NCBI GenBank assembly: GCA_024704765.1
Contig: JAKMXF010000266.1
Coordinates: forward strand, 310,001 to 374,000
From: Oopsacas minuta
Taxonomy: Eukaryota; Animalia; Porifera
Length of the DNA stretch: 64,000 bases
Reading direction: 5' to 3'
Below, one piece after another: positions 1 to 64,000 of this stretch. Each line of letters opens with the position of its first letter. Positions within the stretch are counted from its first letter, which is position 1. A program made the translations under genes and the position numbers. The notes below the pieces were generated by a model. That model was not told where the DNA came from and did no database searches. It worked only from the letters and a program-made list of their open reading frames with translations.

Positions 1-371
1 TGCCTGGATGCGGTATTGAGAATTGTGCTCAATGTTACTCTGGCATTTGTACAGTTTGTTTCAGCAATTATTCTCTAACCTTTGAGAATAGTTGTGGACC
101 GATTCAAGTTAATCCAATACCAATAACCAACACAGACAATACACTTGCAATTATACTAGGCACCATCGCTGGCCTAGCTTTGCTTTGCATGATTATAGCA
201 GGCCTTCTAATAGCCGCAGGAATTGCAATAGTTTATTATAAAAAGTCAAAACTACAACTAATACGAGCAGATCCAGATCCAGATAAGGAAATGAACGGAG
301 TAAACTTTGATAATCCTCTTTATGAAAGTAGGCTAACTGAAAGCAAGGAAAACCTCGTGGAGTCTCCTTGA
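1..371 (+). CDS. 3' end of a single-pass membrane protein: Cys-rich (furin-like/VSP-like) ectodomain segment, TM helix, cytoplasmic FDNPxY tail; 5'-truncated by window edge
   Basis: Frame of ORF 180..371 is open from base 3: PGCGIENCAQCYSGICTVCFSNYSLTFENSC..., then hydrophobic LAIILGTIAGLALLCMIIAGLLIAAGIAIVYY, basic stop-transfer KKSK, and NFDNPLY motif; stop TGA at 369-371. Confidence 0.75.
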   Translation, partial: PGCGIENCAQCYSGICTVCFSNYSLTFENSCGPIQVNPIPITNTDNTLAIILGTIAGLALLCMIIAGLLIAAGIAIVYYKKSKLQLIRADPDPDKEMNGVNFDNPLYESRLTESKENLVESP

Positions 372-1046
372 ATACAAAACGATAGATTGTAACGTATGTT
401 ATGTATCCAGTTACATACTTCCCAACTTGTACCTTTATGTATAATGCTTAGATTTCTGGAATCTATATATAAACTAATTATACATTTTCATGAATTGTGT
501 GCATATTGTAAAACGAGCCTATTGCAGAACTTTCAGCACTCACGATTACGGGCTACCTTCCTATGAATGTTATCCTCATTCCGAATTCCTTCGAGGGAAC
601 ACTGGAATTCCCAGTGAACGGCCCAATATCCCATTTGTAATGTTAAGTCACGCCAATTTTCACTTTTATATCGAAGTTATATTGTCTAAACAGAGAGAAT
701 ATAATTACAGTAGAACTGTGATGAGACATACCACCTCGGGAAACAAAAAATAGTACGTCTCATCAGAATATTTTCCAATACAATTAGTACAAAATTGAAA
801 TTGATGATCCGTTTTTGAGAAAATACTTCTTATCCGAGTTTTACTGTACATTCCAAAACTAATCAAAATGCCATTCCTCCTATAATTGTATTTATTCCTA
901 GTATGCTTATACAGCTTACTAACCAGGAGGTTATCAATCTTCTACTGTCCTTACTTGAATTCTTTTATTGTTTTATTCATTTAATTTACATTATTTCGCT
1001 ATTTTATTGAATTATAGCAATACTATCCTGACCAGACTATACTGTT

Positions 1047-2211
1047 ATGGCTGATACATCCACAACAACAACCGATCCAGGTATGGCGATTATATTTAGT
1101 GTCTAGAATCGTATGCTAATATACTCGACAAAGTGGTTAGAAAGTAAATACAGTGGATGCCGATTATAAGAGCACGTATTGATACCCCAAAGGGGGTTCT
1201 TATAACCTGCATCCACTGCACCTCGTCCAAGCGTGTTAATTTCCATACAAACAAAGTCCAAAATGCTACCAACCTGAACCTTTATGTAATAAATTTTGTG
1301 TTTCCGGAATATTTTTGGGAAATTAGTTTATAGAATATATTTTCAGGATATGTCCATTGTCATTTCTCAAAGTCTTTCCCGCAATTCATCCCAACGACAT
1401 TTACAATCACCTTCCGTTATATCGAACATATATAAATCGAAACGCCCGTTTATTTTGAAATAATCATCACGGTACTGTGAGCTTCGAGATAACGGGAGTT
1501 GAATCACTTGACCTTATTTATTATATATACACATTTATATCAGATACAAGTGCTACAATTGAGACTCCTCCTGATGAAGGTGAGTTGTAGCTAATTCCTG
1601 TTTCTCTCGGAAATTTGAATCCTCAAATAACTTCTATATAATTGCTGTATAAAACCGGGCGTGTAAATAGAATATTCTCGAATCAGTATTGGAATGTTAT
1701 TGACCGTTTGTTTCATTAATTTAATTCTCGTAACCATTTCCCTTGATTGAACGATTATAGTTAATAAAGTTACGTTCTCTAGCGTCAAGCACCGAATCTA
1801 AACCAGTAACTGAACCCGCTGAGAAACCAGCTGTAGAACCTGTAGCAGAACCCGTAGAACCAGCTGTAGAACCTGTAGCAGAACCCTTAGAACCAGCTGT
1901 AACTAATGAGGGAGCTCTGAAAGAGCTCGCTGCTCCTGAAGATGAAGTAAGACAGAAACCAATATCCAAGACTGTATACCTTCCCAGGAGTAAGGTAATT
2001 ACTTATTCTATCCGAGTTTCTCTCACTGTTCATTATTTGTAGCCAATTTACATATATCTGAAATTCTTTACTTACTCAATAGTTTGTAAAACGTGGTATT
2101 ACTGCCCTTCGGGATCGTTCTGTGAAGAACATTGAAATTTGTACATTTATTGACCAATGGATCACCAGTCCATCCAAATTAACTCCTACTTCTCCGTCAC
2201 GAATTATTTGA
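1047..2211 (+). CDS. Hidden 4-exon gene for a 136-aa acidic Pro/Glu/Ala/Val-rich protein of unknown function (exons 1047-1080, 1544-1579, 1783-1994, 2083-2211)
   Basis: Manual splicing at GT..AG sites (gtatgg/cag, gtgagt/tag, gtaatt/tag) keeps one open frame of 411 nt: MADTSTTTTDP-DTSATIETPPDE-ASSTESKPVTEPAEKPAVEPVAEPVEPAVEPVAEPLEPAV...VYLPRSK-FVKRGITALRDRSVKNIEICTFIDQWITSPSKLTPTSPSRII*. Not in the ORF track. Confidence 0.7.
1151..1218. mobile_element. 68-bp hairpin element (MITE-like, Tc1/mariner-type CAGTG termini) in intron 1 of the small gene
   Basis: CAGTGGATGCCGATTATAAGA ... TCTTATAACCTGCATCCACTG inverted termini; TA on the left flank only. Confidence 0.5.
1404..1505. mobile_element. 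pogo/Tigger-like MITE, family A
   Basis: Imperfect TIRs CAATCACCTTCCGTTATATCGAA ... TTCGAGATAACGGGAGTTGAATC; related to copies at about 18950-19021, 19423-19467 and 28805-28892. Confidence 0.55.
1824..1901 (+). repeat. 33-bp coding tandem repeat, about 2.4 copies (EPAVEPVAEP[V/L])
   Basis: (A/G)AACCAGCTGTAGAACCTGTAGCAGAACCC(G/T)TA repeated inside exon 3 of the hidden gene. Confidence 0.85.
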
Positions 2212-3759
2212 ATACCGCCAATACATTTCTATTATCCATAGTACTAATATTATGCATTTCTAAGTGAAAGTTATTTCAATATTATTAATTGTTTGAAATA
2301 TTCATACTAATGCATGTTCTCCATTCTCATTACGAATTCCTAATTCTGAGAATCTAATCACAAATTTGCATCAAAATTCATATGAACTATCTGAATAGAT
2401 ACAATTAAAGAACATGTTATTGGTGCTAATATTATCATATTGAATATATATAATCCTAGCATGTGACTCATAATATCTATTTTTATAACCTCAGGAATGA
2501 TATATTTCCATCTAATATGTGTTACCAATTAATCTGTAACTAGTGAATAGCATTTCATTACTCTTGCCCATCTGCTATACGCATGTTATCCTGATATTTA
2601 CATGTGTAAGAGAAGAGAAACTACGCCATCCCTCTACGTGTATGTGAATTGTGTGTTATCATCATTGCCATTGCCTACACAATTACACCCTTTATATATT
2701 CTACATCCAACATTTTTTATGAGGATTTCAACTTTCTAAAATTATCTTGAACTTTGTATAATAATTAATCTCACACGTCTATCTTCTACTTCTGAAAAAT
2801 AACAAAATCGTTATTGTAACTGTATTCAGACTGTATTTTGCTAAGCTATAAGATTGTACGTGAGTAACGGCTTGTATAATTATCTCAAAAGTGACTTAAT
2901 TCGAATCTTGATTATGTCTGAAGCAGATTTTTACTTACAAATGTAAGACGGAATTCCTCACTTTACTCAATATTCAGTTTTGCAGGACAAAATTAATTTT
3001 GAAACCTTTCCATTAGTATTCATACACAGCGCATAGAGATAATATAAAACAAATTGGTTAATGCGACTAACACCTGTATTCAAGATGTCCAATTAATCAC
3101 AGTAAACTGTATTGATATTGAAGTAATATAAATATTTATACCTTATACTCAAACAATACTTTCCACTTCATAATTGACTTAACGTTATGACCTGCTGGTG
3201 TAGGTACACACTAAACACAATGAAACCTTCCTGCCTTGTTACCTATCTCTTAGATAATGCATTTCACATATCATTTTGATTCTGTACTATTTCGTATTGA
3301 TTCAGTACAACATATGGTTAGAACTAATTTGAATAAGTGTCTATATTGGCACAAATGTATAGTGAGCTCATTTGTTCCCTTTATCCTCATACAATAGTAC
3401 TGAATTACAAAGTTTCACTCATAAAATGCCAATTAATCATTTTGAGTGGCTAGGCTATAAAATTACTAGACTCTAATTGTTTTTGTGGATACGATAACAC
3501 AGTGTACACTTTCTATTGTTAATTCATTCAATTATTTCTGTGATAAATGTTTATATTATCATATGAACTCGTCATTGAAAAACTAATCTTTTAACCTGAA
3601 GCTATGTAGAGTACATATACGTTAATGTCATCATATTTTTATAGGAGTATTATTGTTTATCTCATTACAAACTTGACTTGTAAGATTTGTGTTTACGTAG
3701 TTAGTTTATTGTTATAGACTATTTTAGTCCGTGCTAGGTAACATATTTGTGACGTAGGG

Positions 3760-3861
3760 TGCAAGTCGCAGATCCATAAGGAATTCACAGCGGTTCGGGG
3801 GGACCCCTACTGTTGTCTGTAGACCACCAAGGAATCCATGGACCCCAGATTGGAACCTCTG
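3760..3861 (-). mobile_element. Degenerate hAT/Charlie-like transposon end
   Basis: GC-richer patch; the reverse strand begins CAGAGGTTCCAATCTGGGGTCCATGGATTCC, resembling hAT-type termini recalled from other animals. A loosely similar patch lies at about 26058-26170. Confidence 0.35.
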
Positions 3862-4343
3862 GGATAGAGACACGCTTGCTAATTGATCTTGTCATCATAC
3901 TTTAATTTGATTTATTCAATATGTGGCATGACTGTGCTAACGATACATAACTCTGGTAAAAGTTCAATTGACTAATAAATGTCCAATTCAAATAATTTAC
4001 TCAACTTTGTGAACTTATCTAGCTACAACTACTTACCTTATGCTGAGCTACAGCATAAATCATCAAATTTAGTAGTAAGGTAGATTATCATATGTTAGAT
4101 TAACACTATGGACATTTTAGGAGGAATATCCTATCAGTTTCTAACCAGTATTCAGCCACAGTGCTTTCTCCCATAAATTTGACTACATTTTATGTCTGGA
4201 AGCCAAGCAGTAGATTCAGATTGCAGAGTAATTTAATACACAATCCAATAGCATAATAGAGTATAAATACTTATAACTCAATTGCTTTTGTTTAAAATAA
4301 AATATATTATTATTTTGTCGGCTAACTTAGTTTTGGAATAAAT

Positions 4344-5234
4344 ATGGGTAATCTAAGTTGTGTCGGCTCTAGAAGATTGGGTAGCTCGGTTCCAGACCAG
4401 AATTTGAGTGGTTCATTGCCTGGCAGAGACTTCACACAAATTCAAAAGCCTGTTATTGAAATACCACAATTTGCACCTAATAAGTTATTATCAATCTCAG
4501 CACTTACAGTTGATGAAGATAGCATAATATATGCGGTAGACACCTCTTCGAAAGGTGTAGTAGTATTTGCACCTGATGGTCACTTCTTATACAAGTTCAT
4601 TTCGAATGAAATCGGACAGCCTCATTTCATTGAGCCCTGGGGAATTGCAGTTTGGAAAGACCAAATATACGTTTCTGATATATCAAGACATGATGTGCAG
4701 ATTTTCACACTTTCAGGTGATCACATATACACGATAGAATGGTCACTAAAAAGCCCAAAAGGAATCGCTGTATCGCAAACTGGAAATCTCTATGTGACAG
4801 ACGACGCGACAAACTCAGTACAAATATTCAATTCAGAACATAAACAAATTGCTTCAATCGGAAGTGATAAGTTATACAAACCTTGTGATGTGAAAGTTGA
4901 TGCAAAGAATAATGTTTATGTTCTTGACTGGAACAATCCTTGTATGCATATTTTCAACTCATCAGGTGAATTAGTACGAGAATTCGCGACGCGTGGTGAT
5001 CAACAGGAGATTTTCCTTCCATCTTATTTCGCATTAGATTCCTACGGAACCGTTATTATCAGTGATAGCTGGCAATATCCAATAGCCGTATATACTCCCA
5101 CAGGGGAGCTAGCTAAGCAGTACCCAGGCTGGGGTAACCGAATCATCATATTCCATCTTCCTAAAGGTTTAGCAATTGACAAACATGACCGATTTATTGT
5201 CGGTGACATGACACAAGGAATCAAGATATACTGA
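4344..5234 (+). CDS. NHL-repeat beta-propeller protein (TRIM-NHL-like propeller without RING/B-box/coiled coil), intronless, possible N-myristoylation
   Basis: Repeats such as FIEPWGIAVWKDQIYVSD, LKSPKGIAVSQTGNLYVTD, LYKPCDVKVDAKNNVYVLD and [19 protein letters not shown]; N-terminus MGNLSC. Confidence 0.88.
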   Translation: MGNLSCVGSRRLGSSVPDQNLSGSLPGRDFTQIQKPVIEIPQFAPNKLLSISALTVDEDSIIYAVDTSSKGVVVFAPDGHFLYKFISNEIGQPHFIEPWGIAVWKDQIYVSDISRHDVQIFTLSGDHIYTIEWSLKSPKGIAVSQTGNLYVTDDATNSVQIFNSEHKQIASIGSDKLYKPCDVKVDAKNNVYVLDWNNPCMHIFNSSGELVREFATRGDQQEIFLPSYFALDSYGTVIISDSWQYPIAVYTPTGELAKQYPGWGNRIIIFHLPKGLAIDKHDRFIVGDMTQGIKIY

Positions 5235-5450
5235 ACGAATTCTCTGTTTTAATCAAATGTCAAATAGTCTAAAGAATGTTTTATTTAGTGAAATGTTTCC
5301 CTCTCACTATTTTATACTTTCCAATTAAATTCTTAATTTGCTATTCGTTAAATATTATTGCTAAATAAGGTCTAATTCCATTTTAACGTTATTAATAGAA
5401 TATTTAACTGAATTCTACCAAATGCGTATTTCCATCTCATACACCAACAA

Positions 5451-5640
5451 TCACCATTTCCCTGAAATTTCTAATTCCTTGGATTTCCAAGTTTTGCAAC
5501 CATAAATAGCAATTACAGGCAAATATTTTGGAAAATGGTACATGTAATTGCAAATTTTAATTTTTCTCGAATCTTCCCTGTATTTCTTCTCTAATCCCGA
5601 TATAATCCTGACATTACGAGAGAGGGTTGGCAAGCTTGCA
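5451..5640 (-). mobile_element. Possible decayed RTE/LINE reverse-transcriptase C-terminal fragment
   Basis: Minus-strand ORF contains SRKIKICNYMY...LPVIAIYGCKTW, resembling the recalled LINE motif K.KxxIY...LPVLLYGCETW; short and isolated. Confidence 0.3.
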
Positions 5641-5775
5641 TTCTCCAATTTTACATAACACAAATTCGAGTTACAAATCCCTGATAGAAATCGCGTAATT
5701 GATTCCGAACTCGAATAGTCATTTGATATTTGTATATTCTTATTATTTCCCCATTCAATTTACATATATTCTCAG

Positions 5776-8700
5776 ATATGGGTTACCAATCCTCATGAAA
5801 CATCTGAAATACTCATGACTGAGACAGGGGTGGGTTCTATGGCTCCAAGCACTGTTATAGATTTGTTCAAAGCAACTTGTACAAAATACAGTTCTGTAAT
5901 CGCTATCTGTGAAAAGATCGATAATCAAAAGCTATACACTGGATTTACATATAAGGAATATTGGGAGACGAGTTGGACTGCTGCACGCGCTATGCGTAAG
6001 GTGAGCCTATTAACATGGATTCATTCTTTGTTAGTTGTTTGATTTATTTGAGCCGTTTTTCCTGTTAGCTTGGATTCGAGCCTTTTCGAGCTGTCTGTGT
6101 TGTTGGGTTCAATTCTCATGAATGGTTTGTCTCTTGCATCGCAGCAATGTTAGGAGGGTGAGTTTGTTGGATTTCTTTATGAAATATTTCTGATAAAGTT
6201 TTAAGGTTTATATCTGATACATTTTTATTGTATATCTTTTGGTATACAGTGGTATGTGTGCTGGTGTGTACACTACGAACAGCCCTGATGCTTGTGCTTA
6301 TGTAGCACAAGATTGTAAAGCTCAGCTATACTTTGTTGAAGACGATAAGCAGTTACAGAAAATTCTACAGGTCAGCTGTCTAGAAATGATATTTTTTCGA
6401 AATTCATTGAATATCGTTTTTCTCCAAATTTTCTGACAATTTTATTCCTTTAGGTCCGTGATCGGCTACCTGACTTGAAGTGTATTATTCAGTTCAAAGG
6501 TCAACTGACTGGCCAATATGACAGTGTTATGTTATGGAAAGAATTCTTGGAGATGGGCAGATCTACTACTTCTGCGAAAACTGGTAATTTCTAATAAATA
6601 TTGACATTTTTGCGTTCTGTCATTTTTGCCAAATTGAATTCGGTTTTTTTCAGAGGGAGGAAATGAGGAAGATTCGAAACCTGAGAAAGATAGTATAGAT
6701 ACAGATTTAGAAAACATTGTCCAACAAATAACACCAGAGAGATGTGCTCTACTTATCTATACTTCAGGGACAACTGGGAATCCTAAAGGTGTAATGCTTA
6801 GCCATGATAATGTAAGTGAATTACAAACTCGGTTTCAGCCAAATTCTGCTCCCACCATTTCGCTATTCCCGGGTTTAATACATATACTGTAGGTTTTAAG
6901 TCAACTGATTACAAATAGATTATGCTTGCATTGATTTAGTTTAGAGATATCATGTCTTGGTTAGCCATCTTGTAATAATTATTACGCACAACGAGGGTAG
7001 TATCAACTAATTCTGACTATTTCGTAACACATCTGGTGAATTGGCCTAATAATATTTGATTAGCAACTCTACAACCCGCCTCCCACAAAGAATTTGAATC
7101 ATAATTAAATATTATACTATCATGTTCGGATATCTTCTCAATATCTTATTTTACATCTTGCAATCGTAAAAACACATTTATCTACTAAATATTTCTGGTA
7201 GCCACTCAGAATCTAAGAATCTGATTAGCGTGTCTTTTGAATAGCAATGAGTACGTAGAGTTGAATCATTTTCAAGCTTCCCATCTTAGAATTGAAATCT
7301 CCTTAATTGCCATTAATACAGAGCAATTTTGTGAATTTGTACTGTGTTGAATGCTTGTGGGAATTCTATGTCGCATTTTACAATTGGCTTCAGTTCGAAC
7401 CGGCGTGGCAGTTCGTATGAACTTTTGAATTATGAATTACGAGGAGGAATTTGAAATATTTGCAACTACCATGGAATGTTGTGAAGGGATGGAAAGGATG
7501 GAAGTGACTTGAATTATGATTAGGGAATAGTTTGAGTTCCAAGCTGGTCACAAGGTTTGGAAAATATTTAAATTTAGAAAATCAAATTATGTGAGATGTT
7601 TCGTCATAATTTTCGTTATTTAGTATTTGGGGCGATAGATCAAACAAATTTTAATAGCGCCACTGACAAACATGACCGATTTATTGTATAATTTCGCAGC
7701 GATTAAACGCATATTTCATCCTTGTAACCTCTATAGCTGATGTTTACTGTTGAAGCTATGAGACGATTTAATCCAGACTTTAGGACTGGAGATGAACAAA
7801 TAGTATCTTATCTCCCTCTAAGTCATATAGCAGCTCAGATAGCTGATATATACCTACCTATTTCTGCTGCTGGTACTGTGTGGATTGCTGGGAAGGATGC
7901 GCTTAAGGGTGGATTAGCTAAAACACTGCAAGAGGTTAGACCAACATACTTCTTTGGAGTACCCAGGTGAGATGAATCATATATGTTAGCCAAGCAAATA
8001 TATAGCATGCTAGCCTACTATGAATAATGCTACAGTCTAACTCCACAAACGGGGCCTCTGGAAACTATAGAACGAATTTCTAGTCCCATACAAATGAACC
8101 TCTACAAAAGGAGAATTTTGGCAGAAAAGGGGCATCATTTTCGGCGTCCCTGACATCCCGTTTGTGAAGGTTACATTGTATAATAATTAATGGAGTTGTT
8201 TATTATAAAAAATTATCATTTTAGAGTTTGGGAGAAGATTGAAGAGCGAATCAAATCCGAACTTTCAAAATCCACTGGGTTTAAAGCTAAGATTGTGAAC
8301 TGGGGTATGGAGAAAGGAAAGGTTGGGAATGCGAATAAACAGAAAAATGAACCTGTTCCTTGGGGATGGTTCTTCGCCAGCAAACTTGTATTTTCAAAGG
8401 TTTGTATTTAATTTCTGGAGACTGCGTAGTTTAAAATATATGAATAAATTGATTTTGTATTTTAGATTAGGACTAAGCTAGGACTAGACAGATGTCGTAT
8501 ACAGATAACAGGAGCAGCTCCTATCAGTCCTCAGACCTTAGAGTTCTTCTCTTCCGTTGATCTCGCCCTGTTTGAGCTATATGGTATGAGTGAGAGTACT
8601 GGCGTACAAGTACTCAATCTGCCTCAACCTAATATATGGAAAACTGGGTCTGTTGGGAAACCTTACAATGGCATTGAAATGGCGATATATCAACCTGATG

Positions 8701-10338
8701 CTGATGGTAATGGAGAGGTAGGTTCCTGATTTCGTTGTGCACATAAATACAATGTAACCTCCATTAATGGATTGCAATATGAACCGAGCAAATTCTAGGC
8801 CCCTTCCAAGAAACTCGACAAACGAGGAATTTGGCAGAAACGGTGTAGCAATTTTCAGCGTCCTTAGTTTGTGGAGGTTACACCCTATTTTGATAAGATT
8901 CGTGTATCTCTTTCGTATTTCCAATATGACATATTGTTCTTTATATTTACGTATTTTTCTACAAAGATCATCACGAAAGGCCGTCACGTGTTCATGGGTT
9001 ACTTAGGTCTAGAAGAGAAGACCAAACAAGCAATAGATGAAGACGGCTGGCTACACTCAGAAGATATTGGTAGAGTAGATAAAGATGGATTCTTCTATAT
9101 TACTGGCAGAATTAAAGGTAAGATTATATCCAATCTTTATAGCTTTTCTATTCTATCTATTTTTATAATATTTTATTATTTAGAGATTATAATAACGGCA
9201 GGAGGTGAGAACATCCCTCCAGTGTTAATAGAGAATAGTGTAAAAGCTGAGCTACCCTTCATTAGTAATATTATGGTGATTGGAGATATGAGGAAGTTTT
9301 TGAGTGCTATTATTACTATGCAGGTTAGAAAGACTCTGATTTATTAGTAAATGCGATTCTGATACATATATGATAAAACTTGTTTCATATGATTGTTGGT
9401 GTATTATATGACCAAAAATTGAATTGTACGCAGTTTGCTTGAATATGAGTTGTTATAATTAGGTTACCTTTCAGGAAGTTTAACTATCATTTGTTGTGTA
9501 ACACAGATAATGCATATGTAATCGTATTTTTCAGCTCAGGCGAATTTTAAATACAAATTTAGTAACTTCACCAATGTATTGTTGGAAAATTTATTGGTAT
9601 TATTGACGTAGTTACAATAAAGCGATTCGGTAATAGGTAGATAGAAAATCCGGTTTAAATGAGCATTATATAATGTAAGCGGTTGCTTACCTACTTATAT
9701 ACAAATCTACAGCCTTTTAACATTTGCACTATGTAATAATTCAATTTACTTTCAGTTGGTTATGGACGAGGAAACAGGTTACCCTACACAAGAGATCACT
9801 CCTCTGGCCCGTGACTTCCTCGGTGCTATCAGCTGTAAAGCAACAACAGTATCAGAGATAATTGATGATAGGAATAGTAATGAGGTGGTGTTCAAGGCTA
9901 TTCAAGAGGGAATTGATAGAGCGAATAAAGTAGCTACTTCCAACGCACAAAGGGTAAATTGAATCATATAACAACACACTAGGTGTAACCTCCATAAGCG
10001 GGGCCTTTGGAAACGGAATGAAAAAAATATAGAGCGAATTCATAGCTCCATATAAATGAATCTCCACAAACTGGGTTGGAGGTTATACAGATCCAGTAAC
10101 ATGAATGTCTACATATTTAACAAACAATTGTATATCTAGATTGCAAAATGGTCGCTTTTGGATACAGACTTCTCTATTCCAGGAGGAGAATTAGGTAAGA
10201 CTTTCATTGCTACATTTTATACGGCTAAATAATTTCATTCTTATTAACTTGTTAGGACCTACAATGAAACTAAAGCGTGGTTTTGTAACCGAGAAATATA
10301 AGCGTACTATTGATGCTTTCTACTCGGAGACCAGCTAA
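5776..10338 (+). CDS. ACSBG: Long-chain fatty acyl-CoA synthetase, bubblegum (ACSBG) family; about 13 exons; 5' start unresolved
   Basis: Exons approx. 5776-6000, 6069-6157, 6250-6370, 6453-6585, 6654-6810, 7737-7967, 8226-8399, 8467-8717, 8967-9117, 9185-9323, 9756-9954, 10140-10194, 10256-10338. Motifs [20 protein letters not shown]-binding [74 protein letters not shown]. Confidence 0.92.
8033..8177. mobile_element. MITE family B, copy 1 (ACSBG intron)
   Basis: TIR-like ends AACTCCACAAACGGG ... CCCGTTTGTGAAGGTTACA; interior GGGGCCTCTGGAAAC..TATAGAACGAATT..AAATGAACCTCTACAAA shared with copy 3. Confidence 0.6.
8750..8886. mobile_element. MITE family B, copy 2 (ACSBG intron)
   Basis: CAATGTAACCTCCA ... 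TTTGTGGAGGTTACACCC ends; interior GAATTTGGCAGAAA shared with copy 1. Confidence 0.55.
9980..10089. mobile_element. MITE family B, copy 3 (ACSBG intron)
   Basis: GGTGTAACCTCCATAAGCGGGGCCTTTGGAAAC ... TTGGAGGTTATACA; interior matches copy 1. Confidence 0.55.
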
Positions 10339-10968
10339 GTAAACATATATACAAGTTGTTTTCTTAGTATTCTATTTAGTTACTCGTGTGTATAAGGAAT
10401 CATCTTATGGTGTGATTATTACTATTTTAGAACTTATTAGAAGATTAGTTTGTGTGTTGTTATAGGCAATTGTTTCAATTGATAGTTATTTTGTTCTAGA
10501 AAGAGTAGTTTATAGTATAGAGTGTATTGTTAGTTTTAGCAGATTCTATCAAACGAGTTACCTTTGATATTACTATTGGAATGGCTCTACCGTGATTTTT
10601 GCTTGAAAATGTATATCTAGAATTATGGGAGTTAAATGGGAGCAATAGAGGAATTATTTCCAATACCAAATGGACTGCAAGTCCCTGAAAAACACTTGTG
10701 CGAATATTGTTAATATTTTTCTGCGTTTTTGTCTGGTCATCAGTTAAATCTCGCGATCATCGTAAATGTGCCAACGTTGATCGCTGTATAAGTAAACTCG
10801 TTACATGCCTTGTGCCCGATCTCGTTCCATTAACACAGCATTACTATGGTTTCTGAGACACATTTCCTAATTTCAAATAGCCCATAATCTCATTTATACT
10901 ATGTTCCTAAGCAAAATCATATTTCCTTTAAAATATGTCATTTTTCTCAGTGAAATAACTTAGCTCTG

Positions 10969-13900
10969 ATGGATTCAGAAACTCCGCCGCCAGAAGAAGA
11001 CTTCAGTGGTATCCCTCTTGAAGATCGTCTCTCTCATAAGAATTGGAAAGCTCGTGTTTCAGGGTATGAAGAACTCGTAAAGAAATTCCGAATATTAGAA
11101 GAAGACAGTCCAGAATATGTGAAATACTCTTATGATATGAAGAAATACGTTTCTGATACTAATGCAGCTGCCTTAGAAAAAGGCCTAGATGTAGCTGCAG
11201 CCTTCCTTGAATTCGCCAAGATGGAAGTAGCTGGAAAATGTGTACAAGATATAATGCAGGGAATCACAGCTAAATGTTTCAATGCGAGACCCAAAGCGAA
11301 AGAAATAGCGAACAACGTATGCTTGCTTTGTGTTGAAGTTGAGAAACAAGATGTAGTAATCGAGGAACTAATAGCAGGCTGTACTGCTAAAATACCTAAA
11401 GTTGTTATAGGCTGTATTGCTGCTATAACGAATATCGTAGCTAAATTCGGTGCTCATATAATTCAGGTAAAAATCCTCCTCAGAGGGCTAGCTTCACCGT
11501 TTGCTCATACTGATAAGAACATACGTAACGAAGCCAAGAATCTCTCAATTGAGTTATGCAAATGGCTGAGAGCGGATATCCTACGTATTTGCCTCAAAGA
11601 TTTAAAACCAGTTCAGTTGAAGGAACTGGAAGATGAATGGAAAAAAGTAGCTGATGAAGTTCCTAAACCAACTCGCTTTCTCCGCTCCAAACAGAATGAA
11701 CCAGATGAACTAGCAGCTACAGATGATCAGGCTGAAAGTGGAGGTGAAACTACTCCTTTAAAAGACAAGTCGCCCTTATTTGATCCTCTTGAAATGGTAG
11801 ATCCTATTGATCTACGTAAGCATTATCCACCTGACTTTTTCGAGCTTGTAGCCTCTGCAAAATGGAGTGAGCGGAGAGATGCTTTGGGATTATTTCTTGA
11901 GGAAGCTACTAAAGTTATTAAAGTTCTACCAGCTGATTATTCTGAGCTCTTAACAGCTATGCACAAAATGATTACAAAAGACACAAATATATATTGCGTG
12001 CAAAATGCCGCGAAAGTTGTCACAGTTCTAGCCAAGGGCCTGAAAGGACAATTTGAACCACAAGCTAAACTATTCCTAACAGCTGTCCTAGAAAAAATGA
12101 AGGAGAAAAAAGCCGCAGTTGTTGTTGTACTGAGCGAATGTGCTGATGCAATATACCAAACTTCCACAATGCTATTTCTCCATGAAGAGATACTAGAAAC
12201 TCTAGAGAGTAAGAATCCCAATGTAAAATCTGAGACATGTTTATTCACAGCCCGTTGCTTATGTTACTGCTCTCCTACTACCTTAACTAAACCTATAATT
12301 AAAGTGTTAGTACCTTCTCTATTGAAGCGATTAGATGACACTACACCTCAAGTACGTGATGCTGCCTCTATGGCTCTTGGCACGTGCCTGAAAATATTAG
12401 GCGATCGCCCTCTGGCTTTATACTTTGAAGATGTAGAAAAGAATAAAAGGGCTAAGATCCAAGAAGCTTCAGACAAAGCTGAACTTAAGGTCTCACAAGG
12501 AGCTAAGAAAGCTGTTACCAAGGCTAAAGAACCTGCGAAAAAAGAAGAGAAACAACCTGCAAAAGCTAAAGAAGATAAAGCCAAAACTGCTAAAAAGACA
12601 ATCAAAACCAACGTAACTAAATCCACCAGTCTTACCAAAAGTACTTCTAAGACTAACGTAACTGCGAAAGCCAAAACTAGTGGTTCAAAGGTTAAAACAG
12701 ATGATTTTCTGCCAAATTTCGAAAACGAGCCTTCCTACTCACCTGAAGAGTTGGATGCTATGGCTCAGGAAAGTTTTGGAGAAGATATACTAACAAGATT
12801 ATCTGACTCTAAATGGAGAGATCGATGTGATGCTTGTACAGAAGTGAAAGAGATTTTAGAAACGATAAATGAGGATAAAATAAATTCACAAATGTATATC
12901 CATGTAATCATGGTCAAACCAGGTTTAGCTGATGGCAACCTTCAAGTCATGAATCTGAAATTCTCCATGATCGGGTTCCTAGCCAAACGAGCACCAGACT
13001 GGGGCAGTAGATGTACTGAAGCTGTAATCGCTACTCTCGGTGAGAAATTAGGTGAAATGAGACTGAAAGCTACCAGCACTGAATCACTATTCTGTATTTC
13101 AGAGCGTATACAGTCCCTGCATCATGTAGCTCTCACTGTAATGAGTGTATGTTCTAATCATAAAAGTCCTAAGATACAAACTGAAGGATTTATATGGCTA
13201 GCAACTGCATTAGTCGAGTTTGGACTGAAAGTCAAACTTCCTGCATTTGTTGGTTACATCAAAACTGGACTTGCTAGTACCAACCCAAACATTAAAAGTG
13301 CTAGTCTCAAACTATTATCTGCTTTCGCTGTATTCTTCAGTACAAACATAGACGCGTTTAAAGGAATGCTAGGTGAGATTAACCCTAATATAAAAGGTAA
13401 AGTTGACAAAGAGATCCAAGTTTCAACAGAAAGTCCACCATCAAAACCTACACGTAGTCTGAAACCTAAAGATGCAGATGATGACAGTACGACAGATGAC
13501 AGTAGTAGTATGAATATGGATGATATGATCCCCCGTGTAGATATCAGTGGAAATTTCAAAGGAGCTATCATGGATAATCTCGCTGATAAGAAGGATTGGA
13601 GATTGAGGAATGAAGCCTTAGAAGAAATTAAAACTATCCTAAAACAGAGCCCTTCTATAACTCCTAATCTTGGTTTGCTTCCTGCAGGGCTAAAAGCACG
13701 TCTGAGTGATTCAAACAAAAATCTTGTCTGTACAACCCTCGGTATTATAGGCTCGTTAGCAGCTAAGTTAGGCCCTGGATTGACTAAAATAGTACGTGTC
13801 TTACTGCCTGCAGTACTGAACGTATTAACTGATGCTAAAGCTAATGTGAGAGAAGCGGCAATATTAACGCTGAATGCTTGGCACCAAAATCTTAAATTAT

Positions 13901-16900
13901 TTTCCTTCTTTGATTATGAGATGATTCTTACTGCGCTTAAGACAGACAATCCAAATCTACGAGCAGATTTAATGGGTTGGATTAGTGAGAATATAAAAGA
14001 AGTTCCAGCGAATACTTTGCCTAAAACAGAGCTTTTAGCCATAATTCCATCAGTTGGATCAGCTTTGGAAGATCGTGCCGCACCTGTTAGAGATAAGGCA
14101 AAGCAATTGTTATTGGCTATGGTAGAGAGTTTTGGCAAAGAATCAGTGACGAAAGCGAGTGCTAAAGCACCTGGACAGGTTATAAAGCAATTGTTAAGCA
14201 AAATTCCCGCACAACAATCTACTCCATCCATTCCTGACAATGTAGTTGAGCCAGAAAGCGCCAAACAACCCGAGAGCGAACCAACCCCCACAACAATCGT
14301 GACCAAAACTGAAAAGAGTTCGAACGTTGCGAAGGTGAAAGCCGCTCCACCTCCGGAACCTGAAGAAGTAAAACCGTTTAAAATGGGACCTTCTCGCGAG
14401 CAGAGAGAAGCAGAGGAGAAAAAATTAGGCTCGAGATGTCCAAGGTGGGAATTCGATCAACCAAGCACTGAGCATATTCGTTATGTCAGGAACCAACTTG
14501 AAAAATGTATGGACGTTGCGTTGCTAGACAAAATGCTTGATAATGATTTTCAAAAACATGAACCAGCTATCAAATTCATTATCGGGACATCTTGTTTAAA
14601 AGGACCTTGTGAGAGAGAGATTATCAACTGTATGGATCTCATCTTCAAATTTATTTCCATGAAACTATCGGAAAGAAATAATACCAAAATCCTAAAATTA
14701 TCGCTAGAATTTTTAAGAGTACTTTTGGAGCTTTTAAGTGATAAGAACTACACAATGTCTGATAACGAGGCATCCTGTATTGTTCCATTCATTGTCCAAC
14801 GAATGGGAAACCCAAATGAAACTCTTAGAAAGGAAGTACGTAACATAATCCAGTTATTCACTCATATCTATACAACCAGCAAAATATACATGATGATAAG
14901 TGTGGGGCTGGTCTCACGTAATTCTAAATTAAAGGTAGATTGCATTGAAGTCCTGGGAGAATTGATTCGTGACCAAGGCACAGGTGTGTGTACTCCTACT
15001 CCTCAGAAAGCCATTGAGACTCTAGCTAAATCTATTTCTGATTCTGACCACAAAACGAAAAACGCTGCACTCACATGCATGGTGTATATATTCAATCACA
15101 TTGGAGAAACATTGTTCAAATATGTGGGCCATATTCCACCAAAAGACAAAGATCTATTACAGGATAAAATCAAGAAATACGGTATGGCACCTTCATCATC
15201 ACCAGTTCCAACCGCTAAATTCGAGCTACATAATTCTAAATCTGCAGCCCATAGCACAGATAACTTGCATGAGCCTGTTCCTCCTCCTCCACCAGTTGAA
15301 AATGTACCGGAACAAATTGAACCTGAACCTATTCATGATCAACCTCTCCTTCTAGCTTCGGATCCTCTTCTGGAACCTGATATTAATATGCCAACTGCAG
15401 TACCCCAAATTGAACCACAATCATACCCTCGATCCGCACCATCTCAACGAACGCCACAATTGACAATCCCTCAATCAGCTGGACCATTCAGTGTAGATGT
15501 TGATAGCATTTGCAAGAAACATGAACTTGTGCAGACAACTCCACTCTCTAAGTTAATACGACCCACTGGTTATGAAGAACTCCTAAAGAAACCAACTAAC
15601 ACTACTAACTACCAAACTAGTGTACTATATGCCAGATCACAATATGCTGAAGATCTACCTGCTATTATCAACTATCTTGCATCACAGGACCTAGGCAAAG
15701 TAGATGAAAATAACCGTAAATTAGAGCAGATTATAAAACTACAACCGTTTCAAGTTGTGGATTATGTTAACTCAATTATAGAAGCTGCTCTGATTCAATT
15801 CTCAACCTGTGAATCAATGCTAGCATCAAGATCTACCACAGACCATATGTTGAGTGTGCTACGCGGAATACTATCGTGTCTAATGAATGTTCTTGAAATT
15901 AGGGTGCTTTGTAAGAAAATTAAACAACAAAACCTTAAGGACCTCTTCAAGCATATCGCGCATCTCCTCACCAACCCTGGTTTGAATACGTTTGATGAAG
16001 GCGTACAGGTAATCCGGGCCCTGAACCTTTTGGTAGCACTAATCCTTGAATCAGTCGATCACAATGAACTATTCACCGTTTTGCTAGATTTGATGCTACA
16101 ATCCTTGACAAGAGAAGGCACTCCTTCAGATACTACTGATATATACATGAAATCTGTATGGAGATTGACACGTAATTTGAATGATAATATCAGATTAATT
16201 AAAGTGAATAAACTCCTGTTTGATGTTGATCAATTCTTCATCGCTTACACACGAGTTGGAACTACACCACGCTCAGAGGATAAACTGTATAAAACCGCGA
16301 AAACTATCGTGTTTCATGTTGCTAACAGTCTTGATACAGAAGTGTGGGATTACACAGATTTGATAGTTAAACCTGAACAGTCACATGTTTGCCGTACTAT
16401 TCGTAACACTCTTAACAAGTTGAGTAAATCTCAAGATAGTAGTTTATCTTCAAACAGTGATGTAAGTATCAGAAATACCAGCATGCATAATCAAGACTCG
16501 AGTATTAGTAGAGAAGGCGAACACGCGAAAATGTCTCCAGCTGCTAGATTTCGCGCTCAGCTCAACCAAGGCATGGAAGATGTTGGAGATGAGAGAGTAG
16601 GCAATCAAGAGGTTAACAGTAGACTGGCACAGATCTTTACTCGTATTGGTGCCCGTGAGATCAGTGGACAAGGATTAGCTGATTTATACAATTTCATGTT
16701 AGCCAACCCAACCACTGATTTACGTCCGTTTTTGAAGAGTACCAGCAATATCTTCCAAGGATATATTGAGAGAGGATTACAGAGCATTGAGCGGGATATG
16801 AGGAATCCATTCAAAGAAACTTCTAAGATCTATCAAGGTGATATAGAAACACGTAGCTCTTACCTGCGTTTGAGAGAGAACGCACGAAGGACCATGGATC

Positions 16901-17202
16901 TAGAACTCCCACTCCCTCCCAAGCAGGCAACCTCTTATTCACCGGGACTTTCTGTGAACGCTCCTCGTGAAGATTTCAACCAACGCAACTTACGACAGCC
17001 TCAATCCCAAACAGCAGCACGATTATCCCCACAAGATCCACAACAAAGGAGCTCTGCTAGAGATATGGCTAGCCTCCGTAAGCGTCTTGAATTAGCTACA
17101 AATTCTGCTGCTACCACAACACAGCCTGGTGTGACGTCAGCACCAGATAAGATTACAGAACTCCGTGAAAGGTTCTCAAGGTTACAACAACAAAACCTAT
17201 AA
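10969..17202 (+). CDS. CKAP5: Cytoskeleton-associated protein 5 (ch-TOG/XMAP215 microtubule polymerase), 2077 aa, intronless
   Basis: N-terminus LEDRLSHKNWKARVSGYEEL; successive TOG domains opened by KWSERRDAL, KWRDRCDA and DWRLRNEALEEI; K/S/T-rich basic linker; C-terminal EVNSRLAQIFTRIG...GLADLYNF region typical of ch-TOG. Confidence 0.96.
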   Translation: MDSETPPPEEDFSGIPLEDRLSHKNWKARVSGYEELVKKFRILEEDSPEYVKYSYDMKKYVSDTNAAALEKGLDVAAAFLEFAKMEVAGKCVQDIMQGITAKCFNARPKAKEIANNVCLLCVEVEKQDVVIEELIAGCTAKIPKVVIGCIAAITNIVAKFGAHIIQVKILLRGLASPFAHTDKNIRNEAKNLSIELCKWLRADILRICLKDLKPVQLKELEDEWKKVADEVPKPTRFLRSKQNEPDELAATDDQAESGGETTPLKDKSPLFDPLEMVDPIDLRKHYPPDFFELVASAKWSERRDALGLFLEEATKVIKVLPADYSELLTAMHKMITKDTNIYCVQNAAKVVTVLAKGLKGQFEPQAKLFLTAVLEKMKEKKAAVVVVLSECADAIYQTSTMLFLHEEILETLESKNPNVKSETCLFTARCLCYCSPTTLTKPIIKVLVPSLLKRLDDTTPQVRDAASMALGTCLKILGDRPLALYFEDVEKNKRAKIQEASDKAELKVSQGAKKAVTKAKEPAKKEEKQPAKAKEDKAKTAKKTIKTNVTKSTSLTKSTSKTNVTAKAKTSGSKVKTDDFLPNFENEPSYSPEELDAMAQESFGEDILTRLSDSKWRDRCDACTEVKEILETINEDKINSQMYIHVIMVKPGLADGNLQVMNLKFSMIGFLAKRAPDWGSRCTEAVIATLGEKLGEMRLKATSTESLFCISERIQSLHHVALTVMSVCSNHKSPKIQTEGFIWLATALVEFGLKVKLPAFVGYIKTGLASTNPNIKSASLKLLSAFAVFFSTNIDAFKGMLGEINPNIKGKVDKEIQVSTESPPSKPTRSLKPKDADDDSTTDDSSSMNMDDMIPRVDISGNFKGAIMDNLADKKDWRLRNEALEEIKTILKQSPSITPNLGLLPAGLKARLSDSNKNLVCTTLGIIGSLAAKLGPGLTKIVRVLLPAVLNVLTDAKANVREAAILTLNAWHQNLKLFSFFDYEMILTALKTDNPNLRADLMGWISENIKEVPANTLPKTELLAIIPSVGSALEDRAAPVRDKAKQLLLAMVESFGKESVTKASAKAPGQVIKQLLSKIPAQQSTPSIPDNVVEPESAKQPESEPTPTTIVTKTEKSSNVAKVKAAPPPEPEEVKPFKMGPSREQREAEEKKLGSRCPRWEFDQPSTEHIRYVRNQLEKCMDVALLDKMLDNDFQKHEPAIKFIIGTSCLKGPCEREIINCMDLIFKFISMKLSERNNTKILKLSLEFLRVLLELLSDKNYTMSDNEASCIVPFIVQRMGNPNETLRKEVRNIIQLFTHIYTTSKIYMMISVGLVSRNSKLKVDCIEVLGELIRDQGTGVCTPTPQKAIETLAKSISDSDHKTKNAALTCMVYIFNHIGETLFKYVGHIPPKDKDLLQDKIKKYGMAPSSSPVPTAKFELHNSKSAAHSTDNLHEPVPPPPPVENVPEQIEPEPIHDQPLLLASDPLLEPDINMPTAVPQIEPQSYPRSAPSQRTPQLTIPQSAGPFSVDVDSICKKHELVQTTPLSKLIRPTGYEELLKKPTNTTNYQTSVLYARSQYAEDLPAIINYLASQDLGKVDENNRKLEQIIKLQPFQVVDYVNSIIEAALIQFSTCESMLASRSTTDHMLSVLRGILSCLMNVLEIRVLCKKIKQQNLKDLFKHIAHLLTNPGLNTFDEGVQVIRALNLLVALILESVDHNELFTVLLDLMLQSLTREGTPSDTTDIYMKSVWRLTRNLNDNIRLIKVNKLLFDVDQFFIAYTRVGTTPRSEDKLYKTAKTIVFHVANSLDTEVWDYTDLIVKPEQSHVCRTIRNTLNKLSKSQDSSLSSNSDVSIRNTSMHNQDSSISREGEHAKMSPAARFRAQLNQGMEDVGDERVGNQEVNSRLAQIFTRIGAREISGQGLADLYNFMLANPTTDLRPFLKSTSNIFQGYIERGLQSIERDMRNPFKETSKIYQGDIETRSSYLRLRENARRTMDLELPLPPKQATSYSPGLSVNAPREDFNQRNLRQPQSQTAARLSPQDPQQRSSARDMASLRKRLELATNSAATTTQPGVTSAPDKITELRERFSRLQQQNL

Positions 17203-17558
17203 ATTCAAAATCTTCAGTACCCTGTTTAGAAATTAGACTTGAAGTAATCATCCTTGGTATTTACTTGATTTTGTGTTCTTCATTACCTTACAAATGTATG
17301 TTCTCATTATTCATACAATGTTGTACACTATTTGTGCCTCTCAGGTTACTTAATGACTGATGATAAGTACAGTTATAGTTTCCACTTTACCAGATAGTTC
17401 TGGTCCATGGGTGTTTGAGTCCGTGAATGTATATAAATTTGGCGAGCAAAAGTGCATATAATGCATGCATTTATACACGAATTTGACCAATGTTTTGTTG
17501 TTTAAATGTTGTTTCCAATGAATTTCTCACAGATATTTTACATTATCAAGCTATAATT

Positions 17559-18167
17559 ATGAACCCTGAAATTTTAAAAAGCATTGAAAATGTCTGTATA
17601 GTCAATATTAAGTCTGAAGGTTCGTTTGACAAACTTCGTTCAGAATGCATCGGAGAAATCCAAAAGGAATACCAATTCCAACAACTTCGTTCTCAAATTG
17701 AAGATCAAACTATTAATTATATAAAAGGTAAGAGGGAGCGTTCAAGCGGGTCGCAAAGTAAAAGTGAAATCAGGGGAGGACTCAGAACCTATTTAAACGA
17801 TGCATTGAATGGAATTCTTAAACCACAAATGGATTCTTTAGTTGATTCAATTATTAAGAGTCAAGAAAGTTACATGAGGCAGATTGTAAAGCAAACTGTT
17901 GAGTCTATATCTAACCCGGTTAAGGAATATTCTCCTCCTGGAGATAATTGTATACCTGAATTGGGTGCTGAACTTGTTGTACTGCCCTCTGTTTGTGAAG
18001 ATGCAGGGCAGCCAATTTACGAGGAAACTATCACAAACAATACCAACAACAACAACAATAACAACAACAATGATGATGATGATGCTCATAATATAGATAA
18101 TGAAGAAGATGTTATTACAGCTATAACCCCTGATTCTATGTTACTATACTCTGATAGTAATAATTAA
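17559..18167 (+). CDS. BOD1: BOD1-family (BOD1/Shg1 domain) protein with Asn/Asp-rich acidic tail
   Basis: IVNIKSEGSFDKLRSECIGEI..EYQFQQLRSQIE..KSEIRGGLR matches the recalled BOD1 N-terminal domain (LKSRGLFDSFRRDCL..YQNLRQKV..KNQLRNGLR). The ATG at 17559 follows the acceptor-like TTTCTCACAG. Confidence 0.75.
   Translation: MNPEILKSIENVCIVNIKSEGSFDKLRSECIGEIQKEYQFQQLRSQIEDQTINYIKGKRERSSGSQSKSEIRGGLRTYLNDALNGILKPQMDSLVDSIIKSQESYMRQIVKQTVESISNPVKEYSPPGDNCIPELGAELVVLPSVCEDAGQPIYEETITNNTNNNNNNNNNDDDDAHNIDNEEDVITAITPDSMLLYSDSNN
18036..18085 (+). repeat. (AAC)n/(GAT)n coding microsatellite (poly-Asn/poly-Asp)
   Basis: ACAAACAATACCAACAACAACAACAATAACAACAACAATGATGATGATGATG. Confidence 0.8.
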
Positions 18168-18467
18168 TAAATGCAATTAAATATTATAATAATTGTCTGT
18201 TATAATTTGAGTTGTCGCCTAATAACAAAATTCGTCGAATAGCATTTTTCTCGAAGGACATAGAGAGTGGATTTTGTATTGGAATAGTTCCTCTAATAGC
18301 AAGTCCCGGATTAGCAAGCGAAATTCGTGAAATAGGACTTGCAAACTACACTGTGTTAGCAATAAAATTGACTTTAATTATTAGAAACTGAAAATTATTA
18401 ACCAAAATCCACAGTTATTAACTCAGTCATTATAGTTTCTAAACATTCCTTATCCGTTACCGGGTAG

Positions 18468-21153
18468 ATGTGTGAAGACATAACAACCGTGGAATCTGAG
18501 TTATTAGACAATCTCGTACCTCCTAATACAGAGGAGGTAGCTATGACACCTCATCCATACTATAACCATTGTAGCGGGTCTGTTAAGAGATTCATCGTCA
18601 CAGACATTCTGCCAATAGCGAGACAATACGCAGTTGTGTATCACTCGCATGAAACAGCTGAGGAATCCAATGAACCATATAAACATGCATATGAAGCTAG
18701 AGAGCATCTCAATACCTGTTTAAGTTTAACTAATTCTATTCTCTTGAAGACGGATGAAAGTGAATGGGAGCAAGAGTTTGTTGAGAAAGATAAACTGTGT
18801 TTACAAATGCTTAGAAACTTCCTACGCTATCAAATTGGTAAACTCAGATACAATAATTATCTCCCGTATATCGAAACTCAAAGGACAGCAATAATTTCTT
18901 CGATATAAGCTGAGTTGGACCTAACCAATGAAATACAAGTTACTTTGACGGTTTGGGACCATATTTTGTACAATTCCAGACTTTGATATATCCGTGTTTG
19001 ATATACCGGGAGTTGGCTGTATATTTTAATGATGGTGAGTGCTATTTCTTATATTAATTAATATGTACTTTTGAGTAGGTAAGATCAATAATGAAGTTGA
19101 AGAACCACATGAAGCGGAACCAATGTTATTACAGTGCTTTGAGAGTATGAAACATTTATCAACTGGGGACAACTTATTGACACTATATTGCTGTGTGTGT
19201 AATGAATTGGGGGTAATTTGGTGTCAGAGAGGAGAACAGGAGAGATCTCATGAGTACTTAACATGTGGGAAGAATGCCTATGAAGATTATAACAGAGAGA
19301 ATGCTCCTATACACATAAATGAATTGTTCTGTCCTGGAGCTGCTGAGCAGGGAGAAGAAGCTAGGAGAAGTGCATGGGAGAGAACATATACACACACACT
19401 ATACTATCTTGCTCAGGTGATAATTATCACGGTCCCTTGAGCTTCGATATAACAGGAGTTGACTGTAATACATATTCTACAGGTATATGGTCACTTGAAA
19501 CAATTCGATAAAGCAGCTCTCTACTGCAGGAGGACTCTAGTCAGACAATTGCCTAACATATTAACGATTAATGATGCTATTGAGTGGTCATTCAATGCTG
19601 CTACTCTCTCTAACTACTATTCTAGACACCAGAGACTAGCAGTAGCTAGACACTGTATTGCTTGTGCACAAGTTGTATTCCATTCTTTCCTTACGAAGGT
19701 ACAAATATGAAATATAATTAGAGTTAATACTTGGTTGTATTTGCATTGAACTTCTTTAGATTAATCTGCAAGAAATGCGCGAAAACATAAGAGAAAAAAT
19801 TGAAAGGACTAAGGCAGATATAGCTCGCTTCTGGATCAGCTTAGCTCGGACTATTCTATTAGAATCATCTCGTGTATTTCAATCTAAAGGTAAATATCTG
19901 TGGTTGTAGTTTTTCAAACTCAAGAAATGGCGAATATGTGTATAATCGTATACCTACGTAAATGATTGCCGTAATATTAAATTCTATGTTAGTTGCTTCT
20001 AAAACTGAACCTTCTGAAGATATTGATCATATACAGAAGATGATAGCAGCTTCTGAGAAGATGTTTGAAGTAGCAGAGAGAGTAGATTCAGAAGACAAAT
20101 TTGAAGGTATTGACGTGAGTCAGTTAGAGTCAAGATTTATAGTAGTCACTTCTTGCTACGCTCAAGCTAGCGAAGTGTTTAAATTCGCGCAGGAACAAGT
20201 TACGATAGCTCATGGATTCTTTAAAATGGATGGTTATGTCACAGATCATATTGAAGTGTTACAAGACTCATCTACTCTATACAAATTGTTGTCAATGTTT
20301 GAGCCTAATTTCGACATGAAATGTAGAATGCATAAGCGTAGAATTGATATGCTAGAAGGGCCATCTAACTCACTGAATACTCAGTATTATTTGATGGTAT
20401 GTAGACAGATGTGGTATGAGATTGGTAAGTATAGTATTGAGTAACTTTCATAATTGAAAATGCATTGGAATTCACCGATTACTGTCCATTGGAAAAATGA
20501 AATTTCATAAATTAGGTTTTGGCGGAAAATTATTTATGAAAATGTGTTAGGGATTCATTTAGATGAGTGAGGGCTGTAAATACACTGATCTCACCTCCCC
20601 TTACAATTTATCTCGAATAACAAAGGCTAAATTTCCAAAATATCTACGTGACATCTAGCTTCTATTTAGTATTAGCCCCCTCAGCGGTGAAAAACTGTGA
20701 AAGATGAACTTTACACTTTTTCTGTGTTTTATAGCTGACACCTATATGGAAATGGCGGGCCTCAAAAGCGATAATTCAAAATTCCACATATCACAAGCAC
20801 ACCCTAAAGTTAAACAAAAATACAATAAACTTACTCTGCAATCTTACAAATATTATCAGATATTTCACGACTCAATTAAACCGGAAAAGAACGGTGTTTA
20901 TGATATAGAATTAATTAGACCATTAGTGCTATCAAAGATGGGAATGTCCAAAGCAAAATCGAATTTATTAGTTGATGAACGTGAACTATATCGTTATATG
21001 AATGAAGCGTTAGGTGAATATAAATGGATAGTGAAGTATCTAGATCAACATCCTGATGCAAAGAAGAAATGTGAAAGCCAATATGACCTAGTTAAAGAGT
21101 TGAGTGCACTACTCCCGAGCCAGATTGATAAATTCCAGAAAAAGTTGATTTGA
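18468..21153 (+). CDS. KIFBP: Kinesin family binding protein (KBP/KIF1BP); 6 exons approx. 18468-18837, 19079-19416, 19483-19698, 19760-19889, 19993-20424, 20735-21153
   Basis: NEPYKHAYEAREHL, NELGVIWCQRGE, ERTYTHTLYYLAQVYGHL, EWSFNAATLS, DGYVTDHIEVLQD, KCRMHKRRIDMLE and LNTQYYLMVCRQ match recalled KBP motifs; splice phases are consistent. Confidence 0.92.
19423..19467. mobile_element. Solo terminal fragment of MITE family A filling most of a 66-nt KIFBP intron (19417-19482)
   Basis: ATTATCACGGTCCCTTGAGCTTCGATATAACAGGAGTTGACTGTA aligns with 1462-1505 (ATCATCACGGTACTGTGAGCTTCGAGATAACGGGAGTTGAATC). Confidence 0.55.
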
Positions 21154-21371
21154 ATGGAATTTTTATATTCAAAAGGATATAGGAATATATATTAATAATT
21201 TTTAAGTATAGTTTGAGCAACTTATTTCAGAAATTATGCTAGTGATGTTAGCAAAAAATAATTCTACGTAATTTTACACGGATAATTTGCTTCATTTATT
21301 GAAACCATTTGGACCTTCATTTATTATCTGATATAACTTTATGCATATTTTGCATTGAATTTGTATTAGCC

Positions 21372-24300
21372 ATGTCGAGGAGGGATAACGAAATTGATGA
21401 GAATATAGTCGATAGTACATTTGTAAAGAATATTCTAGAAGATTTAGATGTATTTGTTGGTGGAAAGAAGAGAAAACTCCCTGATAATGCTAAACCTACA
21501 GAAACAGTTGTATCTGATAGTTTGAAATCATCAAGTAGTATTATTTCAATTGGTAGTAGTAATATAGAGAGGAGACATACACAAGGTATTCAAATCAATT
21601 GTACTTGTATTGCGATAATTTCTATGAATAATAATGCAGGGCTTTCGACATACTATTGTATATTTATATCTCTTCGGGGACTACCTGATCGCTCGCCTGT
21701 GGAAATGCGGAAACGGGCTGGCATTTTTCGACCTCCCTGACACCCCGTTTGTGGAGTTTAAACTGTACTATTTCTATAGATTTGACTGGCTCTTCAAGTC
21801 AACTGGACCTGATTGCAGCAAGTGCTCGTATCATACAGTTAGAATCAGAATTACATTATATTGAGAGAGATAGTAAGAAAGCTCGTTATGAACAAGAATT
21901 AGAACTTATTACTAACTATCCCAACTCTGTTAAGCTACAATTGGAATTTGATGAACTCAAACAGAAGTATCAAACTGCGAAAGGTTATACTTAGTTTTAA
22001 CGAAAACTCAATATTAATTTTATCAATATTTTTTGCAATTTAGAGAAAAGTGAGAAATCTGATAAATCTAGGAGATCAATAGAAAATGAATGGAAACAGA
22101 CAAACAGTGTATGGAAAAGAGAGAAATTACAATTACAAAGTGAATTAACTGAGCTGAAGCATGATTTGAGAGCTACCAAATCTGAATTAGATTTCCTTAA
22201 TCAACAGAAAGAAATTGCTATTACAACACAAGAACTCAAATACTCAGGTTTCACATACGTTATAACTCATATTACATTAGGTTATTTACATTTTTAGTTC
22301 AACAAAAAAGGCTTATTCAAGAAAATTTTCACTTTAGAAAACAATCACCCACGGTGCGAATCTCCATCCTAAAATGGATGTACGTATGTATAACCGAGGA
22401 CGGATATACATACGTCACACATCGTTCATGTCATTATGGCATCTTCCTATAGGAGCTGCACTAAAAATATTAATTTTGTCAATACACATTGGACAATACA
22501 TATGTTATAATCAACTTGTATATTAAGATAGCTAATACTTTTGACAAGTTCTCGTGAGGCTGCTAATCACTGATTACGTCAGTGGCGCTCCCACGGGCCG
22601 CGGGTATGCCAAATCCTGGGATCGCCCCTAGATTACGCTCTAATGCAATCGCCCTTTGTGATTATCATTGTCACATACATTTTACCTAGCTAGCATTTAA
22701 TTGAATTCGAGTATTATTTACTATTTTTGTGTACAGAAATTAGCAAATATTTAAATGTCTTCACAAGCAGAAGAATCAGTATTCGTTAACTATAAAGACG
22801 TTACTAAATATTTACGTTTTAACTTGCCATGTAAAACTGGTAAATTACAGCGTGAAAGAATGTCTTACTTCACTGGAGCTGATGCTATTGATACGCTAAT
22901 GGAATCTAAATGGGCCAAAAAGCCACATTCAAAAGGATTGTTTTTCGATTCAAGATACTCAGCTTTGGATTTCTGTACTCTTCTATTGAAAGAAAGATTG
23001 ATTGTACGTTGTGAAATGATAAAATTAGACGCAGATGGAAAGCCTGAAGCAAAGCAAAAAGATACAATAAAAAATAAAAAGAAAGATCTTTCAGCTTCGC
23101 CAAAATCCGAAGAGACTACCAAACGTAAGAAGGTATTCCGTAAGTATAAGTTCGAAGTTCACGGTAAGCAAAATTTCTCAGATTTAGATGATAGCATATA
23201 CGCTTGGAGATACAATCCTACAAGTTCTACACAGTTTCTAATGGGCTTTGCTTTAGTAATTGGATTCATTGCTTTTAATCTAGCACCTATTTGGCCGAGC
23301 TGGATGCGATCTGGCATGGGAATGACAGCTTGGCTACTCTGTGCAGTTATAGGATTCCTACTGTTACTTATCGTCGTTAGGATAATATTATACTACACGT
23401 TATATGCAGTGAGTTGTGGGAAATGGAATTTCTGGTTACTCCCAAATCTACACCAGGATTGTGGGATACTAGAATCATTTATCCCTTTCTACTCATTTGA
23501 ATCAAAAGGTAAAAAGAAGAAGAAACACTGATTTGTGCTGTGATAGGAGCTAATAAATTAGGAGTCTTGTAAATGTTAATGCTATAGATTATATTTAACT
23601 GAGTAAATATGATATTGCAATCACATACGATACTCAGGATTATAGCAGGGGGGGAACGAAATGTGAACTTCCACCGTCAAATTGCTCAGTATTAACTATT
23701 GTCTACTGTACTTTATTCTAGTATTAATATATTTTGTATCCTTAGAATTGGAGCAAAAATACCTGGGACAAGTTGAACTATTAGAAAAGGCAAACACTCG
23801 TTTAAATGAAGAATTAGCGCCAGTTTTAGCTAAATATGAAGATTGCGAGAACAAATGCAAGAAGTTAGAAAGAGATATTCAACAGAGAGAGGATGATGCG
23901 CATATATTCGCTTGCGTAAATGATAAATTACCAAATTTAATCAAAGCTGAGAAGAAATATTTACAATTACAAGCAGATAATGAAATTCTAATGGGTAGAT
24001 GTAGAGATTTTGAAATGATTAGAGAGAGAGCGATAGATTTTGAGGGTAAATATAACAGGAGTGAGTCTCGTCTAAGAGAACTATCTTCTGTAATAACTGA
24101 GAATTCTCAATTGAAACAAGCCTTGCAGAAATGGGAGAAGTTTGATTCTGCTGCAATCACTCATATGGGATTTGGTAATTTATTTATTAGCTATTGTTTT
24201 CGTGAAGTTGGGTTTTTGTTGTGTTATATTCGTATAGAGGTATACGGGTGAAAATGGTTGGGAACAGCTGTGCTGATATTTAAGTACTTATATATGAATC

Positions 24301-25867
24301 TATTATTCATTTAGGTTCACCAGACACTCTAATCCGTAAGTACTGTGACATGCAGCAGCAACTTGTCCTGCTAACTGAGAAATCTGGAGATTTACAAACT
24401 ACCCTGACTATATCAGAGTCTAGATTAGCTTCTGTTAGTAGAGAGTTATGCGAAGTGAAATCTGAGTTAGCTATAGAGAAAGCGAATTGTAATATCAAAA
24501 ACGAACAATGTCAAAAGTGAGTTCAGATTTATTTCTACTAGTTAATTACAAGGCAAATTTTTCTTCACAGATAAAAACGATATTTGATATTATTAAGTAA
24601 AGTGTGACCTCTATAAATGCCAGGGCGACGAAAAATGTTACCCTGTTAGCGGAGGTGCATTTGCGTGTTTCACTATAATTATTTTTATAGATTAGAGAGA
24701 AAATTAGTTTATATTAAGATGGATAGAGACAGTTATCCCAAACTGATAAAATCATACGATAAAGCTAGTTTCTCTCACTCTTCTGAAGATGAACTTTTGA
24801 AAGTTAGAGTAGAGCGTAGTGAACAAAACCTAGCACGAGCAGAAGAGCGAATAAAAGAACTGGAAGGAGAATTAGAGAATATTCACAATGCCAGTAATTC
24901 TAATATTATGGAATTGACTATAGCGAATTCTCAGTTATCTTCATTGATGATTGAACTGGAAAGTAAAACGACATCTATAGCCAGACTTCAAAGCAAGGTA
25001 ATTTTGTCCCTATAAATAGTTTCTGCATTATGTTTAATGATTTGATTAGATGGAATGGCTTGAACAACAAAACAAAATTTATCAACAAGAAAATAATAAT
25101 TTAGAGTTACAATTAACTAGTAAGACTCAAGAGCTAAAGAATATTTCTTCTCTTGAAACTAAAAACATTGAAGAAGAAGCACCTCGTCAAATCTGGGTTC
25201 ATTTCAAACGGAACAATCTTTCAAACGCGAGGGAAGAGAAAATGAAAGAACTTTTAAAACTCAGAACAGAAAATGAGGAATTGAGATTAGCTATAGAGAA
25301 TGGAGAATATTCACTGGAGGATATGGTACATAAGAAAGAGGTAAATCAATTGAAGGATAGACTTAAATATGCAGATGTTATGGAAAATAGATTGAAGGAG
25401 TCTTTTTCCAAAAGAATTACTGAATTTAGAGAGGTAATATTGTAATGTTTTCACATTTTTGAGAAATCAAATTCGAGAGGAAACGAGATTTGGAAACCCT
25501 ACGAATTACTATTCCCTTCCCTTACGCCCAATGAATCCTAGTTTTATCGTTCCCTTATTCTTGTTAATTTTGTCTCAAAACATTTATAATATTTTCTAAC
25601 AAGGTATGCAGCATGCTAACAGGCTACAGAATCGATGCACAGCCAGGAGGCAAATATAAAATACGTTCTGTATACGCAGAGAGTGCAGATGACTATCTAG
25701 AGTTTGTCATATCGCAAGGTAATCTATCTCTCCTACCTACCTCCTACTCAGATAAAATACAATCTAAAGTCACTTTATATCTCAATCAACATTCTTCTCT
25801 ACCTTGTCTTCTCAGCGATATTACTATGGAATTATACAAGAAGTGTACTTTATTTCTTGATCCATGA
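21372..25867 (+). CDS. MAD1L1: Mitotic spindle assembly checkpoint protein MAD1; 8 exons approx. 21372-21585, 21780-21983, 22044-22247, 23746-24174, 24315-24516, 24691-24997, 25050-25433, 25604-25867
   Basis: Long coiled coil with ERDSKKARYE, SPDTLIR..MQQQ, RLKESFSKRITEFREVC (RLK motif) and C-terminal LTGYRID..KYKIRSVYAE..YLEF..SLPCLLSDITMEL typical of the MAD1 RWD-like domain. Phases are consistent across the 1498-nt intron 22248-23745. Confidence 0.9.
22755..23531 (+). CDS. SEC62: Translocation protein SEC62, intronless CDS nested in MAD1 intron 3 on the same strand
   Basis: KYLRFNLPCK, YFTGADAIDTLMESKW, QNFSDLDDSIYAWRYNP, two TM segments with APIWPSWMRSG, FWLLPNLHQDCGILESFIPFY. Confidence 0.93.
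   Translation: MSSQAEESVFVNYKDVTKYLRFNLPCKTGKLQRERMSYFTGADAIDTLMESKWAKKPHSKGLFFDSRYSALDFCTLLLKERLIVRCEMIKLDADGKPEAKQKDTIKNKKKDLSASPKSEETTKRKKVFRKYKFEVHGKQNFSDLDDSIYAWRYNPTSSTQFLMGFALVIGFIAFNLAPIWPSWMRSGMGMTAWLLCAVIGFLLLLIVVRIILYYTLYAVSCGKWNFWLLPNLHQDCGILESFIPFYSFESKGKKKKKH
24601..24662. mobile_element. Short Tigger-like element remnant in a MAD1 intron, related to family B termini
   Basis: AGTGTGACCTCTATAA ... TTAGCGGAGGTGCATT imperfect inverted ends. Confidence 0.3.
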
Positions 25868-26269
25868 AAATGTTATAACAAACTGAAACACCTTTTTCAT
25901 AATTTCATCAAAATATCAGTTTATTATAATCTTTGATAGTTAATCGAGGCAATTTACAATACTTCCACTAATATATGCGGTTATCTATGGAGAGCAATGA
26001 CTAACTTTTCTCTTTTGCGAATAAACTATCAGGTTAGATTATTTACTTGAATCTTTTACAGTATTCTCCTGGGTGCATGGACCTGTCTGTTGAGAGTCCA
26101 TAGGATCTCAAAATTTGTATTGCAGTCTAGTGGCGGGGTCCACAGAATATGTTAAAAAAACTTAAACTTGGTATAGGGTGAGAAAGTATCCTTATTTCAC
26201 AAATTCTCAATTTGGTATGTGACATAAGTATAACACGTAATAGTGTATTTAATATTGTATTGATTAAGC

Positions 26270-28246
26270 ATGGAAACAATAGCAGCAGAACGTAAAGCTT
26301 CAAAACTAGCCACAAAGGAATTGACATACTTTCTCTACGGTGGAGAAGAAATGGTTCTTAGAAAGAGGGAAATTGAGAATGCTGTTATTTCAGATCCAAC
26401 CTATGACATCACGAAATATCATTATCTGACAAGGGAAGAGCTTTTCGAGCAGGCAGTAAAGAAATCAGTACATAGCATAACTAAATTAATGCCAGAACTT
26501 GACATACTCGGTGTGTTTGAGAGACATAGCCTAACTAGTGTAATAGGAGGAGAGAATCCGTTATCTCTCCACACAGACATGTTTATGCCTACTATAACAG
26601 GACAGGGTAGTGATGAACAACAGGAAAAATGGTTACCATTAGCTACTAACTATAAGATCATTGGTTGTTATGCCCAGACAGAAATGGGACACGGGACGTA
26701 TGTACGTGGATTGGAGACAACTGCAACGTATGACCCTGTAAAGCAAGAGTTTGATATACACAGTCCTACTCTAACCTCTATAAAATGGTGGCCTGGTACC
26801 CTGGGTGTAAACGCTACCCACGCGATCGTCCCTGCTCGACTGATAACGAAAGGTGAAGATAAAGGCATACATAATTTCATCGTTCAATTACGAAGTCTAG
26901 ACAACCACACTGCTATGAAAGGCATTACTATTGGAGATATTGGACCGAAGTTTGGCTATGCCGAAATGGACAATGGATTTCTGAAATTCGAGCATGTCCG
27001 TATTCCAAGAGATAATCTATTAATGCGCTTTTCACAGGTTTTACCTGATGGTACATATGTCCGTCCTAAGACCTCTTCAAAACTCTCCTATGGAACCATG
27101 GTATTGATTCGTGCAGGTTTATCAAAGTTCTCATTTGAAATGCTCTCACGTGCATTAACCATTGCTATACGCTATAGTATTGTACGTAGACAGACACAAA
27201 ACAGACCTGGTGAAGCTGAAACTCAATTACTCGACTATGTCAATCAACAACATACTCTAATCACGTTGTTAGCCACAGTATTTGGGATATATTTTGTTTC
27301 CCAGGACACCATACAATTGTATGTTAAAACGCAATCACAGCTTAACGAAGAGAATATGGAATTGTTACCTGAACTACATGCTTCTTCATCTGGCGTTAAG
27401 GCAATTTCGACTAATCTCGCTTCTCAAGGAATAGAGACATGTCGTATAGCCTGTGGAGGACATGGTTACTCCTTGTCAAGTGGTTTCCCATTTCTCTACC
27501 AGTCAACTACACCATCAATGACTTATGAAGGAGATAACAATGTGTTACTTCTACAAACAGCAAGATATTTAATTAAGATTAGAAAGGAGGTACAGGAAGA
27601 TCCATCATACTCACCACCTGATAACGTCAACTACTTAACTGAAGCTGTACGGCCTAGAAATATCAACTTCCGGTCACCACAACATCAGCTGGCTCTCTAT
27701 CAATGTATGGTACGCGCTTGTGTAGACAGAGCAGCCACTAAAGTATCTCAAGGTGAGAAAATCGGGTTGGACTATTTCGACGCTTGGAATGCAGCTGCAG
27801 TTGAGTTAATACAATGCGCAGAAGCACATACTCATTACGTCATGGTTAAATCATTTATTGAGAATATTGACAAGGAAGAAGTAAGAAATATGTCACCTTA
27901 TAACCAGTTTATACTCAAATGTTTGAGTGATATATTCTCACTAAATTACATACTGAATAAATCAGGTCTATTTATAGAAGCAGGCGCTATATATGGCAGA
28001 GAACTGAATGAAATTAGAGAAGTTATTCAGTCTCAAATACTTGAAGTTAGACCTGCAGCTGTTTCACTCGTAGACGCCTTTGATTATCCAGATTTTGTTC
28101 TGCGATCTGTTTTAGGTAGGAAAGACGGTGACGTATACACGGCTATGTGGGAATGGGTACAGCATAATCCTCGTAACAAACACAAGAACGGAGTACATCC
28201 TGTGTATAAGAAGTATACTAGGAAACTACTCAGAGCTAAGATGTAA
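26270..28246 (+). CDS. ACOX1: Peroxisomal acyl-CoA oxidase 1, 658 aa, intronless, with PTS1-like C-terminus -AKM
   Basis: GCYAQTEMGHGT, KWWPGTLG, GITIGDIGPKFG, RIACGGHGYS, TYEGDNNVLLLQTAR, SVLGRKDGDVY; ends RAKM, fitting the [SAC][KRH][LM] consensus. Confidence 0.95.
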   Translation: METIAAERKASKLATKELTYFLYGGEEMVLRKREIENAVISDPTYDITKYHYLTREELFEQAVKKSVHSITKLMPELDILGVFERHSLTSVIGGENPLSLHTDMFMPTITGQGSDEQQEKWLPLATNYKIIGCYAQTEMGHGTYVRGLETTATYDPVKQEFDIHSPTLTSIKWWPGTLGVNATHAIVPARLITKGEDKGIHNFIVQLRSLDNHTAMKGITIGDIGPKFGYAEMDNGFLKFEHVRIPRDNLLMRFSQVLPDGTYVRPKTSSKLSYGTMVLIRAGLSKFSFEMLSRALTIAIRYSIVRRQTQNRPGEAETQLLDYVNQQHTLITLLATVFGIYFVSQDTIQLYVKTQSQLNEENMELLPELHASSSGVKAISTNLASQGIETCRIACGGHGYSLSSGFPFLYQSTTPSMTYEGDNNVLLLQTARYLIKIRKEVQEDPSYSPPDNVNYLTEAVRPRNINFRSPQHQLALYQCMVRACVDRAATKVSQGEKIGLDYFDAWNAAAVELIQCAEAHTHYVMVKSFIENIDKEEVRNMSPYNQFILKCLSDIFSLNYILNKSGLFIEAGAIYGRELNEIREVIQSQILEVRPAAVSLVDAFDYPDFVLRSVLGRKDGDVYTAMWEWVQHNPRNKHKNGVHPVYKKYTRKLLRAKM

Positions 28247-28508
28247 ATTAGCTGTCTAGTTTAGTTGAATATTTGGATTTTTATAAACTAGGTTAGATAA
28301 TTGTTTGAGATATATCTATAAGTATTTGTAATTCTTGTTTAGTTCTTTTATATTGTAATCTGTTGTTTCCATTTCATATTATACATGTGATCTGGCAAAT
28401 AGTAACGGTATTACATAGAAGTATCAGGTTCATTTCTATGAACCTGTATAGGTAATACTGTGATATAATTTCATAGGAAGTACTCATTTTTGCCTAGAAG
28501 TAATAATA

Positions 28509-30730
28509 ATGTCAGACAGTTCTGAGAACTTCCTTGGGAGTGGCTCGGATGTGGAGCAAGAAGATATTCCTAAACAAAAGATTCCGCCCTCCAGACCCCC
28601 TCTCTACCTCTCCTCTTCTTCTGAGGGTTCAGTAGGAGAGCCGGAGAATCCTGCACATGTTAATCTCTCACAAAATACAGCTAGCAGTTCTCAGAATAGA
28701 GATCTCATGATAGAACTGGGATTATCTTCTTCTGAGGATGACAATGATAAAGTACAGAAAAATACTGGTTAGCGATTCTTGATACAAACTTCCGAATAAT
28801 AGTACAGACACTCCCCGTTATATCGAAACATGGACATATCGGAATACCCGCTTATCGCTGTCCCTTGTGCTTCGATAACGGGAGCTGACTAGTAAATTCT
28901 TTATGAACCATGTGGATTTTCATATTATTGATATTATATATTACACTCTACTATTATTTGAATAGATAACGCTATTGACTCTACTAAAGATTCTTCTCGT
29001 CTGTTCAACTCCTCAGACGATGAGAGTGTAGATTCTCCTCATTACAGTGACTTTGAAGCAGGGGATGTCTCTGCAAATGCAACACTCAATTCTACGTCAC
29101 AAGCCCTGTTCGGAGAAGAATTATCATCCTCTAGTTCAGATGATGGTAGTAGTAATGGCGGCAGTCGTACCGAGCCTAGTGGTGTTAAAAACCGCGAGTT
29201 ACTTGGTTTGGAATCGACTGGAGAGAGTGAAGACTTGGGATCAGGTGACGAGGGAGCTGTTAGTAAACAGGAGATATTAGAAGAACATGTTGTAGATGAT
29301 AATAACGATGAATTTCTTGATGAAGTTGAAGGAGGTGGTGGTAGTGATCAGAATGAAGCTGTTGGGTTCTTGAGTGATGATGATGATGACGATGATATTT
29401 TAGGGGCTGATGCGTCACATGATACACATGCTAATCTATCTGCTCAGATGCCTAAGAGCTCTTTGGAAATGGGATCGGAGATATTCTATGTTAAATTACC
29501 GAATTTCCTGAGGTTTGTTAGAAATACTGTTCAGTAGTATTTATTATTTAATATACATGTAATAATTATGAAACTATTTCTCGTTATAATTCCCACAAAT
29601 ATAATAACTTCAATATATGAACTTTTCAGTGAATACAATGAGACCACATACGTACACTAACAGGAGAACTCATTTGATTGTATTAACTATTTAAATGCTT
29701 CTTACAACCTAGATTGTTATACAATTACATCCTACTTTACAAAGATAGATTATCAATTCTGTATATATAATTCTTTAGCATTGACACACGACCATTCAAT
29801 CCATCCTATTACGAGTATGAAGGAGATGATGAGGAGATTCTTGATGAAGAAGGTCGTAAACGATTGAAATTAAAAGTAGAAAATACGATAAGATGGAGGA
29901 AAACTAAAGACCAGACAGGACAAGAAATACGAGAGAGTAATGCTCGTATTGTTAAATGGAAAAACGGTACACTATCCTTGTACCTCGGTAAGTTTGTATT
30001 ATTAATGCTTTCAAACAAATTTAATTATTTATTTATTATAGGAAATGAAATATTCGATGTCTCCCAATTGAAGATGGAAGATAAATGTAATCATTTGTAT
30101 TTAGTTCAGAATGCATTCTTACAAGCTCAATCAGTATTCAATAAAAAGCTTAATATCAAGCCAAGTTCTACAGACAGTCAAACTCACCGAAAAATCACAC
30201 TATCAATCGCGGATAGAGTCAGTCGTACTCAGAAAATGCGAATGATACCAGCCGCGGGGGAGAACCCAGAAGTCATACGAGCCGCCCTACAAGTTAAACA
30301 AGAAGCTCGTGCGAAGGCAGAGAAACTCAGAATTTCTAAAGAGCGAGCTCGTAAACGTAAATTATTATTTAGCGGGCAGAAACTATCTCGTAAATATCTT
30401 GAAGATGACGAAGAGTTGAGTGATGATAGTACAAGCGTTAACGCTGTGAAAAAGAAATTCCAACAAGCTAGAAAAGCCGCAAAAACTAAGCGTAAACACT
30501 CTATCGATGATTTTATTGTTGATTCAGATGAAAAGGAGATTTATAAATCGAGTGACAGTGAACACGATGAATTGACAAGCTCAAGTGAACCTGAAAAAGA
30601 AGATAGTGATGAAACAGATGCTAGTGTAGGTACACGAAAAAGACAGAATAGTTTTAAATCTGCTAATTTTGGAACTAAAAAAAAGAAAGTAATTCATGAC
30701 TCAGATAGTAGTCTTGATATTTCTTCGTGA
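28509..30730 (+). CDS. LEO1: RNA polymerase-associated protein LEO1 (Paf1 complex); 4 exons approx. 28509-28767, 28966-29512, 29780-29987, 30042-30730
   Basis: Acidic Ser-rich N-terminus, then VKLPNFLSIDTRPFNPSYYE..LDEEGRKRLKLKVENTIRWR..ESNARIVKW..LYLGNEIFDV..TDSQTHRKIT. Confidence 0.93.
28805..28892. mobile_element. pogo/Tigger-like MITE family A, near-complete copy in LEO1 intron 1
   Basis: TA-CAGACACTCCCCGTTATATCGAA ... TTCGATAACGGGAGCTGACTAG imperfect TIRs. Confidence 0.6.
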
Positions 30731-30929
30731 ATGGTTTGAATGAATTCCTATGCACTCGATTTGTAACTACGCATCATACAATGTGCTCACTCGATTAAAC
30801 TCAGTTATTGTATTTCTTATTGTTTTTGATTTTTGAGATTTTAATTGTAGTAACTGTACTGACTATAGTATAGCAGCTCAGTTTTGATCACTGTTACTTT
30901 ATGTATAGCTAAATTAGCAATAAATATTT

Positions 30930-33900
30930 ATGACATCTCAACTCCTTCCTTTCACCAATCTCCTTAACGCTATTTCAAATCTTGAGAAGTGTTTGAACTG
31001 TAGTTTTTGCAGTCGTGCATACAGTGACCCGTATACACTCACAACATGTGGACACACATTTTGTAAACCCTGTATTACTATTTTCGTATCTTCTCATCAA
31101 GCAAATTGTCCTCTTTGTAACATCCCAAACTGGCTTAACCAGTCTCAACCTAATAGACAGCTTAAAGCTTTGCTACAACATTACTGGAAGCTCCGTGAAC
31201 TTTTAGGTTTATCAGGCCCAGTCAGTTCTGTCCCTAACTATAAGAAACCACAAATTGAAAAGAATAGACGTAGAGGCAAGAAAAGAGAAAAAATAATTGC
31301 TCCAACAGACGAGACAAACAAAGAAATAGATTTGAACGATATTGATGACAATTATCCAGTTGATTTTTCTATAATAGAAATTTGCAATGAATTTATTAAC
31401 ACTCATCGCAAAGAGGATATATCGATACAAACAGCTGATACAGATAATTCTGAATCTTTGGTCCAAGATGAGAAATCTAATCACAAGCCTGAGTTAGAAA
31501 CCCGTTCACTTTCAGACAAATCTTCTCACCAACAAGATACGAATATTAACGACAAAGATATTTATAACGTTCTTGAAACAAAAACAAATAATATAGAAAA
31601 CACTGATGATATACTTATAACTAATACGAAACCCGACATTACAGCTGACTCAAACTTACCTACTACGCTACAACCAGATTATGACGTCATACTAAATAAT
31701 ACATTATCACAAGAAATTGATATAAATACACTCACATTAACCCAAACAAATTCTAAGGAAAAATCAAATTCCCCTCCTAGCCAATCTTGTGAACAAAAAC
31801 GCGAAAATTCTCACTTGACTCAATCTCCATTTTTGGAAAATTATTGTTCTAGTCCTAACTTGAAAAATCATACACCAAAACTATTCAGTCAAAGCATGTT
31901 TCTATCTTCACCAAAAGTGGAGATTATTAAGCCTTGTGCTAGCCAATATAATCCCAATACACAAACACAAAATACAGATTCAGAGAAACAAGAATATCAA
32001 ATTAGCACTTCACCAATTCTTTCAGAGAAATCCGATGCATCTCGTATTATTCCTGATTCGAATAAACTTACCATCAATGAATCCAGTCAACAGAATACTC
32101 TCAAAGCAGCATCTCTAGATACTCCTGACCGTGGTCATTCGTCTTTTACCTCACACATTCAAGATTATTCTATATCTCAACCTTTAATTATTCAGCAAAC
32201 TAATTTAGATTCAACACATTTTTCTGATTTATTTAGTTCACAAGATCAAGAAACTCCCCGGTCTCAAACTCCGGTTATTAAGCCTATTGTTATCCAATTT
32301 TATTCCAATACACAAGCGCATAATACAGTCAACCTAACAAATACACAGAAACAAGAATATCCTATTGATGCTTCAATTATTCCAAAGAAATTCGATGCAT
32401 TTTGTACTATTCCTGATTCAAATAAACTTACCATCGACGAATACAGTCAACAGAATATTGACAACACTACCATAGCAATACCACCAGATGGTATGAAATC
32501 TCAGGAATTACTAGTTAACTCTCCATCAGATACTCCTGACCGTGCCCACTCGTCTCTTCTCCCACAAATTCAAAATAATTCTATATCTCAATCTTCAATT
32601 ATTGATCAAACTAATATAGCTTTAAATTCAACACATTTTTCTGATTTATTTAGTTCACAATATCCTTCCAGATCTCAATCTCCAGTTATTGAGCCGGTTG
32701 AAGAAATTCGAAAAGTTCCTTATTCTCCAGCACATACCTTGATTCGATCGTGTAGTCAACAGAAAAATGATTATGTTATGATAAATCAATCCCCAATAAT
32801 TGGACAAACTAATGCAATTCATAGCCATCCCAACTCTCCAATACATACTCCTACAAAAATATGTAGTCTAGAAGAGCAAGAAATTCACATAACCGATCAA
32901 TCTTCAATTATTAGCCAATGTGAACGCACTTCTCCCATTCACAACTCTCTAATACACAGCCTTACACAATCTCCAGTTATTAAAGAAAATATTTCACAAA
33001 CACATGCAGCTATTCCTAATATTGAAGTTCATCAATCAAATAGTGAAATCGTTGATTCATCAATTTTGATTGACGACAACTCTATACCTGAACCTGTAGA
33101 GGCAACTACCAAACCTACTTATGATCTGCAAACGAATATTCACACAATTATTGTATCAGATGACTCGTCAGATAAATCATGCCCAGAGGTTACCAAACAT
33201 ATCTATAAACCAAGACAATTACACCCTAACAAATTGAATGTAGTTCCTATTTCTTCAAGTTATCCTTTCACATCTCTTGACCATTCAGCACATAATACGT
33301 CATTCCCGGGGTTGAATTTCCCTACAAAGAGTACCTCTATCTTCCCTTCTCAACATTCACAACCATCAAATAGATTTCAATATAACTTATTGGATAGAGA
33401 TACCCCAACTATATCACATAGCACAAAATATTTCCAGACCTATCACAATTCTAATGCAAGCCGCATTAAGCATTTCCCTAAAACCAAAATGGCGAATGAG
33501 TTATCTGAAGATGGTGATGTTCCCTCAAATCTTGAGCGAAACGAGCAACAATTACCAAATGATAAATTTCCCAGATCTGCCATACGCCGAAGACTTGATG
33601 TAAGGAAATTAAGTACTGACTTGAAAACGCCAATCTATGAGAATAATTGGTTTACCGATCGATACCAGTCTCTATTCACATCTCCAAGCATACACCCAAT
33701 CCCTCAAGAAAATCTATCTCTTCCAATTGTATTCCCAACAGTTAATCAATCATTATTCGCTGATAATAATAATCATGATAGAATGACTGAAATTCCAACA
33801 AAGCTGTTTACCAATTCAGAAAATATTTTCTCTCCTAATACGGATGCTAAAAGTCAACAATTAGGATATGATGACGTAGAAGTTTTGCTTACCCCACACT

Positions 33901-35576
33901 CTATCCCTAAATTTGAAACTCATGTCATGTTACCTATCTTTGATCAGGATTGCTCCCCACCAACTAAATATACTGAGAGTTTATCAGATGAAGAAGATAA
34001 AGAAGAATCCAATCACTTTAAAATTTGTCATTCACAATCTCCTAAAATCGTTTTTCCATCTAGTTCCCATCCAGATACACCTGTAGTTATTTCACCCACA
34101 AAACCTCCTATACTCGAGCAGGACTTGTCTTTGACAAATGTTAGTGAGAAATTAATACCTGTTAATGGAGATACAGAAGAATGCAATCACTATAATATAA
34201 GTCATCCAGAATCACCTAGAATTGTATCTCCATCTAGTTCTCATTCAAATGCAGTTATTTCACCCACGAAACATGATATAACTGAAGAGGAATTGCCTTT
34301 GCTAAATGCAGAAAAATCTAATCACATTAATTTTTGTAATTCACAATCACCTAATATCGTTTCTCCATCTCGTTCTCATTCAAATTTATCTCTAGTTATT
34401 TCACCAATGAAACATCCAATAGTCGAAGAGAATCTATCCTTACCAATTCCTCTTATTCCTGATGCAAAACTATCTGATAATAGAGAAATAGAAGGAGGAG
34501 TTAATGATTTAAAAATGCTTCCAACTAACTACATCACTAATTCACAATCTAATCAATTACCTACATCATCAATTCTATCGACAGTTCATAACGGAATTAA
34601 TTTGAATGTTGATAAAAATCTGCAAGACATATTGATTTCTCCACGTAAGGACGCTATTTCTGAATTATCCGCCCATTCTAACACTTCAGCAGTGATATCA
34701 CAAGACAAACAATCCAACATCATTGATGACACTGTATCATTGCCATCCACTCCTCCAAGCAATGATAACCAACAAGATATGCATGATTTTCCTATAAAAT
34801 ATACTAATTCTAATCTAATCCCAATATCACCGGAAAAAGATGCACCATCCTTACAGTTAGATCATAATAGCGAACAATTGACTACACTTAATTCGAAGTC
34901 GTCACCAACGAGAATTGAGATTGCCTCACCACTTCCAAATAATAGCGATGAAGTTCCTGAATTTCTAAGCCAGGTTTCCCCTTCACGGATACACACACCC
35001 AAACATACAAATGAAAATATATACCTACAAATAACCCCTCTCTTACATTCACAATTCAGTCAAATGAACGATGTGTTATCTCTAGCTAGAGAGTTAGATA
35101 ACAAATTTTCCAAAAATTACGCTATTGACTCTGATACAGATTCTGTATTCAGTTTGACTCATAACAGTCCTAAACCAAATAGTACGAATTCACCATATTT
35201 AAGCCTTACTCCCAAAAATCATACCGTCCACACATCTTCGCCTACAGGTAAGGAAATGGCGCAAGGGAATGACCGCTTTAATTCACCGCTAGGAATCAGT
35301 ATTTTCGATTATGCAGATATGAGTATCGACGAAAGTATAAATACAATTCAACATTACTCACCGTCAATTAGTTCTCCACCCACTCTAAATCCTGTCAAAC
35401 GTCGTTCAACCGCTTTCCAATGCAAAAAACTTAAATTAGCAAATACTTTTATGGAGCAAAAGAATTCGCGAGTTTTATCCCCAAAGAAGAGTAACGTAAT
35501 TTCTAACTTTTCCAACAAACCTTCCAAACATAGAGGAAAATCAAGATACAAACATCGAGGACTTCAAGCCAATTAG
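30930..35576 (+). CDS. BARD1: BARD1-type RING protein followed by about 1450 aa of S/P/T/N/Q-rich low-complexity sequence; no ankyrin or BRCT domain seen in this ORF
   Basis: LEKCLNCSFC..CGHTFCKPC..CPLCNIPNWLNQSQPNRQLKALL..KLRELL matches the BARD1-specific RING and flanking helices (CPVCYTPAWIQDLKINRQL..KLRNLL). Confidence 0.65.
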   Translation: MTSQLLPFTNLLNAISNLEKCLNCSFCSRAYSDPYTLTTCGHTFCKPCITIFVSSHQANCPLCNIPNWLNQSQPNRQLKALLQHYWKLRELLGLSGPVSSVPNYKKPQIEKNRRRGKKREKIIAPTDETNKEIDLNDIDDNYPVDFSIIEICNEFINTHRKEDISIQTADTDNSESLVQDEKSNHKPELETRSLSDKSSHQQDTNINDKDIYNVLETKTNNIENTDDILITNTKPDITADSNLPTTLQPDYDVILNNTLSQEIDINTLTLTQTNSKEKSNSPPSQSCEQKRENSHLTQSPFLENYCSSPNLKNHTPKLFSQSMFLSSPKVEIIKPCASQYNPNTQTQNTDSEKQEYQISTSPILSEKSDASRIIPDSNKLTINESSQQNTLKAASLDTPDRGHSSFTSHIQDYSISQPLIIQQTNLDSTHFSDLFSSQDQETPRSQTPVIKPIVIQFYSNTQAHNTVNLTNTQKQEYPIDASIIPKKFDAFCTIPDSNKLTIDEYSQQNIDNTTIAIPPDGMKSQELLVNSPSDTPDRAHSSLLPQIQNNSISQSSIIDQTNIALNSTHFSDLFSSQYPSRSQSPVIEPVEEIRKVPYSPAHTLIRSCSQQKNDYVMINQSPIIGQTNAIHSHPNSPIHTPTKICSLEEQEIHITDQSSIISQCERTSPIHNSLIHSLTQSPVIKENISQTHAAIPNIEVHQSNSEIVDSSILIDDNSIPEPVEATTKPTYDLQTNIHTIIVSDDSSDKSCPEVTKHIYKPRQLHPNKLNVVPISSSYPFTSLDHSAHNTSFPGLNFPTKSTSIFPSQHSQPSNRFQYNLLDRDTPTISHSTKYFQTYHNSNASRIKHFPKTKMANELSEDGDVPSNLERNEQQLPNDKFPRSAIRRRLDVRKLSTDLKTPIYENNWFTDRYQSLFTSPSIHPIPQENLSLPIVFPTVNQSLFADNNNHDRMTEIPTKLFTNSENIFSPNTDAKSQQLGYDDVEVLLTPHSIPKFETHVMLPIFDQDCSPPTKYTESLSDEEDKEESNHFKICHSQSPKIVFPSSSHPDTPVVISPTKPPILEQDLSLTNVSEKLIPVNGDTEECNHYNISHPESPRIVSPSSSHSNAVISPTKHDITEEELPLLNAEKSNHINFCNSQSPNIVSPSRSHSNLSLVISPMKHPIVEENLSLPIPLIPDAKLSDNREIEGGVNDLKMLPTNYITNSQSNQLPTSSILSTVHNGINLNVDKNLQDILISPRKDAISELSAHSNTSAVISQDKQSNIIDDTVSLPSTPPSNDNQQDMHDFPIKYTNSNLIPISPEKDAPSLQLDHNSEQLTTLNSKSSPTRIEIASPLPNNSDEVPEFLSQVSPSRIHTPKHTNENIYLQITPLLHSQFSQMNDVLSLARELDNKFSKNYAIDSDTDSVFSLTHNSPKPNSTNSPYLSLTPKNHTVHTSSPTGKEMAQGNDRFNSPLGISIFDYADMSIDESINTIQHYSPSISSPPTLNPVKRRSTAFQCKKLKLANTFMEQKNSRVLSPKKSNVISNFSNKPSKHRGKSRYKHRGLQAN

Positions 35577-35867
35577 ATGGTGGTAACTTTTAGATGAATA
35601 TTATGATTTGAATGCATATTAATCGAATCAGAATTAATATCGCTTTATTATAATTTGAGACTTTGTTATTTTTTGAGTGAGGCTATTGACACCGACCGAG
35701 CGGTGCCAATTGCCTGTTTGTTTCTTCTAGAGCTAGACAACGTACAGTCGAAACCGGTTTTTTCTTTCATTTTCCTTCAAAAAATACAAAGCGGTTTAAA
35801 CTGTATTTACTACCTAATCTGTTATTTTGAGTATTTTCGTTGTTTTACAATTAGAGAGGGATTACTG

Positions 35868-38800
35868 ATGAGTTTTATCAAGAACATGATACGCACTAGG
35901 CGTACGACTCATGCCCCAGACCCTGGCTACTCTTCGTCTTCACAGGATGATATAGGACTACAGCACTTACGCAAGATCTATAGAGAATACTCCGCTCTAT
36001 TAGACGAGACCGAGAAAGAAACTTGTCTCAAAAAGTTATGCCCTCTCTTTGTCCGAGTATTTTCAATAAGTTCACCCATTACTTCCATTCAAAGCACTAT
36101 ACAAGATAAACTCGGAGATGTGAGTGTGTTTGCTAAGCATGTAGCACAATATCTCACACAACAAGTAAGTTTTCTTAATAATCACCATTTTGAAATTACA
36201 AAATATTTCGCGATTTTAGGTTAAATTCAGGCTAGGAGCTGAAGGCTGGATTGCACTTGAATCTGCAGAAACATATTCTAAGACCTTAGGTGGTGGCAAA
36301 CCTCTCTCTCCTTCATGGGATAAAGACTGTTCTTCTCTAGCAGATTATCTTGCAACGAAGGAGGGTATTAATATTCTAGAAACAATTCATATTCTGATAT
36401 CTTCGAATTTTCATAATTTGGAAGTAATGTCTTCAATATATTTATGTACTACTCTGCTTAGAATAGCAGATACATTTTATTCACTCCCTCCTATTCTAAT
36501 TGAGAATGACCCTGAACCTGAGAACGATACGGAAACAAACGGTGCTTGTGTTGATTCTTTGGACTCATTACCAATTCCAAAGATAGATACTCAAGGAAGG
36601 AGAGATCGACTTGCACAATCACTGAAGGAAATATTCATGATTGTATTCTCGAATCAAATTGCCCTTAAAGAGCTTATAACTCAGGACCAGCTAAGTCGAT
36701 TATTCGGCAGTGTAACTACATTGTGTCCTGCGTATAACATCTGCTGGTTAAAGTTAACTAAACAGGCTCTAACATGTCTCTCTTCACACTGTATGGACAG
36801 TGAGATGATACAGTATATCCACAATAAACATTTAATAGCATTGTATCTACACAATCTTAAGCATCCAGATATGAACCCTTCTAAGACAGTTGAAATGTTT
36901 ATGACATTATTCAATCTACTTCGTGATTCAAGCAGAATCAGTGGTACTGTGTTGGAGGATTTTCGATGTGCACAAGGCTACAAATTCCTCTCCGATTTCA
37001 TACTTGGTTTAGAGGAAATAGCAACCAATGAACCTATGCCCCTTGAAGCTATTAGAGATATGACTTTCCTCATTTCCTCTCTCACGTATTGTGGTTTCAC
37101 TGTGATGCTTCCAGATCCCAAACAGGATGATGATCCTTGGCAAGACAGTGAATTTACAATTCCTCTTCCTAGTAAATCGGGTCTAGCTGTTAGGAATAGA
37201 ACTGCATTCTCAACACTCGGCTATATATACCTAAATTGTAAATCTGAACTGCTAAGCTTGCTACTGCTTGACACCATACATGGCATTTATCGTACAGATA
37301 ACTCAAACTATTTTATTATGAGGGAAGAAAGGACTTTATGTTCATTTCTTGAGATTTGTGAACAAAAATCTGATTTGGTTCAGAACAAATTATTCAGTAT
37401 AATTGAATTTCTCGTTACCAATCTACACTATGTCCCTAATTCTGAGTTATTCAGTATATGCCTCCTACTTAACAGTAGTAATATGGGAATACTCAACCAT
37501 TGTCTGGAATTACTTATAAAATTATCTACCTACCAACATCGAATGCAAGATGTTTACAGATTTATCGGTATAATAGCCGCATTCGTGGACTCACTTAAGC
37601 AACATGTCAGTCAATTGACACGTGAGTTTAAGTTAATCGACACTGACCATATGCTACTGCCTATGAGAGAAGAAGTAGTTACTTCAGATGAAGATCAGTG
37701 CATGTTTTTGTTATTCGAGGCAATACGTGTTTCAATTGAGAACAATAATGATAATGGCGTAGAATTCCGTTTAAAAGGAGGTTCAAGAGCTCTGGTCGAT
37801 ATGTTATCCTTCCCGTCAACAAGACGACAAGCTCTTAAAATCCTTCAAGTCCTTATCTTGCTTGAAGGAGGTCAAGATGAATTAGTAGGTCTACTTACGA
37901 TTCTTTGTATGGCCACGCCCCAGGCTGTCTTCCTTAAAACTGATATCCTACACTCTCTTATACGTTTATTTTCGCTACAAACTACTGTAAAGGAAATTTT
38001 TAGAGAAATAGGCGGTTTCCTGCATGTTATGAGTGTTCTTACTCTGTTGGATGGCAGTCTTGCGATACCAAGACCCAGCCAGTGGCTAAACACAGATAAG
38101 AAAGATATATTGAATTTGATTCGCGTCATATTTCTCACTTTCTCCATAGCAATAACAGATGAACCGGCTAATAAACATACATTCATGACGCAAATAGGTT
38201 TTTTCTCTCTGGCAGATACTCTCTCACTCCTTGGTTGCTTTTCTATAAACACAGATACACTTCAAAAGTTGAAGATTGATATACGTGCTTCATTGGCAGA
38301 ATTATCAGAGGAATTTGATCCACCACATAGCAAATCTTTTAACTCATATGATGCATTCACATCAGAATTCACTATACTCCTTCCACCCAAACGCTCTCTA
38401 CGACCTGATTCGAGTATTCTTGCTTGTGCGGAATGCTTCCAGTATCTTAGAGACTTTGCCCTTGACATATTAGATTCGAAAACAGAATCACTTCTCTTAT
38501 GTGATAATGCTAGGAGATTTGAGGGTCTCATGAGTATGAGTGACAGGATAATCACTTATCCAGGTGCTCTCATTGCTCTCATAAAACTGCTACCATGTAT
38601 TCCAATGAAGAGTAACATAACCTCAGATCAATCCAATCTCTTACCTAGTTATTTAGTGTGTAAGGAACTTCCTGTGAACACACTTGATGATCTTTCATTT
38701 GAAGATCATTGGGCACTATTTCTACAATCGTCAGCTATTCAGGAAATCTACTGCCTTATGAATTCAGAGACGAACCAGCAGATAATGTGTGATGAAGGAT

Positions 38801-41800
38801 TGGCAGGGGTTCTGCTTCGAAGTTGTGGTCCTGCCATGGCAGACGAGATGCATCCCCTTCACGCACCGACCTTACGTAGTTTTGAGAAAATCGCAGGGCA
38901 TCAGTTAAGCATTATCGATTTGAGGGACTTTTTGAGGTTGGGGAATCCATTACGTTGTAAGGCACATGAAGTTTTCGCTGGAGTCCCGAATGATAGAAAA
39001 CAACTTTTCAGAGACCAATTTAGATCTCTACAAGATGATGAGCTACTTGATTCCCCTGGCATTGATCCTTCTGACATACCATCTTCTCTCGCTCAGATTG
39101 ATCCACAAGCAACTCACCAAGGTGGATCTATTCCGCTAAATCGCATGCAATCACTGGTATCTATATCAACACCACGTGATGCTGGCTTTAAGAAACTTGA
39201 CTGTTCAATCCCATTCATTGAGTTAGATTTGAGTTATGATGGTTTTGCTGGAATTTATATTCCATCGATATTTCCACAAAATGTATCTTCTAACCAACCC
39301 AGTGCAAATCTTCAACAATCTCACATGTTGGTTGGAGGTTCTGGTATAAGTGAGAGGGTATTTCCAAGCTTGAATGGAATAACCTTAAGCTGTTGGTTAC
39401 AAATTATCAATCCTCAGGATGTGATAAAACTGTTCACTCTCATCAGAACATTTGTGGCCCATGACAAAACACAAGATATGATCTGTTTTCAAGTAGAGTA
39501 TGACTGTAGAGCAAAATCACTATTTGCCTCCACGAAAGAAATACTAATTGATCGAAATCAAACAATAAAGCGGCAGATAAGGAAAGCACAAACGAAAGGA
39601 TATGAAGCTTATTTCCCATTAGATAACATAATAGAGCCTGGTAATTGGTATCACATAGCAATTACTCTATGTAGAACAAAGTCTGGCGTCAGACAAGCAA
39701 ACTTATCTCTTTTTGTGGACGGTAAATGCATTCAAACACATAAAATTCAATATTTCCTACAAGTAGTCCCTCTCTCATTTACTACAGGTTCTCCATCCAA
39801 TATATACCAGAGTAATATCAGTGGCTACTTCGGTACTTATTTCCTAGAGAGATACACTTCAAAGCTAATTTTCCGGATAGGAAGTGTGTACTTATTCGAC
39901 GAAACTCTCTCGCCAGAACAAATTGCGAAACTTTACAATATCAATCAACCATATTGCGGGAACTTCCAGAGCGTGGTACCTAAAGATTACGACCAGAAGA
40001 AACTGAATAATCCATTTGATACTAATCATATACATTCGAATGCTGATCGTATTTACGATCCAATTATTCAGGAAGATAAAATAGTATTCGGCTTCCATCC
40101 TACTGTCTACAAAGAATATACAATGATTAGTTTGCAGCAGATATTCACCAAATCAGATGTAAAACAAATATCATTTGAGTTAGGACTGAAAGAATTAGAT
40201 AATTGTACTCCAGTCTGTATTCTTCCAAATATTAGCCAACACCTTAACGGGACCGCACGATCTGTTGCAGGCGTTTTGATCGGTTATAAGGGTGTGCGGA
40301 TATTCCACCCGCGTCCAATTTCCTCACTACTCCCTAGCCTCGGTGGAACATCCGTTCTCTTAGGGTTGATTGCGATGGCTGATACTACTGAGTTGCTATA
40401 TGCTTCCGTAAAAATCATGATGTATACTTTGACACGAAATAGAGATTTGGAAAGGGAGATGGATCATTCAGGTGGTTATCAGATATTGGGGATGTTGTAC
40501 AAATCCAAAGTTCATCTCTTGACTAACCACATTCTACACATGACGTATAGTCTTGTTGGATCGATAGAGACTGAACAAGGTCCTCTCACACAAATAAGTC
40601 TCACTGCCTTCCAAGAATTACTTGGAAATATCCATATATGGTCAAAATGCTCTGAAGATGTGCAGAAATCTTTATTTCTACACTTACATGAAGTGATTAG
40701 TAATGATTTACCAGAGGTTGAGCGCATCTTAAACAAAATGCGTAGTATTAAACTGATATTCTCCCTCTTACAAAGACTGTTATGTCAAGCTCTCTCTGCT
40801 CCTACCATTAAATCGATCCTCCAGCTATTGTACTTGATACTAAAGACGAAACCCACAACAGAAGATGTTAAGACATTCGGTTTATTTGTATCTAGCCTTC
40901 TAACAGTCAAGGAAGCGAATGCAGATGAAAATGACGAAGTTCCCAATCTTGATGAGATAGAAACTGGCAGAGAATTAAGCGATAGTTTTTCTGCGTATAA
41001 TCCACAATATGTGAAACATTTCATGTTACCAGATGAGTGTTCTTCTCATAGAGAAAGTCCTAGCTGGTCTACCAAAGGCCTAAGCCTAATCAGACGCATA
41101 CGAATTCGTGATTTATTGCTCGATCTATTCTCCTCGTTACTACATCAACATGATGAAAAGGCCAACACCAAATTTAGTGAAATAATTTATAAGAGTTTAG
41201 GGTTCAACTGGGTTTTTTTATTTTTCCAAAAATACATACATAGTACTACTGTACTACGAGGTTTAAAACTGCTCCAATTGCTGTTATTGAATAAAACACT
41301 TTATCAGAAATTTATCCAAGGCCACCACGGCGGCGAACTATTAAAAGATGCTACGATTGTACCCATTTCAAGTACATTTGAGATTATAGATATTAAATCA
41401 TCTCCCTCCCCCTTAACCCCCAAGGCTTCGAACTCCACATGGTTTACTGAATCACATTCAGTCGCTATGCCAGGTTTTGATATCCTTCAAATGACCTTGA
41501 TAGATTTCATTGACTTTCATCCAATTTATATTGTACTATTATCTCTTTTGCTTAACAGAAATGGGAGTCATTTCACTTCTCTGACAGAGCTCAATTCACA
41601 AAATCTTGATTTGATATTTAGTGTTGAGTGTGCCCAGGACGTTGACAAGATTAACAAGGAGGCAGCATTTGTATTACTCTCTCTGTGCCGCGTTTTATTG
41701 AACTTTGATTCTCAATTTAATCGGCGGAATCAATGTGCACACACCATAATCAAGTTCCTACAAAACCTTTATAACCGTGTGCCTAAGTTTGCTGTATTTT

Positions 41801-44800
41801 GTTGTGAACAACAATTTCTACAATATCTAGTCGCTCTCCTTTTTCCAATTAAATTACCGAAAAACTCTGTGATTCCCTCAGATAAATCAAAACGTGTGAT
41901 AACTACATTGGTTAGCCCACCAGAACAACCTACGAAACAACATCTCGTGGAGGATCAATTCATCTTAGTAACTTCACAAGAATGCGCATCACCACCATTA
42001 TACACAGAAATGAATCCAAACCAAAATCTACTCACTTCTAATCCCAGCTTACTGCCAATTCTTAAATTCTTAGAGATGATTATCTATGATAGTTATAAAG
42101 AACCAATACTAAAATCTTCGGGTAGTACAATCCTTGATTTCGTACTTGAAGGCACACCCCAAACAGCTTCAAATCTACAGATAATCCAATTCCAAGCTAG
42201 TGTTCTCACACGACTTATGGATTTTATTATAATGTCAGAGACTATTATCCAAAGCCCCACCAATCAAGCTTCGCATATTGTTTTTGATAACAGAGTTGAA
42301 AACATTGGCTATTTAGCTAATAAATTGGCTGACAAACTATGGCATAAACAGTTCTCCATACCGCCAGACCAGATATACAATTTCCTAGTTCAGATTATTG
42401 AGCAATCTAAAGGGAATGTAAAGTTTGTTAATACATCTCAAATTTACCTAGCATTAGATCGTGTTATCTTGTTCCAACTTTCTCGACCCATGTTTGATGA
42501 TACTGATAGGCGGAAAATGCTTGAAAGTCTCTGTCTATTAAACAGTCAAACAGATATTGTTTTATCTGGTGAAAATAATACTGGTGAGTTCTATCTATGT
42601 CTCATACACTGTCTGTTTGAATTGGTTAAATCTAAAGATTACGAAGAATCACAATCTCCTGAACTATTCAAAACCTCCACTGTTATTGTCTCAGACAGTC
42701 AATCTTTATTGCAAGTCAAAGAAGCTACTGAACGTATTTGGAGTAAATTGCTAGAGATTAAACATGTTCTCCTTGAAGAAATATTTAACTGTACTCTTCC
42801 TACAATCAACAGGTATTCCCTACAAGCTTATTCAAACCAAATACATGTACCTTCACCTCAGAAAGCTAAACTTTTAGATTTCCACGAGCTGCTAGTCGTT
42901 GGCGCAAGGATTGCATGGGAAGAATATTGTCAGAGAGAGTGCAATAATAAAAAAGAATTCTCTTCAACTAAGAAAGCTACTTCCAAACGTAGAAAAGAAT
43001 TGACTTTCTTTACAAAAAAGCCTGTTCTAATACCAAAACAAGTCAACGAGGAACTATTTATAGAAACTAATAGAATACAAATTCTTGAATGGTCACAGGC
43101 TAAAGTGGCCCAAATCATAGAGTTGCAGCAGTTGTATGAATATAAATTTCAAAAGAACATTGAATACAGACTTGACCATGCACTGTGTATTTGGAAGCCA
43201 ATAAATGAGGAGTTAACTAGGGAACGTGGATTGTGGGGTCCAGAAGACTACAATCCATTCCAAAAATGGACTCAGGATTGTATAGAGGGTCCGAGTCGCC
43301 AAAGAAAGCGACTAAGAGTAAATAAAAACTTCTACCAATCATATGAATTCGTCCCTGAAGATGATAAGAAACAGTTGAAGGTAAGAAGCAGACGGCCTGT
43401 AAGCTATGACTGTATTATCATGTACCATATTGCAAGCTCTCTCGGAACAGAGGTCAACAATCTACTCACACTCAATAATGAAGTACAGACGTTTGTTATT
43501 AACAGAGGAAAAACGTTTTTATCATCTAAATCTCTCTCCTTAGCTAATGGAAATGAGTGGGAACGATCGCAAAATGTCAAACCCCGTTCTACGACATATC
43601 TTAACTTTAGTTTCGCTAGTGAAAGTCGAGATCATAAATCTAAAGCACTAGATCCCGATAATCCACTTCTTCTAACTATCCGAAAAATGTTGGACCCAGC
43701 TGATCTCACTTCGTTTCAATACATGCATCCTTGTGCTCGTCTGTTAGGTCTTGATACAGCTCCTGGCATCCTTTACCTTGGTAGGGCCAACATGTACATT
43801 GTTGATGGTTACGCAATGTCTAGTACCACTGGAGATCTTGTTGATCTTAAGGAAGCTGAACTAGATTCAGTTGTGTTAGTTACTTATGAAGAGAGTACTA
43901 GCTCCTCAATGAGCAGCAGACCCTTTGAGAATATTCAAGTACATTGTACCAAAATCGCTTACGAGGATGTGCGCGAAATTCTCAGGAGAAGATATATGTT
44001 ACGTGAAAACTCAATAGAATTATTCTGTGCTGATGGGAATAGTCATTTTATTGTTGTCCTTCAGAATTCTCTCAGCAAGATTATTGAGAAAATTAAGGAG
44101 CAAGCTAAAACTATGACTGATAAAGGTGAGGAATCCGTCGTAGGCATTACAAAGGAAGATAGTAATGTGAATGAAGGGTTCTCTTTAGGGTTCTTTGCTA
44201 CAAGTAGTGAAAAAAATATTATTAATTTATGGGAGAAGGGTGCAATCTCAAATTTCCAATATTTGATGTATTTGAATACGTTAGCTGGCCGTTCTTATAA
44301 TGACCTTATGCAATACCCGGTGTATCCATGGGTGCTAACTGACTATGAGAGCGAGGAGTTGGATTTGAGTGACCCTAAAGTTTACAGAGATTTTTCAAAG
44401 CCAATGGGTGCCCTCGATCCACATCGTTTAGAGAACTACGTATCTCGTCGGACTGACTACGAGGATCCATCTGGCGATAATATAGAATCGTTTCTATATG
44501 GAACTCCATTTTCTAGTGCTATGATTGTAGCAGCATATATGGTACGATTGGAACCATACTCACAACATTTTCTGAAACTTCAAGGAGGCCATTTTGATTT
44601 AGCTGATCGAATGTTTAACTCGATTAGCGAAGCTTGGGCTAGTGCTTCTTCATATAACATGCCAGATGTGAAGGAATTAATTCCTGAATTTTTCTATCTC
44701 CCTGATTTCCTCATGAATAATAACTACTTCAAATTAGGTCGTAAGCAAAATGGCGTTCCATTGAACGATGTCATACTCCCTCCTTGGGCAAAAGGCGATC

Positions 44801-46599
44801 CTCATGAATTCATTCGCATACACAGAGAAGCTTTAGAGTCTGAATACGTTAGTATGCATTTACATGAGTGGATAGATCTTATTTTCGGTTACAAACAAAA
44901 GGGTAAACCATCAGAAGAAGCACATAACGTTTTTCACCCTTGGTTCTATGAGGGTAACATTGACATTAATCGGGTAACAGATCCTATCAAACGCAACCTT
45001 GTAATTGGATTTATAAAAAATTATGGTCAAATGCCAAGGCAGCTTTTTAAGAGGCCACACAAACAGCGCAGACATATCACCCTCCCACTTGCACCGAGTG
45101 TTATGCACAACCCGGCTAACCTACAAGGCTCTACACAAAGCATCGCTGAGGCTGAAAACAAATTTGATCAACCGAATGCTGTATTCTACCATGATTTTGT
45201 AAACTTACAACCTCCTATACAACCGTCTAAAGAGCTTCGAGGACCTGTTGGCCAAATTATAGTTTTAGAAAAATCAATACTAGCATACGAAAGTGGTAAC
45301 ATTATTCTTCCACCTAATTTCCAACGTGTTCTATCCTATAGTTCTTATGACAATTCACTTCGTCTATATTCCACCGACCAAGACAAGTTGCTTGCAGTAT
45401 TTGAGGATTTACAACTAGGTAAAATAAACGCGGTTGCTAGTGCTGATGGAAAACGTATATTCACAGCTGGTGATAGTTCAGTTATACATGTCTGGGAGAT
45501 TAAACAGTATGCTTTCAAGGGTAAACCATCACTGATTAAGCGCGCTATCCTCTCAGGACATATTGCACCTATAACTTGTCTTACTGCCTCTGCTTCGTAT
45601 GCATTGCTATTATCCGGCAGCGAAGATTGTAGTGTAATTGTCTGGGATCTTAATCACTTAGTCTTCATTCGTCAACTCACTAAACACCCGTCTCCAATAG
45701 CTGCTATTGCAGTTAACTCGCTTACAGGAGATATAGTGACTAGTTCTGGCCAGAAATTGTTCTACTGGACGGTTAATGGAGAGTTGCTAGTACAATGTAA
45801 TCACTATTTAAAACTTGGATACAGGATTAACGTGATTATAACGAGTGAGTACTGTGAATGGGACCCTCGTAATGTCATACTTACAGGCTCAACTGATGGC
45901 GTAGTGCGCATTTGGAGTGTCGAGTATGCTAAAGTGCCGAATAACCCTAGAAAGATTAAGAAATTAGAAAATATACTATTAGATAAACCGAAATCTCGAT
46001 CCATTACACCTACATCTACACCTGCTACACCAGTACACGAGGAAACCATCATTGATATGGTTGAGCCAGCTTTCATTCCTGATATCGATGGTGTCACACA
46101 AGCAACACCTACTATTGACGAGCAACCCATAAGAGCAAGAGTTAGAGCGATTTCACGCGATCAAATAGAAACCCATTGGGAGAGAGTCATAGTAGAGCGT
46201 ACACCTTGCTTAACATTGCACACTAGTTACCATCGAAAAGACAATCCTGAACCAGGTGCAATAACCGCACTCACAATCAGTAAGGATTATAAGAAGTTAT
46301 ATATTGGAGACTCCAATGGTCGTGTCTGGCAATGGAGTCTCCCTGAAAGCATTGGCGGTCGCACTGATAGATGGATCAACACGAAAAAATACGATAGTTG
46401 CCTTGATTGTAAGAGTAAATTCACTGTCACTGATAGGAAGCATCACTGTAGGAAATGTGGAAATATATTTTGCTCGCGTTGTTCAAAATATAGTGCCGAA
46501 ATCCCAGATATGAGGATTTATAAACCGGTTCGTGTTTGCATCACATGTTACAAAATTCTTACTAATCAGAATGAAGAAGATATCGAGGATCCTTTATGA
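35868..46599 (+). CDS. WDFY3: WD repeat and FYVE domain-containing protein 3 (ALFY; PH-BEACH-WD40-FYVE), about 3558 aa, 2 exons (35868-36164, 36220-46599)
   Basis: Exon 1 has GLQHLRKIY..KKLCPLFVRVF, like the ALFY N-terminus. A 55-nt GTAAGT..TTTTAG intron joins in frame to the big ORF. RERGLWG, BEACH ([55 protein letters not shown]), WD40 repeats, terminal FYVE (RKHHCRKCG..VRVC). Confidence 0.95.
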
Positions 46600-46876
46600 A
46601 TTGTATTCATAGAAGAAATATCCCGAAATGAGTTAAAACGTCTCTTTTTGCCTTCTTTATTTGGATTTGCAATACATAAGTCTGCCAAATTTGTTTTTCA
46701 TGTTTGTTCCAGTTTAGTAATACTTTTTATTTAAAGATTGTAAATTTCAATTAGTTTATCAGTTCAACAATATTTCGTTTTTATGCTATTTTGGCACACG
46801 AAAACTAAATTATAGTAATATTTGTATTTTCAATTTTGTGTAATGTTTACATAGTTCGATATTGTGTAGATTTTTT

Positions 46877-49807
46877 ATGGCTCAAGAAGCCCATAAACCT
46901 CGCTTGCCATCTCAGTCGAAAATAAAGTCTAAGTTCGTACCACTCAAAGCAACACACCACAAATCCTTTGATGCTTTATCCAATGACCCGTCGATAACAA
47001 GTCAGAAACCTCCTCAATCCCCTTTTCCTTCTATTCCTTCATTCATAAAACAAAAACTTCCTGGACGACACAGTCGCACAGGTAGTACTTCATCTGTCCA
47101 ATCACTTGACATGTTGCAGACATCTGGATCGAATTTTTCATTCGAAACTCCTCCTCCTATATCACAATTTAGTGACGATATTTGGGTCACTCAAATTCAC
47201 CCTGTAACAGGAAATATTTTCTATATTGATATTCAGCCTATTTTTAGGCGGAAAAAGCATTATCAATCGACAATCAGTCTAAATTCAGTTATCAGCGATA
47301 TTTCAGCTGCAAGTGCCCCCATTAAGCCAATTGAAACTCCGGGCACTTCTCCGTCACTCTCATCTAAACGCAAACTGAAATTAAGTCAACTATTTCCTCA
47401 CCGTACGCTAGGGCGTAGTAAGAAAAAGAATCAACAATCTCCAATGCATAAACCTGCACGCAATTCTACTATATCTTTGGATGAAGGAAAACTTCTTAAA
47501 ACATCTTTACCTGAATCTCCAAAGCCTTTTCCCCGATCCAAATCTGTTACAAACTCTATCTATCTAAATTTGAAACTACCTCAGTCTGACCGAGATAGTA
47601 ACCCGATCACTAAGCTAGATAGTTTGACGAAATTCGGGATAATCATCCAACAGCCGCGAATTAAGTCTTCGAAAAGTTTTGATGATCTTTTGGATGGCTC
47701 GAATGCTGTATCACGAGAAAAACATACTAGTTTGTCACCAGTAATAATTCAATCGATTATTCAAGACTCTCCTGCCTCTATCGATGGATCATTGAGGTCT
47801 ATGGATAAGATAGTTTCAATAGATAACAATAATGTCACACAAGATAATATACACATAATACTTGACAAACTAAAAAACAAACCTCAACTTACTCTTGAGA
47901 TTCAGAAAGAGCAATACAGTAATTTTACCTACACAAACCCTGATACTGAAGATGTCTCAGGAGAATCTGGGATCGCAGAGAGTTTTGCACGTTTAGTAGC
48001 TGGTAAGGAAACTTTTGAAAACATTGCTAAGACATCAGAGAAAGACATAGGAACATATTTATGCTTGTATATGACTATCAACGATAAGAATCAAGTGAGT
48101 AAAGATCAGGGTATGGATGATCTCGTATTCTATTACCCACATCAACCTATACCAAAGAACATAGATTCTAAAGATCCTGCCGCGTCTAGTTTGCATAAAT
48201 TAGTCGCAGTACGTGGTATGTTCTACACATTGGCAGATGTTGTTCAATCTATAAGTGGATTGGCCGGTGACAGAGCTACACTTGAAACGACAAACGGTGA
48301 AATTGTGCATGCTGCATTCAAACTGCTTCCTAACAAAGAAATTGTGGTCATTATTGCACCTGAAAATGTCGTCGAAGAGAAAACAACTTTATGCAACCAC
48401 CTAGATACATTCATTGATGCATTAACTTTTCAATTCGGCAATGTCAGTAATGCATTTATGCAGCAGTCTAACTTGGAAGAGTTAGACCATCTTTGTTGTC
48501 TGTTATTTTCAAATATTTACAGAACGGTATTATTCGATCAAAGTGATGTTTTCATCTCAAATTTAATGGCTAGTCAAACTCTACGGATAAATTCAGAAAT
48601 AAATACAGAGATTAATTCTCTACTTAGCGAACTGAATGCCTCAGATCTGTCAGATCAACCAGAAATATCTGCAATGCAAAGACCTTACCACACACTTGGT
48701 TCATGTTTGTATTACAAAGGTTACATAATCTGTTCACAACTTCCAGCTAGTTACCAGAGAGAGGTAAATTTATATTGTTCCTATCATGGGTTGTTAAACT
48801 TAACTTCAACACAATCAGTTGGCCAAATTGTGATATGGAAACAGGTATTTACTTCGAATGTCGAACCACCAAGCACACCTAAAACTCATAAAAACATCAG
48901 TTTCAAATGTTTAGGCGGAAAATATTTCCTTTTACTTGTAGGATTGGGTCAAGCTCTTTGTGCGCAAATTCTGTTGGCTGGACCAATGGCTACCCGACTT
49001 CTAAACTTACCTCCTCCTGATCCACTGCTTGTCGACCGAATTAAAGAAATGTTAGATGAATTGGAGAGGTATGGACTCTTTAGTGATCTTGAAGAAAAGA
49101 GTTTCAACACTGCTCATTTACCGCCCATAACAAATCCATTAGTAGATTCCAATAAGGGAAATGATAGGAATACTATATTCGAACGTAATTTGAGAAGTTC
49201 TAGGAGTTCGTTGAGAACTTCAGGCGAAAGCACAGATAGTGACGGATCTACAGCGACTAAAACTCAATCTAGAATTTCACTACCCCTCCTAGATCCACAG
49301 CCTCAACCTATAGGCAAACAAATTCCATACGATTCCATCTCATTTCTAACAAGTAGCACAATCAATTTACTTTTCCATTATTTAGTTTTCGATGAGTTAT
49401 CTGGTATTTTTCTGACACCACCAGCACTCCCAAAGCATTCCTCGTCTTCACATAGCATTCAGAAGGATCTAGTTTATATTTTTCACACTGCATGCCTTTG
49501 CATTCGTGAACAATTCAAGTATAGTAAGAATTGGTCAAAGAACTTAGCAAAATTGAATAAAAAATTCAAGAACTACAAATCTAATGACCCAGAATTAACG
49601 TTAGGTGAAGCGACTGAGAGTGCCTTTAAATTTACATGGACAGTACAAGCAAAATCAACTAAAGACAATACTATCCTACTATTTTGGGTGGTCGGAAGGA
49701 GAATTTCCCGGCCTAAACCATGTGAATTGTATATTTGTTATCAAGATTCTACTCCTCAATCAACAATCGAGATGGCTTTCAAACTGCTACAAAGCAATAT
49801 TATTTAG
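46877..49807 (+). CDS. INTU: Inturned (CPLANE, tri-Longin) homolog, intronless
   Basis: DLVFYYP, VRGMFYTLADVV, LGSCLYYKGYIICSQLP, QIVIWKQVF, PPPDPLLVDRIK, LFHYLVFDELSGIFLTP, FWVVGRR..PKPCELYICYQDS..IEMAFKL match recalled INTU Longin domains. Confidence 0.85.
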   Translation: MAQEAHKPRLPSQSKIKSKFVPLKATHHKSFDALSNDPSITSQKPPQSPFPSIPSFIKQKLPGRHSRTGSTSSVQSLDMLQTSGSNFSFETPPPISQFSDDIWVTQIHPVTGNIFYIDIQPIFRRKKHYQSTISLNSVISDISAASAPIKPIETPGTSPSLSSKRKLKLSQLFPHRTLGRSKKKNQQSPMHKPARNSTISLDEGKLLKTSLPESPKPFPRSKSVTNSIYLNLKLPQSDRDSNPITKLDSLTKFGIIIQQPRIKSSKSFDDLLDGSNAVSREKHTSLSPVIIQSIIQDSPASIDGSLRSMDKIVSIDNNNVTQDNIHIILDKLKNKPQLTLEIQKEQYSNFTYTNPDTEDVSGESGIAESFARLVAGKETFENIAKTSEKDIGTYLCLYMTINDKNQVSKDQGMDDLVFYYPHQPIPKNIDSKDPAASSLHKLVAVRGMFYTLADVVQSISGLAGDRATLETTNGEIVHAAFKLLPNKEIVVIIAPENVVEEKTTLCNHLDTFIDALTFQFGNVSNAFMQQSNLEELDHLCCLLFSNIYRTVLFDQSDVFISNLMASQTLRINSEINTEINSLLSELNASDLSDQPEISAMQRPYHTLGSCLYYKGYIICSQLPASYQREVNLYCSYHGLLNLTSTQSVGQIVIWKQVFTSNVEPPSTPKTHKNISFKCLGGKYFLLLVGLGQALCAQILLAGPMATRLLNLPPPDPLLVDRIKEMLDELERYGLFSDLEEKSFNTAHLPPITNPLVDSNKGNDRNTIFERNLRSSRSSLRTSGESTDSDGSTATKTQSRISLPLLDPQPQPIGKQIPYDSISFLTSSTINLLFHYLVFDELSGIFLTPPALPKHSSSSHSIQKDLVYIFHTACLCIREQFKYSKNWSKNLAKLNKKFKNYKSNDPELTLGEATESAFKFTWTVQAKSTKDNTILLFWVVGRRISRPKPCELYICYQDSTPQSTIEMAFKLLQSNII

Positions 49808-50215
49808 TAATCATTGCATCAGCCATATAGGTTGACTTAAATTTGTATATCTGTTATTAATATGCAGTATTCTAATATTCTAGTAATATACAGCATATTT
49901 ATGTGCCCATATTGTATTTATATTCAAAAATATTTTTAAATGGCCATCAAAAAATTGTTTTTCTAGCAATTTGTAATCTATAAGTAACATAATTGAGCCT
50001 TTAGTATATATTATTGCCCACGTTTGACTTTGAAAATATTTGAAATATGTATTACCAAACCCCAAACTTTCAATATCTCCCCTTACATACAGTATCTGGG
50101 ATATAACTTGTACCTATAATTATGCATAGTTTCAGGATGCCAATTCGTACTAGGCATGACTTATTCATGTAAGTATAAGAATCTCAAATTCCCTTTTAAC
50201 AGTCACACATAAGTT

Positions 50216-52771
50216 ATGTTTTTTGAGGTAAAATACTCACGACTGTCCCAACAATTTTTGCTACTCTTGAGTTGCTTTGCATTATCTGTATGTAGTAATT
50301 ATGTAATAAACATTGCTGGATTATATCCTGAGAATGGAGGTTGGGTTGCACCGCAAATGAGAAATATCGGCGAATTCGCAAAAGATATTATTAACAACTC
50401 AACTAATATATTACCAGACCATCAGTTAAATATCGAATGGAAAAATTCACAATGTGCGAACAAGCCATCTGTGGATTCGATTCTAGCTTTCCTTCAAGAT
50501 CAGGATGTTGTTTACCATTTTGTTCTGGGTCCGGCTTGCTCAATTTCAGCTGAGCCAGTTGGTCAAATCATTCCGACGTTTAACCTGAACATGTTGGCGT
50601 ATTCTGCAAATTCACCGGGTCTAACTTCAAATACGTATCCGAATACTTTCATAGGATTGGTAACCTATAATACATATGTTGTTGTATGGATTAAGTTGAT
50701 TAACTTTTATAAGTGGCGAAGAATAGCCATTATAGGACAAGACACGGGCATATTCAACTTAGTAGAATCAAACTTTGGCGATCAGTTAAAGGAACTGAAT
50801 GTAACATTTGATAGTGAACGCATCATAGACGGGAATAAGGAGGAAATTGACAACAAATTAGATCGTATTTTTCTAGTCAAGAAGTACAGAATAATATTTG
50901 CAAATTTCTATGAAGGACAAGCGTATGAAGTTCTTTGTAGAGCTTATCTAAAGGGTTATGTTTATCCATATGTAACTTGGGTGTTACCCTCGTGGTTTAC
51001 TCAAGGTTGGGTTGAGAGAGGTAAGAGCAATTGCCAATTCTGTCAAGGGTGTGACATAGATGCTACATTGAAAGGAGGTTTGGGATTAGATATCGTACCC
51101 ACACGAGAGCAATTAATAAGTAAGAACTTGGATACCATACTCGGTCTCAAACAGCAAGAAATATGGAACATGTTCGCTGAGAACAATGTAGTCACTGACA
51201 TTGCCGTAGAAAGATACTTACCATATTCTTTTGATAGTTTGCTTTCATTTGCTTTGGCATTGAACGCTAGCCTACAAAATGGAATAGATTTGAGTCAATT
51301 TAATTATCATCAAGCAGATAATGCATCAATAAATAGTGAAATCGTGGAATCATTGAAAAACTCACTTGCAGGTGTTGATTTTGCTGGATTGACTGGTGAG
51401 GTGAATTATCAGGGAAGAGCACGAAAATATTCAAATGGTGAACTATCCGAGTATGAAAATGATGGAAATTTCAAATCATTGGTTACCATACCCAATATTG
51501 GAGAAAATCTAAGTAGCAGTCTTGAAGGATCTTCTTATATAGACTTCAACACATTGGATTTTGAGTATTTTGGAATGCAAGCTGGACCTCTTGATGGAGT
51601 GGAGCTCCATCACTTGCCAATATCAGCAATAATAATCTCCGTTATATTCGCATTTTGCGCGCTTATCTTTTCAGTTTTCTTTCTAGTATTTAACATAATT
51701 TTCAATAAGAAAAAGGTTATCAGGTACAGCAATCCTATCCTGAACTCTTTTATCTTAATTGGAGCATGTCTACAGTGTGGAGTAGCGATACTCGTTTTGA
51801 TCGATAACAGAATTCTTCAACGCACTCCAGAGCAGCAACGGAACAATGAAGAATGTATCGGATGTACGGTTTTATGTCATTTAGTTTGGTTGTTGCCTGC
51901 AATAGCTACTGATATCATCTTCGGAACACTAGTTGGGAAATCAGTTCGTATTTACTCCATCGTAATTAGGAAATCCTTGCATAATAAAGTCAAGTTAGCT
52001 TACATCATCCTTTTCATTTGTGGATTGATGGTATTCGATACGGTTTATACGTTAATTTGGATTGCCATAGAAGCACTCAGATTCCAATTCATAGCTGAAG
52101 GTCCTCTTCAAACAGATCTGCCAAACATTAAGCAACCTGGAGCTCCATTTTGGTACATTTTCTACTGTGCAGAAGGTGGTGATCCAAGTTCTCCTGCAAT
52201 TGCAGTTCGTTTCGTGTATATACTTTTCAGATGGATCCTCTATGGAGTAGGATTATACTTTGCATTCCAAATTCGTAAAGTGAACATTCGTGGAGTGAAT
52301 GAATTCCAGTCAATTACATTAGCCACTTTAGTGACCATTTTCTTCAATTTAGTTCGTATCATTCTCATCACAATGATTCCATCAGTGAGGCTGATTGACA
52401 CTGCTATTACTCTACTGTCTATAAGCTATGCACTCGATGCTATATTCGTTGTAGGTTTCATATTCGTACCCAAATTGTACTTCATTGTTCGTGATCCGAA
52501 TGAGAAGAACAATTACACAGGAGTAAACAACACTTCTGTGATTGATAATAGCGTGGTGTATGATATGCAAATGGCGAAAGTGCGATGTGAACTTGATCAT
52601 GTGAAATCTGAACGCGACTCTCTCACTCAAACAGTTCGTAGAATGTCTTTAGTACCCTCGGCCTCGGAGCATAATCTCGGCTTTTCACCATCAATTGAAG
52701 AATTACCCGAACCAGATCTCAGGGAATGTGTACCTCCGACTTACCAAAGCGAGCCAACTGAAAGTCAATAA
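50216..52771 (+). CDS. GABA-B-receptor-like class C GPCR, copy 1 (signal peptide, Venus flytrap, 7TM, C-terminal coiled coil), intronless
   Basis: LGPACS, WRRIAII, YPYVTWVLP, FAGLTGEV; no Cys-rich linker; 7TM with VIRYSNPILN, IFGTLVGKSVRIY, AFQIRKVNIRGVNE, IFVPK; heptad tail MAKVRCELDHVKSERDSL. Confidence 0.9.
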   Translation: MFFEVKYSRLSQQFLLLLSCFALSVCSNYVINIAGLYPENGGWVAPQMRNIGEFAKDIINNSTNILPDHQLNIEWKNSQCANKPSVDSILAFLQDQDVVYHFVLGPACSISAEPVGQIIPTFNLNMLAYSANSPGLTSNTYPNTFIGLVTYNTYVVVWIKLINFYKWRRIAIIGQDTGIFNLVESNFGDQLKELNVTFDSERIIDGNKEEIDNKLDRIFLVKKYRIIFANFYEGQAYEVLCRAYLKGYVYPYVTWVLPSWFTQGWVERGKSNCQFCQGCDIDATLKGGLGLDIVPTREQLISKNLDTILGLKQQEIWNMFAENNVVTDIAVERYLPYSFDSLLSFALALNASLQNGIDLSQFNYHQADNASINSEIVESLKNSLAGVDFAGLTGEVNYQGRARKYSNGELSEYENDGNFKSLVTIPNIGENLSSSLEGSSYIDFNTLDFEYFGMQAGPLDGVELHHLPISAIIISVIFAFCALIFSVFFLVFNIIFNKKKVIRYSNPILNSFILIGACLQCGVAILVLIDNRILQRTPEQQRNNEECIGCTVLCHLVWLLPAIATDIIFGTLVGKSVRIYSIVIRKSLHNKVKLAYIILFICGLMVFDTVYTLIWIAIEALRFQFIAEGPLQTDLPNIKQPGAPFWYIFYCAEGGDPSSPAIAVRFVYILFRWILYGVGLYFAFQIRKVNIRGVNEFQSITLATLVTIFFNLVRIILITMIPSVRLIDTAITLLSISYALDAIFVVGFIFVPKLYFIVRDPNEKNNYTGVNNTSVIDNSVVYDMQMAKVRCELDHVKSERDSLTQTVRRMSLVPSASEHNLGFSPSIEELPEPDLRECVPPTYQSEPTESQ

Positions 52772-53361
52772 TAAATAGATTTAGTTAGTATGTATCGTCT
52801 CTTGGTATAGGCAGTATGTAACTGATTGTGTTTCTTTTCTACCCCATAATAGTGATGAGTATATTGTTTTACATTTCTACACATTTATTCTTGAGGATTC
52901 ATTTTCCATTATTCTTGTTTGTTCGTACTTTATGTCTGATAGCGAGCTTACTATATTGTTGTATATTAAAGTTAGAACACATTATTCTTCTCTCAATTTC
53001 TATATTGTTGTTACTGGACACTTGTTAATACGTATTATATTATTATGTAGAAATTGATATCCCACAACCCAATAATATTTCAAAAATACTCTATGAAATT
53101 GTTTTTCTAATGTTGCAATCTATAATAGACCAAATGCCAATTTCCCACGTGTACTTTAGAAATACGACACGTGATATTATCTGATGCTAACTGCTTACCG
53201 AATCTTAAATTTTCCTCAATCTTATATGTAGATTAATGCACCTTTACACTATAATGGAAAAATTTGTATTATAAAATAATATATAAGCTTCTCAGAATAA
53301 AATTACTACCAGCTATACTTCACGTAAGTCTTCAATAATTTTAATATTTAAAAATTCAAGT

Positions 53362-55845
53362 ATGTTTTTTGGGGGCACATTACTCGTGGCTGAAACGAAG
53401 ATTTTGGTACTCTTGAGTTGCTTTGTATTATCTTTATATAGTATTAATGTGATCAACATTGCAGGATTATATTCAGAGGATGGGAATTTGTTCGCTCCAC
53501 AATTTAAATATATCGGTGAGTTCGCTAAAGACCTTGTCAATAACGCAACCAATATTTTACCGAACTATCGGTTAAATATCGATTGGAAAAATTCTCAATG
53601 TAAGAGCAGGTCAGCTGTAAACGAGATACAAAGTTTCATTCAAGATCAAAGTGTAATTTACCATTTTGTTCTGGGCCCGGCGTGCTCGATTTCAGCAGAA
53701 CCAGTTGGCCAAATTATTCCGAGCTATTACTTGAATATGTTAGCATATTCCGCAACTTCACCAGGTCTGACATCTGCTTCGTATCCGAATACTTTTTTGG
53801 GGGTGGTAACCTATAATACATATGTTGTTGTTTGGATTAAGTTGGTGCAATTTTATGGATGGCGAAGAGTAGCAATTATCGGACAAGACACCGGCGTGTT
53901 CAACATAGTAGGGTCGAACTTTGGTGAGCAATTAAAGGACCTGGATGTAACCTTTGACAGCGAGCGAATCATAGATGGGAATGAGGAGGAAATTGATGAC
54001 AAATTAGATCGTATTTTTCTAACCAAGAAGTACAGAATAGTTTTTGCAACATTTTATGAAGGACAAGGGTATAAGGTTCTTTGTAGAGCTCACAAAAAGG
54101 GTTATGTTTATCCATACGTAACTTGGGTGTTACCTTCATGGTATAGTAAAACATGGGTTGAGAGAGGTGAAAGCACTTGTCAATTTTGTCAAGGGTGCGA
54201 CATTGATGTTACGTTGAAAGGCGCACTAGGAGTAGATTCTGTATCCACTCGAGAGCAATTAATAAGTAACAACACAGATACTATACTCGGTCTCAAACAG
54301 CAAGAATTATGGAGCATGTTCACCGACAAGTATGTACTTAATGATGTGAATGAAGAATACTTACCATATATTTTTGATAGTTTGCTTTCAATTGCTTTGA
54401 CATTTAACGCAAGCTTACAAAAGGGAATAGATTTGACTCAATTTAATTATCATCAAGCAGATAATGCACCAATAAATACTGTAATCCTGGAATCATTGCA
54501 GAACTCAATTGAAGAATTGGATTTTGCAGGATTGACTGGCCAGGTTAATTATCATGGAAGGGCCCGCCGATATTCGAATGCAGAATTATCTGAGTATATT
54601 AACGGAAACTTTAAACCACTGATTAACATACCGAATATTGGCGGAGATATTAGTAGCTACATTGGAGAACCATATATAAATTTCAATGAAGCAGAGTTTG
54701 AGTATTTTGGAATGCAAGCTGGACCTCTTGATGGAGTGGAGCTCCATCACTTGCCAATATCAGCAATAGTGATCTCCGTTATATTCGCATTTTGCGCGCT
54801 TATCTTTTCAGTTTTCTTTCTAGTATTTAACATAATTTTCAATAAGAAAAAGGTTATCAGGTACAGCAATCCTATCCTGAACTCTTTTATCTTAATTGGA
54901 GCATGTCTACAGTGTGGAGTAGCGATACTCGTTTTGATCGATAACAGAATTCTTCAACGCACTCCAGAGCAGCAACGGAACAATGAAGAATGTATCGGAT
55001 GCACAATCTTGTGTCACTTGGTTTGGTGGGTTCCTGCATTAGCTACTGACATAATATTTGGAACACTAGTTGGGAAATCAGTTCGTATATACTCCATCGT
55101 AATTAGGAAATCTTTGGTAAACAAAGTTAAAATACTATATGTCATCCTTTTTATCGGTGGATTGATGTTATTCGATACGGTTTATACTGTTATTTGGATT
55201 GCCATAGAAGCACTCAGATTCCAATTCATAGCTGAAGGTCCTCTTCAAACAGATCTGCCAAACATTAAGCAACCTGGAGCTCCATTTTGGTACATTTTCT
55301 ACTGTGCAGAAGGTGGTGATCCAAGTTCTCCTGCAATTGCAGTTCGTTTCGTGTATATACTTTTCAGATGGATCCTCTATGGAGTAGGATTATACTTTGC
55401 ATTCCAAATTCGTAAAGTGAACATTCGTGGAGTGAATGAATTCCAGTCAATTACATTAGCCACTTTAGTGACCATTTTCTTCAACTTAGTTCGTATCATT
55501 CTCATCACAATGATTCCATCAGTGAGGCTGATTGACACTGCTATTACTCTACTGTCTATAAGCTATGCACTCGATGCTATATTTGTTATAGGTTTCATAT
55601 TCGTACCCAAATTGTTTTACATACTTAGTGATCCGAAAGAGAAGAAGAATTACACAAAAGTTCACAACACCTCAACTATCAATAATAGTGTATTGTATGA
55701 TAAACAATTAGCGAAAGTTCAAGAAGAACTTGATCATGTGAAGTATGAACGTGACGCTCTGAGCCAAAACGTTCTCGATATTCCAAAAACTCCTGTTGAT
55801 AAAATGTGCCCAACTTCCCAAGGCGATCCGAGTTTAAGTAAATAA
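53362..55845 (+). CDS. GABA-B-receptor-like class C GPCR, copy 2
   Basis: Same architecture as copy 1; 7TM nearly identical, Venus flytrap diverged. Confidence 0.9.
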   Translation: MFFGGTLLVAETKILVLLSCFVLSLYSINVINIAGLYSEDGNLFAPQFKYIGEFAKDLVNNATNILPNYRLNIDWKNSQCKSRSAVNEIQSFIQDQSVIYHFVLGPACSISAEPVGQIIPSYYLNMLAYSATSPGLTSASYPNTFLGVVTYNTYVVVWIKLVQFYGWRRVAIIGQDTGVFNIVGSNFGEQLKDLDVTFDSERIIDGNEEEIDDKLDRIFLTKKYRIVFATFYEGQGYKVLCRAHKKGYVYPYVTWVLPSWYSKTWVERGESTCQFCQGCDIDVTLKGALGVDSVSTREQLISNNTDTILGLKQQELWSMFTDKYVLNDVNEEYLPYIFDSLLSIALTFNASLQKGIDLTQFNYHQADNAPINTVILESLQNSIEELDFAGLTGQVNYHGRARRYSNAELSEYINGNFKPLINIPNIGGDISSYIGEPYINFNEAEFEYFGMQAGPLDGVELHHLPISAIVISVIFAFCALIFSVFFLVFNIIFNKKKVIRYSNPILNSFILIGACLQCGVAILVLIDNRILQRTPEQQRNNEECIGCTILCHLVWWVPALATDIIFGTLVGKSVRIYSIVIRKSLVNKVKILYVILFIGGLMLFDTVYTVIWIAIEALRFQFIAEGPLQTDLPNIKQPGAPFWYIFYCAEGGDPSSPAIAVRFVYILFRWILYGVGLYFAFQIRKVNIRGVNEFQSITLATLVTIFFNLVRIILITMIPSVRLIDTAITLLSISYALDAIFVIGFIFVPKLFYILSDPKEKKNYTKVHNTSTINNSVLYDKQLAKVQEELDHVKYERDALSQNVLDIPKTPVDKMCPTSQGDPSLSK

Positions 55846-56435
55846 CGAATACGTTTAATTTGTAATGCTATTTCTTAGGATGTATAATGTAACTGAATGT
55901 ACCTTCTTTTCTAACCCATAACAGTTTGTGTATTTTTTAACGTTCTATCCTTTCTCTTGAGGATTATTTTGCCATTATTCTTGTTTGTGTATATTGTGTG
56001 TTGTCTGATAACGAGTTTGTAATATATTGTAGCAGATTAAGATATAATTGGTATGTTGTCAAATTCTCATACATCGTGCATTAGCCTTATAGTTCAATCC
56101 TTTCAATAGTGGAAATTTTGAACTCACGAAGTATATTGTTACTAAACACCTGTTAATACATACTATAATGTTTGTAGGAATTGATATCCTATCACTCAGA
56201 ATATTTCTAAAATGGAAGGCCTTATCAATAACAGGAGTTTAACTCACAAGGTGAATGCACTTGTATTCTATCATATGTAATACAATATACTGGTTCACAC
56301 GAATTGTTTAGTAGAATTTGATACCCATTACCTTGCTAGTATCTCTTTCACAGCCCACCTTATCCTTCAAGAAATAGTCCTGTATATATGGCTACTGGTA
56401 TTTGAAGTTCAATAGAAATTATATTGACAATTAAT

Positions 56436-58994
56436 ATGTTTTTGTGTGTAAAACATTGGCAATTTTTCATACTCTTGAGTTGTCTCGTGATATTACCTGT
56501 AAATAGTATTAATGTAATCAACATAGCCGCATTATACTCAAAGGATGGAGGTTGGGTTGCACCAGAAATGAGAAATATCGGCGAGTTCGCTAAAGACCTA
56601 ATTAACAATTCAACTAATATACTACCTGACTGTCAGTTAAATATCGATTGGAAAAACTCACAATGTCAGAGCAATGCAGCTGTGAACGAAATACAATCTT
56701 TCCTTCAAGATCAGGGTGTAATTTATCATTTCGTTCTGGGCCCTGCATGCTCGATTTCAGCAGAACCAGTTGGCCAAATCATTCCAAACTTTTACTTAAA
56801 TATGATGGCATATTCTGCCGCTTCACCAGACCTAACTACTGATTCTTATCCGAATACCTTCTTGGGTGTGGTAACATTTGATGCAAATGTTGTAATTTGG
56901 GTTAAATTGATTCAATTTTATCAGTGGCGAAGAGTAGCGATTATCGGACAAGATACTGGTCTTTTCAACACTGTTAATTTAAATTTTGGCGAACAATTAA
57001 ATGAATTGTCTGTATCATTTGACATCGCACGAATTATTGAAGGGGAAGAGAAAGAAATAGATACTATGCTAAGTCGAATTTTCCAGACAAATGAATACAA
57101 AATCGTTTTTGGCAACTTTTATGAAGGAGAAGGATATAAAGTTCTCTGTAGAGCCTATCTAATGGGGTATATTTACCCATATGTAACTTGGGTGTTGCCA
57201 GGTTGGTGGGCCAGTGGTTGGATTGAGAGAGGTGAAAGCGACTGTCAATTCTGTGAAGGGTGTGACATTAATGCTGCATTGAAGGGTGCACTAGGAGTAG
57301 ATTCATTATCTACTTTAGAGCAATTGATTATTAACAACGATGATACAGTACTCAATCTCAAGCAGCAAGAAATATGGAACATGTTCGCTGAGAACAATGT
57401 AGTCACTGACGCTAACATAGAAAAATACTTACCATATACTTTTGATAGTTTGCTTTCATTTGCTTTGGCATTGAACGCTAGCCTACAAAATGGAATAGAT
57501 TTGAGTCAATTTAATTATCATCGAGCAGATAATGCATCAATAAATAGTGAAATCGTGGAATCATTGAAAAACTCACTTGCAGGTGTTGATTTTGCTGGAT
57601 TGACTGGTGAGGTGAATTATCAGGGAAGAGCACGAAAATATTCAAATGGTGAACTATCCGAGTATGAAAATGATGGAAATTTCAAATCATTGATTACCAT
57701 ACCGAATGTTGGAGGAAATCTAAGTAGCAGTCTTGAAGGATCTTCTTATATAGACTTCAACACATTGGATTTTGAGTATTTTGGAATGCAAGCTGGACCT
57801 CTTGATGGAGTGGAGCTCCATCACCTGCCAATATCAGCAATAGTGATCTCCGTTATATTCGCATTTTGCGCGCTTATCTTTTCAGTTTTCTTTCTAGTAT
57901 TTAACATAATTTTCAATAAGAAAAAGGTTATCAGGTACAGCAATCCTATCCTGAACTCTTTTATCTTAATTGGAGCATGTCTACAGTGTGGAGTAGCAAT
58001 ACTCGTTTTGATCGATAACAGAATTCTTCAACGCACCCCTGAGCAGCAACGGAACAATGAAGAATGTATCGGATGCACAATCTTGTGTCACTTGGTTTGG
58101 TGGGTTCCTGCATTAGCTACTGACATAATATTTGGAACACTAGTTGGGAAATCAGTTCGTATTTACTCCATCGTAATTAGGAAATCTTTGGAAAATAAAG
58201 TCAAATTAATCTACATCATCCTTTTTATCGGTGGATTGATGTTATTCGATACGGTTTATACTGTTATTTGGATTGCCATAGAAGCACTCAGATTCCAATT
58301 CATAGCTGAAGGTCCTCTTCAAACAGATCTGCCAAACATTAAGCAACCTGGAGCTCCATTTTGGTACATTTTCTACTGTGCAGAAGGTGGTGATCCAAGT
58401 TCTCCTGCAATTGCAGTTCGTTTCGTGTATATACTTTTCAGATGGATCCTCTATGGAGTAGGATTATACTTTGCATTCCAAATTCGTAAAGTGAACATTC
58501 GTGGAGTGAATGAATTCCAGTCAATTACATTAGCCACTTTAGTGACCATTTTCTTCAACTTAGTTCGTATCATTCTCATCACAATGATTCCATCAGTGAG
58601 GCTGATTGACACTGCTATTACTCTACTGTCTATAAGCTATGCACTCGATGCTATATTCGTTATAGGTTTCATATTCGTACCCAAATTGTACTTCATTGTT
58701 CGTGACCCACATCAGAAAAAGAACTATACTGGTGTGAACAATGTTTCAACAATTGATTACAGTGCAATCTATAAAATGCAAATCACAAAAATTCAGGGTG
58801 AACTAGAAATTATTACAACTGAACGTGACGCTTTGCTCAGTAAAATGGAGATGTCTTCACCTACCTCGGAATCTATTTCCATGATGAATCCGATTTTTGG
58901 AGATATTGACAAGTTGACGGCGAAATCTGAACCTGAAGCAGGAGTAAATGTAATTGAGAATTCAATTGGCAAAAACGAACTTCCTGAAAACTAA
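56436..58994 (+). CDS. GABA-B-receptor-like class C GPCR, copy 3 (ATG at 56436 preferred over the ORF-track start at 56424)
   Basis: Same architecture; MFLCVKHWQFFILLSCLVILP signal-peptide-like start. Confidence 0.9.
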   Translation: MFLCVKHWQFFILLSCLVILPVNSINVINIAALYSKDGGWVAPEMRNIGEFAKDLINNSTNILPDCQLNIDWKNSQCQSNAAVNEIQSFLQDQGVIYHFVLGPACSISAEPVGQIIPNFYLNMMAYSAASPDLTTDSYPNTFLGVVTFDANVVIWVKLIQFYQWRRVAIIGQDTGLFNTVNLNFGEQLNELSVSFDIARIIEGEEKEIDTMLSRIFQTNEYKIVFGNFYEGEGYKVLCRAYLMGYIYPYVTWVLPGWWASGWIERGESDCQFCEGCDINAALKGALGVDSLSTLEQLIINNDDTVLNLKQQEIWNMFAENNVVTDANIEKYLPYTFDSLLSFALALNASLQNGIDLSQFNYHRADNASINSEIVESLKNSLAGVDFAGLTGEVNYQGRARKYSNGELSEYENDGNFKSLITIPNVGGNLSSSLEGSSYIDFNTLDFEYFGMQAGPLDGVELHHLPISAIVISVIFAFCALIFSVFFLVFNIIFNKKKVIRYSNPILNSFILIGACLQCGVAILVLIDNRILQRTPEQQRNNEECIGCTILCHLVWWVPALATDIIFGTLVGKSVRIYSIVIRKSLENKVKLIYIILFIGGLMLFDTVYTVIWIAIEALRFQFIAEGPLQTDLPNIKQPGAPFWYIFYCAEGGDPSSPAIAVRFVYILFRWILYGVGLYFAFQIRKVNIRGVNEFQSITLATLVTIFFNLVRIILITMIPSVRLIDTAITLLSISYALDAIFVIGFIFVPKLYFIVRDPHQKKNYTGVNNVSTIDYSAIYKMQITKIQGELEIITTERDALLSKMEMSSPTSESISMMNPIFGDIDKLTAKSEPEAGVNVIENSIGKNELPEN

Positions 58995-59334
58995 TGATAC
59001 TGATCGCTTTTTACTGTGAAAACTTTACGTATATTGTTAAGAAATAATTTTTTAGCTTTTATTTCTATTTGACTAGTAGTCATTATAATGTCGGCTGTAG
59101 AAATTCGTTTATGCTGAGGATCGTTCTTATTAAACTTAAATATTTATAATTATATATTTCGGCTCTTAATAGAACTTTTGATATTTCTATATACGTAATA
59201 TACTTCATTGTTTTGAGTTCATGTAACAGTACCACAACCTCAAATTGTTCAATAATATAATTTCCATTTTTCCAAAGGATTTTATCTGTGATATAATATT
59301 TTCACCTGCTATTGACAATTTATTAGATATTACA

Positions 59335-60209
59335 ATGAGCATACATCCGCCTTCCAACCCTAAACGTATTGGTATAGTTGGTTATGGATCACTGGGCCAG
59401 TACCTAATGAAGGAGTTGAAAGATAATCCTGCTTATAAGATTGTGTTTGTCTGGAATAGAACTCTCGATAAGTTGGCTGGTGTGCCTTCAGATTTGATTC
59501 TATCAGATTTGAACAATTGTGCCAGTTATACTCCTGACTTGATAATTGAGGTTGCTCACCCTTCTATTACTGAACAATTTGGAACAAAATTTCTACAAAA
59601 TGCTGATTATTTCTCAGGTAATAATTGTATAAGTGTATGTACGAACCTAATCACCCAATTTAAGGTTCTCCTACCGCTTTTGCGTTGAAAAAGGTTGAAG
59701 ATGCCATGCGAGCTATTTCTAGTCCCCACGGAGTGTACATACCCGCAGGGGCATTATGGGGTGCAACAGATATAAAGAAAATGGCAGATAGAGGTAACCT
59801 GGAATCACTTCGTGTAACAATGATCAAACATCCTTCCTCTTTCAAACTAACTGGTGAATTGTTGGAAAAATTGGAAAAATCTGATCCCACGAAACTAATC
59901 ACACTCTATGAAGGTCCAGTACGTGATCTTTGCCTTTTGGCTCCACAAAATGTTAATACAATGGCTGCAGCTTGTATTGCTGGTCATACTCTAGGTTTTG
60001 ATAAAACTATAGGCTGTCTCTGTGCAGACCCAGCTCTAGACAAGCATCAAATCATCATTGAAGCATTCGGTACTGGTGGATTTAAGGTTGTCACTCAACG
60101 TGATAATCCTTCTAAGATCGGTGCAGTGACGGGACAAGCAACCTATGCATCGTTCCTAAGTTCAGTTAATAATGCTGGAGGCAAGGGACCTGGCTTCCAT
60201 CTATGCTAA
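59335..60209 (+). CDS. ASPDH: Aspartate dehydrogenase domain-containing protein; 2 exons (59335-59617, 59665-60209)
   Basis: Rossmann IGIVGYGSLG, IIEVAHP; a 47-nt intron joins DYFS-GSPTAFA; YIPAGALWG, KHPSSF, LAPQNVNTMAAA, GAVTGQATY. Confidence 0.9.
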
Positions 60210-61265
60210 TTCTTATTATTTTCATACAATACAAATAATTATAGTGTAAACTATATATTGTAGAATTCTCATTCCCCATGTAATGCTATTTAAACAATAA
60301 TAATAATTAGTAATACTAATTAGAATTATATTAATTCTTCAAGAATCTATATTCAGCTAAATTATGGATTGAATCATACCAAATAATACCTTCGTACCTC
60401 GTGAAATCATCGAATCCAATAATTATTTGGCTATACGTTTGTAAATCACATGGGTAGTGTCGACTAACCATATTCCATAGGAATATAATCTAAAGTTGAT
60501 TCAATATTATAGCCATTGTTTCAAATCACATATGATTTGAAAATTGTATTAGTTCAATATCATGTTGTAATACTTAAAGTTATATTTCATTATATTTGCC
60601 CACCTGCCAGATCTCATGCTGCAATATCATTGTATTGGCGCTATAAAAGTACAATTAGTCCTGCTGGCCAATAAGCTCTTAATATCCGTTTAATATTTTG
60701 TCTTAGAAACCAATTTATTTATTATTTCGTTTTGAACTGTATAAGATTAATGCATTGATTCTTAGATTGTTTCTACAACAATATTTGAGCTGTTTTGGCC
60801 CAAAAATCATAGCCCAAGCGTGAATGGATAATTACAAATTTAGTGTGGCACTTTCGGTTAATATGATTCAAAATTATCATGTACCCGACTAATTACCATT
60901 GCCCTCGACAACAATCTGGACTGTATATGTATTGAAACACGGACAGCTGACAAATTGTTATGTAGTACAAATATTTCTGCCGAACTATATACGAGGTGAA
61001 AATTGTTAAGAGATTCATTTAGGGTCAACAACTCAGTAGTATTCATATAGTACCTAGGCTTAATTGAAATTCATTTTGCTACCGTTTTTATTGAATACAC
61101 ATTTTGCCATACAATTGAATAGAATGTAACCTTATAATATATGCAGCCATAACATCTGCTTTAAACGCTCTGGACAGATGTACTTAAAGATTTTAGATGA
61201 GATTTTGTTCGTATGACTAAAATATTGGTTAGCTTTATATTAAATTTTATTAAATGGATAGCATA

Positions 61266-64000
61266 ATGTCACTGCGAACACGCTTCAAGAAGAAAAACGA
61301 TTATCCATTCTCTAAAACACTTCTTCATGAGTTATCAGAACTATTTTTTTGTGAAGGCTACAAGCTTTATTCCGGACAAAACAGCCTTTCTCTAACTGGT
61401 CAATTCCTGGGGCAATTTCTCATATACTATGACTCCTATTCTACCAACCAATCACAAAATTTGATCCGCTCCAGTCTGAGATTTAATGTTAAATCAGCTG
61501 CGAAAGAAATGAACTATATTCGTGAGTGTTTTGAGAAAGTTCAATGTTTAAAATTAATCGTTGACGTCAGATATCCATTTGAAAATCCAATCCAACTCTT
61601 CCCGTTTGATAAAATTAAAGTATTAGTTATCAAGAAGTGTCCTGTGAACATGATTTACGGTTTGAAACGACTTAGGAGACAATTACAAACATTTGTCCTA
61701 AACTATTCCATCTCACTGTTTGATGAAGTTATTGCAGATTGTGGTGGCGATCAAGCTGAACCCGAAGAGTGGATGGCTCTTGATGAACTGGACTTAAGCT
61801 ATAATTCTATCATCGAAATTAAAGATTCGCGTTTATCGTTAGTTCATTCAATAACAAAACTAGATCTCAGTCATAATCAATTAAGTGAAGAGAGAACAGA
61901 CTTTAGGGAATTGGATAAACTGCTACAGATAAACTTAGGGTACAACTTTTTAAAACACATCCCTTTCTTCCATGCTCACACAATGGTTTCAATACATACA
62001 CTGATCCTACGCAACAACAATCTCTCAGCTTTGGATGGTGTTGAAACTCTAAGACAGCTCTCTGTATTGGATTTAGGCTATAACTGTTTGGATCTGCATA
62101 TGATACTCGATCGTCTCGATGCATTGCATTTCCTGCAGAACTTACAATTAATCGGAAACCCTCTATCGTACCATAAGAGACACAGACAACTGACACTATT
62201 TAAATTATCTCATGCAATTGATGTGGAAACATTCATCCTTGATGACGTAACTCTGAGTATTTCTGAGACGAAAGAGTTTCTTAGAAACGTTCAATTGAAT
62301 GCTAGCTATCATTCCTCCTTGAGTTCGCCATCACATCTCAATTTCTTCAGCTCCAGTTCAAGTCAATCTCATTCTTCAAGCCGAGGACGTAGAATATCTT
62401 CTATTCGTACCATAGAGTTAGATGACACTGACTCACAACGGGGATCTGTGATTGAAGATTTCAGACAAATTGAAATCAGAGATAGATTAACAGCGAAAGG
62501 TGTACTTCGTACTCAAATGGGACCTGCATGGTTGTCTTCGCAAGAAGAAAGTCCTCAAAGAATTACAAAGCCAGTGCATCGCTCAAAACACAAGCAAACG
62601 CATCATACACTCCCTTCACCAACAAAAGCTATTCTCAATGAAGTCACTACTTCGAGCTCAAAACCAAACTCTCCAATAGTTAAAAGTAAACTAAAGGAAG
62701 GGAAGGATAATTCTCTTCCAGAATCTCAACAAAGTTACCAGATAGAAGCATTTGTAGATAATTACTCACCAATGCTAGAATACCCTGACCTAGTTACGAA
62801 AGAATGCCAGCGAGAAGATGAAACTTCCGCCAGAACTCCTGTTAATGTCGAGGAAGTATCAATACACAATTCTCCACATCTCATAGACGAAGAACAGTAT
62901 CTAGTTTACAGTTATGACACAGACGATGAAGAATCTCAGAGAGAGCCATTTTTCATATCATTATCATGCAACAGACTTTATGAACTTAACTACGAAGGGA
63001 AATCTATTCAAGATTACGATATGAATTGTCTTGAGTCAGCCGTTCAATCTGAGAAGAGACCAAATTCTCCTACACAAAATGAAACTAGACAAATTCTTTC
63101 ATTGAAGTTCAATTATCAGAGGAGAGATATGCGGAAGAGAGAATATATATTCGAGAAAGCTCAGAATTTTGAGCTTCTCATCAAGAAATTACAAGATATC
63201 GCGATAGATAATGCAAAGCTAAATCCATTGAAGAGCACATACGAATGCTTAAAATGCAATTCTGTCTATGAGAAGACACAAATGTTGTATTCCTATCCAA
63301 TTAATGAACATTCAAACGATTCTTCACAATCTGTTATAAACTGCCCCCAATGTGGAAGCCAACAACTCACAGATGATTCTAAACTCTCCGTTAAAGATCG
63401 CGAATTGGTTGATTCAGGAACAGCTTTCGTAAGAAAAATGACCCCAGTTGAGATCCGAACATCATATCTAGACAATAGTATAGCAAGTCCAAAGACAAGC
63501 TTGACTAGCAAAGAACTAAACAGAACGAAGCGCGTAGCTATCAGCAAAAAGGAATCTTCTTACTTTTCTGAGAATAAAGTAACTAAATATCGTAAAAAGA
63601 GCATAGATGAAATTCAAGCTCCAGACGATACATTTGAATCCGATTATGAAATGGTTTTACGAAAGAAAGAATCAGCTATAGATGTCCTCTTGACTGACAA
63701 TCAATCTGTATTAGAAAATGCACATAGAAATTTTGAAGCTGACAAATTAATTGACTTTTCTAATGTGAAGTCAAGTGAGAAAGTAGTAGGTAAGGGAAGC
63801 TTCCGTAGGCGAGATAAGCAACCTTACGTTCAACTCTCTGATAGTATGATTGCTAATGATGCAAGAGGACTTACCAAAACTCACATACATACTGATGACA
63901 CTACATCTAATTTTAGAAAGCCTTTTACGAGGCCAAGAGTAAACACATCTCCTTTAGAAGATCTTCAAGAAAACTCGAGCCAAAGTGACAGTGAGAGAAG
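61266..64000 (+). CDS. STK11IP: STK11/LKB1-interacting protein (LRR), 5' portion; runs off the window end and is absent from the ORF track
   Basis: Open frame from ATG 61266: PIQLFPFDKIKVLVIKKCPV..GLKRLRRQLQT..ADCGGDQ..WMALDELDLSYN..LDLSHNQL (LRRs), later YECLKC..INCPQCGS. The same frame is open at the last bases (DLQENSSQSDSER). Confidence 0.85.
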   Translation, partial: MSLRTRFKKKNDYPFSKTLLHELSELFFCEGYKLYSGQNSLSLTGQFLGQFLIYYDSYSTNQSQNLIRSSLRFNVKSAAKEMNYIRECFEKVQCLKLIVDVRYPFENPIQLFPFDKIKVLVIKKCPVNMIYGLKRLRRQLQTFVLNYSISLFDEVIADCGGDQAEPEEWMALDELDLSYNSIIEIKDSRLSLVHSITKLDLSHNQLSEERTDFRELDKLLQINLGYNFLKHIPFFHAHTMVSIHTLILRNNNLSALDGVETLRQLSVLDLGYNCLDLHMILDRLDALHFLQNLQLIGNPLSYHKRHRQLTLFKLSHAIDVETFILDDVTLSISETKEFLRNVQLNASYHSSLSSPSHLNFFSSSSSQSHSSSRGRRISSIRTIELDDTDSQRGSVIEDFRQIEIRDRLTAKGVLRTQMGPAWLSSQEESPQRITKPVHRSKHKQTHHTLPSPTKAILNEVTTSSSKPNSPIVKSKLKEGKDNSLPESQQSYQIEAFVDNYSPMLEYPDLVTKECQREDETSARTPVNVEEVSIHNSPHLIDEEQYLVYSYDTDDEESQREPFFISLSCNRLYELNYEGKSIQDYDMNCLESAVQSEKRPNSPTQNETRQILSLKFNYQRRDMRKREYIFEKAQNFELLIKKLQDIAIDNAKLNPLKSTYECLKCNSVYEKTQMLYSYPINEHSNDSSQSVINCPQCGSQQLTDDSKLSVKDRELVDSGTAFVRKMTPVEIRTSYLDNSIASPKTSLTSKELNRTKRVAISKKESSYFSENKVTKYRKKSIDEIQAPDDTFESDYEMVLRKKESAIDVLLTDNQSVLENAHRNFEADKLIDFSNVKSSEKVVGKGSFRRRDKQPYVQLSDSMIANDARGLTKTHIHTDDTTSNFRKPFTRPRVNTSPLEDLQENSSQSDSER

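Follow-up and report, generated by a model that had tools for sequence, protein, structure and literature searches.

The one-way gene layout around a stretch of the Oopsacas minuta genome lies far beyond chance. The array is real, conserved and mosaic; our preferred reading, to which we assign a probability of about 0.5, is that it is expressed as several transcription units with possible small spliced-leader (SL) operons among them. The stretch analysed (i.e. the window) covers 64 kb, C266:310001-374000, of an assembly of 61.46 Mb in 365 contigs.

Gene content of the window

A Pfam domain search placed every supported ORF of the window on the + strand. A sequence-only reading had described 19 genes on one strand; the single strand was borne out, and the count was amended to 17-19 because an NHL-repeat ORF (4344-5234; NHL 4.5e-21, weak TEN_NHL) may belong to the teneurin-like gene whose tail opens the window (3-368). 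The teneurin-like ORF starts at C266:306877 and carries an EGF_TEN match (3.4e-64) in its upstream part; the NHL ORF may be an independent gene or may supply the teneurin-like gene with a downstream exon. A multi-exon AMP-binding gene (acyl-CoA synthetase-like) follows at about 5719-9347 by Pfam matches and coding scores, with AMP-binding (8e-15) at 6638-6889 and AMP-binding_C_3 at 8871-9347 when exons were searched singly rather than joined. CKAP5/XMAP215, a TOG-domain protein, is a single ORF of 2077 aa (10969-17202; XMAP215_CLASP_TOG 2.4e-92). BOD1, identified by its COMPASS-Shg1 domain, extends from 17559 to 18167; its start had been put at 17490, and an ATG conserved in four species moved it to 17559, so that the CKAP5-BOD1 spacer is 356 nt. 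Multi-exon KIFBP (18468-21153) was supported by two KBP_C matches (1.8e-38 and 5.2e-17). The coiled-coil exons of multi-exon MAD1 (about 21303-25867; Pfam) lie upstream of SEC62 (22755-23531; Sec62 1.5e-36) and its MAD-domain exons downstream, a layout and SEC62 position also present in four relatives (L022, L023, L024 and L031). SEC62 is probably nested, on the same strand, within a MAD1 intron.

The array continues with single-exon ACOX, a peroxisomal acyl-CoA oxidase (26270-28246; Pfam), and four-exon LEO1 (28509-30730; Pfam and RNA joints). A BARD1-type RING protein of 1548 aa (30930-35576; zf-RING_6 5.2e-10) is followed by a WDFY3/ALFY-like BEACH-WD40-FYVE gene (35655-46599; Beach 2.1e-116, FYVE 6.7e-19). 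The main WDFY3 ORF spans 36220-46596, and a small upstream ORF (35607-36221), which recurs in relative L022, is probably its first exon. INTU (Inturned; 46877-49807; Pfam) precedes three tandem class-C receptors with ANF_receptor and 7tm_3 domains (50216-52771, 53362-55845 and 56436-58994), an aspartate dehydrogenase-like gene, ASPDH (59245-60209; Pfam), whose two overlapping reading frames reflect either an intron or a frameshift, and STK11IP (LRR and PH_S11IP by Pfam; 61254-64000, continuing to C266:375333).

Stop-to-start spacers between these co-oriented genes were 199-410 nt, and the previously quoted values were reproduced for LEO1-BARD1 (199 nt), ACOX-LEO1 (262 nt), WDFY3-INTU (277 nt) and BOD1-KIFBP (300 nt). 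Minus-strand genes in the gaps had been named as grounds for refuting the operon reading; examination of the ORF list and a codon-usage score gave no convincing one in the window gaps. No minus-strand ORF of at least 120 aa lay clear of a larger + ORF in the window, and the sole stretch of ambiguous codon usage (1724-2039) was of low complexity and scored on + and - alike. Searches of the window for tRNA and Rfam matches found none.

Extent of the array and expectation by chance

The window lies within an unbroken + run of ~120 kb (C266:278184-398101) containing ~29 independent loci. Over 264 kb around the window, 69/76 ORFs of at least 200 aa and 113/125 of at least 120 aa (94% of ORF bases) were on the + strand, and long ORFs in the flanks outside the window divided 55 + to 7 -. 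The plus-dominated domain spans at least 264 kb. Farther along the contig, TRAP-beta and an M17 peptidase (83-88 kb) and four Ras genes (156-530 kb) were all +, and the domain is probably about 450 kb long.

The chance of (1/2)^16 originally calculated for the window is correct at one place but not genome-wide, as ~0.25 such runs are expected over ~16,340 genes; the window by itself is therefore not decisive. The run of ~29 independent loci, with duplicates counted once, has a genome-wide expectation of only ~6e-5. Tandem duplication produced the receptor triplet and a receptor-tyrosine-kinase cluster in the flank (C266:288-306 kb). The three class-C receptors in the window and this flank cluster are, however, the only paralogues, and the other loci belong to unrelated Pfam families, so that the array is not one of neighbouring paralogues. 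Against an assembly artefact, independently assembled relatives share the order and strand, and DNA contigs from other runs were colinear over the stretch. Chance, duplication or artefact is contradicted by these results and is a next-to-negligible explanation of the whole.

Conservation of order and orientation in related glass sponges

The order KIFBP-MAD1[SEC62]-ACOX-LEO1 was found head to tail in four relative assemblies, whose ACOX proteins are 69-81% identical to that of Oopsacas, and CKAP5-BOD1 lay upstream of this block in three of the four. Spacers in the relatives were shorter still, i.e. 81-128 nt for BOD1>KIFBP and 150-173 nt for MAD1>ACOX. This adjacency is weak evidence for operons because microsynteny is general in these sponges (PMC10282587): about half of the genes of Aphrocallistes vastus and Oopsacas minuta are in conserved order, with few inversions (PMC10282587).

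Conservation did not extend to the LEO1-BARD1 junction or the receptor triplet. Among the assemblies compared, LEO1 and BARD1 were neighbours in Oopsacas and in its closest relative alone. Two other relatives carried the WDFY3-INTU-receptor block on the strand opposite to the ACOX block. In each of two relatives, one receptor of the triplet was inverted. The comparison shows that the LEO1-BARD1 and receptor junctions cannot be internal to an operon. These three observations, together with the RNA gap, embedded cytochrome b561 gene and compact promoters described below, speak against reading the window as a single operon or as a small number of large operons. The sequence-only suggestion of one or several operons thus survives in part: the layout is operon-like and a few small operons are plausible, whereas a single operon is contradicted by the junction break, the inversions of block and receptor, the RNA gap and the minus-strand genes.

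RNA contigs across genes and spacers

Run X4 is RNA, as GT..AG joints were seen, including three in LEO1 (28766>28965, 29510>29777 and 29986>30041). The ACOX-LEO1 spacer (28247-28508, + strand) contained low-level RNA in a contig at 28259-28504; its depth of 140 was ~30x that of retained LEO1 intron 2 (4.5), although a contig is not proof of a single molecule. In the LEO1-BARD1 spacer (30731-30929, + strand), no RNA contig covered 30801-30906, where depth was zero. The BARD1 contig began at 30907, on the AG at 30907-30908, with 3 extra unmatched letters. Neighbouring genes differed in contig depth, and the genes yield separate mRNA bodies. No single RNA molecule covering two genes was shown by the RNA contigs, which cannot prove single molecules.

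Acceptor, leader and 3'-end signals

The spacers are otherwise unalignable between species and contain islands of conserved sequence resembling 3'-end and acceptor signals. A conserved GU-rich element lies 24-35 nt past the ACOX stop, which is followed by a conserved TTTGGATTTTT-like element, and TTGTGTT is conserved 69-75 nt past the CKAP5 stop. A conserved TAG ends at 28497 in the ACOX-LEO1 spacer, and TAG/AAG is conserved 0-26 nt before the start codons of KIFBP, LEO1, ACOX and M17. YAG occurred within 13 nt of the start codon in 26/47 cases here, a modest excess over the one third or so expected; a strict pyrimidine-tract test gave no excess. The GTAAGT...YAG signals in the leaders of receptors 1 and 2 resemble ordinary small introns.

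The claim that SL trans-splicing occurs in glass sponges is confirmed by two publications that document it (PMC10282587, PMC7986045), yet in Aphrocallistes the leader was reported on just 4% of long reads (PMC10282587). The RNA contig matches listed for the present array included no leader sequence.

Promoter room and embedded minus-strand genes

Nearby divergent gene pairs fit two promoters and two leaders within 346-466 nt, so that a promoter with its leader is accommodated in about 200 nt. Because two require only this much, a spacer of 200-400 nt is compatible with each gene having a promoter of its own. A cytochrome b561 gene on the - strand (C266:398302-399117) sits between + genes at distances of 200 and 466 nt, and further minus-strand ORFs of 340-450 aa were found at C266 250-278 kb.

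These features suit a reading with no operons at all, in which each gene has a very compact promoter and the shared orientation arose as a side effect of genome evolution. With few inversions in hexasterophoran sponges, and with selection in a tightly packed genome acting against convergent or antisense transcription, head-to-tail order would accumulate and persist. The inverted receptors, the RNA-free LEO1-BARD1 spacer, the unequal depths of adjacent genes and the general microsynteny with few inversions (PMC10282587) all agree with this reading, whose chance of being right we put at somewhat less than even. It is strained by the BOD1>KIFBP spacer, which in one relative has 81 nt and must still hold 3' signals; by SEC62, which lies between MAD1 exons on the same strand; and by the continuous RNA over the ACOX-LEO1 spacer at ~30x the intron-retention level. 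Moreover, rare inversions account for the persistence of ~29 one-way loci but not for their origin.

Strand concordance across the genome

At the other extreme, the window would lie within one or a few giant polycistronic units like those of kinetoplastids or dinoflagellates, transcribed over 100 kb or more from rare start regions and resolved into mRNAs by trans-splicing and polyadenylation. The strand bias over 264 kb, the six distant + probes on the contig and the presence of SL trans-splicing in the class would be expected under such a scheme. A long one-strand run was indeed found locally; the genome as a whole is laid out differently. Kinase, Ras and helicase genes formed 77 same-strand and 72 opposite-strand pairs within 100 kb, and this concordance of 52% across families indicates that the genome is not kinetoplastid-like. 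Unselected ACOX-paralogue loci in relatives were mixed-strand in 2/4 cases. Kinetoplastid-type units contain no autonomous genes, whereas cytochrome b561, the other minus-strand ORFs and the inverted receptors are such genes here. With zero RNA depth in the LEO1-BARD1 spacer and neighbours at different levels, giant units are very improbable. The related proposal of directional domains of 100 kb to ~0.5 Mb on glass-sponge chromosomes, with polycistronic transcription of unrelated housekeeping genes followed by SL trans-splicing, is unlikely, though less remote than the kinetoplastid scheme.

Discussion

Under the preferred reading of several transcription units, the window is the core of a head-to-tail array in a compact genome, a mosaic put together from older blocks. 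CKAP5-BOD1-KIFBP-MAD1[SEC62]-ACOX-LEO1 would be one such block and WDFY3-INTU-receptors another; the two adjoin on one strand in Oopsacas and its closest relative. Every gene would give its own mature mRNA, with a predicted 3' end tens of bases past the stop, beside the conserved GU-rich element, and a 5' end at a splice acceptor located a few bases ahead of the start codon. The glass-sponge spliced leader would most likely be added at this acceptor. BARD1 and the receptors would start independently. The candidate small trans-spliced operons are BOD1>KIFBP, MAD1>ACOX and ACOX>LEO1, along with SEC62 inside MAD1, members of which may be co-transcribed; operons at the three pairs are plausible but unproven.

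According to a 2021 survey, no operons had been reported for sponges (PMC7986045). In word searches, the Aphrocallistes genome paper yielded no mention of gene orientation or polycistrons and 'operon' in its reference list only (PMC10282587), and operons, polycistrons and orientation were all absent from the Oopsacas genome paper. If directional polycistronic domains were true, they would provide the first sponge operons, would far exceed in length every other co-oriented transcription domain of animals, and would explain the rarity of inversions in glass sponges. Finding a one-way array of >100 kb in an animal from an early branch prompts two questions: whether leader trans-splicing makes a separate promoter for each gene less necessary, and whether gene direction constrains chromosome rearrangement. 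The present analysis narrows the operon question to the pairs BOD1>KIFBP, MAD1>ACOX and ACOX>LEO1.

SL-resolved operons occur in nematodes, tunicates, chaetognaths and some protists. As in the nematode and tunicate operons (C. elegans SL2 type, Ciona, Oikopleura), unrelated genes are arranged head to tail here, the putative cleavage site lies 136-209 nt from the next acceptor, U/GU-rich sequence lies beyond the 3' end, acceptors sit directly ahead of start codons and the lineage has a spliced leader. The present case differs in that neither a two-gene RNA nor a leader was seen among the RNA contigs, and a specialised leader for downstream genes is not known. To our knowledge, nematode or tunicate operons hold up to about 8-11 genes, and the Oopsacas run is far longer than any of them. 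Kinetoplastid directional clusters are similar in having tens of unrelated genes on one strand over >100 kb, within a biased domain of hundreds of kb. They differ from the sponge array, where the bias is not genome-wide (52%), single opposite-strand genes are embedded, genes flip between species and one spacer is at zero RNA depth. Unidirectional gene blocks are described for the dinoflagellate Symbiodinium microadriaticum (PMC8110479), and like the array they are long co-oriented runs in a spliced-leader lineage; the Oopsacas case differs as a mosaic, interleaved with mixed-strand regions, in a compact 61-Mb animal genome. A parallel in gene order is hexasterophoran microsynteny (PMC10282587), since the order in the window is kept across related glass sponges, and to that published pattern the present analysis adds a strand rule and its breaks.

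Orientation of genes in the window and its flanks

The Oopsacas minuta assembly comprises 61,460,524 bases in 365 contigs, and the contig that carries the window (JAKMXF010000266.1; hereafter C266) is 574,913 bases long. The overwhelming majority of long ORFs in the window lie on the plus strand, as do all of the genes identified by Pfam, i.e. NHL repeats (4344-5234), a multi-exon AMP-binding enzyme, CKAP5/TOG, BOD1, KIFBP, MAD1 with SEC62 between its exons, ACOX (26270-28246), LEO1 (28509-30730), a BARD1-type RING protein (30930-35576), WDFY3, INTU, three class-C receptors, ASPDH and STK11IP. Each exon of LEO1, KIFBP, MAD1, the AMP-binding gene and ASPDH was searched separately, without joined models. 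No free-standing minus-strand ORF of at least 120 aa was detected in the window, confirming the sequence-only reading that its genes share one strand; the stop-to-start spacers quoted in that reading were also correct, except at BOD1, whose conserved start codon is at 17559. Scans of the window for tRNA genes and Rfam families gave no matches. When the flanks were used to train a codon-usage score, the sole ambiguous stretch in the window was 1724-2039, a low-complexity repeat rich in proline, glutamate and valine with a coding score on both strands that was slightly higher for plus. The low-complexity ORF at 1761-2039, in which alanine is abundant as well as these three residues, is possibly an exon or else a small gene of its own; nothing else was placed in the 4 kb of AT-rich sequence that separates the teneurin-like ORF from the NHL ORF. 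The ASPDH-like gene is split between two overlapping frames (59227-59685 and 59664-60206), reflecting either a short intron or a frameshift.

The one-way layout is real and is larger than first stated. Flanks of 100 kb were examined on either side, and in the resulting 264 kb (C266:210001-474000) the plus strand carried 69 of 76 ORFs of ≥200 aa, 113 of 125 ORFs of ≥120 aa and 161 kb of the 172 kb of ORF bases. For ORFs of ≥200 aa, an unbroken plus-strand run extended over C266:278184-398101 and held ~29 independent loci when paralogue clusters were counted once. Genes assigned by Pfam in the flanks included 14-3-3, an M16 peptidase, an SRCR receptor tyrosine kinase cluster, a teneurin-like gene, a macro-WWE-PARP protein, a MyTH4-FERM myosin and RNase P p29, among others. 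Farther out on C266, TRAP-beta (83 kb) and an M17 peptidase (86 kb) were both on the plus strand, as were all four Ras genes (156, 481, 526 and 530 kb). The chance of (1/2)^16 originally attached to the array is valid for one place but not genome-wide, as ~0.25 such runs are expected per genome of ~16,340 genes. For a run of 29 loci, the genome-wide expectation falls to ~6e-5, and the flanks, which were not picked by any reader, contained 55 plus-strand versus 7 minus-strand long ORFs.

Conservation of gene order in related sponges

Loci of related glass sponges were reached through ACOX and INTU homologues in four ENA assemblies. The complete CKAP5-to-WDFY3 order was present on a single strand in L022 (ERZ25071281; ACOX 81% identical to that of Oopsacas). 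Loci L023 (ERZ25072740; ACOX 74%) and L024 (ERZ25072730; ACOX 76%) retained CKAP5-BOD1-KIFBP-MAD1[SEC62]-ACOX-LEO1 on a single strand, followed by TRAP-beta and M17 instead of BARD1, with metallophosphatase matches between these two genes. The most distant relative, L031 (ERZ20067936; ACOX 69%), had KIFBP-MAD1[SEC62]-ACOX-LEO1 on a single strand, again followed by TRAP-beta and M17 instead of BARD1. In L031, a zf-TRAF gene (12432-13739) is inserted between ACOX and LEO1 on the array strand, indicating that insertions into the array preserve direction. Among the relatives compared, the LEO1-BARD1 junction was shared by Oopsacas and its closest relative only. In the most distant relative, LEO1 is followed by TRAP-beta instead, which makes a derived origin of the junction probable.

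A second block, WDFY3-INTU-receptors, was found in L029 (ERZ25072730; INTU 69%) and L030 (ERZ20067936; INTU 56%). In both cases the contig also carries the ACOX block, at a distance of 70-90 kb and on the other strand. It follows from these arrangements that the window joins at least two older blocks. The three receptors are oriented -,+,+ in L029 and +,-,+ in L030, and are accordingly autonomous units. The inverted receptor (L029 13806-16379; L030 17219-19798) is a different copy in each species, with all three being on the plus strand in Oopsacas.

Four spindle/kinetochore genes, CKAP5, BOD1, KIFBP and MAD1, are consecutive in the window (10969-25867), with order and strand kept in L022, L023 and L024; L031 retains KIFBP and MAD1 of this series. 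Their adjacency hints at a functional grouping. Conserved order alone is weak evidence for operons, since approximately half of genes are syntenic between Aphrocallistes and Oopsacas with few inversions (PMC10282587).

Spacers and sequence signals

Short spacers had been put forward as an argument for operons. Where neighbouring genes in the flanks are divergent, their ORFs are separated by 346-466 nt, indicating that a promoter and leader can fit into ~200 nt. Individual promoters could therefore still fit between the Oopsacas genes, and the argument is stronger in the relatives, where spacers are 81-173 nt. One minus-strand gene within the plus-strand array, cytochrome b561 (C266:398302-399117; 4302-5117 of locus L014), lies 200 nt from the preceding gene and 466 nt from the following Peptidase_S28 gene, an arrangement that illustrates the compactness possible for divergent promoters.

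Spacers aligned poorly between species apart from two kinds of element. The first, located 3' of stop codons, is GU-rich, with an invariant TTGTGTT 69-75 nt past the CKAP5 stop and a TTTGGATTTTT-like element 24-35 nt past the ACOX stop. The second is a TAG or AAG 0-26 nt upstream of the KIFBP, LEO1, ACOX and M17 start codons. Across the 264 kb, a YAG occurred ≤13 nt from the ATG in 26 of 47 genes as compared to an expectation of about one third, a modest signal, and a T-rich, AG-poor zone was present at -20 to -40. A strict acceptor test (7 of 10 pyrimidines before an AG ≤50 nt from the start codon) showed no enrichment, with 21 of 60 genes scoring versus 41% of random positions. The GTAAGT...YAG sequences in the leaders of receptors 1 and 2 look like ordinary small introns.

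Base skew of the spacers, sought as a trace of through-transcription, was uninformative (AT -0.04; GC 0.00). The palindrome TGACGTCA was considered as a promoter mark and is present in three copies in the window (17132, 31682 and 61562) versus 0.75 expected; all three lie within coding ORFs, making it uninformative here. A copy is found immediately upstream of the BOD1 start codon in L022. The MAD1-ACOX spacer is 403 nt in Oopsacas versus 150-272 nt in the relatives and contains a short multi-copy element (26094-26129) at which the DNA contigs of three runs break with many different continuations (depth 1,323 versus 232).

Transcript evidence across ACOX, LEO1 and BARD1

Five public sequencing runs contain the window and four were placed on 26001-32000 (6,000 letters), all as contigs rather than raw reads. 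One run, X4, is RNA-like: its depth is concentrated in exons, adapter tails are present, and LEO1 shows three GT..AG joints. Depths in X4 were ~1,540-1,660 for ACOX contigs, 2,393 for a LEO1 joint and 480-625 for BARD1 contigs. The ACOX-LEO1 spacer was fully covered by one 246-nt contig (28259-28504) at a depth of 140, ~30 times that of retained LEO1 intron 2 (depth 4.5) and thus exceeding ordinary precursor. This contig could represent read-through, a long UTR or a dicistronic RNA. Given the way such contigs break, we infer from the contig ends a change after 28288 (42 nt beyond the ACOX stop) and another at position 28475, which is the AG of CATAG. In the LEO1-BARD1 spacer, X4 had zero contig depth over 30801-30906, as the value of 257.9 for bin 30801-31000 is accounted for by the BARD1 contig alone (548.7 x 94/200). 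The start of this contig, 30907, coincides with an AG (30907-30908), and three letters there are unmatched. No leader sequence was present among the loose ends listed for contigs on 26001-32000. Another run, X5, has 95-99% identity and is from a close relative or another population. No transcript contig of Oopsacas was retrieved by matching the exact SEC62 protein against a collection from which entries for this genome may be missing.

Possible operons and genome-wide strand organization

Long cDNA reads of Aphrocallistes carry a ~37 nt leader on ~4% of reads (PMC10282587), and a 2021 methods paper states that hexactinellid sponges have leader trans-splicing with operons not reported (PMC7986045). 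Neither operons, polycistrons nor orientation came up in a word search of the Oopsacas genome paper, and a wider literature search turned up no paper that deals with the direction of genes in glass sponges. The proposal of one or several operons is partly supported. The array, a conserved mosaic of blocks, does not constitute a single operon. Within the block from CKAP5 to LEO1, small leader-resolved operons are plausible, with odds that are roughly even.

As a proxy for run lengths across the genome, strand concordance was taken from the positions and strands of Pfam matches to protein kinases, Ras GTPases and helicases. Pairs from different families ≤100 kb apart comprised 77 same-strand versus 72 opposite-strand cases (52%), without a distance trend. 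Strand concordance was 0.46 at 30-60 kb, suggesting that most such gene pairs lie outside arrays longer than this. In the relatives, four ACOX-paralogue loci that had not been selected for layout were evenly divided, L025 and L026 being mixed-strand with long spacers and L027 and L028 nearly all on one strand. Two ACOX paralogues lie back to back on opposite strands in L026; Oopsacas has at least three, one of them also on C266 (protein matches P0018 and P0022). The even split of gene pairs and of paralogue loci indicates that the Oopsacas genome is a mosaic in strand, and in this respect it differs from a kinetoplastid-like layout.
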